Assembly (NCBI GenBank): GCA_049852185.1
Contig: CP187540.1
Length of the DNA stretch: 64,000 nt
Source of the DNA: Methanocaldococcus sp. 28A
GTDB lineage: Archaea > AGJL01 > Methanococci > Methanococcales > Methanocaldococcaceae
Direction: 5' to 3' (one strand)
Shown: positions 1 to 64,000 of the stretch, one piece after another
Position numbering within the stretch: position 1 is the stretch's first letter
Layout of the letters: each line of letters opens with the position of its first letter
Notes under the pieces: generated by a model
What the model saw: only the letters and a program-made list of their open reading frames with translations
The model's database searches: none
Told to the model about the DNA's origin: nothing
Translations under genes and position numbers: made by a program

Positions 1-116
1 TTATATTATCGCTATGGAATAATTTTATCCCATGAGAAATATATAAAAGTTACCCAAAAAAAAGAAGACGAAAAGTTTAAATATTAGATTGATTAAAAGT
101 TCCCTTAGGTGATAAA

Positions 117-698
117 ATGGAAAATATACAAAGATTGGACTGTCCAGTATGTGGTGGAAAAGGAACTTTTGTAATAACTTCTCATCAAATAGACATTCCT
201 TACTTTGGCCCTGTATTGGAAACAACAATGATTTGTGAGAAATGTAATTTTAGAAGAAGTGATGTATTCCCATTAGAGGTTAGAGAGCCAAAAAAGTATA
301 TGTTAAAAATTAAAAGTGAAAGAGATTTAAATAAGAGAGTTGTTAGAAGTTCTTCTGCTTATATACAAATTCCTGAGCTTGGTGTAGAGATTAAACCTGG
401 GCCATTAGCTGAAGGATTTGTTAGCAATGTTGAAGGAGTTTTAAATAGAGTTGATAATATATTACAAACTTTAATTAGATGGGCTGAGACAGAAGAGCAA
501 AAAAAGAAAGCTGAAGAGCTTAGGGAAAGGATAAAAAAATTAAAAGAAGGTAAAGATGAGGCAACTTTAATATTGATAGACCCATTAGGGCATAGTGCTA
601 TTATTGGAGATGGTGTTGAAGAAGAGATATTGAGCGAAGAAGAAGTTGAAAAATTAAAAGAAGGTATTGTAATCATGGACTTAGATAAGAAAAAATAG
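117..698 (+). CDS. ZPR1 zinc-finger domain protein
   Basis: CPVCG...CEKC zinc finger, IPYFG and EGFVSNVEGVL motifs typical of ZPR1. Confidence 0.9.
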   Translation: MENIQRLDCPVCGGKGTFVITSHQIDIPYFGPVLETTMICEKCNFRRSDVFPLEVREPKKYMLKIKSERDLNKRVVRSSSAYIQIPELGVEIKPGPLAEGFVSNVEGVLNRVDNILQTLIRWAETEEQKKKAEELRERIKKLKEGKDEATLILIDPLGHSAIIGDGVEEEILSEEEVEKLKEGIVIMDLDKKK

Positions 699-699
699 C

Positions 700-755
700 G
701 GCTCAGTTCGGGTAAGTATCATCACAGTTCAGCTAACCCTCTTTTCATCATTGCC
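700..755 (-). ncRNA. Double-guide C/D box sRNA (2'-O-methylation guide for 23S rRNA)
   Basis: Minus strand reads GGCA-ATGATGA(C)-AAAGAGGGTTAG-CTGA(D')-ACT-GTGATGA(C')-TACTTACCCGAA-CTGA(D)-GCC: perfect boxes, two 12-nt guides, GGC/GCC terminal stem. Confidence 0.93.
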
Positions 756-854
756 ATATTTACATATTGTTTTTTAAAGTTTTTAATAGTTTTCACAGTT
801 TATATATTCATTATATTTTCATTATATTAAATATTTATTCTTGCAAAGTTATAT

Positions 855-965
855 TATAGTTGTGTGCAAAAATAAACTTTATAATGGACAATTTAAATGC
901 TTTCCTTTTGAAAAGATATTCATTAATATCATTATTAATTATAAATACTTTTATATACACTTATA
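855..965. repeat. MITE family A, degenerate copy
   Basis: Left TIR TATAGTTGTGTGCAAAA and internal similarity to the copies at 26738 and 43022; right end decayed. Confidence 0.7.
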
Positions 966-1050
966 ACATCTTTGTAAGTAAAAAGGTTTTTATTCTATTA
1001 CTCTAAATTATTATGTATAAAAGTATTAAGAAAGCAAAAATGGTGAAACC

Positions 1051-1488
1051 TTGTACAAAAAAATAGTCATTCCAACTGACGGCTCAGAAGTTTCATTAGA
1101 AGCTGCAAAGCATGCAGTTAATATAGCTAAAGAATTTGATGCTGAGGTTTACGCAATATATGTTGTTGATGTCTCTCCATTTGTTGGGCTACCTGCAGAA
1201 GGAAGCTGGGAATTGATAAGTGAATTACTAAAAGAGGAGGGGCATGAGGCTTTAAAAAAGGTTAAAAAATTAGCCGAAGAGTTTGGTGTAGAAGTTCATA
1301 CAGAAATGCTGGAGGGTGTTCCTGCAAAAGAAATCGTTGAATTTGCTGAAAAGAAAAAAGCAGATTTAATTGTTATTGGAACTACAGGAAAAACTGGATT
1401 GGAGAGAATATTACTTGGTAGTGTTGCTGAAAGAGTTATTAAAAATTCTCACTGTCCGGTTTTAGTTGTCAAAAAGCCAAAAAAATAA
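1051..1488 (+). CDS. Universal stress protein (UspA family)
   Basis: KKIVIPTDGS...G-TTGKTGLERILLGSVAERV motif. Confidence 0.93.
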   Translation: MYKKIVIPTDGSEVSLEAAKHAVNIAKEFDAEVYAIYVVDVSPFVGLPAEGSWELISELLKEEGHEALKKVKKLAEEFGVEVHTEMLEGVPAKEIVEFAEKKKADLIVIGTTGKTGLERILLGSVAERVIKNSHCPVLVVKKPKK

Positions 1489-1490
1489 AC

Positions 1491-2666
1491 TTATAATAAA
1501 TCTTTGAAGTATTTTAAAAGGATGGGTTTTTTAGTTATTATTATTTTAACAAATTTTTTTAAATCTATACCCTCTAAACTCTCTCCTAAAGCTTCTGCTA
1601 AAGCATCCAACTCCTCATCACTCATTTTCTCTAAGATTTTTCTATATTTTAAATGATTCATTAAATACTCATAATGCTTTTCTTTCCATCTTCTTTCATA
1701 TTCTTTTAATGTTTTTTCAGTCCAGTCATTTGCTTTTATTGCTTTACTTGCCACTTCTCCAGCAATTAATCCACAATCCATAGCCAAATAAATTCCTCCA
1801 CCAGTTAATGGGCTTATTTGCCCAGCAGCATCTCCAACAACTAAAAGACCATCAGTATAGGTTTTTTCTATAGGGCCAGAAACTGGAGCTCCTCCAACTT
1901 TAAATTCTATTGGTGTTGCATTTTTTAATCTATCTTTAGCTAAGCCATTTTCTATAAATTCTTCTAAATAATCAATTGCCTTCTTTTTCTTATCTCTAAC
2001 TCCTAAGCCAACATTTGCCGTATCTCCTTTAGGGAATATCCAAACATAACCTCCTGGAGCAACTTCATTCCCAAAATAGAATTCCATCATATTTTTATCC
2101 AACAATTCAACATTTGTCATTTCATATTCTACACAGGAACAAACTTCTAATGGTTTTTTCTTTGCTTTTAGTCCTGCATATTCAGCAATATTGCTTTCTA
2201 CACCATCGGCAGCTATAACCACTTTAGTTTTTATAACATACTCTTCCCCTAAGAACTCAACTATAACATTCCAATAATCCCCTTCCCTTTCTAAACCAAC
2301 AACCATTGATTTTACTGCCACTTTAGCTCCAGCTTTAGCTGCTCTTATCGCTAAATATTTATCAAAAATCTTTCTTTCAACTATATATCCTTGAGCTTTA
2401 TCTTGAGTTATTGTAATCTTTTTTCCAGATGGAGAGAAGAGAATTCCTCCTCTAATTGTATTTCTAACAAACTCTGGTTCTGGTTTTAATCCAAATTCCT
2501 CTATTGATGGAATTGCCTCAGCACACCTAACTGGTTCTCCAATCTCCTGAGATTTCTCAATTAATAGTGTTTTGGCTCCATTCTTTGCTGATGCATAACT
2601 TGCCATGCTTCCTCCTGGTCCAGCTCCAACAACCACTACATCATATACATCATTTAACTCTCTCAT
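1491..2666 (-). CDS. Digeranylgeranylglycerophospholipid reductase (geranylgeranyl reductase family)
   Basis: GAGPGG FAD motif, [22 protein letters not shown]; start probably MRELND at 2666. Confidence 0.88.
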
Positions 2667-2836
2667 TATTCTCCCTCTAATGCATTTAATGGGCATACTA
2701 TTGTGCATAATTTACAATTATTACATTTTTTTTCATCAATAACTATAATATATTCCATTAAATTAATTGCTAAGTTTTCACAAACTCCAACACATGCTCC
2801 ACAATAACCACATTTTTTATGATTTATTTTTACCAT
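2666..2836 (-). CDS. 2x[4Fe-4S] ferredoxin
   Basis: [11 protein letters not shown] and [12 protein letters not shown] motifs. Confidence 0.9.
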
Positions 2837-2991
2837 AATTTCCCTCAATTTCTGCTATTGGTTAAATTATAACTTATAAGAACTATAAAATATAGGTTGT
2901 TATTGTTTATTATCACATTGACTATAAAACCTTTATGTTACAAATTTAAGTAGTTTAAGTTGTTTTTAGTAAAAATTAAATTAAAATTAAC

Positions 2992-4017
2992 TTAGATTAG
3001 ATACTCTTTAATAATATTTTTAACATTTTCGACCATTGATTTGATTTTATTATTATAAATATCTACGCCATCTCCTACACTATCTAACACATTTTCAGCA
3101 TTAACATAACCTTCAAAAAATGCTGGTGGAGCATACTTTAAACCTATTCCATAACCTCCTTCCAAAACTGATACAACACCATATCTGCTTAGCTTAGCCC
3201 CTACAAACCTATAAAAAGTTTCAGTTAAGCCCATGCTTGCTAAACCATCATTCATAAAAGCATCAAAACCAGCTGAAACTAAAACAATACTTGGCTTAAA
3301 ATAATCCAATATTGGTTCAACAATTTCATTCCATGCAAATATATAATCAAAATCTGTTGAATGTGCTGAGAAAGGAAGATTTATTTTAGTTCCCTCTGCT
3401 TCTTTGCCACCAATATCAAACACATCTCCTGTTCCAGGATAGATACCATTTTGATGAAAGTCGATATGTATAACATTCTTATCATTCCAAAAAATTTCTT
3501 GAGTTCCATTTCCATGATGTACATCAAAATCAATTATTATAACTTTTTTCATATACTTTTTAGCCAATTCTGCTGCTCCTGCTATATTATTAAAGATGCA
3601 AAAACCATTTGACATTGCTCCTAAAGCCTTACCAGAGATACCTGCATGATGTCCAGGAGGCCTTGTTAGAGCAAAGTATAAATCTTTATATTCTATAGCT
3701 AATTTTATAGCTTCTTTTGCTAACTTAAAGGCAGATAATGAAGCGTATAAAGTTCCTTTAGAGATGTAAGTATCAGAGTCATAATAGTTAAATAAATCGT
3801 TACAAAGCTTTACTATTGAATCCACATACTCTTTACTATGAATTTCTAAAATTTCATCAATAGAAGATTTTCCTTCAATTAAAATGATATCTTCAAATCC
3901 TTTTAATTTTAAACTATTTAAAATAATCTCAACTCTCTTTGGATTTTCAACATGGTAAAATTTTGGTTTGTGGTTTAAAACCTCTGGATTGTATAAAATT
4001 TTTGGCATTATAGACAC
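2992..4017 (-). CDS. Histone deacetylase-family amidohydrolase
   Basis: RPPGHHA, GFCIFNN, DFDVHHGNGTQ, SAGFDA, LEGGY motifs. Confidence 0.92.
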   Translation of the reverse strand: MSIMPKILYNPEVLNHKPKFYHVENPKRVEIILNSLKLKGFEDIILIEGKSSIDEILEIHSKEYVDSIVKLCNDLFNYYDSDTYISKGTLYASLSAFKLAKEAIKLAIEYKDLYFALTRPPGHHAGISGKALGAMSNGFCIFNNIAGAAELAKKYMKKVIIIDFDVHHGNGTQEIFWNDKNVIHIDFHQNGIYPGTGDVFDIGGKEAEGTKINLPFSAHSTDFDYIFAWNEIVEPILDYFKPSIVLVSAGFDAFMNDGLASMGLTETFYRFVGAKLSRYGVVSVLEGGYGIGLKYAPPAFFEGYVNAENVLDSVGDGVDIYNNKIKSMVENVKNIIKEYLI

Positions 4018-4056
4018 CTAAAATAGCTGATTTAATATATTTTACAAAAAAAGAAT

Positions 4057-4110
4057 TTATAATTTTCCAGCAAATTCATAACCTTTATTAAATGCTAATA
4101 AATTTTTCTC
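4057..4110 (-). repeat. Second, recoded copy of the korC 3' end (EKNLLAFNKGYEFAGKL*)
   Basis: 54-bp direct repeat of 4445-4498 with 6 synonymous third-position changes and one E/G codon. Confidence 0.92.
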
Positions 4111-4121
4111 CATCCATAGGG

Positions 4122-4387
4122 CAGTTTCCTTAAATAGAACATACAAATCTATACTTTACACCATCCAAAAATTTTAAATAATACTTTTAACAATACTTTT
4201 AACGATATATTATAGCGTGGCAGTCCCGATATGTGGGGGAAACTAAGCCCGAATGGGACTGCTATTAAGATGAAGATGTGGGGAGTTTCCGTTCCCCCCG
4301 ATTGCCAGCCGATGAAGTTGGGAGGCTGGAAGGTTATCCGCTACGATTCGTTCGATATGTTCCATTTGTAGCGGAGAACCAGAACGG
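4122..4387 (+). mobile_element. Non-autonomous IS607/IS605-like miniature carrying a tnpB-derived RNA
   Basis: Begins CAGTTTCC, ends AACCAGAACGG; interrupts the loop of the CCATAGGGC..CCCTATTGG repeat hairpin; contains tnpB-like coding relics. Confidence 0.65.
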
Positions 4388-4407
4388 AAACCCTATTGGG
4401 ATACCCC
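4216..4407 (+). ncRNA. Putative TnpB omega-RNA/sotRNA-like structured RNA
   Basis: GC-rich island after an AT-rich promoter-like tract; stems GCAGTCCC/GGGACTGC, CCAGCC/GGCTGG, TCCGCTAC/GTAGCGGA; relic frames PICG(G)KLSPNG and KMWGVSVPPDCQPMKLGG. Confidence 0.65.
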
Positions 4408-4440
4408 GATGCATTGCCTCGCTTCGCTCGGCAATGCCTC
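4388..4440. repeat. Palindromic repeat family P (right part of an interrupted copy)
   Basis: CCCTATTGGGATACCCC then hairpin GCATTGCC-TCGCTTCGCTC-GGCAATGC; similar to 6972-7033. Confidence 0.85.
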
Positions 4441-4444
4441 TTTT

Positions 4445-4987
4445 TTATAATTTCTCTGCGAATTCGTAGCCTTTATTAAATGCTAATAAATTCTTTTCTT
4501 CAGTTCCCTTTGGAACGCTATCTAAAATTGCTTTTTCCATACTCTCTTTTGAGACAATATTTGTTAATTTAGTTAAAGCTCCTAACATAACTATATTTGC
4601 AACAATAGGCAATTTTATTTCTTCTGATGCAATTCTTGTAAATGGAATTTTATACATTGTTATATTAACATTAGGCATTTCTTCTGTAGAAACTAAATCC
4701 TCATCAACTAATATAATTCCTCCCTCTTTAATATCATCCTTATATTTATCATAAGCCTGCTGTGATAAACAAACCAAGATATCTGGCTTTATGACTTTTG
4801 GGAAATCTATTGGCTCATCACTAATAACAACCTCTGATTTACTTGCTCCTCCTCTTGCCTCAGGTCCATAAGATTGTGTTTGAACAGCCTCTTTTTTGTC
4901 ATATAAAGCTGCTGCTCTTCCCAAGATAACCCCAGCTAAAATAATCCCTTGCCCACCAAAACCAGATAATCTTATTTCTTTTCTCAT
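4445..4987 (-). CDS. korC: 2-oxoglutarate:ferredoxin oxidoreductase gamma subunit
   Basis: GFGGQGII, SYGPEARGGAS motifs; adjacent to korB. Confidence 0.88.
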   Translation of the reverse strand: MRKEIRLSGFGGQGIILAGVILGRAAALYDKKEAVQTQSYGPEARGGASKSEVVISDEPIDFPKVIKPDILVCLSQQAYDKYKDDIKEGGIILVDEDLVSTEEMPNVNITMYKIPFTRIASEEIKLPIVANIVMLGALTKLTNIVSKESMEKAILDSVPKGTEEKNLLAFNKGYEFAEKL

Positions 4988-5053
4988 TTTAGCTCTCCTC
5001 TTTTAATTTTTGAAATTTTATAAATAATGGTAATGTTAAAAAATATTTATTTT

Positions 5054-5863
5054 TTATTCTTTCATTTTCTCAATTAACTTATGCAATTCATCAACAAACT
5101 CTGGTTTCTCTATATCTAAAAACTCTCCAACAACTATTTTTCCTTCTAATTCTTTATCAATTAAATTTTTTGCTTTATTTAAATGAATAGAGTTTTCTTT
5201 TAAGAATTTAATCATATCAGCTGGTTTTCTTGAGATGTTGAATCTTCCATAGTATGTTGGGCATTGAGAAACAACTTCAATAAACGCAAAGCCCTTCTTT
5301 TGAATACCTTTTTTAATTGATTTAACAAGCTGAATTGGATGAGCTGTTGTCCATCTTGCTACATAAGTAGCTCCTGCTGCTATTGCCAAATTAACTAAAT
5401 CCATAGTATTTTCTATACAACCATAAGGAGCTGTTGTAGCCTTTTTACCATAAGGTGTTGTTGGTGAAACCTGTCCTCCAGTCATTCCATAGATATTGTT
5501 GTTTATACAGATGACAGTTAAATCTATATTCCTTCTACATCCATGGATAAAGTGATTCCCTCCTATAGCCGCTAAATCTCCATCCCCAGTAAATACAACA
5601 ACATGTTTGTCTGGTCTTGCTATCTTAATTCCAGTTGCAAATGCTATCGGTCTTCCATGGGTTGTGTGTAAAGAATCACAATATAAATAACCTGGAATTC
5701 TTGAAGAACATCCAATTCCTGAAACTGCAATATAATCTTCTGGCTTTATGTTTAGCTCCTCAATTGCCTTTAAAAAGCAATTTATAACAATTCCATTTCC
5801 ACATCCAGAACAAAAAATGTGTGGCAACCTATCTTTCCTCATGTATTTTAATGCAGGATGCAA
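5054..5863 (-). CDS. korB: 2-oxoglutarate:ferredoxin oxidoreductase beta subunit
   Basis: FCSGCG, GIGCSS, GDGD TPP motif, YGMTGGQ. Confidence 0.9.
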   Translation of the reverse strand: MHPALKYMRKDRLPHIFCSGCGNGIVINCFLKAIEELNIKPEDYIAVSGIGCSSRIPGYLYCDSLHTTHGRPIAFATGIKIARPDKHVVVFTGDGDLAAIGGNHFIHGCRRNIDLTVICINNNIYGMTGGQVSPTTPYGKKATTAPYGCIENTMDLVNLAIAAGATYVARWTTAHPIQLVKSIKKGIQKKGFAFIEVVSQCPTYYGRFNISRKPADMIKFLKENSIHLNKAKNLIDKELEGKIVVGEFLDIEKPEFVDELHKLIEKMKE

Positions 5864-5929
5864 ACTACCACCTCAAAAAATTTCTAATCAACTTCTAGTA
5901 AATCTTCCAAAGGATGTTGTAAAAGCCTC

Positions 5930-5977
5930 TTAGATTTTTCTCATAATAACTGCATGACTAAGCTCAAATATTACTCC
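5930..5977 (-). repeat. Second copy of the 3' end of gene 6105-6884 (GVIFELSHAVIMRKI*)
   Basis: 27-bp identity of 5939-5965 with 6111-6137 plus diverged in-frame flanks and its own stop. Confidence 0.88.
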
Positions 5978-6109
5978 CAACCTTTTAGTAAAAGGTTGAT
6001 CAAAACGGATGCATTTACCTCTTTTAGAGGCAAATGCCTCTTATATTATAGTGGGGATGAAAGATGTGAAACCCGCTCGGGGTATAGCAATAGGGGCTTT
6101 GTCCCTATG
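5978..6109. repeat. Palindromic repeat family P (composite of two units)
   Basis: CAACCTTTTAGTAAAAGGTTG palindrome, GCATTT..AAATGC hairpin, then inverted CAATAGGGGC..CCCTATG unit that supplies the stop of the adjacent gene. Confidence 0.85.
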
Positions 6110-6884
6110 CTCTCATAATAACTGCATGACTAAGCTCGAACATCGCTCCAGACAGCTCATTACCAATATCTTGAATATCAGATAAGCTTAGTTCAATCTC
6201 GTCTATTTGAACTGATATAGCTACTGGTAAATATTTATATGCTATTTCAAAGAGTTCAAAAGGTTTTGTAAGTAAATCAACGGCAATTAAGCCATTGAAA
6301 CTTTTATCTTCATTGAAATTTTGAGTTATAATCTTATTAATAATAATCTCATCTCTTTCTAAAGATGTTAGAAGATGTTTAATAACTTCTTCTTCATTTT
6401 TTCCAATTCCTTCAAACACAGCTTTAACTCTTATAAAACCTTCTTCTTCAAAATCAACTATTTCCTCTTCATCATATTTACCTTTTTTATATTTCTCTAT
6501 ATCAATATCTTTTTTCTTTTTAACATATACGTTAAATCCAATCTTATAAGTATCAACAAATGATTTAAATACACTTATAACTAAAGCTAAAACCTCGTTT
6601 ATTTCATTAGCCTTAAGTTTTAATTTTTTTGGTTTTATAACTTCAATATCAGCCCCATATTTTAAACAGAAGTTTATATAATCCTTGAAGTTATTAAAAT
6701 TTATCTCAAATTCTCCAATTTTTGTATAAAACTTTAAATTTCCATCTTCTTCTATATCTTCATCCACATATCTAAGTTTAGCATTATATTTTTCTTTCAA
6801 TTCATTAGCTAAGTTTTCAAATTCTTTTTCAACAATTTCTTTATAATTTCCTTTAACTTCTTCTAATGCATGTATTTTTATCAT
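6105..6884 (-). CDS. Conserved Methanococci hypothetical protein
   Basis: 259-aa ORF with RBS (GGTGG) and native codon usage between korB and lysS. Confidence 0.8.
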   Translation of the reverse strand: MIKIHALEEVKGNYKEIVEKEFENLANELKEKYNAKLRYVDEDIEEDGNLKFYTKIGEFEINFNNFKDYINFCLKYGADIEVIKPKKLKLKANEINEVLALVISVFKSFVDTYKIGFNVYVKKKKDIDIEKYKKGKYDEEEIVDFEEEGFIRVKAVFEGIGKNEEEVIKHLLTSLERDEIIINKIITQNFNEDKSFNGLIAVDLLTKPFELFEIAYKYLPVAISVQIDEIELSLSDIQDIGNELSGAMFELSHAVIMRA

Positions 6885-6947
6885 CTTACCACCAAAAAAG
6901 TAAAAATTATTAATAAAACTTAATTTATTATTATAATATTCTTATAA

Positions 6948-6971
6948 TTATAACAAAATCTTTCCCCAGAG
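6948..6971 (-). repeat. Second, recoded copy of part of the lysS 3' end (LGKDFVI)
   Basis: 21/24 identity to 7063-7086, all 3 differences synonymous. Confidence 0.75.
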
Positions 6972-7033
6972 CCATAGGGCTCCGCTCTATTGGATACTCG
7001 GAGATGCACTACCTCGCTTCGCTCGGTAGTGCC
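6972..7033. repeat. Palindromic repeat family P
   Basis: CCATAGGGCTCCGCTCTATTGGATAC...GCACTACC-TCGCTTCGCTC-GGTAGTGC, with compensatory stem changes versus the 4411 hairpin. Confidence 0.88.
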
Positions 7034-7039
7034 TTTTAA

Positions 7040-8632
7040 TTATTTAAATAATGAATATCTTCTTATAACAAAATCCTTTCCAAGAGTTGCTAAGAAAGCA
7101 CCTAACTTTGGACCGTATTTTTTACCCAATAATATCATATACGATGCTTGAAATGCATCTCTTGGATTTAAGCCAAGGTCCTTTGCAGTTTGATAAATCA
7201 ACTCATGCAAGTTTAATGCATCAAACTCAACTGTTTTTAATTTTTCAGCGAAGTATTTAATCCACTCTTTTTGTTTATCCTTCAATTTTTCATATATTTC
7301 TTTTGCTTCATTTTCATCAATTATAACTAACTTCTCTCCATATTTTAAAGCCCAGTTTCTTGCCATTAATAATCTGTCTTTCAATTTTTGCAAGCTGAAA
7401 TCATCAATATTATCTATGTTATAGTTGTTTCTTCTTAATATCTCAAATACTCTTTCCATATCTACATCGTTTTTTTCTTCATTATAAGTTAGCTGGGCAA
7501 TTATTGAGCAGAATCTATAATGAATAACAAAAGGCTTACTTTCAGGAATTTTTGGTGTAGATAATTCATAAATTCTTATTTTTTCCTTTTCTTCTTCACT
7601 TAATTCATCTTTATCTTTATTATTAAAGTAGAATTCCTCTAATCTATCATATTCATCCACTAAGTCAGGAATTTTCTTTAAATCAAAGTCTATATGCTTA
7701 GTTGGCTTACTTCTCAATAATAAAAATCTTAAAATTTCTGGATGAGCGATATGTGTCCAATCTTTTACAGCAAACACAACACCTTTTGAAGAACTCATTG
7801 GAATTGCTTTATCTCCAACTTTTAATTGAATCCACTCATAAACAACCTTTTTTGGAGGTATATAGCTATAGATTTCTTTTGCAATTAAAACTCCAGTATC
7901 ATAAGAGCCCCCAGCAGCTGCATGGTCTTTACCCATTGGCTCAATAGTTACATTAAATATACTCCACCTTGCAGGCCAATCTACTCTCCATGGAAGCTTA
8001 GCTCTCCCTTTATATGGTTTTACCTCTCCAGAGTATCCACATGCCTCACATCTATAAGTTACTTCCTCCTTCTCACTATCATATTTTACAACCTTTGTCT
8101 TTAACTTTCCACATTTTTCACAAACTATATTTATTGGCCACCAATCATCTGGTAATGGTGAAGCCCTAAATTTATTTAAAATTTCCATGATTTTTTCTCT
8201 ATTCTCTAAAGCAATCTTTATCTTTTCATCATAAAGTCCTTTTTTGTAGTTTTCATCAGCTCTATATGTTGTTAGCTCTACTCCTAAATCATCTAAACTC
8301 TCTAAATATGGGTTTAAAAAGTGTTCAGCATAGCTTTTACAACAACCTTCTGGACATGGAATCTCACTTAATGGCATTCCTATATACTGCTCAAACTCTT
8401 TTGGTAAAAATGGATAGAGCTTTCTTAATGGGTCGTAAGTGTCTGCTATAAAGATTAACTCTGCCTCAACACCTTTATTTATCAAACCTTTATAGATTGC
8501 ATCTGCTGTCAATGTTTCTCTTGCATTTCCTACGTGGATATGTCCTGAAGGAGTTATTCCACTCGCAACGATATATTTATCTGCCTTTCTCTCCTCAATC
8601 AGTTTTTCGGCAATTACATCAGCCCAATGCAT
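7040..8632 (-). CDS. lysS: Lysyl-tRNA synthetase, class I
   Basis: [34 protein letters not shown]. Confidence 0.96.
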
Positions 8633-8806
8633 AATTTCCCTCAAAATTTTTGTTTCTTCTTATATTATTTAGAATATAAAATCAAAAAATTTAAATTCTT
8701 TTAAATTGGCGATAATTTGCTAAAATAATAACTACTAAAAATAGTATAAATAACTTAGTTTTGAATAAAAAAAGCTATATTAAATTAATCATCCAAGGTT
8801 TTTTAA

Positions 8807-8900
8807 ATAGGACTTTCGCAGCTTTATATTAATTTGGAATTTAGACACAATAAATGTGTCAATGTTCAATAAAAAATGTTTATTCCTGCAAAAGTCCTAT
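8807..8900. repeat. MITE family B
   Basis: TIRs ATAGGACTTTCGCAG / CTGCAAAAGTCCTAT, central hairpin GACACA..TGTGTC. Confidence 0.88.
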
Positions 8901-8920
8901 TATAGTTATAAATTCACTAA

Positions 8921-9181
8921 TTAATAAAACCTTAACACAATTCTCTTATCTTCTCTGGTGTGAGCCAACTCTAACAAATCATCTAATATCTTTTCAATCT
9001 CGACCTCTATAATACCATACTTGTCATGAACTAATCTTATCAACCCCTCATTGTAGTGCATTAGTTTTCCTTCAACATGAACTCTTCCAAAATATATTTC
9101 AATATACTCCCCACTATCTACATTTTCAAGATATTCCATAACTTCTTTTGGATTTTTTATATCAATTATTTCTTCAATCAT
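8921..9181 (-). CDS. DUF2097-like hypothetical protein
   Basis: EIYFGRVHVEG motif; RBS GGAGG. Confidence 0.75.
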   Translation of the reverse strand: MIEEIIDIKNPKEVMEYLENVDSGEYIEIYFGRVHVEGKLMHYNEGLIRLVHDKYGIIEVEIEKILDDLLELAHTREDKRIVLRFY

Positions 9182-9230
9182 AGTAAATAACCTCCATTTT
9201 TGTTATTAATTATAATAATTTTATTATTAT

Positions 9231-9797
<567 letters not shown>

Positions 9798-9823
9798 CTA
9801 TAAAAACAAAAATTTAAGAAGAT

Positions 9824-12118
9824 TTATTCCTTCTCGAGGTATGAATTTCTTATGTAGTTCAATATTACTTTCTGCTCAGTTCTTGCCACTACTCTTCTTA
9901 TTGTTTCTACAGCATCAATGTTTGCTGACACACTATCTATTCCCCACTCAACCAACTTCTCAACTATGTGTGGTCTGCTTCCTGCTTGCCCACAAATTGA
10001 TGTTTTTATACCATGTTTTTTGCAAGTTTTAATTACATGCTCAACCAATTTTAACACTGCTGGGTGGTCTTCTTTGTAATACTTTGAAACCAATTCGTTG
10101 TTTCTATCTATTGCTATTGTGTATTGAGTTAAATCATTAGTTCCTAAGCTAACAAAGTTTATTCCTTCTTTTATAAAGTCTTCAATGATTAACGCTGCAG
10201 CAGGAGTTTCAACCATAATACCAAATGGAATATCCTTTCCTAACTCTAAACCAATTTCTCTTGCAATTTCTTTAACCTTTCTAACTTCATCTGGATGGGT
10301 TACAAGAGGAACCATTATTTCTATATTTTTGTATCCTTCTTCTCTTAATCTTTTAATTGCCTTTAACTCACATTTTAAGATATCAACTTCATCTAAACCT
10401 CTCCTAATTCCTCTCCAACCTAACATTGGGTTGTGTTCTATTGGCTCATTTTCTCCTCCTTCTAATCCCCTAAATTCATCTGTTGGAGCATCTAATGTTC
10501 TATAAGTTACAGGTCTTGGATAGAAGGCATCTGCTACCTTTCTAATTCCTTCCATTAACGCCTCTATTAATGCCTCTTCTCCCTCTTCTTCTAAAATTTT
10601 CCTTGGATGTTTGCCCAATCCTAATATCATGTGCTCTGCTCTCAATAAACCAACTCCATCAGCCCCTGTCGCTGCAGCTCTTTCAGCCACTTCTGGCATA
10701 CTGACATTAACTTTAACCTCTGTAGCTGTAATAATTGGAGCTTGCTGCTGTATAACAACCTCTGGCTTTTTCTCTTCAATTTTTTTAATCTCTCCTTCAT
10801 ATACAATTCCTTTCTCTCCATCAACTGTAACAACCATACCATCTTTTAAAATCTCTGTTGCCTTTTTTGTTCCTACAACACAGGGTGTTCCGAGCTCTCT
10901 TGAAACAATTGCCGCGTGACAGGTCAATCCTCCCTCATCTGTTATTATAGCCGCTGCTTTTTTCATTGCTGGAACCATATCAGGAGTAGTCATTTGTGTA
11001 ACTAAGATATCTCCTTCTTTAACTTTGTCTATCTCGCTAACGTCTTTAATTATTTTAACAGTTCCAGTGGCAATGCCTGGAGAAGCTCCAATACCCTTTA
11101 ATAATATTTTTGCTTCAATTTCCTCTTCTTTTACTTTTTTCTCTTTTTTACCTTTCTTCAATGTGGTTATAGGTCTTGCTTGAAGCATGTAGAATTTACC
11201 TTTTTCATAAGCCCATTCAACATCCATAGGTTTTCCATAGTGTTTTTCTATATTTATCCCAACTTTTGCAAGTTCTTTAATCTCATCATCCGTTAAAACT
11301 TGCTTTTCCTTCATATCATCAGGAACTTCTACAACTTTTGTCTCTCCCCTCTCATCTTTAACAAACATTGTCTCCTTTCTTGCTATATGTTTATCAACAA
11401 TCTCTAATGTTTTTTTATTAACTATATATGTGTCTGGAGAAACAGAACCGCTAACAACTCCCTCTCCTAATCCCCAAGCAGCTTCAATAACTAACTCATC
11501 ATAATTTTCAGTTATGGGATTAACTGTAAACATAACCCCTGCCTTTTCAGCATTAACCAACTTCTGAACAACAGCTGCTAAGGCAACTTTAAAGTGGTCA
11601 AATCCTTTTTCTTCCCTATAGAAAATAGCCCTTGGAGTAAATAAAGATGAGAAACATTTTTGAACATATTTAACTACATTTTCAGCTCCTTTAACATTTA
11701 AATAGGTATCCTGCTGTCCAGCAAAACTTGCTTCAGGCAAATCTTCAGCAGTTGCAGAACTTCTAACAGCTACTGTTACTTCCTCTTCATTACACATCTC
11801 TGATAATTTGTTATATGCCTCAATGATAGCCAATCTCAAATCTTCTGGCATCTCTGCCTCTTCAATTAATTTTCTAATTTTTTTTGAAGCCTCTATTAAA
11901 GCATCTGTATCGTTAATATCCAAACCGCTTAAAATTTCTTTTATTTTATCCATTAGACCAGTATCTTTTATAAAATATCTATAAGCATCGGCAGTAACAA
12001 CAAATGCAGGTGGAACTGGCAATCCAGCGTTCCACATCTCACCTAATGAAGCTCCTTTACCTCCAGCAATATTAACATCTTTATTTGATAATTCATCCAA
12101 CCATGCAATCAGTTTCAT
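9824..12118 (-). CDS. ppsA: Phosphoenolpyruvate synthase (intein-free)
   Basis: GGKGASLGE, VRSSATAEDLP, GGLTCHAAIVSRELG. Confidence 0.96.
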   Translation of the reverse strand: MKLIAWLDELSNKDVNIAGGKGASLGEMWNAGLPVPPAFVVTADAYRYFIKDTGLMDKIKEILSGLDINDTDALIEASKKIRKLIEEAEMPEDLRLAIIEAYNKLSEMCNEEEVTVAVRSSATAEDLPEASFAGQQDTYLNVKGAENVVKYVQKCFSSLFTPRAIFYREEKGFDHFKVALAAVVQKLVNAEKAGVMFTVNPITENYDELVIEAAWGLGEGVVSGSVSPDTYIVNKKTLEIVDKHIARKETMFVKDERGETKVVEVPDDMKEKQVLTDDEIKELAKVGINIEKHYGKPMDVEWAYEKGKFYMLQARPITTLKKGKKEKKVKEEEIEAKILLKGIGASPGIATGTVKIIKDVSEIDKVKEGDILVTQMTTPDMVPAMKKAAAIITDEGGLTCHAAIVSRELGTPCVVGTKKATEILKDGMVVTVDGEKGIVYEGEIKKIEEKKPEVVIQQQAPIITATEVKVNVSMPEVAERAAATGADGVGLLRAEHMILGLGKHPRKILEEEGEEALIEALMEGIRKVADAFYPRPVTYRTLDAPTDEFRGLEGGENEPIEHNPMLGWRGIRRGLDEVDILKCELKAIKRLREEGYKNIEIMVPLVTHPDEVRKVKEIAREIGLELGKDIPFGIMVETPAAALIIEDFIKEGINFVSLGTNDLTQYTIAIDRNNELVSKYYKEDHPAVLKLVEHVIKTCKKHGIKTSICGQAGSRPHIVEKLVEWGIDSVSANIDAVETIRRVVARTEQKVILNYIRNSYLEKE

Positions 12119-12246
12119 TGTTATCCCCTTTTATGTTTTAGACAATTATTAATAGTATATTGAAGATTATATAAACTTTTATGTTTACATAGATTTAAAT
12201 ATATGGATAAATTTGTTAATGATAAAATAGCAATAGAGCTTGAAGA

Positions 12247-12299
12247 TATAGTTTTGTGCAAAAGGATTTAAAACTTAGTTTATTTTGTACAAAACTATA
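12247..12299. repeat. MITE family A, internally deleted copy
   Basis: TATAGTTTTGTGCAAAA / TTTTGTACAAAACTATA. Confidence 0.7.
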
Positions 12300-12333
12300 A
12301 TTATTTAAAAATAGAAAAAATGAATTAAGGTTT

Positions 12334-12858
12334 TTACTGCTTAATTAATTCTTTTCCTTGCTCAATGACTATTCTACATGGAATAGGCAGTTTCATTGCT
12401 GCTCTTCTTAAAGCCTCTTTAGCATCTTGGAATTTGTCAGGGTTAACCCATACTGTTAAGATTGCTTGTCCTTCTTTAACTCTCGCTGCTGTTCCAATTG
12501 GTTTTCCAAATGCTAATCTCATACCATCTGAAATTCTATCTGCCCCAGCTCCTGTAGCCATTTTGTGCTCTCTCAATATTTGGTGTGGATAAACTCTAAT
12601 TTGGAATTTATATCCTAATCTTCCGCATTTTTTTGTTAAATATTTGTTTGCAGCAACTCTTGCAGCTTCTAATGCATTGTGTCTTATTTGAATTGGTTTT
12701 GTAGCAACTAAATTAACTTTAACTGGGAATTCAGCTGATAAGTTGCCCATAATGTAGTGAACTACTTTTGGTTGTGGAACTCCTTTAACATACTCTTTTC
12801 TTGTGTATGGTGGCTTATCAACATCCCTATAGCATCTGTTTGGTCTTAAAGAAGCCAT
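12334..12858 (-). CDS. rpl10e: 50S ribosomal protein uL16 (L10e)
   Basis: [31 protein letters not shown]. Confidence 0.96.
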
Positions 12859-12991
12859 TATCATCACCTATTTTTTGTATCTGTTTCGTATAGATAAAGA
12901 TAAGATTTTAGTGTTTGTAGTTCCTAATATATATAAAATTTATCATTCTTGCATATTCCTAACTTACTATTTAAAGCTTACTGTTATTTTT

Positions 12992-13086
12992 ATAGAACTT
13001 TTGCAGGGATATAATAATTTCGTATGAAAAATTAATGTTAATAGAGCATCTAAATTCAGAGAATATACAAACTGCAAAAGTTTTAC
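12992..13086. repeat. MITE family B, degenerate
   Basis: ATAGAACTTTTGCAG / CTGCAAAAGTTTTAC. Confidence 0.7.
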
Positions 13087-13090
13087 ATTA

Positions 13091-13780
13091 TTACTCTAAA
13101 AAAATGAACTTTATAATCTGCTTAGCAACTTCTAAGATTTTCTTTGTAGTTATGTAAGAAATTGCCTCATCATGATACTCAACACTCACATATTCTTCAA
13201 CAATCTTAGCTCCTTTTTTTGCTAATTGCAAAGCAATAAAATGTTCTACTGCATAACCTTCTCCAAATTTTATATCTTTCAAGAACTCTGCCTTTATTAT
13301 CCTAAATCCACACTGAACATCTCTAAAGAAATAAAACCTTTTTGAATATACAAACACAGCCAACGATGTTAAAATTGAAGCAAGGAAATTAGAAACTTGC
13401 CTATGCAATGGAATATGCTTATATTTTCTAACACCAAAAACAGCATCTGCATTAGTGTCTTTTAATTTTTTTAATAATTTTGGAATGTCCATAGGCTTAT
13501 GCTGATAATCTCCATCAATATATACAATATATTTGTATTTATCTAAAGACAAAGCAAATCTTGTTCCTTTTTCTATTGCTTTTGCTTTACCTTGATTTTT
13601 TTCATTTTTTATTAAATAAACATTAATCTTAGAATTTTTTGCAAATTCTTCAACTACTTTTGAAGTGTTATCTTTAGAGCCATCATCAACTACTACAGCA
13701 TCAACACTCAACTTTTCCAAATCTCTTAAAACCTTTAAAATATTTCTCTCTTCATTGAATGCTGGAATTATCGCAATCAT
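13091..13780 (-). CDS. GT2 family glycosyltransferase
   Basis: IIPAFNEE, VVDDGSKD, IDGDYQH, DVQCGFR. Confidence 0.9.
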   Translation of the reverse strand: MIAIIPAFNEERNILKVLRDLEKLSVDAVVVDDGSKDNTSKVVEEFAKNSKINVYLIKNEKNQGKAKAIEKGTRFALSLDKYKYIVYIDGDYQHKPMDIPKLLKKLKDTNADAVFGVRKYKHIPLHRQVSNFLASILTSLAVFVYSKRFYFFRDVQCGFRIIKAEFLKDIKFGEGYAVEHFIALQLAKKGAKIVEEYVSVEYHDEAISYITTKKILEVAKQIIKFIFLE

Positions 13781-13805
13781 AAGCTATCACAATAAGAGTC
13801 TATGT

Positions 13806-13871
13806 ATAGAACTTTTGTAGGGAATAAACATTAAAAGGCTCTTCAGGCATCTAAATTTTCAAAAGTCCTAT
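13806..13871. repeat. MITE family B, short copy
   Basis: ATAGAACTTTTG / CAAAAGTCCTAT. Confidence 0.65.
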
Positions 13872-13943
13872 ATAGTAAATTTAAAGTTAAAAACCATAAA
13901 AAAGTAACGTAAATTAAAAAATTTTGCTAAAATAGAATAATAT

Positions 13944-14681
13944 TTAGAGTTTAATTAAATACATTGCAATAAATCCAAATATTACCCCTAAAATTAATCC
14001 AAAAATCCCATAAATTAACCAACTACCATTATTTGTAGATTGTACATTTTCTGTTGATGTTTCATTATTGGTATAGTTTGTTGTATATAATTTTGATGAC
14101 CCATTATTTATTGTTTGAGTTGAATTTTTTATATTATTGTTAGATATATTTGTTTTATTTGAGCTAATATTAATATTTTTTATTGATATATTGGATACAA
14201 TTTTTTTATTTATTATATTATTTTTGGAAATATTTCCAGAAATATTTTTTAGAATTGTTATATTATAATTTATTTCTTCTGATATATTTTCAATTACATT
14301 TTTAGATGTAATCTTAAACAGTGGTAATATTGTAATATTGAATAAAAACTTTCTTTTTACTGTTATCCCATTTACAAAATATTCCATCTGAATTTTAATT
14401 GTATGGTTTCCAGATTTTATAGCTTTACCTTCAAAGATATGCAATATTTTAGCATCTTCAACAACTCCCGCATAGTATAATGTTGAGTTATTAAATTCTA
14501 CAGCATCTGAAGAAACCGTAACATTAAAATCTTCAACAGTATATGGTGCTCTCCATTGAAATATAACATACACGGAATTATTGACTAGACATTTTTCTGG
14601 AGTTATTAAAATTTCTGGATTTGAAGCATAAATTGGTAAAATAAAAAATAATAATAAGAGAGAGATGATAATCTTTTTCAT
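13944..14681 (-). CDS. Secreted/membrane-anchored hypothetical protein with Asn/Ser/Thr-rich linker
   Basis: N-terminal signal peptide, many N-x-S/T sequons, C-terminal TM helix. Confidence 0.75.
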
Positions 14682-14682
14682 C

Positions 14683-14862
14683 TTACCCCCCAATTTTCAA
14701 TTTTCTTAACCTTTCATTTAGTTTATCAACCTCCTCTTTTGTTAATCTTGTAGCTTTTTTAACTTCTTCTAATTCTTTTTGGAGAGTCATTACTTTAATA
14801 CCAAGTATTACGTTTAGAGCTAAGCTAATACCTACAATAATGTATAATATTATTATATCCAT
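14683..14862 (-). CDS. Small single-TM coiled-coil protein (59 aa, missing from the ORF track)
   Basis: [36 protein letters not shown]...LKIGG*; RBS GGAGG; packed between minD and the next gene. Confidence 0.75.
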
Positions 14863-14864
14863 AT

Positions 14865-15647
14865 TTATCTCCTCCCAAACAACCCCTTAATAAATTTAGA
14901 TATAAATGACTCTTTCTGTTTCTTAAGTTGTGCTTCATACTTAACACCACATAACTTAGCTGCAATTTCCATAATTGCTTGAGCGGCTGGAGAATCTGGA
15001 TACATGATAACAAGAGGAGTTCCAAATGCAGCTGCTTTTCTAACGTGAGGGTCTTCTGGAACAACACCTATAACAGGAACTTCTAATATGGTTTCTATTG
15101 CTTTAACTCCCAACTCTGTACTTTCATTAGAAACTCTATTGACAATAGCTCCAATAATCTCAGTACCTAATCTTTTTGTTAGAGCTATAATTTTTAGTGC
15201 ATCAGATATTGAAGAAATTTCTGGATTTACAACAACAATTAAACCATCTGCTGATGATATTGCTATCAATGTCTCTTTTCCAATACCTGCAGGACAGTCA
15301 ATAATTAAAATATCTACTAAATCATGTATTGCTTTTAAAACTTCTTCAAGTTTTTCTGGCTTAGCCCTTCTAAATTTTTCCAATGAAACTCCAGCAGGTA
15401 TAACTAAAACTCCTTCTGGCCCTTCATAGATTGCATCTTTTATATCTGCTTTGCCGGCCAATACATCATTCAAAGTTATTGGCTTTCCTTCTAACCCCAT
15501 AATAAGTTCTAAGTTTGCCATTGCTATGTCAGCATCTAAAACAGCTACTTTTTTTCCAAATTTTGCCAATGCTACAGCAAGATTTGCAGATATTGTTGTC
15601 TTTCCAGTCCCCCCTTTTCCAGAAGCTATTGCGATAGCTATTGCCAT
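14865..15647 (-). CDS. minD: MinD/ParA-family ATPase
   Basis: SGKGGTGKTT, DADIAMANL, IDCPAG. Confidence 0.9.
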   Translation of the reverse strand: MAIAIAIASGKGGTGKTTISANLAVALAKFGKKVAVLDADIAMANLELIMGLEGKPITLNDVLAGKADIKDAIYEGPEGVLVIPAGVSLEKFRRAKPEKLEEVLKAIHDLVDILIIDCPAGIGKETLIAISSADGLIVVVNPEISSISDALKIIALTKRLGTEIIGAIVNRVSNESTELGVKAIETILEVPVIGVVPEDPHVRKAAAFGTPLVIMYPDSPAAQAIMEIAAKLCGVKYEAQLKKQKESFISKFIKGLFGRR

Positions 15648-15725
15648 TAATGTCACCTTCAAAATATTTCCTCAAACAATTAATATGAATGGTAGGTAAT
15701 ATATAAAGATTTAGGTTTTTCTTCG

Positions 15726-16607
15726 TTATTTATGGCAAATTATATATTTAGTAATTACTCTCTCGTTTGTCCCTTTTATTTTCATATCTCCATTTTCAAT
15801 AACTACAATATCTCCATCTTTAAAGTTGCCTTCTATCTCCACAACCTTAAATATCTTTGGATTTGGGTCAATTTTATCAATAGCTATGTATTCGTCATAT
15901 AGATGAAGTTTTTTGTCTTTAATAATTCCAATTTCTCCATTTTTTACAATTTTATTAACTATAGTCATAACTTTTCCAAAATTAATAAGCTGTTTTTTTA
16001 AATTTTCTCTATATTTAAATAGGTTCTCAATATCTTTTTTAACTACCTCCTCAAAATTTTTCTCATATTTATTTACTTTGTAGATATCATACTCCTTACT
16101 TAGACTTGGATTCCATTTTAATTTTTCAAAAATATTCCTTATTGTAATTTCTATTTGTTCTAAAGGCATCATTGGGAATAATTTTGCAGTATTTTTTAAT
16201 TCTTCTTCAGCTTTCTTTTTTAAAAATCTATTTCCAAGAACTATAAGTCCAAAACCTTCCTTTATTGTTTGATTAGTAACCATGTCGTTTAGAATTTCCA
16301 CAATAGCACATTTTCCTTTTGTTGCATAAACTCTCCTTCTCTTTGCATCAATACCTAAGCTTCTAACTTCTCCAACTACTACCGAATCAGATATTTTTCT
16401 AACCTTTTCTCTACTGTCCTCAATTATAATCTTAATATTTAATTTTTCAGCTAATTTATAAAGCTCCTCTTCTGATTTTATTTCTCCATTATATAATTTT
16501 TCTTCTAAAATTTTTCTATTTTCTTCCTTACCTCTAAAAAACATCTGCCTTCTATCTCCTCCTATTACTGCTCCATTTTTACCATAATAGCAAATAATTA
16601 AGCTCAT
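15726..16607 (-). CDS. Connectase (MJ0548/DUF2121-like proteasome-fold protein ligase)
   Basis: N-terminal [20 protein letters not shown] (Ser1 nucleophile), [15 protein letters not shown]. Confidence 0.82.
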
Positions 16608-16726
16608 TCTATTTCACCTTAAACAATTATAAAACAATTATAAATAAGTATTATTAATATAGTTAATCTTATATATTAGTTATTAAATAGTAATATTTAT
16701 AGGTTCAAAAATAAATGGGGGGTATC

Positions 16727-17152
16727 ATGACAGAGATGGATAGGATTAGCATTTCCTTACCTTCAAAACTCTTAAAAGAGTTTGATGAAATAATTGCTGA
16801 AAGGGGATATGCAAGTAGAAGTGAAGCAATAAGAGATGCTATTAGGGATTATATAATAAAACACAAGTGGATACACAGCTTAGAAGGAGAAAGAGCAGGG
16901 AGTATAAGCGTAATCTACAATCATCACGCATCAGACGTTATGGAAAAGATTACTGAGATTCAGCATAATTATACAGATATTATTGTTGCTACTTTGCATT
17001 TACACTTAGACCACGACCACTGCTTAGAAACGATATTAGTTAAAGGGGATGCTAAGAAAATTAGAGAATTAACAGATAAATTAACAGCTTTAAAAGGAGT
17101 TAAACAAGTGAGATTAAGTGTTATGGTTCCAGGAGGTCATATTCCAGAATAA
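16727..17152 (+). CDS. nikR: Nickel-responsive regulator NikR
   Basis: RHH N-terminus (RISISLP, SRSEAIRDAIR), HLHLDHDHCLE. Confidence 0.95.
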   Translation: MTEMDRISISLPSKLLKEFDEIIAERGYASRSEAIRDAIRDYIIKHKWIHSLEGERAGSISVIYNHHASDVMEKITEIQHNYTDIIVATLHLHLDHDHCLETILVKGDAKKIRELTDKLTALKGVKQVRLSVMVPGGHIPE

Positions 17153-17189
17153 TTTTATTATTTTTTTATTTTATTACTGGAGTGATATT

Positions 17190-17480
17190 TGAATTATTTC
17201 AAGATGGGAATATAAATTGAAAGAGGAATTAAAGGATTTCAATTTTGATGATAAGATTGAAGTAATCTCAAATCTAATTAATAAACAACTAACTGCAAAA
17301 AATTTATTACAAATAACAAATTTAGGCCAAACTAAACTGTATCAAATCTAAACAAATTAGAAAATGAAGGAATTATAAAATTTATAGGTGGAAAGCTAAA
17401 ATTATATTATATCGACAATATACAATATAAAAGAAAGTTTACAAAAAACTCATGAAAGGATAGAACATGAAAATATGGTT
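17190..17480 (+). pseudogene. Degraded winged-HTH (TrmB-like) regulator relic
   Basis: Broken frames read LTAKNLLQITNLGQTKLYQI / NKLENEGIIK after a GGAGTGA RBS; limits approximate. Confidence 0.4.
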
Positions 17481-17515
17481 AAAAATATTAAAAGAGAAAA
17501 ATTATTGAGAATGCT

Positions 17516-17908
17516 CTAAAACAATCTCTTATTTACATAGGAAAATAAACTCTCTATATCTCTAATTCCACTATTTGTGTAAATAAATATTTCTTGCCTG
17601 ATTTTTGTATTCACTTTAATTCCTCTATGTCTAAACTCTTCTACTATTGCCTTAGCTAACATCCTGCCTCTTCTATCAAAGTCAGTTAGTAAAATAACCT
17701 CTTTAATCCCTTTTCTTACGAGTTCATCAGCTATTAAATAAACTGGTATCTTAGCTATTATAATAAAAGTTCCTTCAACACCTAATTTTTCTAAGCTTTC
17801 AACATCTCTTTTACCTTCAACAATAATTGGTTTCTCTTCTGCTTCAATTTTTAATTCTTCAATAACTTCTAACAATTTTTCAAAATATTCATCCCTCCTC
17901 ATATTCAT
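17516..17908 (-). CDS. Small TOPRIM domain protein
   Basis: IIVEGKRD and LTDFDRRG TOPRIM motifs. Confidence 0.9.
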   Translation of the reverse strand: MNMRRDEYFEKLLEVIEELKIEAEEKPIIVEGKRDVESLEKLGVEGTFIIIAKIPVYLIADELVRKGIKEVILLTDFDRRGRMLAKAIVEEFRHRGIKVNTKIRQEIFIYTNSGIRDIESLFSYVNKRLF

Positions 17909-17941
17909 CTTCCAAAAATTTTTATTATTTATTTTTAAAAA

Positions 17942-20026
17942 TTATAGCTTACCAACAATAGGCTCTAAAATAGATTTTTGCTCTTCTTTACAAATATTTT
18001 TCAAAATCTTCTTTATTAATTTTTTATCCTCTTCCTCTGCAGAACTATACATTGAAGCAAGTAAATACATATAATCCTCTAAAAGCTCAGGCTTTCTTTC
18101 ACTAACTTTGAGCGTTATCTTTAAGCAAGTTCTCCTTTTATCAGTATTTAATAAATCTCTAATATTATGTATGCTATTCGGATATTTAAATATAGCGTTT
18201 GCAATAACCTCTATCATTATTTTTTCTTCTCCCCTATAAGTTCCAATTTCGTTAATTAGTATTGGAATAACAAGCTTATTAGGATACTCTTTAAAAAACT
18301 CTAAAGCCATTAACCTTAATTTTTTTGTTTCATATATCATTTCAGCAATTTTTGGAATTAGTAAGTTTATTATTTCTTCATCTAAAAGATTTTCACTAAT
18401 AAATTTTTTAACTGCGTTGATAAAAGCTAATTTTGAATAATAACCAACAGCCATATTCATAATTTCTCCAATTTTATCTACTCTATTTAAAGAAGCATAG
18501 ATTATGATTTTGTTTGCATATAACAAATCAGTATCTTCTATAAATATATTTTCAATGACTTCTAAGATTTCTTTAGCTAAATCATCGTTTATTTTATTTT
18601 TATTATTACTTACAATTCCTGCTAAATGAACTATAAGTTCCCCATGTCTTCTAACATCCTCTAAAAACTCATGTATATTTATTAAATCTAAATTTTTAGC
18701 TCCTATTAACTCTATCGTTTTATAAAATTCATAACCGAGTTTTTCAGAAATTCTTAAACTACTATAGTGTATATCATATTTTAAACAAATCTCAGCAGTA
18801 ATTTCTTCTATTAATCTCATAGCTACTCTACACTTTCTTATTTCCTCTTCCATCATTAACATATGTCTAAATCCGCCCATATACTTCTCTTCATCTAATT
18901 TATAAATTAGCTCTTTTAATCTTTTATGCTCATTAATTAAAAACATTAAATATTCTCTCTTAGCAAATTCCTTTAATATTCTTAGAGATGAAATCTTTAA
19001 ACTCAAATTCATTTTTTTTGCGTACATCAACGCTTTATTTTCAATATAGTCTCTTAAATCATCATTATTTTGCGCTATTTTTTTAAGTTCTCTTATTGCA
19101 GATGTTTTTGCTTTTCCATATCCATAATTTAAAAATTTAAATAATAAATCAACTTTATTTTTTGAATCACTCTTTAAAGATATTAATTTAACACCAATAA
19201 ACTGATTTTCTTCATCTCCAGTATATAAAAACGCTCTTAAAAACTCTTTATCATAAAAATTAGAAGGGATTTTAATATTTTCTCTTAAAATTATATTTAA
19301 AGCAGTTTTTCCATGTGATTGTAATAGAGATTTTATATCTTCATTTGACAATTTTATTTGAATATTTAATTTCTCAAATAATTGTTTAAATTTTTTGTAT
19401 AGTTTTTTGCTTTCATCTCCTAACAAAGTTAGATTTAAACAACGCTTTAAGATATCTTTTTGTTTATCATCTAAGGAATCAACTATACTTAACAATATAT
19501 CTAAGACAAGCTCTTTCTCATACTTTTTTTGAGAATATAACTTATTAGCCAGGATTTTTAATATCTCGTCTGAATTATAATTATTATAATTTTTTAATAA
19601 AACATTTATTCCTTCATTTATATCTTTAGTTTTTGTATATTCAAGAATTGCCCTAAAAAATACATTATCATATTCCATATATTTTATAAATAGGTAAAGA
19701 ATCTTTTCATCCAAATGTTTTTTTGTAATTTCAATTATTGCCTCTTCAACATTCTCTTTATTACTTATCTTTTTTAATATTTCTTCAGCTTTTTTAGATA
19801 TAGATTTTTTTTCATTTAGAGCTGAGATTATATAAAATAAATATCTTTCAATAAGTTTGTTATTTAACCTTTTTAAAACTAATAAGGCCCTCCTAATATC
19901 ATCTTTTTCGTTGCTAATAAATAATTCATCTAAAAAACTTAAAATATCAGGATTATTATTAATTAACTTAGATAATTTGTCATACTTACCTTCTCTTAAA
20001 TATCCTAAAAACTCCTCCTTTTTCAT
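17942..20026 (-). CDS. Helical-repeat (HEAT/ARM-like) hypothetical protein
   Basis: 694-aa Leu/Ile/Lys-rich ORF with amphipathic helical periodicity. Confidence 0.65.
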   Translation of the reverse strand: MKKEEFLGYLREGKYDKLSKLINNNPDILSFLDELFISNEKDDIRRALLVLKRLNNKLIERYLFYIISALNEKKSISKKAEEILKKISNKENVEEAIIEITKKHLDEKILYLFIKYMEYDNVFFRAILEYTKTKDINEGINVLLKNYNNYNSDEILKILANKLYSQKKYEKELVLDILLSIVDSLDDKQKDILKRCLNLTLLGDESKKLYKKFKQLFEKLNIQIKLSNEDIKSLLQSHGKTALNIILRENIKIPSNFYDKEFLRAFLYTGDEENQFIGVKLISLKSDSKNKVDLLFKFLNYGYGKAKTSAIRELKKIAQNNDDLRDYIENKALMYAKKMNLSLKISSLRILKEFAKREYLMFLINEHKRLKELIYKLDEEKYMGGFRHMLMMEEEIRKCRVAMRLIEEITAEICLKYDIHYSSLRISEKLGYEFYKTIELIGAKNLDLINIHEFLEDVRRHGELIVHLAGIVSNNKNKINDDLAKEILEVIENIFIEDTDLLYANKIIIYASLNRVDKIGEIMNMAVGYYSKLAFINAVKKFISENLLDEEIINLLIPKIAEMIYETKKLRLMALEFFKEYPNKLVIPILINEIGTYRGEEKIMIEVIANAIFKYPNSIHNIRDLLNTDKRRTCLKITLKVSERKPELLEDYMYLLASMYSSAEEEDKKLIKKILKNICKEEQKSILEPIVGKL

Positions 20027-20095
20027 GTTATCACAAAATATTTTTTATTAATTATTTATTTAACTATAAAATAAAAAAACTTTTCTGGTGAAATT

Positions 20096-22111
20096 ATGAA
20101 GAGTGAAATGACTAATGTTGATGTATGTTGTGTCGTAAATGAATTACAGAACTTGGTTAATGGTAGGTTGGATAAGGCGTTTTTAATTGATAATGAGCAG
20201 AATAGAGAGTTGATATTAAAAATCCATATTCCCGAAGGTGGGAGTAGGGAGCTTGTTATAAGCATTGGTAAATACAAATATACAACTTTAACAAATTATG
20301 AAAGAGAAAAGCCAAAACTTCCACCATCTTTTGCCATGCTATTAAGAAAATATTTAAAGAATGCCAAATTAATCAAAATTGAGCAAGTAAATTTTGATAG
20401 AATAATTATAATGTATTTTGAAACAAAAGAGGGAATTTATAAATTAGTTGCTGAGCTATTTGGTGAAGGGAATGTTATATTTTTGAATAGTGAAGATACA
20501 ATTATTGCTCCGCTTAGAGTGGAGAGATGGAGCACAAGAAATATAGTTCCTAAGGAAAAGTATAAGTTCCCTCCACAAAAGCCATTAAATCCATATAATT
20601 TAGATTTTTCTATAGCTTATGAGGTATTTAAAGATTATTTCTTAAATAATAAAGGTGTAGAATGTGTTAGATTAGTATCAAGAGTTTTTGGTATTGGAGG
20701 GCTTTATGCTGAAGAGATTTGTGAAAGGGCTGGAATAGATAAGAAAAAGAAAGATTTAAATGAAGAAGAGATTAAAACGTTGTTTGAAACATCTAAAAAT
20801 CTATTTAATGAAATATTTAACAATAGAAAGCCACAAATTGTTTTAAAAGATAACGAATACTTTGATGTTGTGCCTATTGATTTAAAAAAATATCAAGATT
20901 TAGAGAAAAAGTATTATAATAGTTTTTTAGAAGCGGTTGATGACTACTTTGCCAAATTTTTAACAAACGTTGTAGTTAAAAAAGAAAAATCAAAATTAGA
21001 GAGAGAAATTGAAAAGCAGGAAAACATATTAAAAAGGCAGTTAGAAACTTTGAAGAAGTATAAAGAAGATGCAGAGAAAAACCAAATTAAAGGGGATTTA
21101 ATTTATGCCAACTATCAAATTGTTGAAGAGCTATTAAATGCTATAAAGCAGGCAAGAGAAAAAATGGATTGGGCAAAAATTAAAAAAATAATTAGAGATA
21201 ATAAAGAGCATCCAATCTTAGGATTGATTGAAAATATAAATGAGAATGTTGGGGAAATAATTATTAGATTAAAAGCAGAGGTTGATGATAATGTTATAGA
21301 GGAGAGAGTTTCTTTGGATATAAGGAAAAATGCCTTTGAAAATGCTGAAAGCTATTATGAAAAAGCTAAGAAGCTTAGAGGCAAAATTGAAGGAATAGAA
21401 AATGCTATAAAATTAACCAAGAAGAAAATAGAAGAGCTTAAAAAGAAAGGAGAAAAAGAGTTAAAAGAAAAAGAAGCTATACAGATGAAGAAAAAAGTAA
21501 AGAAAGAGAGAAAATGGTATGAGAAGTTTAAATGGACTGTTATCAATGGATTTTTAGTAATTGCAGGAAAAGATGCAATAACAAACGAGATTATTATTAA
21601 AAAATACACTGACAAAGATGATATTGTATTCCACGCAAATATTCAAGGAGCTCCATTCACAGTCATAAAAACAAATGGTAGAGAGGTTGATGAAGAAACG
21701 TTAGAGGAGGTTGCTAAATTTTCTGTTTCCCATTCAAGGGCTTGGAAGCTTGGATATGGGGCTATAGACACTTACTGGGTTAAACCTGAACAGATATCAA
21801 AAACAGCTGAAAGTGGGGAATATTTAAAAAGAGGGGCGTTCGTAATTAGAGGAGAGAGACATTATTATAGGAACACACCATTAGAGTTGGGTATTGGAAT
21901 TATTGAATATGATGGCTCATTAAAAATTACAACAGCTCCACCAAAAACTTTACAAAAGAGCTTTATTAAGTGGGTTCTATTAAAACCTGGTAATAAAGAG
22001 AAAGGAAAAGTAGTTAAAGAACTTAAAGAGATATTTAAGGATTATGATGTTGATGATGAAGACATTTTAAGAGTTCTTCCTCCAGGAGGATGTGAGATAG
22101 TTAAAAAATAA
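20096..22111 (+). CDS. rqcH: Ribosome quality-control factor RqcH/Rqc2 (NFACT)
   Basis: PPSFAMLLRKYL, ELFGEGN, WYEKFKW, GKDA..NE, GAFVIRG. Confidence 0.92.
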   Translation: MKSEMTNVDVCCVVNELQNLVNGRLDKAFLIDNEQNRELILKIHIPEGGSRELVISIGKYKYTTLTNYEREKPKLPPSFAMLLRKYLKNAKLIKIEQVNFDRIIIMYFETKEGIYKLVAELFGEGNVIFLNSEDTIIAPLRVERWSTRNIVPKEKYKFPPQKPLNPYNLDFSIAYEVFKDYFLNNKGVECVRLVSRVFGIGGLYAEEICERAGIDKKKKDLNEEEIKTLFETSKNLFNEIFNNRKPQIVLKDNEYFDVVPIDLKKYQDLEKKYYNSFLEAVDDYFAKFLTNVVVKKEKSKLEREIEKQENILKRQLETLKKYKEDAEKNQIKGDLIYANYQIVEELLNAIKQAREKMDWAKIKKIIRDNKEHPILGLIENINENVGEIIIRLKAEVDDNVIEERVSLDIRKNAFENAESYYEKAKKLRGKIEGIENAIKLTKKKIEELKKKGEKELKEKEAIQMKKKVKKERKWYEKFKWTVINGFLVIAGKDAITNEIIIKKYTDKDDIVFHANIQGAPFTVIKTNGREVDEETLEEVAKFSVSHSRAWKLGYGAIDTYWVKPEQISKTAESGEYLKRGAFVIRGERHYYRNTPLELGIGIIEYDGSLKITTAPPKTLQKSFIKWVLLKPGNKEKGKVVKELKEIFKDYDVDDEDILRVLPPGGCEIVKK

Positions 22112-22210
22112 CTATAATTACATTTAAAAGTAGTTATCGGTTTCGTTTTTAGTAGGTCTTTAATATATAAATATAATAGTAAAGGACATGCAGAATATAA
22201 AAATTGGAGG

Positions 22211-23231
22211 GAGGTTGTCGAAAAATTGAATTAGGAAGAGTATGAAGTATTATGTATTAATACTGATAATCTCATTAATATTAATATATTATGTACTATT
22301 GCAGCAGCGATAGTGCTGTTTCGTCTAATATTTAGCAATCTATCGTTTAATTTTAGACGGTTTTTAGTTTCCAGCCCACCAAAAATGGATTCCACGACTC
22401 CACGGTATCTATATAAATTTTGATTAAACATACCTTTGATTCGTTTTCTAACCTTATTGGTTTTATAATCCCATTTAAACTCTTTAGTTTTAACTATGGG
22501 GGAGATGTTGTGATTTAGTGAGTATTCGAACAGTTCACAGCAATCGTATCCACTATCAGCCAATAGATATTCAATATCTAAAAAATCGATTTGTTTAAGC
22601 ATTTCTAATAAGTTTGCACTATCGGAACTATAATTAGTGCCCCAACGGGCAGCAACTACTGGAATATAGCCATAGTTAGGATAATAGCATGCTAAAATAT
22701 GCAATTTACCAAACACTCGTCGTTTAGTCCGTTTTCCTCGATAAATACATTCACTATATAATCTATTTATGGAAACACCCGCGGAGTCAGCGATATATAT
22801 TTTATTGGTGGGCTGTTTCAGTAAATTGTCTATAATTACATACGTAAAGGTAAGTAAGGCTGACAAAGAGGTATAATCTATTCGTTTGAATGCTTTACTG
22901 GTAGGATATTCGATATGGTCTCTAAGTCTCTCAAACTAAGTGTGTAGATATGTTTTAATATTTGAACAGCCATATATTCATTATGGGATATAGCTAGAGC
23001 TCGACCTACCCTTCGTCTTTCTATCGAGGGGCGATTTAACTTATTTATAATACGTAAAATAAATATATATGTCTCCACTATGTCGTATTTCTTATATCTA
23101 AGGTCGTAAGCTTTCCAATAATCCTTCCGCTTCTTGAAACTTTTCTTTTTCTCTCTTGTTTTCTTATTTTCTTCCCGCTTCATATTTCGTATTATCTACT
23201 ATCAGTTAGTTTAATATTTTTCGACAACCTC
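22211..23231 (-). mobile_element. IS5/IS4-like insertion sequence, 1021 bp, defective
   Basis: Perfect 16-bp TIRs GAGGTTGTCGAAAAAT (22211-22226, 23216-23231) enclosing a transposase; no target duplication visible. Confidence 0.88.
22231..23183 (-). pseudogene. Frameshifted DDE transposase
   Basis: Two out-of-frame ORFs (22878-23183, 22231-22866); IADSAG, ADSGY, YRYRGVVESIFG DDE motifs. Confidence 0.85.
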
Positions 23232-23583
23232 AAAGATTGTGCAAACTCTTTATAAATAAAACGCACAACCATAAAGAAAAATAAGTACAATAAGAAGAGA
23301 TTTTATATAAAATAACTCTTATCAAATTTTAAAACATACAAAATAAAAACAAACATCTAAAATCCCTAAAAAATAAAAATTTTCCATTGGAAAAATCAGT
23401 ATTACTTTTTATCAATTTTCTAATACCAAATTCCAATAAGTAGTATATAAAAGCAAGAAAGTAAAATTAAAAAATCTAATTTGCATATTAAAAATTCTAA
23501 TAAAATCTAAAGAAGCATAACTTATTTATATTTTAATTATATCAATTTGTCATTAACAATAATGATAGATTATTGGTGGCATT

Positions 23584-24030
23584 ATGATTAAAAAAATGGC
23601 AAGAAAAAAATGCATTCATGTTATGCTTGTTTATACTGGTGGATGTAATGCATGTGATATTGAGGTTGTTAATGCTATCTTTTCTCCATTTTATGATGCC
23701 GAGCAGTATAATGTTTTTTTAACATTTAATCCAAGAGAGGCGGATATTTTAGTTGTTACTGGATGTGTTACTAAAGTTGTTGCTGAATCTTTAAGAAAGA
23801 TTTATGAAAAGATTCCAGAGCCAAAAGCCGTTGTTGCTGTTGGAGCATGTGCGTTAATGGGAGGTGTTTATAAAAACATAGGTGGAGACTTAGGAACTTC
23901 AGATTTTATAGCAGGACCAGTTGAAAATATAATCCCAGTAGATGTTAAAGTGCCTGGCTGTGCTCCAAGACCTGAAGATATTATAGCTGGGATAGTTAAA
24001 GCTCTACCTAAAGTTATTGAAGGTAGATAA
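23584..24030 (+). CDS. Energy-converting [NiFe]-hydrogenase small subunit (EhbM-like)
   Basis: [29 protein letters not shown]. Confidence 0.88.
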
Positions 24031-24061
24031 ATAACGTTAAAATCTTTCTGAGGGATATGTT

Positions 24062-25030
24062 ATGATTGACAAAATAATTTCAATAATTGGCATTCCAGCA
24101 TTAGCTTTTGCTATCTCCACATACATTCCAGGAATTCAGAGAAAAATAGAGGCAAGAATACAACAAAGAATAGGACCAAGTATATTAGCCCCTGGATTTT
24201 GGGCATTGTTTAAGTTTTTATTTAAAGAAACAAAAACGCCAGATGCAAACTTACCAAAATTATATAATTTGTTGCCTCTCCTTTCTATAGCTGTTTTATG
24301 GGCTATATTGGCTATAACATCAATCACATCTTTTTATATTTTATCTAATGTAATTGGTATTGTTGGTCTGCTAAAATTAGAAGAGATGATGTATATAATT
24401 TTAGGTTCTTTGGCATTTTCAATTATGGGTTGGAGAATGCCTTATATAGATGAGTGTAAAGGAACTAATTTTTTAGGAACTTTAAAGCTTTCATTGGAGC
24501 AGTTGGGAGCTATAAGAAGTTTTAAAATGATAACAATTGGTTCATTTCCATTTTATTTGGCAATTTTTCTTCCATTTGTTCAAAAGCAGAGTATATTCTT
24601 AAAAGATATTGTTGGAGAGCCATTTTTATTCTCATTAGCTGGAATATTTGGAGCTATATGCTATTTCATTGGCTATGTTATAATGATTAAAGAATATCCA
24701 TTTTCAATAACTCACACAAAGGCGGATGTTATTGAAGGACCTACAATGGAGTTGATGGCTAAGTATAGAGCTTTATATTTAGCAAGTAAAGAGCTTTTAT
24801 TAATTACTTTGGGTAGTTTATTTGCAACCTTATATTTGGGAATAGCTCCTGACATAAATAATCCGATAACAATCATTGAAAACTTTGCTATAGCTGTAAT
24901 ATTTCCAATATTAGCCACATTTGTTAGGGCATTCTCTCCAGTGCTTTTATTTAAACAAATATATCCTATCTCATTTGTAGCAACACTAATTGGAGTTGTT
25001 GGATTTATCTTTGCTTTGCTTGGGTGGTAA
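24062..25030 (+). CDS. Energy-converting hydrogenase membrane subunit (NuoH/EhbO-like)
   Basis: RKIEARIQQRIGP; multiple TM helices. Confidence 0.85.
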   Translation: MIDKIISIIGIPALAFAISTYIPGIQRKIEARIQQRIGPSILAPGFWALFKFLFKETKTPDANLPKLYNLLPLLSIAVLWAILAITSITSFYILSNVIGIVGLLKLEEMMYIILGSLAFSIMGWRMPYIDECKGTNFLGTLKLSLEQLGAIRSFKMITIGSFPFYLAIFLPFVQKQSIFLKDIVGEPFLFSLAGIFGAICYFIGYVIMIKEYPFSITHTKADVIEGPTMELMAKYRALYLASKELLLITLGSLFATLYLGIAPDINNPITIIENFAIAVIFPILATFVRAFSPVLLFKQIYPISFVATLIGVVGFIFALLGW

Positions 25031-25888
25031 ATACTCCTCTTTCATCTTAACAACTACTACTGGTGTATGCTCTAACTTTTCTAAAATTTCTTCAGTTATT
25101 ATATAGGAGTTATATTTTTCTAAAACTTCATTAATGTTTTTTATTGTTTTATGAACCCTATCACAGATAAAAGCTATTCTAACAAGCTGACCTATTGTAT
25201 ATTTTTTATAAATTTCATTTCCAGCTATTGCTAATGGTGTGCATCCAGCAAACCCCCCAATCTTTAAAACATCAGCCAACCTCCCAAGAATAAAACCAAA
25301 AACACCAATTCCGCTTATTATTCCATCTATTGCATAGGGAAGAGCAGTAACATAAAAATTTAAAACTTTATATGTGGCATCAGTGTCTGCAACCATAACA
25401 ACTATATCAACACCCAATTCCTTTTTTATCTCTTTATATAATATTTCAGCCCATTTTTTTGGATTTTTTGGTAAAGGGCAGGCATAAGTTCCAGGAACGT
25501 TTGTTAAATCTATACCTCCCTCAGCATAAGGTTTTAAAGCATATCTTAACCCAACAGTTTCTATAATTGTTTGTTTATGCCTTAAAGTTTCTTCTTTTGG
25601 CATATTTCTTAAATTTTTTATTTTATCTTCTTTAATTTTAAATAATTTTCCAAGTACATAGCCCCAAAGATATTTTGACCAATAGTAACAAAAATAAGCT
25701 AAAACTCCAGATTTAAATTTGCTTTCATCAACAAAATTTCCCTCAGCAGTTGAAACCATCTTTTCACTTAATACAACAAAATCACCATCCTCTAATTTAA
25801 TTCCACTATTTTTTAATGCCTCTATAACAATTGGAATAAAATTTTCCCCTTTTTTTATATATTTTGTTCTAATAGGATAAGCTCTCAT
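24986..25888 (-). CDS. CofE-like (F420-0:gamma-glutamyl ligase family) protein
   Basis: VVLSEKMVSTAEG, GIDLTN, ADTD motifs. Confidence 0.75.
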   Translation of the reverse strand: MRAYPIRTKYIKKGENFIPIVIEALKNSGIKLEDGDFVVLSEKMVSTAEGNFVDESKFKSGVLAYFCYYWSKYLWGYVLGKLFKIKEDKIKNLRNMPKEETLRHKQTIIETVGLRYALKPYAEGGIDLTNVPGTYACPLPKNPKKWAEILYKEIKKELGVDIVVMVADTDATYKVLNFYVTALPYAIDGIISGIGVFGFILGRLADVLKIGGFAGCTPLAIAGNEIYKKYTIGQLVRIAFICDRVHKTIKNINEVLEKYNSYIITEEILEKLEHTPVVVVKMKEEYLPPKQSKDKSNNSN

Positions 25889-25993
25889 GTTACCACTTTT
25901 ATCAATGTATAAATACCACGTAATGAATATTAATAATGAAATATTAAATATAATTGTAATAAAAAATATAAAATATAAAAATTAGGTGAAAGC

Positions 25994-26722
25994 ATGAAAA
26001 GATTAAAGACTGGAATTCCTGGAATGGATGATATATTACATGGAGGAATTCCTGAAAGAAACGTTGTTCTATTATCTGGAGGTCCTGGAACTGGAAAATC
26101 TATATTCTGCCAGCAATTTTTATACAAAGGGACTGTAGAATACAATGAACCAAGTGTTTTAGTAGCTTTAGAAGAACATCCAGTTCAAATTAGAGAGAAT
26201 ATGAAACAATTTGGATGGGATGTTAGAAAGTTAGAGGAAGAAGGAAAATTTGCCATAGTTGATGCCTTCACTTATGGAATTGGTAGTGCTGCAAAAAGAG
26301 AGAAGTATGTTGTAAATGACCCAAATGATGAGAGGGAATTAATAGATGTTTTAAAAACTGCAATAAATGACATTGGAGCTAAAAGAATAGGGATTGATTC
26401 AGTAACAACATTATATATAAACAAGCCAATGATGGCAAGGAAAACAGTATTTTTATTAAAGAGGGTTATCTCTGGCTTAGGATGCACTGCCATCTTTACA
26501 TCTCAAATATCTGTTGGAGAGAGAGGATTTGGAGGGCCAGGAGTTGAGCATGCAGTAGATGGGATTATAAGATTAGATTTAGATGAAATTAATGGAGAGT
26601 TAAAGAGAAGCTTAATTGTGTGGAAGATGAGAGGAACAAGCCATTCATTGAAGAGGCATCCATTTGATATAACTGATGAAGGAATCATTGTATATTCAGA
26701 TAAAGTGTTAAAGCTTAGATAA
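25994..26722 (+). CDS. KaiC/RecA-superfamily ATPase (single domain)
   Basis: [27 protein letters not shown]. Confidence 0.92.
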
Positions 26723-26737
26723 AATTTTTGATAATTA

Positions 26738-26847
26738 TAGTTGTGTGCAAAATGAAATAAACTTTAAAAAGGATAATTTGAAAGCCTTCCTTAAAGAAGG
26801 CATTCATTAATACCTTATTTTATTTAAGATAGTTTTGCACACAACTA
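26738..26847. repeat. MITE family A
   Basis: TIRs TAGTTGTGTGCAAAA / TTTTGCACACAACTA, central hairpin GCCTTC..GAAGGC. Confidence 0.9.
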
Positions 26848-26920
26848 ATAAACACTATGTAGTAAATTATTAAAATAAGGAATAATAAAAATAATTAACA
26901 TAGGATAAAAATAAAAATAT

Positions 26921-27427
26921 GTGTGGGGGATGAGTATGATACCATTAGTTCCTACATCAAAGACAGAAATAGACAAATTAGAGCATATCTTAATCTTAGG
27001 AACATTATTCAGACCAGAAATATTAGAGTTAATAAAAGACCCTGTTGAGAAAGTTACATGGGTAGATTCATTGGCTATTGCAGCAGGAGCGTTGGCAAGA
27101 GAAAAAGCTGGATATACAATAAGAGAAATTGCCGATGAATTGGGAAGAACTGAACAAACAATTAGAAAGCACTTAAAAGGAGAAACAAAAGCAGGAAAGC
27201 TCGTTATAGAAACATATGAGATGATAAAGAAAGGAGAATTAAATATTGAAGAGGTAGAAAAATTCTTAGAAGCTGTTGTTAGAAAAGAAGACTTAGAGAA
27301 AAAGTTGGCTGATATTAAGAAGTTAGAGGAAGAAATTGAAAAACTTAAGAAAGAAAACGAACAATTAGCTAACAAGTTAGAAAAAGTTAAAGAGAAATTA
27401 AAAGAATTATTAAGTGATTTAGAATAA
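26921..27427 (+). CDS. HTH transcriptional regulator associated with KaiC-like ATPase
   Basis: IADELGRTEQTIRKHL HTH, C-terminal coiled coil; true start probably a downstream Met. Confidence 0.8.
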   Translation: MWGMSMIPLVPTSKTEIDKLEHILILGTLFRPEILELIKDPVEKVTWVDSLAIAAGALAREKAGYTIREIADELGRTEQTIRKHLKGETKAGKLVIETYEMIKKGELNIEEVEKFLEAVVRKEDLEKKLADIKKLEEEIEKLKKENEQLANKLEKVKEKLKELLSDLE

Positions 27428-27489
27428 TAGATAAACTTTCTATTTTATCTTCATTTTGTCATTTTTATATATTTTTTTTGGTGGTTAAA

Positions 27490-27783
27490 ATGAGAAAGGT
27501 CGTGGCTGAGGTCTCTATAATTCCCTTAGGAAAAGGAGCAAGCGTTTCAAAATATGTTAAAAAAGCAATTGATGTTTTTAAAAAATACAACTTAAAAGTT
27601 GAGACAAATGCTATGGGAACTGTATTGGAAGGAGATTTAGATGAAATTCTAAAAGCTTTTAAAGAAGCTCACTCAACAGTTTTAAATGATGTTGATAGAG
27701 TTGTAAGTCAATTAAAAATTGATGAAAGGAAAGATAAAGAAAATACAATTGAAAGAAAATTAAAGGCAATTGGAGAGCTATAA
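27490..27783 (+). CDS. MTH1187/YkoF thiamine-binding family protein
   Basis: VSIIPLG, SVSKYV, AMGTVLEG, KIDER. Confidence 0.88.
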   Translation: MRKVVAEVSIIPLGKGASVSKYVKKAIDVFKKYNLKVETNAMGTVLEGDLDEILKAFKEAHSTVLNDVDRVVSQLKIDERKDKENTIERKLKAIGEL

Positions 27784-27802
27784 ATATGTATTTGGTGTTT
27801 AT

Positions 27803-29347
27803 ATGATTTTGGGTATTTGTGATGGACATAATGCAAGCTCCTCATTAGTGGATAAAGATAAAATTTTATTTGCAATGAGTGAAGAAAGATTTACAAGAAA
27901 GAAAAATCAAAGAGGTTTTCCAGAAAACTCAGTAAATTATATTTTAAGTAGAGTTAAAGCTGATAAAATTGATTATATTTCTATTGGTGGAGTTTTTAGA
28001 AGAGGAGAAAGAATAAAAAAAATGAAAGAATTTCAAAGCAAGATAAATAAAAAATTTCTCTATTTTTATCATCATATAGCTCATTCATATTTATTTAAGT
28101 TGTCAGAATTTAAAGAAGCTTTAGTTATTTCAATAGATGGAGGAGGGGATGGATTATCTTTTTTAGCATCTATAGCAAACAAAAATAATTTAGAGATTAT
28201 AGCTCAAAGTGATTTAATTGACTCTGTTGGAGATTTTTATGCATCAATAACCGAACTTTTAGGTTTTAAACCTATGGAAGATGAAGGTAAAGTTATGTCT
28301 CTCTCATCTTATGATGGTAAAGAGGATATAACATTAACAACCATTGACTATATAAAAGAATTAAAATCATTTAAAAACTATCTTGGAGTTATTGGTTATG
28401 AAGCTACCAAAGCATTAAAAAAATTATTAATTAAGAATAAAAACCAATTAACTTTTGAAGATAAAGTTAAGATATCAAAATTTGCTCAAAGAACTTTAGA
28501 GGATGTTGTTTTAAAGGCAATTAATGATTTAGCTTATGAATATAACATAAATAACGTTGTATTTGTTGGTGGAGTGGCTCAAAATGTTAAGTTGAACTCA
28601 AAAATTGCTGAAAAATATAATTTATTTGTTCCACCTTTTATGGGGGATGAAGGCCTTTGCTTAGGAGCAAGTTTGGCGGATAAAAGAATAGATAGAATAA
28701 ATATAAACAATACATACTTTGGATATGAAATAGAGAATGAAAAAGCTGAAAAAATTTTAGAAGAACTAAAAAACAAACTTAATGGCTATAAAATAAATTT
28801 TATAGAGGAGGATGAAATTCCAGAAGTCGTTGGAAATCTAATCTTAGAGAATAAAATTGTTTGTCTATCAAGAGGAAAAATGGAGTTTGGTCCGAGAGCT
28901 TTAGGGAATAGGAGTGTTATAGCATTACCAACAAAAGAAAATAAAGAAAAAATAAATAAAAAGTTAAAAAGAAGTTGGTTTATGCCATTTGCTCCAACAA
29001 TACTATATGAGTTTGTAGATGAGTATTTAATAAATCCAAGATACTCTCCATTTATGACTCAAATATTTAAGGTTAAAGAAGAAAAAATAAAAGAAATAGA
29101 GGGAGTTATCCATGTAGATAAGACAACAAGACCACAAACATTAAAAAGAGAAGCTAATGAAACATATTATGATATAATAAAATATATTTATGATTCTATA
29201 GGTATTCCTGTAGTTTTAAATACTTCTTTTAATTTACATGGCGAGCCAATAGTTTGTGATGAAAAAGATACTATAAAAAGCTTTTTAAAGGCAGATTTTG
29301 ATGCTTTGTTATTAGGAAATTATTTAATAACTAATGAATTTTTTTAA
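27803..29347 (+). CDS. NodU/CmcH-family carbamoyltransferase
   Basis: GHNAS, EERFTR, HHIAH, EGKVM, EFGPRALGNRS, NTSFNLHGEPIV. Confidence 0.9.
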   Translation: MILGICDGHNASSSLVDKDKILFAMSEERFTRKKNQRGFPENSVNYILSRVKADKIDYISIGGVFRRGERIKKMKEFQSKINKKFLYFYHHIAHSYLFKLSEFKEALVISIDGGGDGLSFLASIANKNNLEIIAQSDLIDSVGDFYASITELLGFKPMEDEGKVMSLSSYDGKEDITLTTIDYIKELKSFKNYLGVIGYEATKALKKLLIKNKNQLTFEDKVKISKFAQRTLEDVVLKAINDLAYEYNINNVVFVGGVAQNVKLNSKIAEKYNLFVPPFMGDEGLCLGASLADKRIDRININNTYFGYEIENEKAEKILEELKNKLNGYKINFIEEDEIPEVVGNLILENKIVCLSRGKMEFGPRALGNRSVIALPTKENKEKINKKLKRSWFMPFAPTILYEFVDEYLINPRYSPFMTQIFKVKEEKIKEIEGVIHVDKTTRPQTLKREANETYYDIIKYIYDSIGIPVVLNTSFNLHGEPIVCDEKDTIKSFLKADFDALLLGNYLITNEFF

Positions 29348-29350
29348 TAA

Positions 29351-29403
29351 TCTAAGAGGCATTGCAATTCATCCATTTTGATTAGCCTTTTCTTAAAAGG
29401 TTG
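29351..29403. repeat. Palindromic repeat family P, degenerate; overlaps the adenylate kinase stop codon
   Basis: Reverse complement CAACCTTTTAAGAAAAGGCTAATCAAAATGGATG..GCAATGCCTCTTA matches 5978-6043. Confidence 0.8.
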
Positions 29404-29923
29404 TAGTTAAGTAATCAAAATATTCCTCCATCCAATTTACAATCCCCTTTCTTTCTTTTTTATTTTTTATTGCTTCAATAATCTCATTAACTATACTATC
29501 TATGCTTCTATTTGTTGTATCTATCTCATAAACTCTACCTTTACTCTCACATAAACAGACGTCCAATATCTCTGCCTGAACATTCTCTAAAACCTTCTTT
29601 GGCTTATAACCTCTCTTTTCTAACCGTTCTTTAATAATTTCAGGATTGCATCTAAGCACTATTACATAATCAGGATTTAAAAGATGAGATACATGACCAT
29701 CTAATATAATATTCTTTTCTTTTTCCTCAATCTCATCAATGAATTTTTCCAATTTCTCAAAATCAATAACATAAGAGTCCATATCCTCATCTTTTTCAGT
29801 ATATAGTTTATATTTTTTTACAACTTCTGTAATATCAATAACTTTTATTCCCAATTTGTCCCCTAAAACTTTTGAAACTGTAGTCTTCCCAACTCCTGGA
29901 GTTCCAGTAATAGCTATTCTCAT
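29393..29923 (-). CDS. Adenylate kinase AK6/Fap7 family
   Basis: ITGTPGVGKTT, DGHVSH, RLEKRGY. Confidence 0.9.
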   Translation of the reverse strand: MRIAITGTPGVGKTTVSKVLGDKLGIKVIDITEVVKKYKLYTEKDEDMDSYVIDFEKLEKFIDEIEEKEKNIILDGHVSHLLNPDYVIVLRCNPEIIKERLEKRGYKPKKVLENVQAEILDVCLCESKGRVYEIDTTNRSIDSIVNEIIEAIKNKKERKGIVNWMEEYFDYLTTTF

Positions 29924-29941
29924 TTAACCACCAAAATAAAA

Positions 29942-30028
29942 TATAGTTGTGTGCAAAACTATCTTAAATAAAATAAGGAATTATTAATTGTCATTATACA
30001 AGTTTATTTTATTTTGCACACAACTATA
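29942..30028. repeat. MITE family A (inverted, internally deleted)
   Basis: Perfect 17-bp TIR TATAGTTGTGTGCAAAA. Confidence 0.9.
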
Positions 30029-30033
30029 AAGAA

Positions 30034-30516
30034 TTACACACTTTCAGCATCATCAGTAATCTTTGAAATATATTTATCCAATATTACCTCATCTTTATAA
30101 GCTAACAACACATTTTCAGCAACAAATCCCAATTTATAATTTAAAACATTCATATAATCCCTAAACTCATTAAGTTCTTTTAAAATAGATTCAAATGGCA
30201 CCTCCTCAAAATTTACTATCACAACATCGTATTCTGAAACTCTATCTTTTATATTTTCAAAGTCCAAAGGATGTTTAATCCTAACAACATACAATTTTGG
30301 TAGAATTTTTTCTACTTTAATTACTTCTTTTATTTCTTTTACTTCTTCTTTAGATTCTTTAGGTTCTAAAACTTCTGGCTCAACTTCTGTCTCATTCTCT
30401 AAGATATAGGAAGGTTTTTCTTCTCCAATAACTATATATTCTTCATCAGGAACTTCAACAGGTTTTGGTATGTCCTTATTTCCTCTAATTTTCTTTATAA
30501 TTTTTTTAATAACCAT
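30034..30516 (-). CDS. Hypothetical protein, possibly SepF-like
   Basis: N-terminal amphipathic helix, acidic linker with EEYIVI, compact C-terminal domain. Confidence 0.55.
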   Translation of the reverse strand: MVIKKIIKKIRGNKDIPKPVEVPDEEYIVIGEEKPSYILENETEVEPEVLEPKESKEEVKEIKEVIKVEKILPKLYVVRIKHPLDFENIKDRVSEYDVVIVNFEEVPFESILKELNEFRDYMNVLNYKLGFVAENVLLAYKDEVILDKYISKITDDAESV

Positions 30517-30574
30517 GACTTTTCCCTCTTTAAATTTTAAAAAGTTATTTTATACTACATTATATAAATTTAAC

Positions 30575-33500
30575 TTATTCAACAGTAACACTCTTGGCTA
30601 AACCTCTTGGCTTATCTACGTCTCTCCCAAGTTCAACAGCTTTATAATAAGCCAATAACTGGAAAGCTGGAGCATAAACAATTGGAGAAATCTCCTCAAT
30701 AACTTCTGGAACTAATATATTTTCAGCTCCCTCTATTTCAATTGGAGTTATTGCTATTACCTTTCCCCCTCTTGCTCTAACCTCCTCTATATTTGATAGT
30801 ATTGAATTAAATACAGGAGAATCTCTTGGAGGAACTATTGCTACAGTATCCATGTTTTCATCAATTAATGATATAGTCCCATGCTTTAACATGCCTCCAC
30901 TCATTCCCTCTGCATGTAAATAAGTTATTTCTTTAAATTTTAACGCTCCTTCCATAGCACTTGCAATATTTATCCCTTTAGAGATGAATATGTAGTTATT
31001 TACCTTTAAATTATTGGCTATATTCCTAATAATATCTCTTTCATCTAAAACTTGTTTTATATAGTCTGGAATCTTCTCAATCTCTTTTTCATACTTGCTC
31101 ATATCTCTGCCTAAAAGCTTTCCATACTCAATAAACAATCTGTAGAGTATCATTAACTGTGAGGTATATGTTTTAGTTGCACAAACTGCTATCTCTATTC
31201 CTGCCCCCATCATTATAGTTATATCTGTCTCTCTTGTAGCTGTACTCCCTAAAACATTAACTATAACTGCAGTTTTAGCTTTTTTACTTTTAGCAAATCT
31301 CAAAGCTTTTAATGTATCATAAGTTTCTCCACTTTGTGTAATACCAATAACTAATGTTTTTTCATCAACAACCCCTTTATTTAAAAATTCAGAGGCATCA
31401 CATGCAATAACTAACTTCCCAAGCTTTGCAAATAAGTATTCTGCAACCATTGCTGCATGTAAAGAAGTTCCCATAGCTACAAGATAAATCCTATCATAAT
31501 CTTTAATGCATTCAGCCAATTTTTTAATTTCTTCAGCTGATATCTTGGCAGAGACCTTTAAAACCTCTGGTTGTTCCATAATTTCTTTTAGCATGAAGTG
31601 AGGATATCCCATCTTTTCAGCTGAAGTAATATCCCAATTAATTTCAATTATTTTTCTTTCTACAACATTTCCATTGTTTTCTATAACAACATCATAGCCG
31701 TTATCTTTCTTTTTAATTATAACAATATCTCCATCCTCTAAAGGAATTGCTTTATTTGTGTAATCTAAGAATGCAGTTACATCACTTCCCAAAAAGTAGC
31801 AGTTATTTCCAACTCCTAAAATTAGAGGACTTTCATTTCTTGCTCCAATTAATAGGTTTGGAAAGTTTTTATTTATTATTGCCAATGCATAAGTTCCTTT
31901 TAGTTTTTTAATTGCATTTTTAACGGCTTTTATGTAATTTTCTTCATTAATTTCTTCAAATTTCTTTAATTCTTCTTCAATTAAATGTGGAATAACTTCA
32001 GTATCTGTTTCTGATTTAAATTTGTGACCTTTCTTTGTTAATTCTTCTTTTAGCTCTTTATAATTACTTATAATCCCATTATGAACTACCGCAATCTCCT
32101 CTTTACAGTCAGTGTGAGGATGAGCGTTTTCTTTGCTTATATTTCCATGTGTAGCCCATCTCGAATTATGATTAATTATTAAGTTTCCAATAAAGTTATG
32201 ATATTCCTCAACCTCTAAATCATAAACATACTCAATATCTGATTCAATCTTTTCAATCTCAAATTTTGTCCAAACTACATCTCCATCTAAGAATTTTTTT
32301 AGATAGTTTGCTTTGTCATATAATCCTCTACTGTTTAGTTCTTCGATAATCTTTTTTATTGTATAGTCGGTGCAATAGTTATCTTCATTTTTTATTGTTT
32401 TTAATGAAACACCTACAAATGCCATAATTTCTTTTTTAGTCAGTGGAACTGAAATATATCTAAAGCTAAGTCCTTTCATTTTGTTTAATATGCCCTTTAA
32501 TTTTTCCATTTTGTCCTTTGCAGTAAAGCCAATGTATTTCTTAAATAATTCAAAGGATTTTTTATCACTTATAAGAAGTTTATGGAAATTGTTCCAATTT
32601 TTCTCTTTTCTCTCTATTTTTAAATATGATGCTAAAATTCCAAATCTCAACAATAAGAACTGAATTTCTTTTATAAGGCATTCGGAAGTCATTCCTATAC
32701 CAATTTGCTTAGCATCACCTCCTATATAACCTTCTGCATCAAATATTCCCCTTAAATATGATGCAACTAAATCATTATTTAATCTAAATACAAATTCAGG
32801 AGTTCTCTCATGACCTGTTTTATTAAACAACTCTGGAATATTCCCTTTAAACCAATCAACTAAGTATTTGCTGTTTATTTCCAATATGTAATAATTGCCC
32901 TCACCTTTTTTGATATTTCCTTCTACGTTAAAAACATTTTTAAATAGTTTATTGTAATATTCCAAGACTTTTTTTCTTTCATCTTTTAATCTTAACATTC
33001 TATTTAAAGAGCATCTATTTCCAATAATATAACCAATAATTTGCATTAATTCATGAGTTGGAGTTTTTGGAAATTTGACAGGATTTGTATAATGTAAATT
33101 ATCCTTATCTACAATCTCTTCAAAGTTGATGCCATAGAGAGAGCATAATTTCTTTAATTTCTCTTCTTTAATGCTTTCCAATCTTCCATTTTCAATTTTT
33201 TCAATGTAGCTTTCTTTTACTCCTACTAATCTTTCAATGTCTTTTCTTGTTAATCCCAATTTTTCTCTAACTTTTCTTAGTTTATTTCTTATTGTTTCGT
33301 CTAACTTATAATGCCTTTCAACATACACATCCTTAAACTCAACTCTATTATTAAAATTATAATTTAACTTCCTTACTATACCAATTAACTCACGTCCATT
33401 TAAATCTTTAACACATTTCTCAACTATCTTTCCATTTTCTACAACAAACAGTTTATGTTCTCCAGTTATGATAAGTTCAGAAAAAGCTGTTTTTATCTTA

Positions 33501-33874
33501 TATAATACCTTTGGTGCTTTATGTTTAAACTTTTTGATTTTTTTATTATATACTTTCAAATCTTCAAAATTAACTGATAAAACCTCATTTTTATCATCAA
33601 TTTCAGAAATCTTTTTTATTTTTCCATTTGGTAGTATAATATAAGTATCTGGATGCAAACAATGTCCTATTCCCATATTTCCATAAACACTTAAAAAATC
33701 TTCTTTTTCGGCAACTTCTTCAACTTTTCCAACATTTTTTTTAATAATTAACTTGTCCTCATTAATAACCCCAATCCCACAGCTGTCATATCCTCTATAT
33801 TCTAGCCTTCTTAAACCATTTAATAAGATTTTTGAAGCCTTATCATTTCCAATATAACCAATAATACCACACAT
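30575..33874 (-). CDS. glmS: Glutamine-fructose-6-phosphate aminotransferase with intein
   Basis: MCGIIG, LEYRGYDS, H|SRWATHG, SIS domains, DKPRGLAKSVTVE. Confidence 0.96.
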   Translation of the reverse strand: MCGIIGYIGNDKASKILLNGLRRLEYRGYDSCGIGVINEDKLIIKKNVGKVEEVAEKEDFLSVYGNMGIGHCLHPDTYIILPNGKIKKISEIDDKNEVLSVNFEDLKVYNKKIKKFKHKAPKVLYKIKTAFSELIITGEHKLFVVENGKIVEKCVKDLNGRELIGIVRKLNYNFNNRVEFKDVYVERHYKLDETIRNKLRKVREKLGLTRKDIERLVGVKESYIEKIENGRLESIKEEKLKKLCSLYGINFEEIVDKDNLHYTNPVKFPKTPTHELMQIIGYIIGNRCSLNRMLRLKDERKKVLEYYNKLFKNVFNVEGNIKKGEGNYYILEINSKYLVDWFKGNIPELFNKTGHERTPEFVFRLNNDLVASYLRGIFDAEGYIGGDAKQIGIGMTSECLIKEIQFLLLRFGILASYLKIERKEKNWNNFHKLLISDKKSFELFKKYIGFTAKDKMEKLKGILNKMKGLSFRYISVPLTKKEIMAFVGVSLKTIKNEDNYCTDYTIKKIIEELNSRGLYDKANYLKKFLDGDVVWTKFEIEKIESDIEYVYDLEVEEYHNFIGNLIINHNSRWATHGNISKENAHPHTDCKEEIAVVHNGIISNYKELKEELTKKGHKFKSETDTEVIPHLIEEELKKFEEINEENYIKAVKNAIKKLKGTYALAIINKNFPNLLIGARNESPLILGVGNNCYFLGSDVTAFLDYTNKAIPLEDGDIVIIKKKDNGYDVVIENNGNVVERKIIEINWDITSAEKMGYPHFMLKEIMEQPEVLKVSAKISAEEIKKLAECIKDYDRIYLVAMGTSLHAAMVAEYLFAKLGKLVIACDASEFLNKGVVDEKTLVIGITQSGETYDTLKALRFAKSKKAKTAVIVNVLGSTATRETDITIMMGAGIEIAVCATKTYTSQLMILYRLFIEYGKLLGRDMSKYEKEIEKIPDYIKQVLDERDIIRNIANNLKVNNYIFISKGINIASAMEGALKFKEITYLHAEGMSGGMLKHGTISLIDENMDTVAIVPPRDSPVFNSILSNIEEVRARGGKVIAITPIEIEGAENILVPEVIEEISPIVYAPAFQLLAYYKAVELGRDVDKPRGLAKSVTVE
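32165..33661 (-). mobile_element. Intein (499 aa) with HTH and LAGLIDADG domains
   Basis: GIGH|CLHPDT ... VYDLEV..HNFIGNLIINHN|SRW; block B ITGEHKLF; YLRGIFDAEG. Confidence 0.95.
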
Positions 33875-33950
33875 ATATTTCCACCGATAAACCTAAATAT
33901 TTCCTAAAGTAATAAATAGTTAAAGCTAAGAGTTTATATATAAAGAGATA

Positions 33951-34145
33951 ATGAAAGCTGTCCCAGATGCGTGAGAAAATGGAGTCCCAAGAGGGACAGT
34001 TATCATCAACTTTTAATTAATGGGAGGAGCTGGGGTCCCCTCGACAGGGGAAGAGACCTATGCCTCCCAATGAACCCAGAGGGAGGCTGGGTTGATGACA
34101 CTCAAGTCCAACATTGTTTATGTTGGACAGACCCCTACCCCTACT
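33951..34145 (+). ncRNA. Putative TnpB omega-RNA/sotRNA-like structured RNA (orphan)
   Basis: GC-rich island after TTTATATA (33933-33940); stems GCTGTCCC/GGGACAGT, CCCCT/AGGGG, ACCCAG/CTGGGT, GTCCAACAT/ATGTTGGAC; relic frames CPRC(G)EKMESQEGQ and MGGAGVPSTGEE. Confidence 0.65.
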
Positions 34146-34215
34146 AAACAATTAATATTACTGATTAACTTTTTCTCTTTTAAATATTATAATGCTTTGT
34201 TTGGAGGTGAGAGTT

Positions 34216-34497
34216 ATGGTATTTGGTAGTGCAGCGAGGGAGAAAACACCTGAAGAAATATTAAAAGGGGTCGCTTTAATGTTAGATGAGATAATTAATG
34301 ATACAACAGTTCCAAGAAACATTAGAGCTGCTGCAGAAAAAGCTAAGGAAGCTGTTTTAAAAGAGGGGGAGGAACCAATTGTTAGAAGTGCAACCGCAAT
34401 TCATATATTGGATGAGATTAGCAACGACCCAAACATGCCACTTCACACAAGAACTCAAATATGGAGCATTGTTAGTGAATTAGAGAGGGTTAAATAA
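34216..34497 (+). CDS. UPF0147 family protein
   Basis: [25 protein letters not shown]. Confidence 0.9.
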
Positions 34498-35040
34498 TTT
34501 ATTTGATAAATGCTTTAAAAGTGTGAGCTTTGCCTGTTCTTCTAAAACTTCTACCTTTATATATGCATCTATCAAATCCTTTCCTAAGCACACAACACCA
34601 TGATTTTTTAATATAATTACATCTTCATCTCTTTTTGCAGTTTCTTCAGCCAATTTCAAACTACCTGCTTCAAAATAATCCACATAACCAATCTTTTTTA
34701 AAAATATTTCTCCTTCTGGTGTTAAAAGCTCAATTTCCTTATTTATTGTTGATAAAAAAGTTGAAATAAGTGAATGAGTATGAATTATTGCATTTATATC
34801 TTTTCTTTTTTTATAAATCATTAAGTGGAAATTTTTTTCTGATGTAGGTTTTCCTTTTATAACATTACCATCTAAATCAACTTCAGCTATGTCATCTTCT
34901 TTTAAAAATCCTAAGATTGAGCCAGTAGGTGTTAAATATATTTTATTTCCTTCTCTAACTGATACATTTCCCCCACTACCCACAACATACTTCCTGTCAT
35001 ACAATCTTTTACAGATTTCAATAAACTGGCTTTTATCCAT
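34480..35040 (-). CDS. fucA: Class II aldolase (L-fuculose-phosphate aldolase)
   Basis: GGNVSVR, PTSE..FH, IHTHS, LKNHG. Confidence 0.85.
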
Positions 35041-35051
35041 AATCTCACTTT

Positions 35052-35342
35052 TTATAAAATAAAAACTTTTATTAAAATTATTATAATCAAAAAATATAAG
35101 ATTACAATTAATAAGTTAATAATTAATATATATGTTTTAATAACGGACAAAATTTTTTTAAATTCATCTATTGTTCTTAAATACATCCCCATAAATATTA
35201 TAATGTCATTTTTTAGATTATTTTCAATTTTTTTATTTAATTTATTTTCATAATTAATAAGTTTTGCATCTACTCTTTTCTCAATTTCTAAAATTTTTTT
35301 ACTCAATACCTCCAATCTCTCTTCAATTTCATTATCATCCAT
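35052..35342 (-). CDS. Small hypothetical coiled-coil protein with C-terminal TM helix
   Basis: 96-aa very AT-rich ORF filling the lonB-fucA gap; no recognisable family. Confidence 0.55.
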
Positions 35343-35373
35343 AGTAGCACTTCTTTTTAAACTATTTAAACTA

Positions 35374-37338
35374 TTAATTTGTTTTAATATCTTCTTTTTT
35401 ATATTTTATAGAATCTAAGTCAAATACAAGAGGTATTATTTCATCTAAAGTTTTTACAGGAATAATCTCTATTCCTTCTGTCTCAATAACATCTACCATG
35501 TTTGCCTCAGGAATTATTACTCTTTTAAACCCATATCTCTTTGCTGCCTCTATTTTTTCATTAACTCCTCCAATTGCTAAAACATTTCCACTTAAATCTA
35601 AGCTTCCAGTTATAGCGAAGTCCTGTTTTAATGGAATTTCTAATAAAGCTGAGATTATTGCTAAACAAACTGCAGCTGTAGCACTATCTCCATCAATCTT
35701 TGAATAGGACTGGCTGAATTGAATATATATATCTTTGTTATTTAGGTCAATATCCTTCTTAGGTAGTGGCAATTTACCCTCACTAACAAGTTTTTTTGAT
35801 AATGCTGAAGCCAAAGTTATTGAATGCTTTGCAATATCTCCAGAAATATTTAGTAGATGAGTTCCAGGATTTTTTGAATCTAATATTTGAACTATAATCT
35901 TTGTTACATCTCCAATTCCTCCAGTTCCTAAAACTGCTAAGCCATATATAACTCCAACCTTTGGCTTATCGTTTGGCATAATATGCTTATATCTCTTGAA
36001 GTTTTTAATGTAGTTTAATGCCACTTGTTTCTCCATACTGTAGATTCCTGATTCAAATACTTTTTTTATGTGCTCAGCTGTTATATACACTTTGCTATTT
36101 TTATCTTTTTGAGTTTCAGGTTCATAGTTACCTCTCTCATCAAAATTACCCAATAATTCCTCAATATCTTTGCCCATTGCTACATCATTAGCCATTTTTA
36201 TTATATTTGATAACAATCTTAGCCTTAAGGTTAATTTATCCTTAGAACCAGCTAAGTATTGAGCAATTTTTACAACTTCACAACATCCATCATAAGTCAT
36301 TGGGTTTAAGTTATTATTTTTAATTTCTTGAACTATAAACTGTAGTAACTTATCTCTATTCTCTAATGTGTTGTCCATCTTGTTCTTTAAAACTATTTTA
36401 TAGTCAATTCTATCCAACAATGGAGCTCTTAAATTATAAACATCATCCATGTTTCCAGACATTATTAAGATGAAATCGCAAGGTATTGGATTTGTTTCTA
36501 CAGTAGCCCCACTTGAATTTGGGTTTCTTCCACTAATTGGAAGCTTTTTATCTTGTAAGGCAGTTAAGATATAATCTTGCACTTCCAATGGCATTGTCTT
36601 TATTTCATCTACATACAAAATTCCTCTGTGTGCTTCATGAATTGCTCCCAATATAATCCTCTTATGTGGAGGAGTACCTAATGGAGGTCTTCCTCCTAAT
36701 GGACAATGTTTTATATCTCCTAACAACCTTGTTACGTTGTAAGCACTTGCTCTTACAAGAGGCCTTTTTTTGCATTCATACAGCAGAACAGGTTTTAAAT
36801 CCATTGGGCTCAAATTATTTGACATAGAAGACCTTGATGTCCCCATTATAGTAGTTAATATTATTACAAATCCAAATATTAAAACTATGAGAGATATTAT
36901 AGTTACCGCTGCAAGTAGATAGGTTTCAGGCATACCTCTTAAAAGAAACTCTGATAATAAAATTGCTATAATCATTATTAAAAGTAGAGTTGTTGAATTC
37001 GGAGATTTAAAGTCTAATTTTGCTACATCTTTGGAATCTTCTTTATATTCTCCATCAATAACCTCTACTATTGGTCTTTCCATATTGTTTAAATTTGGTT
37101 TTGCAATAACATAATAAGGTGTAAATTCTCCAAAATCTTGTAATATTTCTCCAATTGCTTTTACTATCATTGACTTCCCTACTCCTGGGTCTCCTAACAA
37201 AATAACATTTCTTTTATTTTTTACAGCTGATAAAACAATTTTTACAGCCTCATCTTGCCCAATAACTTGGTCAATCAATCTTGGAGATGGTTCAGGTAAT
37301 TCCTCAGTTGTTTTGAATTTCATTGAAAACATACTCAC
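35374..37338 (-). CDS. lonB: ATP-dependent Lon protease (archaeal LonB)
   Basis: GDPGVGKS, TM insertion in the AAA+ domain, DGDSAT, GGVNEKI. Confidence 0.94.
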   Translation of the reverse strand: MSMFSMKFKTTEELPEPSPRLIDQVIGQDEAVKIVLSAVKNKRNVILLGDPGVGKSMIVKAIGEILQDFGEFTPYYVIAKPNLNNMERPIVEVIDGEYKEDSKDVAKLDFKSPNSTTLLLIMIIAILLSEFLLRGMPETYLLAAVTIISLIVLIFGFVIILTTIMGTSRSSMSNNLSPMDLKPVLLYECKKRPLVRASAYNVTRLLGDIKHCPLGGRPPLGTPPHKRIILGAIHEAHRGILYVDEIKTMPLEVQDYILTALQDKKLPISGRNPNSSGATVETNPIPCDFILIMSGNMDDVYNLRAPLLDRIDYKIVLKNKMDNTLENRDKLLQFIVQEIKNNNLNPMTYDGCCEVVKIAQYLAGSKDKLTLRLRLLSNIIKMANDVAMGKDIEELLGNFDERGNYEPETQKDKNSKVYITAEHIKKVFESGIYSMEKQVALNYIKNFKRYKHIMPNDKPKVGVIYGLAVLGTGGIGDVTKIIVQILDSKNPGTHLLNISGDIAKHSITLASALSKKLVSEGKLPLPKKDIDLNNKDIYIQFSQSYSKIDGDSATAAVCLAIISALLEIPLKQDFAITGSLDLSGNVLAIGGVNEKIEAAKRYGFKRVIIPEANMVDVIETEGIEIIPVKTLDEIIPLVFDLDSIKYKKEDIKTN

Positions 37339-37490
37339 ACCTTAAACTTAGTTAAAAATTTGTTTTTTCCTGTAAATTTTTGTACATCTAAATAAATAAT
37401 TTTTATAATCTCATAATTATAATTAATAATTATAAAACTAATATTGAAAATACAAAAGCTAATATTTATAAGTTTTTATTGGGTGAAAAA

Positions 37491-38843
37491 ATGGACTTAG
37501 AGGGATATGTTAGAAGATGTCTAAGAAAAAAAATTCCAGAAAATAAGATTATTGAAGATGGATTTAAGAGAATTTTAGAAATTAAAGAAAATGTGGATGA
37601 AGAATTTGCTAAAAAGTTTATAAAAGCAATATTAGAAGAGGTAAAAACTACTGAAAAATTTAAAGAAATTGATGATGAGAATTTAAAAAACCTGTTGAAA
37701 TATCCAGAGTCAAAAGTTACAATGGGAGAAATGGGAGTTGGAAGTAGAGGAGAAGGAGATTTTTTTGTTCATAGAGAGATAGCAAGGATAGTTAAAAGCA
37801 CTAAAGTTAAAGCCTATGTTTCAGCTGAAGAGCAAGATGATGCTGGAATTGTTAAGGCTGATGCAAAATATATAGTTGCAGCAATAGATGGGACTCATTC
37901 AAGGCTTAGTGATTTCCCATTCTTAGGAGGTTTTCATGTAGCAAGAGCTGCTTTAAGAGATATTTATGTTATGGGAGCTGAGGCTGTTGCTTTAATTAGT
38001 GATGTGCATTTAGCTGATGATGGAGATATTGGAAAAATATTTGATTTTACAGCAGGAATATGTGCAGTTTCTGAGGCGGTTAATGTTCCTTTAATAGGGG
38101 GAAGCACTTTAAGAGTTGGAGGAGATATGGTAATTGGAGACAGGTTGGTTAGTGCTGTTGGAGCAATTGGAGTTATTAAAGAAGGAGAACCAACAGCAAG
38201 AAGAAATGCTGAGATTGGAGATATCATATTGATGACAGAGGGTAGTGGGGGAGGGACAATAACGACAACTGCCTTATATTACGGATGGTTTGATGTGATT
38301 TATGAAACTTTAAATGTAGATTTTATAAAAGCTTGCCAAAATTTGATTAAAAGTGGTTTAATTAAAAATATTCATGCAATGACTGATGTTACAAATGGTG
38401 GTTTAAGGGGAGATGCTTATGAAATTTCAAAAACAGCCAAAGTTTCATTAATATTTGATAAAGAGAAAGTTTATAAAACAATTAATCCAAAGGTTTTGGA
38501 AATGCTTGAAGCATTGAATATAGACCCTCTCGGTGTTTCTACAGACTCTCTAATGATTATATGTCCAGAAGAATATGCTAAAGAGATAAAAAAAGTTACT
38601 GGAGCTATAGAAGTAGGATATGTTGAAGAAGGTAATGAGAGTTATTTAGTTGATGGAAACAAAAAAATTCCACTAAAACCAATGTTTAGAGAATCTGCCT
38701 ACACACCAGTTAAAAAGGTTGTTGGTGAGAAAAAACCTAAAAACTTTGAGGAGATGAAAGAAAAGGTTAAAAAAGCATGTGATGAAGCAATTAAAAAGAA
38801 AGATTTTGTAGTTGAATTATTAAAAAAGAGGAAGGATAATTAA
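37491..38843 (+). CDS. AIR synthase-related (PurM/HypE-like) protein
   Basis: GSRGEGDFFVH, DDAG, DGTHSRL, MTDVTNGG. Confidence 0.82.
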   Translation: MDLEGYVRRCLRKKIPENKIIEDGFKRILEIKENVDEEFAKKFIKAILEEVKTTEKFKEIDDENLKNLLKYPESKVTMGEMGVGSRGEGDFFVHREIARIVKSTKVKAYVSAEEQDDAGIVKADAKYIVAAIDGTHSRLSDFPFLGGFHVARAALRDIYVMGAEAVALISDVHLADDGDIGKIFDFTAGICAVSEAVNVPLIGGSTLRVGGDMVIGDRLVSAVGAIGVIKEGEPTARRNAEIGDIILMTEGSGGGTITTTALYYGWFDVIYETLNVDFIKACQNLIKSGLIKNIHAMTDVTNGGLRGDAYEISKTAKVSLIFDKEKVYKTINPKVLEMLEALNIDPLGVSTDSLMIICPEEYAKEIKKVTGAIEVGYVEEGNESYLVDGNKKIPLKPMFRESAYTPVKKVVGEKKPKNFEEMKEKVKKACDEAIKKKDFVVELLKKRKDN

Positions 38844-38862
38844 AATAAATTTTTATAAATTT

Positions 38863-39975
38863 TTAATACTTTCCTTCTAAGATTTTTACAGCAATTTCCT
38901 TTGCTTGCTCTCTCTTCTCTTTCAAATCTTTTAAAAACTCTACAACCATTTCATAAGCCATTTTTTTACATTTACCACAAGTTAGCTCTCCATTTTTACA
39001 TTTTTGATATATATCAGCAAGTTCTTTATCATCTAAGATTAAGTGATATAAGAATAGTTCATAAATTACACATTCTTCTGGAATTCCTCCATATTTTTTA
39101 TGCTCCTCCAAAGTCTCTCTTCCTCCAGTTTTAGCTGAGAATATCTTCTTTTTAACAGTTTTTTCATCATCAGTTAAAAATATTGCTGTCTCTGGTTTTG
39201 AAGAGCTCATTTTTCCTCCTAACAATCCAGTCATAAATCTATGATAGGTTGAAGAAGGAGGGATGAAGTTATATTCCTTAGCTCTATTTGCGATATCCCT
39301 TGTTAATCTTATATGAGGGTCTTGGTCTATTCCAACGGGAACAACAACTGGTTTAGGTTCTGGATTTAAATTTTCATCAAGTTGAGGATGTAAAATATCT
39401 GCAACTTGAACTATTGGAGCAAAGACATGTCCAATATTTGTTTCTCCTTTAAATCCATAAATTGCTTTCATTTCACTCCAATTTGTTCTTTTAGATAAAA
39501 TTAAAGCCAAATCTTTAACTTTCTGATATTTTGATTGTAAATAAACATTAATTTTTTCTGGTTCCAACCCTAAAGCTATGTAGTTAGTTATATATTCATT
39601 TAAAGCTAATTCTTTTGTAGTTTCAAAGCTCATGTTTCTTGTCCAATATGCCTCCAAATCAGCTATGGGGATATTTATATTGTCAGTGTATTTTTGATAG
39701 AATTTTAATAAATCTACCACCATCTTATGCCCAAAGTGCATTTTTCCAGAAGGCATCATTCCACTAACTACTGCAAACTCTTTATTATTCTTTATAGCAT
39801 CAACTATTCTCTCAAAATCTCTATGACCCAATATAATATTCCTCCTAAAGAAATGATGCTCCTCTTTCAAATTATCCAAAACATCAGCTATTGGCTTAAC
39901 TCCAAACTGTTCCATTGTTTTTTTATAATCAATAACTGCCGGTGTTTCCCATGGAGTTAATTCCATAAATTTCAC
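38863..39975 (-). CDS. trpS: Tryptophanyl-tRNA synthetase
   Basis: PSGKMHFGH, GIDQDPH, KMSSS. Confidence 0.95.
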   Translation of the reverse strand: MKFMELTPWETPAVIDYKKTMEQFGVKPIADVLDNLKEEHHFFRRNIILGHRDFERIVDAIKNNKEFAVVSGMMPSGKMHFGHKMVVDLLKFYQKYTDNINIPIADLEAYWTRNMSFETTKELALNEYITNYIALGLEPEKINVYLQSKYQKVKDLALILSKRTNWSEMKAIYGFKGETNIGHVFAPIVQVADILHPQLDENLNPEPKPVVVPVGIDQDPHIRLTRDIANRAKEYNFIPPSSTYHRFMTGLLGGKMSSSKPETAIFLTDDEKTVKKKIFSAKTGGRETLEEHKKYGGIPEECVIYELFLYHLILDDKELADIYQKCKNGELTCGKCKKMAYEMVVEFLKDLKEKREQAKEIAVKILEGKY

Positions 39976-40082
39976 CTTTAGAAACTTTGGGTGATTAGAT
40001 ATTACTTAAAGTAGTTTATAAACTAAATAATAAAAAATTCACTCATTTAATAATTAAAAGCATAAAAAGAAAAAAATTATTT

Positions 40083-41579
40083 TTATTTTTTTAACAATAA
40101 ATAAACATCTTCCCCACTTTTTACATTTTTTAAATATTCAGCATTTTCAACAATTTTCCCAACAATATTTGTTTTTTCAAAGCTCTCTCCTGTAGGTCCA
40201 AATTTTTCACTCTCTCCCAATCTAACGCCAATCATCCCTTTATACCTACTAACCATGTTTGTTACTCCAATAGCATATTGTTCAACTTTATCTGTTGGTG
40301 TGTTTTCAGGCAATAAACCTTTAGCATATTCAGAATTTCCTTTAAACATTATAACATCTTTATGTTTGAAATAAACATGTAATTTTCCAACTCTTTTTGT
40401 TGTTAATCCAGTAGTTTTTCTGAAATACCATGTTGTTATTGGAGCTTTATCCTCATATAACTCTATAACAACTATTTTACTCTTATCCAATCCTCTAATT
40501 TTAACTTTCTTTTCTTTTAATACCTCTAAGGTGTATTCTGGCTCTTGCTCAACAACAATTGCATTTTCTAAATCACCCTCTTTCTCTACCTCTATATTGT
40601 ATTTTTTAAATATTTCCTCAGCTTCTTCTATAGTTAAACCAATAGCACACAACCTCTCAGGGCTTATTTTCACTGACAAAATTCCAGAGTCAGAGAAATC
40701 AATAAGCTCCATCCCTTCCTGAACTCTTCCAACAACTGTATGAGATAGAGAGGAACTCCTACTTTCTCTATAGATATAAACTTTACCCTCTCCTACCCCA
40801 TAATTTCTTACGGTTATAAAGCCTCTCTCCCTATCAATTAAATTCCCTTCTTCAATTTTTAATGTTTGTAATCTGCAATCTGCAATATAAGTATTTGTAT
40901 TTTCAGAAATCTCAAATATTCCATTCTCCATTAAAGCTAAACAATGCTCTACTGCTGAAGGAGTTCCATCAAACTCAGCTGTAAAGTACGTGTAAATCTT
41001 CCAGCCATCTTCTAATTTTAAATCTAAATCAGTAGTTACTAAGTAATCAACGGCCTCTTTCTCCTCTCTAATTGGCTCTATATCTATAATTTTATCTCCA
41101 ACTTCTAACCTATTAATAACCCACTTACCTCCAACAACAATTCCAATCTTTGGCTCTTTTAATCCATAAACTCCCTCAGTTTTTTTCTTAATAAATACAA
41201 TATGTCCCTCATCTTTATCTAAACCAGATATACTTAAAACAACATCCCATTTTTTAAACTCTTTTGGTTCAGTAGAAATTTCTAAGTCAATTGTTGTTGA
41301 ACCAAAAGCCAAATCTATTCCACTAACCCATCTAAGCTTTTTCACAAAATCTTTGTAATTATTTATGAAAAATTTCGCTGTTTCGTTATCTTCAGTTATT
41401 GCTATTGTTATATTCCCCTTAGTTGTTTTAATTAAAAATTTCTTTGGAATTTTTTCAGCTTCTCTTTTAATTCCTTTTATAATAACAATATTTGCTCCCT
41501 CTTTATAATACTCATCCTTTATTACATCTTTTAAAGTTTCTCCAACCTTTTCTTTTCCATTTACAATTACCTTAGCCAT
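40083..41579 (-). CDS. Methanogenesis marker protein 3 (cyclophilin-like)
   Basis: [29 protein letters not shown]. Confidence 0.85.
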
Positions 41580-41597
41580 AGTCTCACCAAATTAAAC

Positions 41598-42989
41598 TTA
41601 TTTTGAAATTATAATTGTTTTTATTTCGCTCATCTCTTCTATTGCATATTTAATTCCTTCTCTTCCTAACCCACTTTTTTTAACTCCTCCAAATGGCATA
41701 TTATCTTGCCTAAATAATGATGAATCATTTATAACTACTCCTCCAAATTCCAAATGCTCAGCAAATTTTAAAGCTTTATTAATATCATTGGTAAATACTG
41801 CTGAATGCAACCCATATTCTGTGCTGTTGGCTATATCAATCATCTCCTCTTCAGTAGTTCTAATTATTGGAATTACTGGAGCAAAAGTTTCAGTTTTGCA
41901 TAGAATGTTGTCTCTATCAACTTCCAATATTGTTGGATAAAAGAGAGCTTTATCTCTCTTTCCTCCTAAAAGCAATTTTCCTCCATCATCAATTGCTTTT
42001 TCTACAATTTTTTCAACCCATTCCGCATGTTCAACACTTATTAATGGCCCAACATCAGTTTTCTCATCCAATGGATTTCCTACATTAAGTTCTTTGGCTT
42101 TATTTACAAACATATCTATAAACTTATCTGCTATACTCTCATCAACTAAAATCATCCCCACAGAGATGCAAACCTGCCCTGCATAAATAAAGCTTCCTTT
42201 TATTAAAGAACTAACAGTTTTCTCTAAATTAGCATCTTTTAATACAATATTTGGATTAACCCCTCCCAATTCTAAGGTAATTTTTTTAAAACCTGCCTTT
42301 TTAGTTATCATCTCTCCAACTTTAACACTTCCAGTAAATGATATCATATTAACCTTCTCATTAACAACTATTTCATCTCCAACAACCTCCCCAGCCCCTG
42401 TTAGCAAATTATAAACACCTAATGGGACATTATATTTCTTTAAAGCATTTTCTATAATTTTAGCTAACTCTATACAAACAAGAGGAGCTTTTGATGATGG
42501 ATGATGAACAATAACATTCCCAGTAGCTATAGCTGGAGCTATCTTGTGAGCTGATAAATTTAGAGGGAAATTGAATGGTGTTATAGCCCCCACTATACCA
42601 ACTGGTTCTCTCTTTGTAAAAATTAATTTATCATCTGATGGGATTACCTCATCTCTAAACTCTTTAACATAAAAAGCGGCTAATTTAAATGTTCCAATAC
42701 TTCTTTCAACCTCTACTCTTCCCTGTTTTATTGGTTTCCCTGCATCTATAGCCAATATTTTAGCAAGTTCCTCTTTCTTTTCTTTAATTTGTTTGGCAAT
42801 ATTCATTAAGATGTTATATCTTTTGGTTATGGAGAGGTTTTTCATAACTTCTTTATATTTCTCAGCTATATCTATAGCTTCTTTAACCTCCTCTCTACTT
42901 AAAGCAGGGATTTTTTTAATAACTTCTAATGAATATGGGTTAATAACTTCAATATCTTCCCTATCTATCCACTTCCCATTGATGAACAT
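41598..42989 (-). CDS. Lactaldehyde dehydrogenase (ALDH family)
   Basis: ITPFNFP, FTGS, ELGG, GQVC, PFGGVKKSG. Confidence 0.88.
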   Translation of the reverse strand: MFINGKWIDREDIEVINPYSLEVIKKIPALSREEVKEAIDIAEKYKEVMKNLSITKRYNILMNIAKQIKEKKEELAKILAIDAGKPIKQGRVEVERSIGTFKLAAFYVKEFRDEVIPSDDKLIFTKREPVGIVGAITPFNFPLNLSAHKIAPAIATGNVIVHHPSSKAPLVCIELAKIIENALKKYNVPLGVYNLLTGAGEVVGDEIVVNEKVNMISFTGSVKVGEMITKKAGFKKITLELGGVNPNIVLKDANLEKTVSSLIKGSFIYAGQVCISVGMILVDESIADKFIDMFVNKAKELNVGNPLDEKTDVGPLISVEHAEWVEKIVEKAIDDGGKLLLGGKRDKALFYPTILEVDRDNILCKTETFAPVIPIIRTTEEEMIDIANSTEYGLHSAVFTNDINKALKFAEHLEFGGVVINDSSLFRQDNMPFGGVKKSGLGREGIKYAIEEMSEIKTIIISK

Positions 42990-43021
42990 AATCTCACCAG
43001 ATAAAAAGAATCTTAGTAATT

Positions 43022-43135
43022 TATGGTTGTGTGCAAAATAAAATAAACTTTAAAAAGGACAATTTGAATGCCTTCCATAAGGAAGGCATTCACTAATTCC
43101 TTATTTTAATTAAGATAGTTTTGCACACAACTATA
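43022..43135. repeat. MITE family A
   Basis: TIRs GTTGTGTGCAAAA; central hairpin GAATGCCTTCC-ATAA-GGAAGGCATTC. Confidence 0.9.
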
Positions 43136-43309
43136 ATAGGATTTTCACAGTTTTATATTTTGACTTTGGAATATCTGTTTGAATGCACTTTTTATATTTA
43201 TCATGGTAATTTTGAAGTCTTTAGCTTTATATATCTAATAAAAAACTTTATCTCTACATTTAGACAGTTATGAGATGCATTAGAACATTTATTCTTGCTA
43301 AAGTCTTAT
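43136..43309. repeat. MITE family B, degenerate, abutting the family A copy
   Basis: ATAGGATTTTCACAG / TTGCTAAAGTCTTAT. Confidence 0.6.
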
Positions 43310-44528
43310 TTAACTTATAGTATAGTTTTGTATCTCTTTCATATTAAATGTTTTCAGCCTCTATATATTTATATAATGTTGTCAATATAATATCAATGAA
43401 TAATTATATTATTTAATGATAGTATGTATTGATAGTAATGTGGGGGTTATATTATGGACTATATAAATTTAAACTACACACCAAATGAAAATGACGTATT
43501 GTCTTGTATGATAATTAAAGGTGAAAACTTAGAAAAATTGGCAAATGAAATTGCTGGTGAAAGTTCTATTGGAACATGGACAAAAGTTCAAACAATGAAA
43601 AGCGATATTTATGAAAAATTAAGACCAAAAGTATATGAAATTAAAGAGATTGGCAAAGATGGGGAATACAAGGTTGGATTAATAAAAATTGCATATCCAT
43701 TGTATGATTTTGAAATAAACAACATGCCAGGAGTTTTGGCAGGAATATCTGGGAATATATTTGGAATGAAGATAGCTAAGGGTTTAAGAATATTGGACTT
43801 TAGATTTCCAGAAGAGTTTGTCAAAGCTTATAAAGGTCCAAGATTTGGAATTAATGGGGTTAGAGAAACTTTAAAAATTAAGGAAAGACCTTTATTAGGA
43901 ACAATAGTTAAGCCAAAGGTTGGTTTAAAGACAGAAGAGCATGCTAAGGTAGCTTATGATGCGTGGGTAGGAGGGGTAGATATTGTTAAAGATGATGAAA
44001 ATTTAACATCTCAGGAATTCAACAAATTTGAAGATAGAATTTATAAAACCTTAGAGATGAGGGATAAAGCTGAAGAAGAGACAGGAGAAAGAAAGGCATA
44101 TATGCCAAATATAACAGCTCCATATAGGGAGATGATAAAGAGAGCTGAAATTGCTGAAGATGCTGGAAGTGAATATGTAATGATAGATGTCGTTGTTTGT
44201 GGATTTTCAGCAGTTCAATCATTTAGAGAAGAGGATTTCAAATTTATAATCCACGCTCATAGAGCTATGCATGCAGCAATGACAAGAAGTAAAGATTTTG
44301 GAATATCTATGCTTGTATTAGCTAAAATTTATAGGTTGTTGGGTGTTGACCAATTGCACATAGGAACAGTCGTTGGAAAAATGGAAGGTGAAGAAAAAGA
44401 AGTTAAAGCAATTAGAGATGAGATTGTTTATGAAAAAGTTGAGGCAGATAATGAGCACAAGTTCTTTAATCAGATGTGGTTTGATATTAAACCAGTATTT
44501 CCAGTATCATCTGGAGGGGTTCATCCAA

Positions 44529-45665
44529 ATAGAACTTTCGCATCCACATTTAAATACTTAGATTAACGATAAACCAATTTCTTCACACAAAGAGATTATG
44601 GCATTACCAACGGCTATTCGATTTAGTTTTCTTCTAAGTTCGTACCAACTGATATTTTTATCGATTCTAATTTTCTCTAAGAGGTAGAAGGCTCTCATAG
44701 AAAGGGAGATATGACCTAAAATTGGAAATTTTTTTCTAACGAAGAAATTGCCTGTATTACAGCACTGTTTAACACCCCTATGGAATTCCTCGATTCTCCA
44801 AGAGGCGTTTTTGACCTCTTGGAATTCTTCGAAACTCATAAATAGGTTATTAGTTATATAATATTTTGCCTTTCCGTTTTTGGAAAGGCAGAAGAGTCTA
44901 ACATAGCCAACTTTTCGTAGATAAACGATTAATCCATTCTTAGGAATTTCCTTAAGGTCTTCGATTGATACCCACTTTCCGTTTTTGGAGAGTTTTACCT
45001 TTCTATTCCTTTTAATTCTGCAGAGGTAGAATAAACCTAAACTATCGATAAGTTTTAAGTTATCTTTACTTGAATACCAACTATCGAAACAGATATATCT
45101 AATATTTAATCCTTTATCTACTAAAGACTTTATTATCTCCCTACATAAATTATTTTTCGTCTTTCCATCTCTTGGTCTGTCATATACTCTAAAATCGATT
45201 GGAATAATATGTTTTCCATTTGTAATTATGCAATCAACGATATGTATGCCTTTAATTACTCGTTTATGTAGATTACTCCAACAATAATAAGCAAATTCAG
45301 TCGATTTAGAGTAAATTTTATCTATAACAAAGTCATCTATAACGACAATATTATAATCAGGAGTGATTAAATCTTTAACGAAATTAAAAAGCTTTTCTTG
45401 TGGGAAGATTCCTTCTTCCCAAAGTATTCTATTTATTGTATCGTGAGATATGTCGATTCCGAAAATACGCAACGTTTTCGATAACTCTACACACGAATTA
45501 ATCTCTGAAAGTAATATAAAAAGCATATAAACGATAGTCCTCGACATTTTTAGCATATTTTCCCCAAAATAAACTTTTTGTTTCGAAAAATTATAATATC
45601 TAATAAAAATAGATTATCATGAAATGTTATAATAAAATATTTAAATATGCTTGCAAAAGTCCTAT
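44529..45665 (-). mobile_element. IS701-like insertion sequence, 1137 bp
   Basis: 28-bp imperfect TIRs ATAGAACTTTCGCATCCACATTTAAATA / ATAGGACTTTTGCAAGCATATTTAAATA; CCAA duplicated at 44525-44528 and 45666-45669. Confidence 0.92.
44558..45556 (-). CDS. DDE transposase (IS701-like), intact
   Basis: SHDTINR, IDDFVIDK, FDSWY, WRIEEFHRGVKQ. Confidence 0.9.
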   Translation of the reverse strand: MLKMSRTIVYMLFILLSEINSCVELSKTLRIFGIDISHDTINRILWEEGIFPQEKLFNFVKDLITPDYNIVVIDDFVIDKIYSKSTEFAYYCWSNLHKRVIKGIHIVDCIITNGKHIIPIDFRVYDRPRDGKTKNNLCREIIKSLVDKGLNIRYICFDSWYSSKDNLKLIDSLGLFYLCRIKRNRKVKLSKNGKWVSIEDLKEIPKNGLIVYLRKVGYVRLFCLSKNGKAKYYITNNLFMSFEEFQEVKNASWRIEEFHRGVKQCCNTGNFFVRKKFPILGHISLSMRAFYLLEKIRIDKNISWYELRRKLNRIAVGNAIISLCEEIGLSLI

Positions 45666-45891
45666 CCAAAATTAGTTCCAAAAATAGTTGAGATTTTAGG
45701 CACAGATATAATTATTCAAGCAGGGGGAGGGATTCACGGACATCCAGATGGAACTACAGCTGGAGCTAAGGCAATGAGGGCTGCTATTGAGGCAGTTATG
45801 GAGAAAAAATCTTTAGAAGAAAAAGCAGAAGAAGTTGCAGAATTAAAAAAGGCTTTAGAGTATTGGAAATAATTAATAAAAATTATTAAAT

Positions 45892-46731
45892 TTAATCTTT
45901 TGGTTTTATAGCAACAACTCCTAATGCTTTTTCTACTCTTCTAACATTTACAAATCCAACTTTCCTCAACCTTTCCATGACTCCTTTTTGTAAATCCTTT
46001 CCTCTATACTTCTTTCCTGGATTACCCACATAATGAAATAATCTTCCCCCAGGCTTTAAGACTCTAAAAATCTCTTTATAAAACTCTTCGCTATATAGAT
46101 GCCCAGCTAAGCTAAACCTTGGTGGGTCGTGAATAACAACATCAAACTCTTCATCTTTAAAAGTTTTTATAACTTCATAAGCATCTCCTAAAATAATCTT
46201 AATATTTCCTTTAAACAACTCTTCACTATAAGGGTTTATCTTAGCCAATTCCAAAACATTTGGATTTTTTTCTATTGTTATAACTTCAGCCCCTCTTTTA
46301 TATGCCTCTATAGCAGTATATCCTAAACCCATACAAGTATCTAAAACCTTCTCCCCTCTTTTTACTTTTACAGGGTTTATCTTATTTTGTGTATCTTCAT
46401 ATGGATTAACTTCCTTAGTTCTGTGCATCCTTATTCCATTTATCTCAATAGTTGGTGGGATTGTTGGAACTAATTTGTAATATCCGTTATTTGATATTGC
46501 AGCTTTAAAAACTTCCCCATCTTTTATAAAATATATGTGCCCCTCATCTTTAGCAATCTTTTTTAAAATATCAAAGCTAACATCTCCCTCAGGAAACTTA
46601 ACTATATAATTATTTCTATCTATTATTATTTTTTCTTTCTTTTCTGTTTTATTTAAATCTAAATTCAAAAAAATCTCATTAGATTTTGAGTTCAAAATCT
46701 CCTTAGCTATTTTTGAGGTTATGTAGTTCAT
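45892..46731 (-). CDS. SAM-dependent methyltransferase
   Basis: LDTCMGLGYTA, HDPPRF, LKPGG. Confidence 0.88.
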   Translation of the reverse strand: MNYITSKIAKEILNSKSNEIFLNLDLNKTEKKEKIIIDRNNYIVKFPEGDVSFDILKKIAKDEGHIYFIKDGEVFKAAISNNGYYKLVPTIPPTIEINGIRMHRTKEVNPYEDTQNKINPVKVKRGEKVLDTCMGLGYTAIEAYKRGAEVITIEKNPNVLELAKINPYSEELFKGNIKIILGDAYEVIKTFKDEEFDVVIHDPPRFSLAGHLYSEEFYKEIFRVLKPGGRLFHYVGNPGKKYRGKDLQKGVMERLRKVGFVNVRRVEKALGVVAIKPKD

Positions 46732-46924
46732 AATCTCAACCTAGATAATAATGCCTAAGGGTTCAAAACTTCCTTAATCTTCCTTAATATATCTTTTTAA
46801 TATCCATTTATGCGAAAGTCCTATCGATAGCTATATATTTATTTTATTGCAATAAATATTTATCATGGATGTCAATAATCTATCATAATTTATAATCATT
46901 AGTATTTCTAATAAGGGGGTTTCT

Positions 46925-47815
46925 ATGGAACTAACGGTTGTGCAAAGGGAAATATTGCAAGAACTCATAAACCTTTACAGAGAAAAAAATCGCCCAATAA
47001 AAGGTACTGAAATTGCTTTAAGATTAAATAGAAATCCTGGAACCATAAGAAACCAAATGCAAGCTTTAAGAGCATTAGATTTAGTTGATGGGGTTCCTGG
47101 ACCTAAAGGTGGATATGTTCCAACAAGTAAGGCATATAGAGCTTTAGGATTGGAGGATGAAGGGGAAATAATAGTACCAATATATAAAGATGGAAAAAAA
47201 ATTGAAGGAGTTAAGGTTGTAAAGATAGAGTTTGACACTGTTTCTCATGAGAAATACTGCTCCTCAAAGATACACATTGAAGGAGATACTAAGCATTTCA
47301 ATATTGGAGATATTATTAGAGTTGGTCCTACATATCATAATAAAATTATCATCAATGGAAAAGTTATTGGAAGAGACGATATACATAGAATTTTATTAAT
47401 AGATGTTTTGGGGGTTTCAAGTATTCCAAATATAAAAGTTGGAGATATTGGAATTAAAAAAGTTTATACTGTAAGTCCAAATAATACTCTAAAAGAAACT
47501 GCTAAGTTACTTGCTGAAAAAAATATTAGTGGGGCCCCAGTTGTTGATAACGATAATTTAGTTGGAATTATTAGCTTACATGATATTGCTGAAAATATAG
47601 AAAATATTGATAAAAAAGTTGAAGAAGTTATGAGTAAAAATGTTTTAACAATACATAAAGATGAAAAGATATACGAAGCATTAAAAATTATGAACAAAAA
47701 TAACGTTGGTAGATTGGTTATAGTTGATGATAACAATAAAATTGTTGGTATTATAACAAGAACAGATATATTAAAGATTATCAGCGGAAAATTTCCAGAA
47801 AATTTTCATCTCTAA
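46925..47815 (+). CDS. HrcA-like HTH plus CBS-pair regulator
   Basis: PGTIRNQMQAL...GPKGGY N-terminal wHTH; two CBS domains. Confidence 0.85.
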   Translation: MELTVVQREILQELINLYREKNRPIKGTEIALRLNRNPGTIRNQMQALRALDLVDGVPGPKGGYVPTSKAYRALGLEDEGEIIVPIYKDGKKIEGVKVVKIEFDTVSHEKYCSSKIHIEGDTKHFNIGDIIRVGPTYHNKIIINGKVIGRDDIHRILLIDVLGVSSIPNIKVGDIGIKKVYTVSPNNTLKETAKLLAEKNISGAPVVDNDNLVGIISLHDIAENIENIDKKVEEVMSKNVLTIHKDEKIYEALKIMNKNNVGRLVIVDDNNKIVGIITRTDILKIISGKFPENFHL

Positions 47816-47924
47816 AAATCTATAAGTAAAACATATATATTATTTATATTATTTCAATACTAATTAAGTAAAGATTTTTTATATTACTTTAAAAGATTTT
47901 ATAATTTTTTGATGAGGGATAACT

Positions 47925-49628
47925 ATGGTTAAGATTACAGACACTACTTTTAGAGATGCACAACAATCATTGATAGCTACAAGAATGAGAACTGAGGATA
48001 TGCTTCCTATAGCAGAAAAGATGGATGAAGTGGGCTTTTATTCTATGGAAGTTTGGGGAGGAGCTACTTTTGATGCATGTATAAGATATTTAAATGAAGA
48101 CCCTTGGGAGAGGTTAAGGGCTTTAAAAAAGAGAATACAAAACACTCCATTACAGATGCTTTTAAGGGGGCAAAACTTAGTTGGTTATAGACATTACCCG
48201 GATGATATTGTAGAAAAGTTTGTTATAAAAGCTTATGAGAATGGGATTGACATTTTTAGGATTTTTGATGCTTTAAACGATGTAAGAAATATGGAAACTG
48301 CAATAAAAACAGCTAAGAAAGTAGGGGCTGAAGTTCAGGGAGCTATAAGCTACACAATAAGTCCTGTCCATACAATTGACCAGTATGTTGAGTTAGCAAA
48401 AAAATTGGAAGAGATGGGTTGTGATACAATATACATTAAAGATATGGCTGGGCTTTTAACACCTTATGAAGGATATGAATTAGTTAAAAGATTAAAGGAA
48501 GAGGTTTCAGTTCCTGTAGGAGTTCATAGCCACTGCACAAGTGGTTTGGCACCAATGACTTATTTAAAGGTTATAGAGGCAGGAGCAGATATAGTAGATT
48601 GTGCCATATCACCATTTGCTATGGGAACATCTCAACCACCAACAGAAAGCATTGTTGTTGCTTTAAAAGGAACTAAATATGATACTGGCTTAGACTTAAA
48701 GTTGTTGAATGAGATTAGAGATTACTTTATGAAAGTTAGAGAGAAATATAAGATGCTATTCTCTCCAATATCCCAAATAGTAGATGCGAGAGTTTTGGTA
48801 TATCAAGTCCCTGGGGGGATGTTATCAAACTTAGTTTCACAGCTTAAAGAACAAGGAGCTTTGGATAAGCTTGAAGATGTTTTAAAAGAAATTCCAAGAG
48901 TTAGAAAGGATTTAGGATATCCACCATTAGTTACTCCAACATCCCAAATTGTCGGAACTCAAGCTGTTTTGAATGTTTTAACTGAAGAGAGATATAAGAT
49001 TATAACAAACGAAGTAGTTAATTATGTGAAGGGCTATTATGGAAAGCCACCAGCTCCAATAAACCCAGAGTTGTTGAAGAGAGTTTTAGATGAAGGAGAA
49101 AAACCGATAACCTGCAGACCTGCTGATTTGTTAGAACCAGAGTGGGAAAAGGTTAAAAAAGAAGCAGAAGAAAAAGGAATTGTAAAGAAGGAAGAGGATA
49201 TATTAACCTATGCATTATATCCACAAATAGCAGTTAAGTTCTTAAGAGGAGAGTTAAAAGCTGAGCCAATACCAAAAGAGAAAGATATTGGAAAGATTTT
49301 AGAGATTCCAACAGAGTATATTATAGAAGTTGATGGAGAAAAGTTTGAAGTTAAAATAGAACCAAAAATAGGGACTGAATTGAAGAGAAAGAAAGAGATT
49401 GTAACTGCAGAAATAGAAGGGGCTGTTACATCACCATTTAGAGGAATGGTAACTAAGATTAAAGTTAAAGAAGGAGACAAAGTTAAGAAAGGAGATATCA
49501 TTGCTGTATTGGAGGCTATGAAGATGGAACATCCAATAGAAAGCCCTGTTGAGGGAACTGTTGAGAAGATATTAATTGATGAAGGAGATGCTGTGAATGT
49601 TGGGGATGTAATTATGATTATTAAATAA
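47925..49628 (+). CDS. pycB: Pyruvate carboxylase subunit B
   Basis: DTTFRDAQQS, WGGATFD, VPGGM, EAMKM biotin site. Confidence 0.95.
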   Translation: MVKITDTTFRDAQQSLIATRMRTEDMLPIAEKMDEVGFYSMEVWGGATFDACIRYLNEDPWERLRALKKRIQNTPLQMLLRGQNLVGYRHYPDDIVEKFVIKAYENGIDIFRIFDALNDVRNMETAIKTAKKVGAEVQGAISYTISPVHTIDQYVELAKKLEEMGCDTIYIKDMAGLLTPYEGYELVKRLKEEVSVPVGVHSHCTSGLAPMTYLKVIEAGADIVDCAISPFAMGTSQPPTESIVVALKGTKYDTGLDLKLLNEIRDYFMKVREKYKMLFSPISQIVDARVLVYQVPGGMLSNLVSQLKEQGALDKLEDVLKEIPRVRKDLGYPPLVTPTSQIVGTQAVLNVLTEERYKIITNEVVNYVKGYYGKPPAPINPELLKRVLDEGEKPITCRPADLLEPEWEKVKKEAEEKGIVKKEEDILTYALYPQIAVKFLRGELKAEPIPKEKDIGKILEIPTEYIIEVDGEKFEVKIEPKIGTELKRKKEIVTAEIEGAVTSPFRGMVTKIKVKEGDKVKKGDIIAVLEAMKMEHPIESPVEGTVEKILIDEGDAVNVGDVIMIIK

Positions 49629-49712
49629 CTATTAAACAAATAAACAAACTTTTTTGTCTCTTAGATTTTATTAGATAATTTTAAAATATAAACTCGTTTC
49701 TGTGGTGAAAAC

Positions 49713-51218
49713 ATGTTTAACAAAGTTTTAATTGCCAATAGAGGAGAGATAGCCATTAGAATTATAAGGGCTTGTTGGGAGCTTGGAATAAAAACTGTAG
49801 CTGTTTATTCTGAGGCAGATAAAAAAGCATTACATGTTTCTTTAGCTGATGAAGCTTATTGTATAGGAAAACCCCCTGCAGCTAAAAGTTATCTAAATAT
49901 TAATGCCATTCTAAATGTTGCTGAAAAGGCAAAAGTTGATGCTATTCATCCTGGATATGGATTTTTAGCTGAAAATGCTGAATTTGCAAGGGCTGTTAAA
50001 AAGGCAGGTTTTGAATTTATTGGGCCTAATCCTGATGCTATAGAGGCTATGGGAAGTAAGATTAATGCTAAAAAAATTATGAAAAAAGCTGGTGTGCCTT
50101 TAATTCCTGGTAGTGAGGGGGCTGTTGAAGATGTAGATGAGGCAATAGAAATTGCTGAAGAGATAGGATTTCCTGTAGTTGTTAAAGCTTCTGCTGGCGG
50201 TGGCGGAATGGGAATGAGCGTAGCATATAACAAAGAAGAGCTAAAAGAAGTTATGGAATCCGCAAGAAATATAGCAAAAAGTGCATTTGGCGACCCAACA
50301 GTGTTTATTGAAAAATACTTAGAGAATCCAAGACACATTGAAATTCAGTTATTGGGGGATAAGCATGGAAATATTATCCATTTAGGTGATAGAGAGTGTT
50401 CTATTCAAAGAAGACATCAAAAATTAATTGAAGAAGCTCCATCTCCAATAATGACTGAAGAGTTAAGAGAAAGGATGGGGGAGGCTGCAATCAAAGCAGG
50501 TAAGGCAATAAATTATGATAGCGCAGGAACTGTTGAGTTTTTATATGAAAATGGTAATTTCTACTTCTTAGAGATGAACACAAGGATTCAAGTTGAGCAT
50601 ACAGTTACAGAGCAAGTTACTGGAATTGATTTAGTTAAGGCTATGATTAGAATAGCTGCTGGAGAAGAGCTAAGCATAAAGCAAGAAGATGTTAAGATAA
50701 GAGGGCATGCAATTGAATGTAGAATAAATGCAGAAGACCCATTAAATGATTTCGTCCCATGTCCTGGAAAAATAAAGTTATATAGGTCTCCAGGAGGACC
50801 GGGGGTTAGGATAGATAGTGGTGTCTGTGGAGGGGCAGAGATTCCTCCATACTACGACCCTATGATAGCTAAATTAATAACTTATGGAAATAGCAGAGAG
50901 GAGGCAATAGCAAGGATGAGAAGAGCTTTAAAAGAGTATGTCATTGTTGGAGTAACAACAAACATCCCCTTTCACAGGGCTGTTTTAGAGGAAGAGAACT
51001 TTTTAAAAGGGAATATCTCAACTCACTATGTTGAGCAAAATATGGAAAAATTGAAAAAGAAAATGGTTCAATATACCTTAGAATCAAGAGATTTATACAG
51101 TGTTGTATCAGAGAAGGTATTTGAAAAGAACAAAAAGATTGCTGCTGTAGTTGGTGGTTTAACAATGTATATCTCCCAAATTATGAAAGAAAATGAAAAA
51201 AATGAAAAGAAACAGTAA
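49713..51218 (+). CDS. pycA: Pyruvate carboxylase subunit A (biotin carboxylase)
   Basis: [38 protein letters not shown]. Confidence 0.95.
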
Positions 51219-51280
51219 AATATCTTATAACAGTAATATTTATATAATATAAGGCAATAGTTATTAAAAGCTTCTTTTTA

Positions 51281-51374
51281 ATAGGACTTTCGCAGGAATA
51301 AAATTTTTATTGAATATAGACACCTAAAGGTGTCAAAGTTCATTAATTCAACGTATAAACTGCGAAAGTCCTAT
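51281..51374. repeat. MITE family B, best-preserved copy
   Basis: Perfect TIR ATAGGACTTTCGCAG; central hairpin GACACC-TAAA-GGTGTC. Confidence 0.92.
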
Positions 51375-51403
51375 TTAATGAAATTAAATAAAAGGTGATA
51401 ATA

Positions 51404-51802
51404 ATGCCAGGAACTAAGCAAGTTAACGTCGGTTCTTTAAAAGTTGGACAGTATGTTATGATTGATGGAGTTCCATGTGAGATTGTAGATATCAGTGTTT
51501 CAAAGCCAGGAAAACACGGAGGAGCTAAGGCAAGAGTCGTAGGGATTGGAATATTTGAAAAAGTTAAGAAGGAGTTTGTTGCTCCAACATCAAGTAAAGT
51601 AGAAGTTCCAATAATTGACAGAAGAAAAGGACAAGTTTTAGCTTTAATTGGAGATATGGTCCAAATTATGGACTTACAAACTTATGAAACATTAGAGTTA
51701 CCAATTCCAGAAGGTATTGAAGGATTAGAGCCTGGAAGAGAAGTAGAATACATTGAAGCTGTTGGACAGTACAAAATAACAAGAGTAATTGGTGAAAAAT
51801 AA
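51404..51802 (+). CDS. eif5a: Translation factor aIF-5A
   Basis: SKPGKHGGAK hypusine motif. Confidence 0.96.
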   Translation: MPGTKQVNVGSLKVGQYVMIDGVPCEIVDISVSKPGKHGGAKARVVGIGIFEKVKKEFVAPTSSKVEVPIIDRRKGQVLALIGDMVQIMDLQTYETLELPIPEGIEGLEPGREVEYIEAVGQYKITRVIGEK

Positions 51803-51829
51803 ATATTTAAATTTTAAATTAAATTTCAA

Positions 51830-51929
51830 ATAGGACTTTCGCACTTTATATAATTAATATTAATAAGGAAAATATGATGCCTATGGCATCAAATCTACCT
51901 TTCAATATTTATACCTGCTAAAGTCCTAT
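51830..51929. repeat. MITE family B overlapping the 3' end of the radical SAM gene
   Basis: ATAGGACTTTCGCA / TGCTAAAGTCCTAT, hairpin GATGCC-TAT-GGCATC, flanking TTCAA duplication. Confidence 0.88.
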
Positions 51930-52646
51930 TTCAAAAACACCATTTACAGTTCTTATAATAACATTGTTAATATATTTTTTTGCTATTTTTCCTAATTTTA
52001 TTAATTCCTCTTCTTTTGGAGGATTTATTTTTCTAAATTCTTCATCATAAGCGTCTTTTGGCTCAAACTGTTGGATTGCATATAAATCACAATCTTTGAC
52101 TGTTTTTGCTATCTCCTCTATATCACTTTCATCCATAACTTTTGGAACATATGTTGTTCTACACTCAACAAAGACATTGTTATTTTTGCATAAATCGATA
52201 ATCTTTAATATTTTCTTTTTAATTTCTTCTCCATCTTCTTCACACTTTGTAAAATCTCTGTATTTGTCAAATTTGCATTTTACATCAACTGCTACATAAT
52301 CAATTAAATTATTTTTTACAAGTTCTTCAAAAACTTCTGGTTTTGTGCCATTTGTATCAATTTTTACTGGAAATCCCTTTTCTTTAGCATATCTTGCTAT
52401 CTCTATTAAAGCATCTTTTTGCAAAGTTGGTTCCCCACCACTTATAACAATAGCGTCAGCAAAGAAAAAGTCAATATTATTAAAAAGCTCTTCAACTGTC
52501 ATTTCCTTTTTATGCTCTAAAATATATTTTAGATTATGGCAGTAAGGGCATCTCATATTACAATTATATAAAAATATGACAGCAGAGCATTTTTTTGGAT
52601 AATCAATTGTTGAAAAATCTACTATTCCTGAAACCAGAACTTTCAT
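51918..52646 (-). CDS. Radical SAM activating enzyme (anaerobic RNR activase-like)
   Basis: CNMRCPYCHN, SGGEPTLQ, DTNG. Confidence 0.88.
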   Translation of the reverse strand: MKVLVSGIVDFSTIDYPKKCSAVIFLYNCNMRCPYCHNLKYILEHKKEMTVEELFNNIDFFFADAIVISGGEPTLQKDALIEIARYAKEKGFPVKIDTNGTKPEVFEELVKNNLIDYVAVDVKCKFDKYRDFTKCEEDGEEIKKKILKIIDLCKNNNVFVECRTTYVPKVMDESDIEEIAKTVKDCDLYAIQQFEPKDAYDEEFRKINPPKEEELIKLGKIAKKYINNVIIRTVNGVFEIGL

Positions 52647-52654
52647 TTTTTCAC

Positions 52655-55057
52655 CTAATCAATTTTTAGTCTTTTTAACAGAAGAATTTTAATTTCATCT
52701 TCAAGTAACATCCAAGCATGGGCAAATACCCACATAAATAAAGCTAAATTCCATCCAATTGGTGCCATAAATATTCCTTCAGCAGCCACTATAGTTCCTA
52801 TTATGTTTGTTCCCATAACTCCCCAAAATAGCCATTTATTTGGATATGGCTTTTTATAAAATCTATCTCTAATTCTTGTAACAAATATAGTAGCATGTCC
52901 TGCTAATATCAACTTTAAAAATACAAAGCTTTGCAATTCTGCAATTGTTAAATGTAAGAAAACATCTGCTATGTAGAATATTAAGAATGAACCTACGACA
53001 CCACTAAATCCCAATATAGTAGATATAATTAGAATCTCTTTCATTTTCCATTTTGCAGGATATTTTGGCTCAATAACATTGTCATAAGCTATTGCCAATA
53101 TGGGAATATCATTTAAGATTGCTAAAAGCACAATCATCAAAGCAGTTATTGGATATATTCCTAAGATTAATATACAGAGCTCAACAAAAAATAAGATTCT
53201 TATTGTCTCAGTAATTCTATAAATAACATAACTTTCCATTCTTTGAAATATTCTTCTCGCCTCTTGAATGGCATCAACAATAACAGAGATTCCTGGAGAT
53301 AATAAGACAATATCAGCAGCAGCTCTTGCGGCATCTGTTGCATTAGAAACTGCAATCCCACAATCAGCTTTTTTTAAAGCTGGAGCATCATTAACTCCAT
53401 CTCCAGTCATTGCTACCATATGGTTTTTCTTTTGCAATGAATCAACAATCTTATATTTATGCTCTGGAAATACCTCAGCAAATCCATCTGATTCTTCAAT
53501 AATATCAATAAATTCCTCTTCTTTAATTTCTCCTCTTTTTAATTTTTTCAACAATTCACTTATAGATATAATTTTGTCTCCAATTCCAAGCATCTTTGCA
53601 ATATTTTTTGCTATTGCTATATGGTCACCAGTAACCATCTTTATTTTAACTCCAAGTTCTTTAATCTTCTTAACTGCCAAAGGTGCATCTTCTCTTGGAG
53701 GGTCGTACAATGGAATTATTCCAACAAAGTACCATTTATTATTTTTATATACAGCTACACCTAAAGCTCTATAACCATTTTCAGCAAGTTTATTAACTAT
53801 TTCATTCACTTTCTTTCTTAAATTTTCATCTGCATTGCATAAGTCTAATATAACTTGAGGAGCCCCTTTTGAGACTTTAAACTCCTCTCCATTTGTAACA
53901 TCTGCTTCTGTCCTTTTAATAACTGGGTCAAAGGGTATGAATTTTTTTATTTTATATTTTTTTATTTTTTCAATTAAACCCAATTTTTTAGCCTCATTTA
54001 AAATTGCAGTATCTATAGCATCAGCATCTTCCTCTCTTGATGCCAAAGCAGCATATAAAATAACATCCTCCTTAGTAAAATTATTTAGAGCTATTATCTC
54101 TCCACATACGAGTTGATTTTTTGTCAAAGTTCCAGTTTTGTCTGAGCAGAGAATATCAACTCCTGCCAACTCCTCAATAGAAACAAGCTTTTTTACTATG
54201 ACATCTTTCTTTGCTAAATTTAATGCCCCTATAGCCATTGTTATTGAGAGAACAGCAGGCATTGCTGCAGGTATAGCAGAAACAGCCAACACTAAGGCAA
54301 ATTGAGCCGTTTCTATTAAGCTCTTTCCTCTAAATAACTCAACGGCAACCATTATTGCTATTAAAACAACTGACAAAATTATCAAATAGTTTCCAATATT
54401 AACAATCATCTTTTGATAAGAACTAACTTTTCCTGCCTTTTCAACCAACTTAACAGTTTTTCCAAAGTATGTATTTAGAGCAGTAGCTTTAACCACTCCA
54501 GTCATTTCTCCCTTTTTAACAATAGAACCAGAATAAGCAATATCCCCTATTTTCTTTTCTACTGGCAAACTCTCTCCAGTTAAGGCGGATTCATCCACAA
54601 CTAAATAATCCCCTTCGACTAATATTATATCAGCTGGAACAATATCTCCAATTCTTACTCTAATAACATCTCCTGGCACTAATTCTTTTGCTAAAATTGT
54701 TTTCCACTTTCCATCTCTTAAAACTCTTGCATTTAAAGCCATTTTTTGTTTTAAATATTCTATAACATTCTCTGCTTTATGTTCTTCCCAAAAACCTACG
54801 ACTCCATTAACAATTAATAAAATTAAAATTATAACAAAATCTACCCAGTGTTTGATTATAGCTGACAAAATAGCTGCTATCTCAATCATCCAAGCAATAG
54901 GATTCCAAAAGTATGATAGAAATTTGATTATTGGATGTACTTTCTTTTCTGGGATTTCATTATAACCATAAATTTTTAATCTTTCTTTTGCCTCTTCTGT
55001 AGATAATCCAGTTCTCAAAGAGGTTTTATATTCTTCTTCAATTTTTTTGATGTCCAT
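52655..55057 (-). CDS. P-type IIIA (H+-type) ATPase
   Basis: TGES, DKTGTLT, KGAP, DPPR, TGDGVNDAPALK. Confidence 0.93.
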   Translation of the reverse strand: MDIKKIEEEYKTSLRTGLSTEEAKERLKIYGYNEIPEKKVHPIIKFLSYFWNPIAWMIEIAAILSAIIKHWVDFVIILILLIVNGVVGFWEEHKAENVIEYLKQKMALNARVLRDGKWKTILAKELVPGDVIRVRIGDIVPADIILVEGDYLVVDESALTGESLPVEKKIGDIAYSGSIVKKGEMTGVVKATALNTYFGKTVKLVEKAGKVSSYQKMIVNIGNYLIILSVVLIAIMVAVELFRGKSLIETAQFALVLAVSAIPAAMPAVLSITMAIGALNLAKKDVIVKKLVSIEELAGVDILCSDKTGTLTKNQLVCGEIIALNNFTKEDVILYAALASREEDADAIDTAILNEAKKLGLIEKIKKYKIKKFIPFDPVIKRTEADVTNGEEFKVSKGAPQVILDLCNADENLRKKVNEIVNKLAENGYRALGVAVYKNNKWYFVGIIPLYDPPREDAPLAVKKIKELGVKIKMVTGDHIAIAKNIAKMLGIGDKIISISELLKKLKRGEIKEEEFIDIIEESDGFAEVFPEHKYKIVDSLQKKNHMVAMTGDGVNDAPALKKADCGIAVSNATDAARAAADIVLLSPGISVIVDAIQEARRIFQRMESYVIYRITETIRILFFVELCILILGIYPITALMIVLLAILNDIPILAIAYDNVIEPKYPAKWKMKEILIISTILGFSGVVGSFLIFYIADVFLHLTIAELQSFVFLKLILAGHATIFVTRIRDRFYKKPYPNKWLFWGVMGTNIIGTIVAAEGIFMAPIGWNLALFMWVFAHAWMLLEDEIKILLLKRLKID

Positions 55058-55182
55058 AAATATCCCCTATATGTGGAAAAATAATAAATTAAAAAATATA
55101 GACTTCTAAAAGTATCTAAAAATTTATTAATATAATATATGTTGAATGTTCTATTTATATATTTATGCAAAATAAGCTAAAC

Positions 55183-55847
55183 TGTGGTATCCCAAAAATA
55201 TTTCGCATCTATAAATAATAAAAAAGATAACATAAATAATATGGGCGGTGTAAAACTTGACGATAAAAAGATTAAGGAAATTATTAGATGGAAGGAGAAG
55301 GGATTTAAAACGAGAGATATTGCTAAGAAGTTGGAGATATCCACTCGTAAAGTTCAGCAGATATGGAAAGAATATCGAGAGACTGTAGAAATCCCAAATA
55401 TAAAGCGTAAAGGTCGAAACCCGAGAGAAATTACTCAGGAAGAGATAGATATTGTCCTTAAAGCAGTCGAAGAATATAAGGGAACAAGCCCAGTCCATTT
55501 GGAGCATTTTATCGAACGTAGGTATAATATACATATTCCACATAATCGTATATATACTATACTGAAACAATATGGTAAAATACAACCTAAATAGGAAAAG
55601 TTGAACGGATAAATAGAGAGGTGAGTATCGACTAAATAGATTTGATAGTTTAGAAGAGTTCGTAGATTGAATGAAATCACTAATGTGATTTCATAGCTCT
55701 TCACTACGCTCCAATTGAAATAATAAAATAAAACCACATCGTTCTTTAGATTATAGGACTCCTTATGAAGTTTATTTCGGAAATATAGTTAATAATATGG
55801 AGGTAATTTCATGAATTATAATTGCGAAATAATTTCAGGATACCACA
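55183..55847 (+). mobile_element. IS481-family remnant, internally deleted (665 bp)
   Basis: TGT..ACA ends, 25-bp imperfect TIRs TGTGGTATCCCAAAAATATTTCGCA / TGTGGTATCCTGAAATTATTTCGCA; HTH-only ORF 55240-55594 followed by broken integrase-core relics. Confidence 0.85.
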
Positions 55848-55866
55848 CTGAATTTGGAGGGAGATT

Positions 55867-57707
55867 ATGAAAAAAATGCTAGCTTTGCTGTTAATAATAT
55901 TTCTTTTAAATTCAGCTTTTGCAGTAATTATAAAAGCTCCAGCTGTGTCTTTGACAGATGTAGGATATATTGGAGTTCCAATAAATATACAAATAAATGT
56001 TACTAAAGGAGATGGGCACGTTTTCATGGATACTATGCCCTTAACTGAATTAGACATGCAGGGCTCTGCAAGAATCGCTGCAAGAGTGGCAGGAGAAGTA
56101 ACAGGAAAAGACATAAACAAATACAATACCTACATTATTGTTAGAAGTGATGTTCCAGTTATTGGAGGGCCATCAGCAGGAGGAACAATGACTATAGGTA
56201 TTATCTGTGCATTAATGAACTGGACTATAAATAAAAATGTTATGATGACGGGTACAATAAACCCGGATGGTAGTATTGGTCCAGTAGGGGGAATTTTGGA
56301 AAAAATAGAAGCAGCTAAAAAAGCAAATTGTACAATTATGCTAATACCAAAAGGGCAGAGGTATATTGAAGTAGATGGTAATAAAGTAGATGCAGTGGAA
56401 TTTGGTAAAAAATTGGGGATTAAAGTTATAGAAGTAGGAAGTATTTATGATGCAATTCCTTACTTTACTAATAAAAAAATTGTTATGAAAGAATATCCTA
56501 AAAATCCAATTATTGAGGATAAATACCAAAAAATAATGAAACATTTATGTGAAGACATCTTAAAATTGGCAAATAAAAAGTATGAAAATGTATCCAAAGA
56601 ATTGAATGAAGACTTATATATTATTAATTATGAATATCAAAAAATGTTATCGTCTGAGCTAATAGCTTCAAAAACCTTATTAGAGAAAGCTAATCAAGAA
56701 TATATAAAGCTAATCAAGAATATATTAATAATAAATATTATTCTGCAACATGTTCAGCATTTAATGCATTAATTAAACTTGAAACTATTGAACATACCCT
56801 AAAATACTTAACTGGTGAAGAAGATATAAAAAATTACCTTTTAAATGTTCAAAATAAGATAAACTATGATAAAGAAATAGTTTATTCAAAAAATTTAACT
56901 GTAGATAACTTTGAAGAAATATTAGCAGGAAGAGTTAGAATTGCTGAAGCTGAAGAGCTCTTAGACAAAGCTTGGAAGTCTTATTACTTAGGAAATTATG
57001 ACGATGCAATAAAATACGGTAGCTTTGCAAAGTTAAGAGGGGATAGTGCAGTGTGGTGGGTTTCTTTATATGAAAACAATGAAAGTGAAAGAATAAATGA
57101 ATCTAAATTAAAATCTTTAGCTCAGCAGTATTTAGATAATGCTGAAACAATTTCAACTTATGTAGAGACATTATACCCTAACTTAGTTACTGGAGATCTT
57201 GAAAATGATTTAGAATCAGCAAAAAAAGCTTATAATCAGAAAGATTATCTATTGGCAATAGCTAAAAGCATAGACACTTGCGTAAAAGCAGAGATTCCAT
57301 TAGTTATATTTGGGGATATGAAATATTTTATAGAATATTTAAAAAAATATTCAAGAGATAAAATAAACATGGCTGAAAACTTAGGAATAACTCCAATATC
57401 TGCCCTTGGTTATTATGAATATGCAAATAGCTTAGATGACAACATATCAAAGATTATGTATTATAAATATAGCTCATACTATGCCCAAATGGATGTAGAT
57501 GTGGTAAAAGAGTTGAATGAGGTTAATAAAGGAACTAAAGAAAGTTTTGAGAATGAAATTGATATAATTAATACAAATGAAAATATTGTTAATGAAGAAA
57601 CTGCCACAAAGCAAAATAATAATAACATTACCATTATCATATCTACAATAGTTGGAGGACTGATAGGGTTTGTAGGAGGATACTTTGCAAGAAAAGTTTC
57701 TACTTAA
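55867..57707 (+). pseudogene. Secreted S16 (Lon proteolytic domain) serine protease, frameshifted
   Basis: Signal peptide, [16 protein letters not shown]-terminal TM; frame broken by a 20-bp tandem duplication at 56686-56725. Confidence 0.88.
56686..56725 (+). repeat. Perfect 20-bp tandem duplication
   Basis: AAAGCTAATCAAGAATATAT x2. Confidence 0.95.
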
Positions 57708-57712
57708 TTAGA

Positions 57713-57979
57713 CTGTTTCCCATTTCCATAGCTTATCATAGTATAACAAATTATCATACAAACTGATAGCTATGGAAATGTGTTGTCCTCAACCCATAGC
57801 TTCATAGAGATTACTAATCTCTCTACTAAGGGTTCATTGGACTTCGGGCTGAACGGATACAGCCCCACAAACCTTATATTATTAAATTATGTTAGCCTCG
57901 AAGGTAGAGCCCTCTCATCAGCCAATAAATTAATATTACCTTTTATATTTTACAATATGCTATAGAAACCAGAAAACTG
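57713..57979 (-). mobile_element. Non-autonomous IS607/IS605-like miniature carrying an omega-RNA-like RNA
   Basis: Minus strand begins CAGTTTTC and ends GGGAAACAG; contains TGTGGGGC..GTTCAGCCCGAA..CCAATGAACCC..GGGTTGA and a long terminal hairpin at 57721-57780; 267 bp versus 266 bp for the 4122 element. Confidence 0.55.
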
Positions 57980-57981
57980 TT

Positions 57982-58041
57982 TCAAACTCTCTTTTTAATC
58001 TCCCTTGCTATTACCCTACTCAATGTTGGTGGAACACTCTC
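57982..58041 (-). repeat. Second, recoded copy of the DNA methylase 3' end (ESVPPTLSRVIAREIKKRV*)
   Basis: 60-bp direct repeat of 58111-58170; 9 synonymous and 3 non-synonymous codon differences. Confidence 0.92.
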
Positions 58042-58044
58042 CTC

Positions 58045-58108
58045 CGAACCTTTTAGTAAAAGCTTCACTAAAACATAACACCTCCTCGCTTACACTCGGA
58101 GGTGTAAC
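58045..58108. repeat. Palindromic repeat family P
   Basis: GAACCTTTTAGTAAAAGCTTC palindrome plus ACACCTCC-TCGCTTACACTC-GGAGGTGT hairpin. Confidence 0.85.
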
Positions 58109-58110
58109 TT

Positions 58111-59052
58111 TTATAACCTCTTTTTAATTTCTTGAGCTATAACTCTACTTAATATTGGCGGAACGCTTTCTCCAATTTGATTATATTGAGCATCTCTTCC
58201 TCCAAAAAATACAAAATTATCAGGATAGCTCATTAATCTTGCTTGTTCTCTTACAGTTAATAATCTATCTTCATAAGGATGAACAAATCTACTTCTTCCT
58301 TTAACAGTTGGGGCTAACTTATGAGGATGGAGACGATACCAATTAAACATTAGTTTTTTCTTTCCTCTATATCTATATAATGCCTCTCCCCACTTTAATT
58401 TTGATATTTTTTCTATTTTTTCCTTAGAAAGCTTTTTAATCTCATGGTTTTTAGCATCTTTTGGAATATCTTTTAATGCTTCATCAACAACAACGATTTT
58501 ATCTACTTTTTCTGGTTTTAATTTTATATTTGAAATAAACATCCTTGCTCTTTTTGAAGGATTTCCGTAATCTTCAGCTTTCAATATATTAAAATAAACC
58601 TTATGCCCTATATCTCCAAACAACTTTTTTAATTCATCCTTAATTTCTTTAATTTGTGGGACATTTTCCATAACAAATATTAAATCATCATTTTTTTGTG
58701 TAAAGTAATCAACATAATTAATATAGTATAAAACTAACCTACCAATTTTGTCTTTATACAATCTATCTAATGGATTATCTTTAATTAGTTTATTTGCCTT
58801 TGTAAATGGCTCACATGGAGGAGAGCCGATAATTACATCAACTTTCTCATTTTTTATAAATTCATCAAATGCTTTTGGAGGAATTTTCTTTATATCATCC
58901 ATCCACACTGGAGCTTTGATATTGTATAGATAAGTTTTAACTACTGGCTTAAAGTTCTCAATAGCTCCCAAAATTTTAAAGTTTTCATCTAAAAAACCTT
59001 TTGAAAATCCTCCACATCCACAAAATAAATCTATGACATTTATAGTTTCCAT
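58111..59052 (-). CDS. Orphan C5-cytosine DNA methyltransferase
   Basis: DLFCGCGG, GSPPC, ENV, R.RMF, LTVREQARL, QIGESVPP; no adjacent endonuclease. Confidence 0.92.
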   Translation of the reverse strand: METINVIDLFCGCGGFSKGFLDENFKILGAIENFKPVVKTYLYNIKAPVWMDDIKKIPPKAFDEFIKNEKVDVIIGSPPCEPFTKANKLIKDNPLDRLYKDKIGRLVLYYINYVDYFTQKNDDLIFVMENVPQIKEIKDELKKLFGDIGHKVYFNILKAEDYGNPSKRARMFISNIKLKPEKVDKIVVVDEALKDIPKDAKNHEIKKLSKEKIEKISKLKWGEALYRYRGKKKLMFNWYRLHPHKLAPTVKGRSRFVHPYEDRLLTVREQARLMSYPDNFVFFGGRDAQYNQIGESVPPILSRVIAQEIKKRL

Positions 59053-59170
59053 AATTTCACCACTAAATAAATTATTAAAAATCTTAATTAAAAAATTATA
59101 TCAAAAAATTAAATTAAAAACTAAATCTCTAAATCTTAACCTTAAAATAAATAAAATAAAAATAGATTTT

Positions 59171-61861
59171 TTATTTTTTATTGTTTATTTTTTTAATGAA
59201 CTCAATAACCTTCTTTTTAATTTCCTCTATCTCTCCGTCATATTTTCCTTGAGCTAAATGCTCTCTTCCCCCTCCTTTAGCAATATGTCTTATAAGTTCA
59301 GCCATATTTATATCAACATTTTCTCCTCTTTTGCATAGTATATTGCCCTTATCATTTAATAATACAACTATATCATTTTCAGTAGCTAAGTTATCAGCTA
59401 TATTCAACATTTCCTTTGGATTTGCTTCAACTTTTTCAACTAAAACTTTGTAATTTCTAATAGTCTCAAACTTATTCATTAATTCAAATTTCTTAAGTTC
59501 TCCTATCTTTTTCTCTAACTCCTCTATTTTCTTTCTTTGTTCTTTCCACTCTTCAAAGAATCTCTTTATAACTTTTGGTAATTCTTCAGTAGGACATCTT
59601 AAAATTTCAGCACTTTCCTCTAAAGTATCTTCCATATTTTGCACAGCTTTTAAAGCACTTAATCCACTTGAATAAATCAACCTCTCTACACCATCTTGAA
59701 CTCTTTCTGTCTTAATTATCTTTATAAATCCAACTTCTCCAGTGTTTTCACAATGAGTTCCTCCACATGCTTGAACATCTACAATATTTCCATTTTCATC
59801 CTCAATAATGAGTATTCTCAAAACATTTCCTGGAACTACTCCTCCTTGATATATTCTAAATCCAAACTTCTCTTCAGCTTTATTTCTATCCATAAATACA
59901 CTTTTTATATTGTAATTATTTAGAACAATTTCATTAGCTATTCTCTCAATTTCTTTCAGCTCTTCTCTGCTTATTCTCTTATAGTGAGTTATATCTAATC
60001 TTGCTTTATCTACATCAACATCTGAACCTGCTTGCCAAACATGCTTTCCTAAAACCTTTTGAGCTGCTGCATTTATAATGTGTGTTGCAGTGTGGTTTCT
60101 CATTAAACTCAACCTTCTATCCCAATCAATAATCCCTTTAATATTATCTCCTTCTTTTAATTCATCATTTAAGTTTTCTATTTTATGATATACAATGTCA
60201 CTTTCTTTCTGCACATCAATAACTCTAAACTTCTTATCTCCTTTTATTATATATCCTGTATCTGCCTTCTGTCCACCTCCCTCTGGATAGAATGCAGTTT
60301 TATCTAAGATTATATAATCATCAACAACCTTTAAGACTTTAGCTTCAAACTCTTTCATTTTTGGATATTTATAAAACAAAAGCTCAGTTTTTTCTACATC
60401 AACTTCTGGCAACTTAACTTTTTCTTTAATTTCTTTTCTGTTTTCGTGCCTCTCAGCAACTATTGTATAAAAGTTATCTGGAATGCTAATATCTTTTCCT
60501 AAAGATTTAGCGACATCTTTAACTATTTCTGGAGGTAATCCATGGCTGTCATACAACTCAATTAGATTATCTAAATCTATGGTTTCTTTACTCTTTAACA
60601 ATCTCTCCACAATTCCTTTTCCTCTTTCAATTGTCTGTCTATACTTTTTAGTTTCAATTTCTAAGATTTCCATAATATAATCTTCCATATCCAATAGCTC
60701 TGGATATAAATCTTTCAAATCTTTTAACTGCATTGCAACAATCTCGGTTATTGGTATTGAGAGGTTTAATCTATCCATGTGCCTTAATGTTTTTCTTATA
60801 AGCATTCTAACTAAATATCCATCTTTAACATTTGACGGAACTATTCCATCTCCTAACATGAAAGCTAAAGCTCTTGTGTGGTCTGCTATTGCATAAATAT
60901 CTTCATAAGGGGCTATTATCATGTCTAATTCATCAACTGGAATATTTACTTTATTAGCAACCTCCTCTCTCAACTTCCTCAAATCTCCAACATCCTTAAC
61001 ATCCATCAAACCAGCAACTTCTGTAATTTTAGCTAATATTTCTTTATCTATATCTTTAACTCCAGCATCTTCCTTCAATTTATTAACAATATTTTTGAAT
61101 ATAGCATCATATATTGTTGGTTCTCCAGTTGAAGCCCAAACAAATCTCTCAATTCCATAACCAGTATCGACTATTTTTAATGGTATTTCTTTATAGCTGT
61201 CTCCAACTTTTTCATACTGCATAAAAACTAAAGTAGCTAATTCAACTCCATGTGTTATTACTTCATAGCATGGCCCAGCATTTCCTCCTCCTTCCCACCA
61301 ACTCTCAATAAATGTTATAGATTTCTCATTAATTCCTAATTTTTTAAAGAAATTAAAACAAAGCTCAACAGTTTCATCCTGCCAATATTTAAAATCATTT
61401 TCTCTATTAAAAGCATGATGTCCTCCCATTGTGAAGCATGTTAAATGCCTTCCTGTTCTTCCAACGTTATCTATATCGTTCAACCTAATACATGGCTGAG
61501 CTATAACTAAAGGATTTGCTTTTGGCTTCACTATTCCCTTAGTAACCCATGGTTGAAATACTGCTATAGAAGCTATTGTTAATAAAATATCATCTCTCCA
61601 TCTTCTTGCAGTTACAGGAGCTCTTTTTATTGGTTCATGCCCATGCTCTTTAAAGAAGTTTATAAATTCATTAACCATCTCTTTATAATCATAAGGCTTT
61701 TTAGTTATTGGTTTTCCTATAAAGGAATAGACATCACAAGGTGCATCTCCACATGTCTCTCTATCTTCATCCAAAGTCCAAAAGTATTGTCCACATTTTT
61801 TACATTTCTTTCTTACAAATCCCAATTCATCAAACAATTTTACTTTGTAATTATGTTCCAT
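59171..61861 (-). CDS. alaS: Alanyl-tRNA synthetase
   Basis: [29 protein letters not shown]. Confidence 0.96.
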
Positions 61862-61925
61862 TTCATCACCTTAATGATTTTTATAAATTAATCTATGATT
61901 TAGATAAGTTATATTTAAATATTAA

Positions 61926-62024
61926 TTAGGACTTCACATTTTATATGTTAAATTTGGAACGTTAATACTTTTCCTTTAGTGCTTATATCCAATAAAATAT
62001 TCCGGTTCTGCGAAAAAGTCCTGT
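61926..62024. repeat. MITE family B, degenerate
   Basis: TAGGACTTCAC / CTGCGAAAAAGTCCTGT; a further solo end at 62113. Confidence 0.6.
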
Positions 62025-62260
62025 TATAGTTCCACTATAAATTGACATTAAGATTTTTAAATTTATGTTGTTATTTAACAATTCAAATTTAAAAATTCAA
62101 AAAGTTTTTATAATAAGACTTTCGCAGGAATACGTGTTCTAAAGGCAATTTTTAATGCTACATGGACCATTTTTTCATCAAATATGTAAACTCCATAATA
62201 TTCTAAATAAATGTTATATTTCAATAACTACACCACAAAAAAGCTTAATGGTGGATAATT

Positions 62261-62944
62261 GTGTCAAATGAAGAGTTAAAATTAAAAGTAGCTAAAGAAG
62301 CTGTGAAGTTAGTTAAAGATGGGATGGTTATTGGATTGGGGACTGGTTCAACAGCAGCTTTATTTATCAGAGAACTTGGAAATAGAATTCAAGATGAAGA
62401 ACTAACTGTATTTGGAATCCCTACATCATTTGAAGCCAAAATGTTGGCTATGCAATATGGAATACCATTAGTTACCTTAGATGAATATGATGTAGATATT
62501 GCATTTGATGGCGCTGATGAAGTTGAAGAAAAGACTTTATTTTTAATAAAAGGTGGCGGAGGTTGTCATACTCAGGAGAAGATAGTAGATTACAACGCAA
62601 ATGAATTTGTAGTTTTAATAGATGAAAGTAAATTAGTTAAAAAATTGGGAGAAAAGTTTCCAATACCTGTAGAGGTTTTACCTTCAGCGTATAGAGTGGT
62701 AATTAGAGCTTTATCAGAAATGGGAGGAGAAGCTGTGATTAGATTGGGAGATAGAAAAAGAGGACCTGTTATAACAGACAATGGAAATATGCTTATAGAT
62801 GTGTTTATGAAAAATATTAGTGACCCTATAGAACTTGAGAAAGAAATTAATAACATCCCTGGAGTAGTTGAAAATGGTATCTTTACAAAAGTAGATAAAG
62901 TATTAGTAGGGACAAAAAAAGGAGTAAAAACCTTAAAGAAATAA
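62261..62944 (+). CDS. rpiA: Ribose-5-phosphate isomerase A
   Basis: GLGTGST, DGADEV, IKGGGG, TDNGN. Confidence 0.96.
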   Translation: MSNEELKLKVAKEAVKLVKDGMVIGLGTGSTAALFIRELGNRIQDEELTVFGIPTSFEAKMLAMQYGIPLVTLDEYDVDIAFDGADEVEEKTLFLIKGGGGCHTQEKIVDYNANEFVVLIDESKLVKKLGEKFPIPVEVLPSAYRVVIRALSEMGGEAVIRLGDRKRGPVITDNGNMLIDVFMKNISDPIELEKEINNIPGVVENGIFTKVDKVLVGTKKGVKTLKK

Positions 62945-63170
62945 TCTTTTTTTATTTTTACCTAACCATAGTTTCCATCAAATGTATATAAACATATATA
63001 ATAATATAAACATATATAATAGAAGACATAATAAGGATGTGAAAATATAAAAAAATCAGATATACCAATAATTAAGTGTTTAATAAAGCTTATACGAGCG
63101 AAATTTTACCCGATAGTAGAGGGATATAAATCACCCTATAATCCGCAGGGAAAAATATTTCTATTAGACT

Positions 63171-63288
63171 TAGAGTTGTGTGCAAAATGCAATAAACTTT
63201 TATAATGATAATTTGAATGCCTTCTATAAGGAAGACCTTCTAAAATTAATACCTTATTTTATTTAAAATAGTTTTGCACACAACTATA
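63171..63288. repeat. MITE family A
   Basis: AGTTGTGTGCAAAA / TTTTGCACACAACT. Confidence 0.88.
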
Positions 63289-63465
63289 ATAATCTTTTCG
63301 GTTTTGGCAATGATGTATTTTTCAGATTTGGTTATAGTTATATATAATACTCAGTTGTGCATATTTAATGCATATTCGTAGATACTTTATAATATTTATA
63401 CTGCGAAAGTCCCTATATTATTTTATTATTATTAAATATTAATTATATTAATAAATAAGGTGGAA

Positions 63466-64000
63466 GTGTTGGAGGTTGTTAAGAAAAAAGATGTTGAAGG
63501 AATTCTACATATTTTGGGAGGTATTATAAGTATTATTGGGTTTTTCACTTTAGTTCCTTGTATTGTTGCTATATACTATAATGAAAAGACTATATTTGAT
63601 TTTTTAATACCAGGGATATTCTTTACTATATTTGGATTTATATTAAAAAAGGTTACTAAACCAAGAAATTTAAAATTACATCATACCATGATTGCATCAG
63701 CATTATCTTGGTTAGTTGCTTCACTTATAGGAGCTATTCCTCTATATTTATCAATACCTTATTTTTCTTATGTTGATGCCGTATATGAAAGCATGTCTGC
63801 TTGGACTACAACTGGAATGACATTAATTCCTAATGTTGAGATTTTACCAAAATCTGTTTTATTTTGGAGGAGTTTTCAGCAGTGGATTGGAGGAGTTGGG
63901 ATTTTAGTTTTATCCGCCCTTGTTTTAGCAAGGTCTGGAACTGTTGCTTATCTTTTATATACCTCTGAGGCAAGGCAGGAAAGAATAATGCCAAGTGCCA
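63466..64000 (+). CDS. trkH: TrkH/TrkG potassium uptake membrane protein (5' part, runs off window)
   Basis: Open frame from GTG; YESMSAWTTTG, WRSFQQWIGGVG. Confidence 0.9.
   Translation, partial: MLEVVKKKDVEGILHILGGIISIIGFFTLVPCIVAIYYNEKTIFDFLIPGIFFTIFGFILKKVTKPRNLKLHHTMIASALSWLVASLIGAIPLYLSIPYFSYVDAVYESMSAWTTTGMTLIPNVEILPKSVLFWRSFQQWIGGVGILVLSALVLARSGTVAYLLYTSEARQERIMPSA

Follow-up and report, generated by a model that had tools for sequence, protein, structure and literature searches.

Hairpin repeats between duplicated, mosaic gene ends in Methanocaldococcus and their possible spread by homologous recombination

In the genome of Methanocaldococcus sp. 28A (G000), gene boundaries are the sites of “family P” repeats, which are small, non-coding, modular hairpin elements (modules A, B and T, plus an X hairpin), each lying between two direct copies of its target (D) of 23-75 bp. 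Each copy is a mosaic of a repeat-side half that is old or foreign and a far half that matches the resident allele. We propose, with belief and doubt about evenly matched, that a unit composed of gene tail, repeat and the head of the orphan (the second, detached copy) spreads to homologous sites via the homologous recombination machinery of the host.

Repeats and duplicated gene ends in the window and the genome

The window (the whole stretch of DNA analyzed, 64,000 nucleotides) contains four such loci, at a korC-like gene, a hypothetical gene, lysS and a C5 DNA methylase gene, all of them on the minus strand. The layout reported in the first-pass annotation, in which a gene and its stop codon are followed by a family P repeat and then by a second copy of the gene end, was verified at all four, and the orphan, which had been said to start near a repeat terminus, abuts either the A-hairpin end or the T-hairpin end. 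The features are as follows.

4057-4110, minus strand: korC orphan, with 17 codons and a TAA stop, directly beside the A-hairpin terminus
4111-4444, plus strand: korC composite repeat, with the left arm of the A hairpin at ~4114-4129
~4130-4385: GC-rich element nested inside the A loop of the composite repeat
4386-4444: right arm of the korC repeat and B hairpin, with a T run at the end adjoining the stop codon of the gene
4445-4498, minus strand: working last 17 codons and stop of the korC-like gene (POR gamma; Pfam POR)
5930-5977, minus strand: orphan of the hypothetical gene (5939-5977) with the native last 2 codons and stop
5978-6110, plus strand: repeat of the hypothetical gene, in which T, B-like and inverted A hairpins are combined
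6111-6149, minus strand: the 13 duplicated codons in the working end of the hypothetical gene, whose ORF is 6105-6884
6921-6971, minus strand: lysS orphan end, with core 6948-6971 and a decayed, AT-enriched tail
6972-7039, plus strand: lysS repeat, an A+B two-hairpin unit
7040-7086, minus strand: lysS working end (class I LysRS), in which the core 7063-7086 is followed by a tail whose stop codon is 7040-7042
57982-58041, minus strand: methylase orphan, ESVPPTLSRVIAREIKKRV followed by TGA, directly beside the T-hairpin terminus
58042-58110, plus strand: methylase repeat, T hairpin plus “X” hairpin, 66/69 identical to G000:C1:664810-664877
58111-58170, minus strand: working last 19 codons and stop of the C5 DNA methylase

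Our counts of differences between copies reproduce the earlier ones for korC (6 of 7 changed codons silent over 18 codons, the remaining one being Glu/Gly, with TAA ending both copies) and for lysS (3 of 3 changes silent, 7063-7086 versus 6948-6971). The methylase changes are mostly silent, as had been stated, but not in the proportion given (9 of 12); its 20 codons contain 10 silent changes, with TAA/TGA counted, and 3 that are not silent. The hypothetical gene does contain a duplication, but its extent had been overstated (5930-5977 versus 6105-6149); the true size is 39 nt (6111-6149 versus 5939-5977), with one silent and two non-silent changes. The working copy of this gene has lost its native stop codon, the ORF being closed by a TAG within the repeat, and the orphan continues to the native stop at 5930-5932, matching the uninterrupted gene of the closest relative, G011. 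The working lysS gene extends 8 codons past the core, to 7040; this apparent filler has its homologue in the tail of the G011 gene, as is seen in its first part (RRY), so the duplication is really ~50 nt long and the orphan tail has decayed.

HMMs of the three modules gave 64 matches in the genome at E <= 0.1 (27 A, 14 B and 23 T), and the 58 matches at E <= 0.01 were merged into 33 clusters; these models under-count the family, as loci at C1:254k, 387k and 751k escaped them. Copies in Methanocaldococcus genomes are many and mostly extragenic, and B-hairpin matches occur in 16/16 genomes of the genus and in some genomes of the sister family. The repeat DNA forms palindromic hairpins (folding z-scores of -2.3 to -3.8), and 4 of the 12 pairs of the B hairpin show compensatory changes, with 17-19 of 19 sequences paired at every position. 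No near-identical source copy for the full-length repeat units was found in G000 or G011, the best being 90-94% identical and one pair 97%. Recent copy-and-paste was rejected on this basis, yet transposition since the split of G000 and G011 (~5.5% genome divergence) would be compatible with it. Rfam identified nothing in the repeats or the nested element; the sole gathering-threshold match was sR3, and the sole E-value match was a weak GA-cis (E 0.47).

The genome-wide scan of repeat flanks called for by the first-pass annotation indicated that duplications are strongly tied to the repeat and are not equally common elsewhere. Flank-versus-flank alignment (score of at least 33, the 99th percentile of 1000 random sites being 32) detected direct duplications of 23-75 bp at 13 of the 33 hairpin-repeat clusters, compared with ~1% of random sites. 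A CRISPR repeat pair accounts for one of the 13, and the korC cluster was missed. Four further loci lie outside the flank test, namely the korC cluster and those at C1:254k, 387k and 751k, the latter three identified by an unbiased repeat scan. In that scan, 95 of 109 local direct repeats of at least 24 nt enclose no repeat module, and these comprise intragenic repeats, tRNA similarities, tandem duplications, other MITE-like families and AT-rich chance matches. Whole-genome comparison of G000 and G011 yielded 13 insertions with a duplication of at least 20 bp, nine of which carry hairpin modules (one recognized by eye only); the inserts of these nine events are non-coding and 34-336 bp in size, and the empty-site overlap exceeds 30 bp in six (33-53) and is 21-27 in three. 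Replacement of gene 3' ends, the headline of the first-pass annotation, does happen, but not as a rule: gene starts and gene-gene junctions are duplicated as well, and 4 of 11 lineage-specific insertions have a duplication of 0-12 bp or none.

Empty sites and mosaic copies

Alignment of the gene ends and orphans to orthologues from other Methanocaldococcus genomes, which had been recommended as a check, revealed relatives that carry empty sites with a single D, and crossovers that lie inside D. Empty and filled sites number 5 and 3 among the 8 korC loci shown, 8 and 4 at the end of a radical-SAM gene (n=12), and 9 and 4 at the end of the adenylosuccinate lyase gene (n=13). Compared with the empty allele of G011, the repeat-distal halves of the copies contain 9 mismatches in 273 positions and the repeat-proximal halves 32 in 274 over 7 events, a 3.9-fold difference (Fisher p = 2.6e-4). 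At korC, the 3' two-thirds of the working end differs from the G011 empty-site allele at 5 silent sites, and the 3' part of the orphan is the G011 allele but for 1 nt. Of the differences in the repeat-proximal halves of orphans, about 22 of 25 (hand count) affect the third position of a codon.

The predicted enrichment of synonymous differences was borne out over 15 copy pairs, in which 46 of 69 differing codons are silent, a fraction above both the neutral expectation of 0.27 (p = 6e-12) and that of 0.40 for a neutral-orphan mixture (p = 7e-6). This excess and the divergence beside the repeat contradict simple duplication followed by neutral decay, in keeping with the earlier statement that these are not ordinary target-site duplications. 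That gene conversion by itself had produced the silent excess was rejected by argument alone. Exchange of segments between the two copies of D is evident at the lyase locus, where two internal segments are reciprocally swapped between copy 1 and copy 2 in G000 versus G011, and where species-specific variants are common to both copies in G004 and in G014.

The repeat copy at G000:C1:664810-664877 adjoins a paralogous methylase gene (664k). The gene bodies of the two paralogues are 67-73% identical and their two D copies 77% and 72%, compared with 66/69 for the repeat and its junctions. In G011, the 664k orthologue is empty, with the ending ..AKVVKENLK*, the sequence of the 664k orphan in G000, while the working 664k end in G000, ..AREIKNNL*, resembles the ..EIKKRL* of the other paralogue, and within the 664k duplication identity falls abruptly from 33/35 to about 17/27 (hand count). 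The native tail of this methylase has been displaced by a repeat-linked, paralogue-type tail and survives as the orphan. Among the methylase gene ends of 17 genomes, the layout is present at 9 of 24, and every orphan begins at the same point, the conserved ESVP codons, with the same 11 nt. The 664k methylase is the clearest case of tail replacement. The suggestion that one copy is a foreign allele applies to its working tail; usually, both copies are foreign only in the part next to the repeat, as reciprocal mosaics. Homologous recombination inside the gene, which the first-pass annotation had invoked, is needed to explain the mosaics.

Proposed route of spread and its alternatives

The starting point would be one filled allele, in which the DNA spanning the tail of copy 1, the repeat and the head of copy 2 forms the mobile stretch. 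The target would be a naive homologous site, either the orthologue in another lineage or a paralogue, and entry would take the form of ends-in (insertion-type, Campbell-like) homologous recombination or of template switching, the crossovers falling inside D, at times within identities of about 10 nt. Such an entry would automatically re-create the duplication, bring in the repeat-linked gene tail and leave the resident tail as an orphan, and recombination between the copies could later excise the unit precisely or swap segments. The patchy distribution would then arise because recombination between the copies excises the unit precisely, and the silent-site excess because every part of D spends time as working coding sequence.

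We count in favor of this route the association of duplications with the repeat, the empty sites, the mosaic, the silent excess, the reciprocal swap, the methylase paralogues, and the existence of full-length repeat units without a near-identical source copy. Several observations count against it. The copies at C1:1494736/1494851 are 43/43 identical and both unlike G011 at 3 positions, the pattern expected of a fresh target duplication or of gene conversion, and some pairs differ mostly at non-silent sites (0/5 silent at 26k, 3/8 at 664k). A Gly codon common to the korC orphans of three species is absent from working alleles, which suggests long vertical descent of an orphan. At two gene ends, repeat variants and duplication borders differ across species; these look like independent hits, which homology-guided spread leaves unexplained. 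The empty sites of G011 could, moreover, stem from excision between diverged copies, so the mosaic alone is no proof of import. Tentatively, and with rather less confidence than in the route itself, we suggest that the hairpin repeat and its two adjoining gene pieces constitute a new, enzyme-less mobile unit, which would use the duplicated target as integration arms, home with the help of host recombination to the same gene of other lineages as well as to paralogues, rewrite their last or first codons each time, and be lost by copy-copy recombination. On this view, hairpin-induced breaks or fork stalls in a polyploid cell could bias conversion toward the repeat unit.

One alternative is ordinary, if unusual, transposition, in which an enzyme would insert the hairpin element via staggered cuts 0-75 bp apart, the copies would start out identical, the working copy would change silently while the orphan decays, and the empty sites of relatives would be ancestral or the products of precise excision between the repeats. 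Identical 43-bp copies and a 48-bp pair with one mismatch are what it predicts, as are duplication lengths that form a continuum from 0 to 75 bp, orphans that are decayed or frameshifted at lysS and in G004/G014, and variants and borders that differ from species to species at the same gene end; the YPAL/RU-2 repeats of Yersinia are also described with variable target duplications, of 3-26 bp (PMC2229807). We nevertheless consider it unlikely, as the silent excess is above the neutral-orphan expectation, divergence is 3.9-fold higher beside the repeat, identity drops abruptly within the 664k duplication, where the orphan tail is the working tail of the sister species, and no transposase in the genome is tied to the repeats. 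The contrast between proximal and distal halves would also follow if each locus had received one ancient insertion, kept as an old haplotype with no transfer into naive or paralogous sites, with exchange of flanking genes homogenizing the sequence up to points inside D and the repeat-side bases lying in a recombination shadow. Junctions that G000 has in common with distant species (G004 at the radical-SAM gene, G010 and G006 at the hypothetical gene) and the shared Gly codon of the korC orphans fit such a history, which becomes improbable in the face of a 96%-identical repeat with the same junctions behind two methylase paralogues that are 67-77% identical around it, of the paralogue-type tail installed in one of them, and of third-position differences in repeat-proximal orphan halves, unexpected if these had long been orphaned.

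Site-specific or HUH-type integration, in which a recombinase would join a repeat end to the target and the element-borne gene end would act as an attP-like arm, is the least probable of these readings and, in our judgment, very doubtful. It would account for a layout like that of phage and island att sites in gene 3' ends, for orphans that always abut a defined hairpin terminus, and for the constant start of the methylase orphans; it is at odds with the lack of a common core among duplications of different genes (by inspection), with crossover points that lie inside D rather than at its border, and with the content of the insert, which has no recombinase, and of the genome, in which the single Y1 transposase belongs to a normal IS200/IS605 whose ends do not resemble the repeat, neither of the two tyrosine recombinase genes nor either of the two Cas1 genes lies within 2 kb of a repeat, and there is no reverse transcriptase. 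The REP/HUH-like strand transfer favored by the first-pass annotation thus found no support: PF01797 has one match in the genome, inside this tnpA-tnpB element and about 2.6 kb from the closest repeat module.

Established classes of element were set aside on similar grounds. No Y1/HUH gene is flanked by repeats, as in a REP/RAYT (REPIN) system; the duplication (0-75 bp) is not of the fixed short length of a classical MITE or IS-derived element, and the ends of the sole IS200/IS605 are unlike the repeat. Integrase att-site integration was rejected on the distance of the two PF00589 genes from any repeat and the absence of a core shared by the duplications, and Cas1-type insertion on the location of the Cas1 genes, which are not beside repeats, and the variable duplication length. 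Retro-insertion (target-primed reverse transcription, or the template and variable repeats of DGRs) was ruled out in the absence of a reverse transcriptase (PF00078, 0 matches in a genome 99.9% complete).

Relation to known repeats and insertions

The family P repeats are probably the MJRE repeats of Methanocaldococcus. Suyama, Lathe and Bork reportedly described MJRE1-3 in 2005 (FEBS Lett) as palindromic repetitive elements of Methanocaldococcus jannaschii, said to be small, GC-rich, present in many copies, mostly at gene borders, and in some cases read through as coding sequence, all of which applies here in the same genus. Flanking duplications, displaced gene ends and allele mosaics, the features seen here, are reportedly not mentioned in their abstract, and none of the literature found to cite or mention the MJRE family describes flanking duplications in its main text. 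Where phages and islands integrate at a gene 3' end, as e14 and phage 21 do at E. coli icd, the element brings a replacement end and displaces the native one, so that the gene body, the replacement end with its stop, the element and the displaced native end follow one another as they do here, with mostly silent differences; unlike at icd, there is here no integrase and no common att core, the targets are many and unrelated, and the hairpin repeat is the only cargo. Ends-in recombination, as used in insertion-duplication mutagenesis, duplicates a single region of homology and produces reciprocal hybrid copies, whereas the homology here is only 23-75 bp. We know of no description of ends-in recombination as a natural route of spread for a repeat family.

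Insertion of restriction-modification genes with long target duplication was reportedly described by Nobusato et al. in 2000. Several hallmarks of that process are present at our loci: a variable duplication of more than 30 bp, an empty site that aligns with both copies, and no mobility gene. The cargo here is a hairpin repeat and not a restriction-modification unit, and two loci merely adjoin C5 methylase genes. The first-pass annotation knew of no description of the phenomenon; while the repeat family has probably been published as MJRE, long, variable target duplication has been published for restriction-modification genes, with the mechanism unknown (Furuta, Abe & Kobayashi 2010, PMC2853133). 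In that study, duplications are also variable and above 30 bp, an empty site of a relative aligns with both copies, the insert lacks a mobility gene, and the duplications often overlap a gene 3' end; the unit is of kilobase scale, its copies are nearly identical and no archaeal case was kept in the survey (PMC2853133), whereas our cargo is a hairpin repeat of 35-330 bp recurring at many loci and our copies are allele mosaics. The YPAL/RU-2 repeats of Yersinia are non-coding and palindromic, with internal inverted repeats and target duplications of 3-26 bp, and are co-transcribed or co-translated with neighboring genes (Delihas 2008, PMC2229807). Family P resembles these and other bacterial MITE- or REP-like repeats, but its duplications reach 75 bp and comprise coding tails that differ as alleles do.

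If spread by recombination is correct, enzyme-less hairpin repeats would remodel housekeeping genes of hyperthermophilic methanogens (korC, lysS, a purB-type lyase, methylases) at their ends and starts. The earlier allele would persist at each site as a fossil, giving a natural, base-resolution record of recombination between lineages and between paralogues. “Insertion with long target duplication”, which has been known since 2000 but lacks a mechanism, would gain a concrete and testable route. For annotation, gene ends beside these repeats would be chimeric, and the orphan copies could be mistaken for small ORFs or RNAs.

Hairpin repeats between duplicated gene segments

The layout described in the first-pass annotation, in which a gene end, a hairpin repeat of "family P" and a second copy of the gene end follow one another, is present at all four loci named there and extends beyond them. 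All four genes lie on the minus strand; Pfam supports the names of three, a POR gamma-type subunit ("korC"), a class I lysyl-tRNA synthetase (lysS) and a C-5 cytosine DNA methylase, and a Pfam search of the fourth (hypothetical) gene returned no family. We call the end used by the gene the working copy and the displaced second copy the orphan.

Duplications and nested element at the four loci in the window
korC duplication, minus strand: 18 codons, 7 differing, 6 of the 7 silently; TAA stop in both copies
Hypothetical gene duplication, minus strand: 39 nt, 6111-6149 and 5939-5977
lysS duplication, minus strand: 24-nt core; 3 of 3 differences silent
Methylase duplication, minus strand: 20 codons; 10 silent differences (TAA/TGA counted) and 3 non-silent
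Nested GC-rich element, 4130-4385: bounded by inverted GTTTCC/GGAAAC

In the hypothetical gene, the working copy no longer has its own stop and terminates at a TAG within the repeat; the orphan extends to the native stop. The lysS gene continues past the 24-nt core for 8 further codons that are filler-like in appearance.

The repeat is modular, consisting of an A hairpin (which starts CCATAGGG), a B hairpin followed by a T run, and a T hairpin, with a fourth hairpin module, "X", at the methylases; the family is probably MJRE, described from M. jannaschii in 2005. Searches of the 1.55-Mb genome with nhmmer gave 27 A, 14 B and 23 T matches at E <= 0.1, and the 58 module matches at E <= 0.01 merged into 33 clusters. 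Compensatory changes keep the stems (double changes occur at 4 of the 12 B-stem pairs, and each position is paired in 17-19 of 19 sequences), and the units, as single-stranded DNA, fold better than shuffled sequences. The korC copy contains an extra GC-rich element of ~260 bp nested inside the loop of hairpin A. Four further copies of the core of this element (~110-200 bp), 87-90% identical, are present in the 28A genome, and some relatives (G028, G016) contain many; with the adjacent B hairpin (4205-4445) the element has an RNA fold z of -4.6, and an Rfam search of 4130-4385 gave no match. The sole Rfam match in the window at gathering threshold is the C/D-box sRNA sR3 (701-755).

The repeat is associated with duplication genome-wide. 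When the 130 bp to the left and right of each cluster were aligned, 13 of 33 clusters (one of them a CRISPR repeat pair) scored at least 33, against a 99th percentile of 32 and a median of 18 at 1000 random sites. The korC cluster escaped this test, as the clustering had taken in its B module alone. Three further loci (C1:254k, 387k and 751k on the contig, C1) that the module models had missed came up in an unbiased search for local direct repeats. In that search, repeat modules lay between the copies of 14 of 109 non-array direct repeats of at least 24 nt, the other 95 being intragenic repeats, tRNA similarities, tandem duplications, other MITE-like families and AT-rich chance matches. Contrary to the first-pass annotation, duplication is not confined to gene 3' ends: it comprises a gene's initial 8-22 codons at C1:650k, 254k and 1508k, and a stop-RBS-start junction at the 26k locus.

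At three loci (C1:650467-650491, 1430243-1430262 and 1291216-1291236), a GGTGA ribosome-binding motif and the next gene's ATG come within ~20 nt after the B end of the repeat; translation signals may thus be supplied by the repeat itself or by sequence moving along with it. Three hairpin modules (A, A, B) at C1:184681-184789 lie between two CRISPR repeats, i.e., in a CRISPR array or at its edge.

Empty sites and allele mosaics

The search for relatives covered sixteen further species of the genus, and the closest, G011 (94.5% identity over long alignments), was compared as a whole genome. A collinear-alignment scan of the two genomes revealed 13 distinguishing insertions with a duplication of at least 20 bp, and hairpin modules are present in 9 of the 13 (one recognised by eye only). 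Syntenic flanks were found in G011 for 20 of the 33 clusters, 11 of which are absent there. Seven of these 11 have duplications of 27-60 bp and four have overlaps of 2, 6 or 12 bp or none, indicating that long duplication is frequent, not obligatory, and that its length forms a continuum. Filled and empty sites (those with and without the repeat) are patchily distributed among relatives.

Empty and filled sites among loci with both anchors
korC: 5 empty, 3 filled, 8 loci
Radical-SAM gene end: 8 empty, 4 filled, 12 loci
Adenylosuccinate lyase end: 9 empty, 4 filled, 13 loci

At the radical-SAM gene, the 28A genome and G004 share both junctions, the G004 copy having decayed, and G015 and G001 carry another repeat variant with another duplication border. 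In G010 (korC locus L004), ~0.9 kb containing several copies of a ~30-nt repeat, resembling a small CRISPR array, separates the korC orphan from the next gene.

The 15 coding pairs comprise 206 codons; of the 69 that differ, 46 do so silently, compared with 27% expected from random change in the same codons with the observed transition bias (p = 6e-12) and 40% expected if the orphan decays neutrally and the working copy is under constraint (p = 7e-6). The pairs are heterogeneous, two being mostly non-silent and one identical across 43 nt. In seven events compared with the empty G011 allele, mismatches number 9/273 in the distal halves of the duplication and 32/274 in the repeat-proximal halves (Fisher p = 2.6e-4). 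The mosaic is reciprocal: the 5' part of the korC working copy matches G011 and its 3' part differs at 5 silent sites, and the orphan has the opposite pattern, with 5' codons of the type found in the working alleles of G015, G001 and G010. Two internal segments are swapped at the lyase locus, those of copy 1 in the 28A genome being found in copy 2 of G011 and conversely, and in G004 and G014 species-specific variants are common to both copies within each genome.

Silent excess, proximal divergence and exchange between copies indicate that these are not, or not only, ordinary target duplications. The first-pass annotation was right in this respect, but its attribution of one copy to an allele of another lineage holds for only part of that copy. 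The same mosaic would also be expected if the "empty" G011 allele came from a crossover between two diverged copies.

Tail replacement at a methylase gene

The decisive locus is a paralogous methylase at C1:664.8k, behind which lies a twin of the window methylase repeat (66/69 identical), in surroundings where the genes are 67-73% and the duplicated stretches 77% and 72% identical. The G011 orthologue is empty and ends in ..SRAIAKVVKENLK*. The 28A orphan has this same tail (29/30 nt identical), and the working copy equals G011 for 35 nt from its start, after which its tail becomes ..AREIKNNL*, similar to the ..EIKKRL* / ..EIKKKL* of the other methylase. The native gene end has thus been displaced by a repeat-linked, paralogue-type tail. 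The switch points fall within ~10-nt identities. The earlier proposal that the join is resolved by recombination within the gene holds, as the mosaics require it. The layout occurs at 9 of 24 methylase gene ends in 17 genomes. In every case the orphan starts at the same conserved ESVP codons and the working tail ends in Leu-stop directly at the repeat; the orphans retain natural tail variety (..LIK*, ..LKNK*, ..LKK*).

Possible route of spread and comparison with known systems

HUH-like strand transfer, which had been proposed for the joining step, is not borne out, as the sole Y1/HUH gene of the 28A genome lies in an ordinary tnpA-tnpB element with ends unrelated to the repeat. We found no enzyme tied to the repeats in this genome and no reverse transcriptase, and neither the two tyrosine recombinases nor the two Cas1 genes are adjacent to repeats. 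In the explanation that we consider most likely, a unit that joins copy 1's tail, the repeat and copy 2's head would present an "ends-in" configuration toward a naive homologous site. Entry by host homologous recombination or template switching would re-create the duplication and install the repeat-linked tail; the orphan and the distal halves would keep the resident sequence. If the copies then recombined with each other, the unit could be cleanly removed or segments swapped, so that all parts of the duplication would periodically come under selection. Such a model would account for the excess of silent changes, the divergence close to the repeat, the patchy occurrence of shared junctions, and paralogue-to-paralogue spread. 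It leaves the origin of the first duplication at each locus unexplained, and two gene ends that were seemingly hit independently are not accounted for.

Phage att sites inside genes show the same order, with a replacement end, then the element, then the displaced native end; the hairpin repeats differ in having neither an integrase nor a common core. Our literature search on these archaeal repeats found no account of displaced gene ends or allele mosaics. Bacterial restriction-modification units are described in one survey, which kept no archaeal example, as having long variable target duplications, no mobility gene and an unknown mechanism (PMC2853133). Yersinia YPAL repeats are reported to have variable duplications of 3-26 bp (PMC2229807).

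Several other elements were noticed. The only IS200/IS605 of the 28A genome (tnpA 143 aa, tnpB 392 aa) has the tnpB 3' end in a perfect 317-bp tandem duplication (C1:829401-830034) that is one copy in G011. A MITE-like element of ~90 bp at window 51283-51372, with 13-nt terminal inverted repeats (AGGACTTTCGCAG) and an internal hairpin, is lacking at this site in G011, and related ends occur elsewhere in both genomes. Another AT-rich MITE-like family (C1:717167, 1021647, 1218369, 1388821 and 1443626), with ends similar to TTTATTTTGCACAAA and an internal hairpin, is polymorphic between the two genomes, with empty-site overlaps of 12-34 bp. Perfect 47-nt direct repeats 228 bp apart at C1:900808-901082, absent in G011 and enclosing AT-rich sequence without a hairpin module, are probably a plain tandem duplication.
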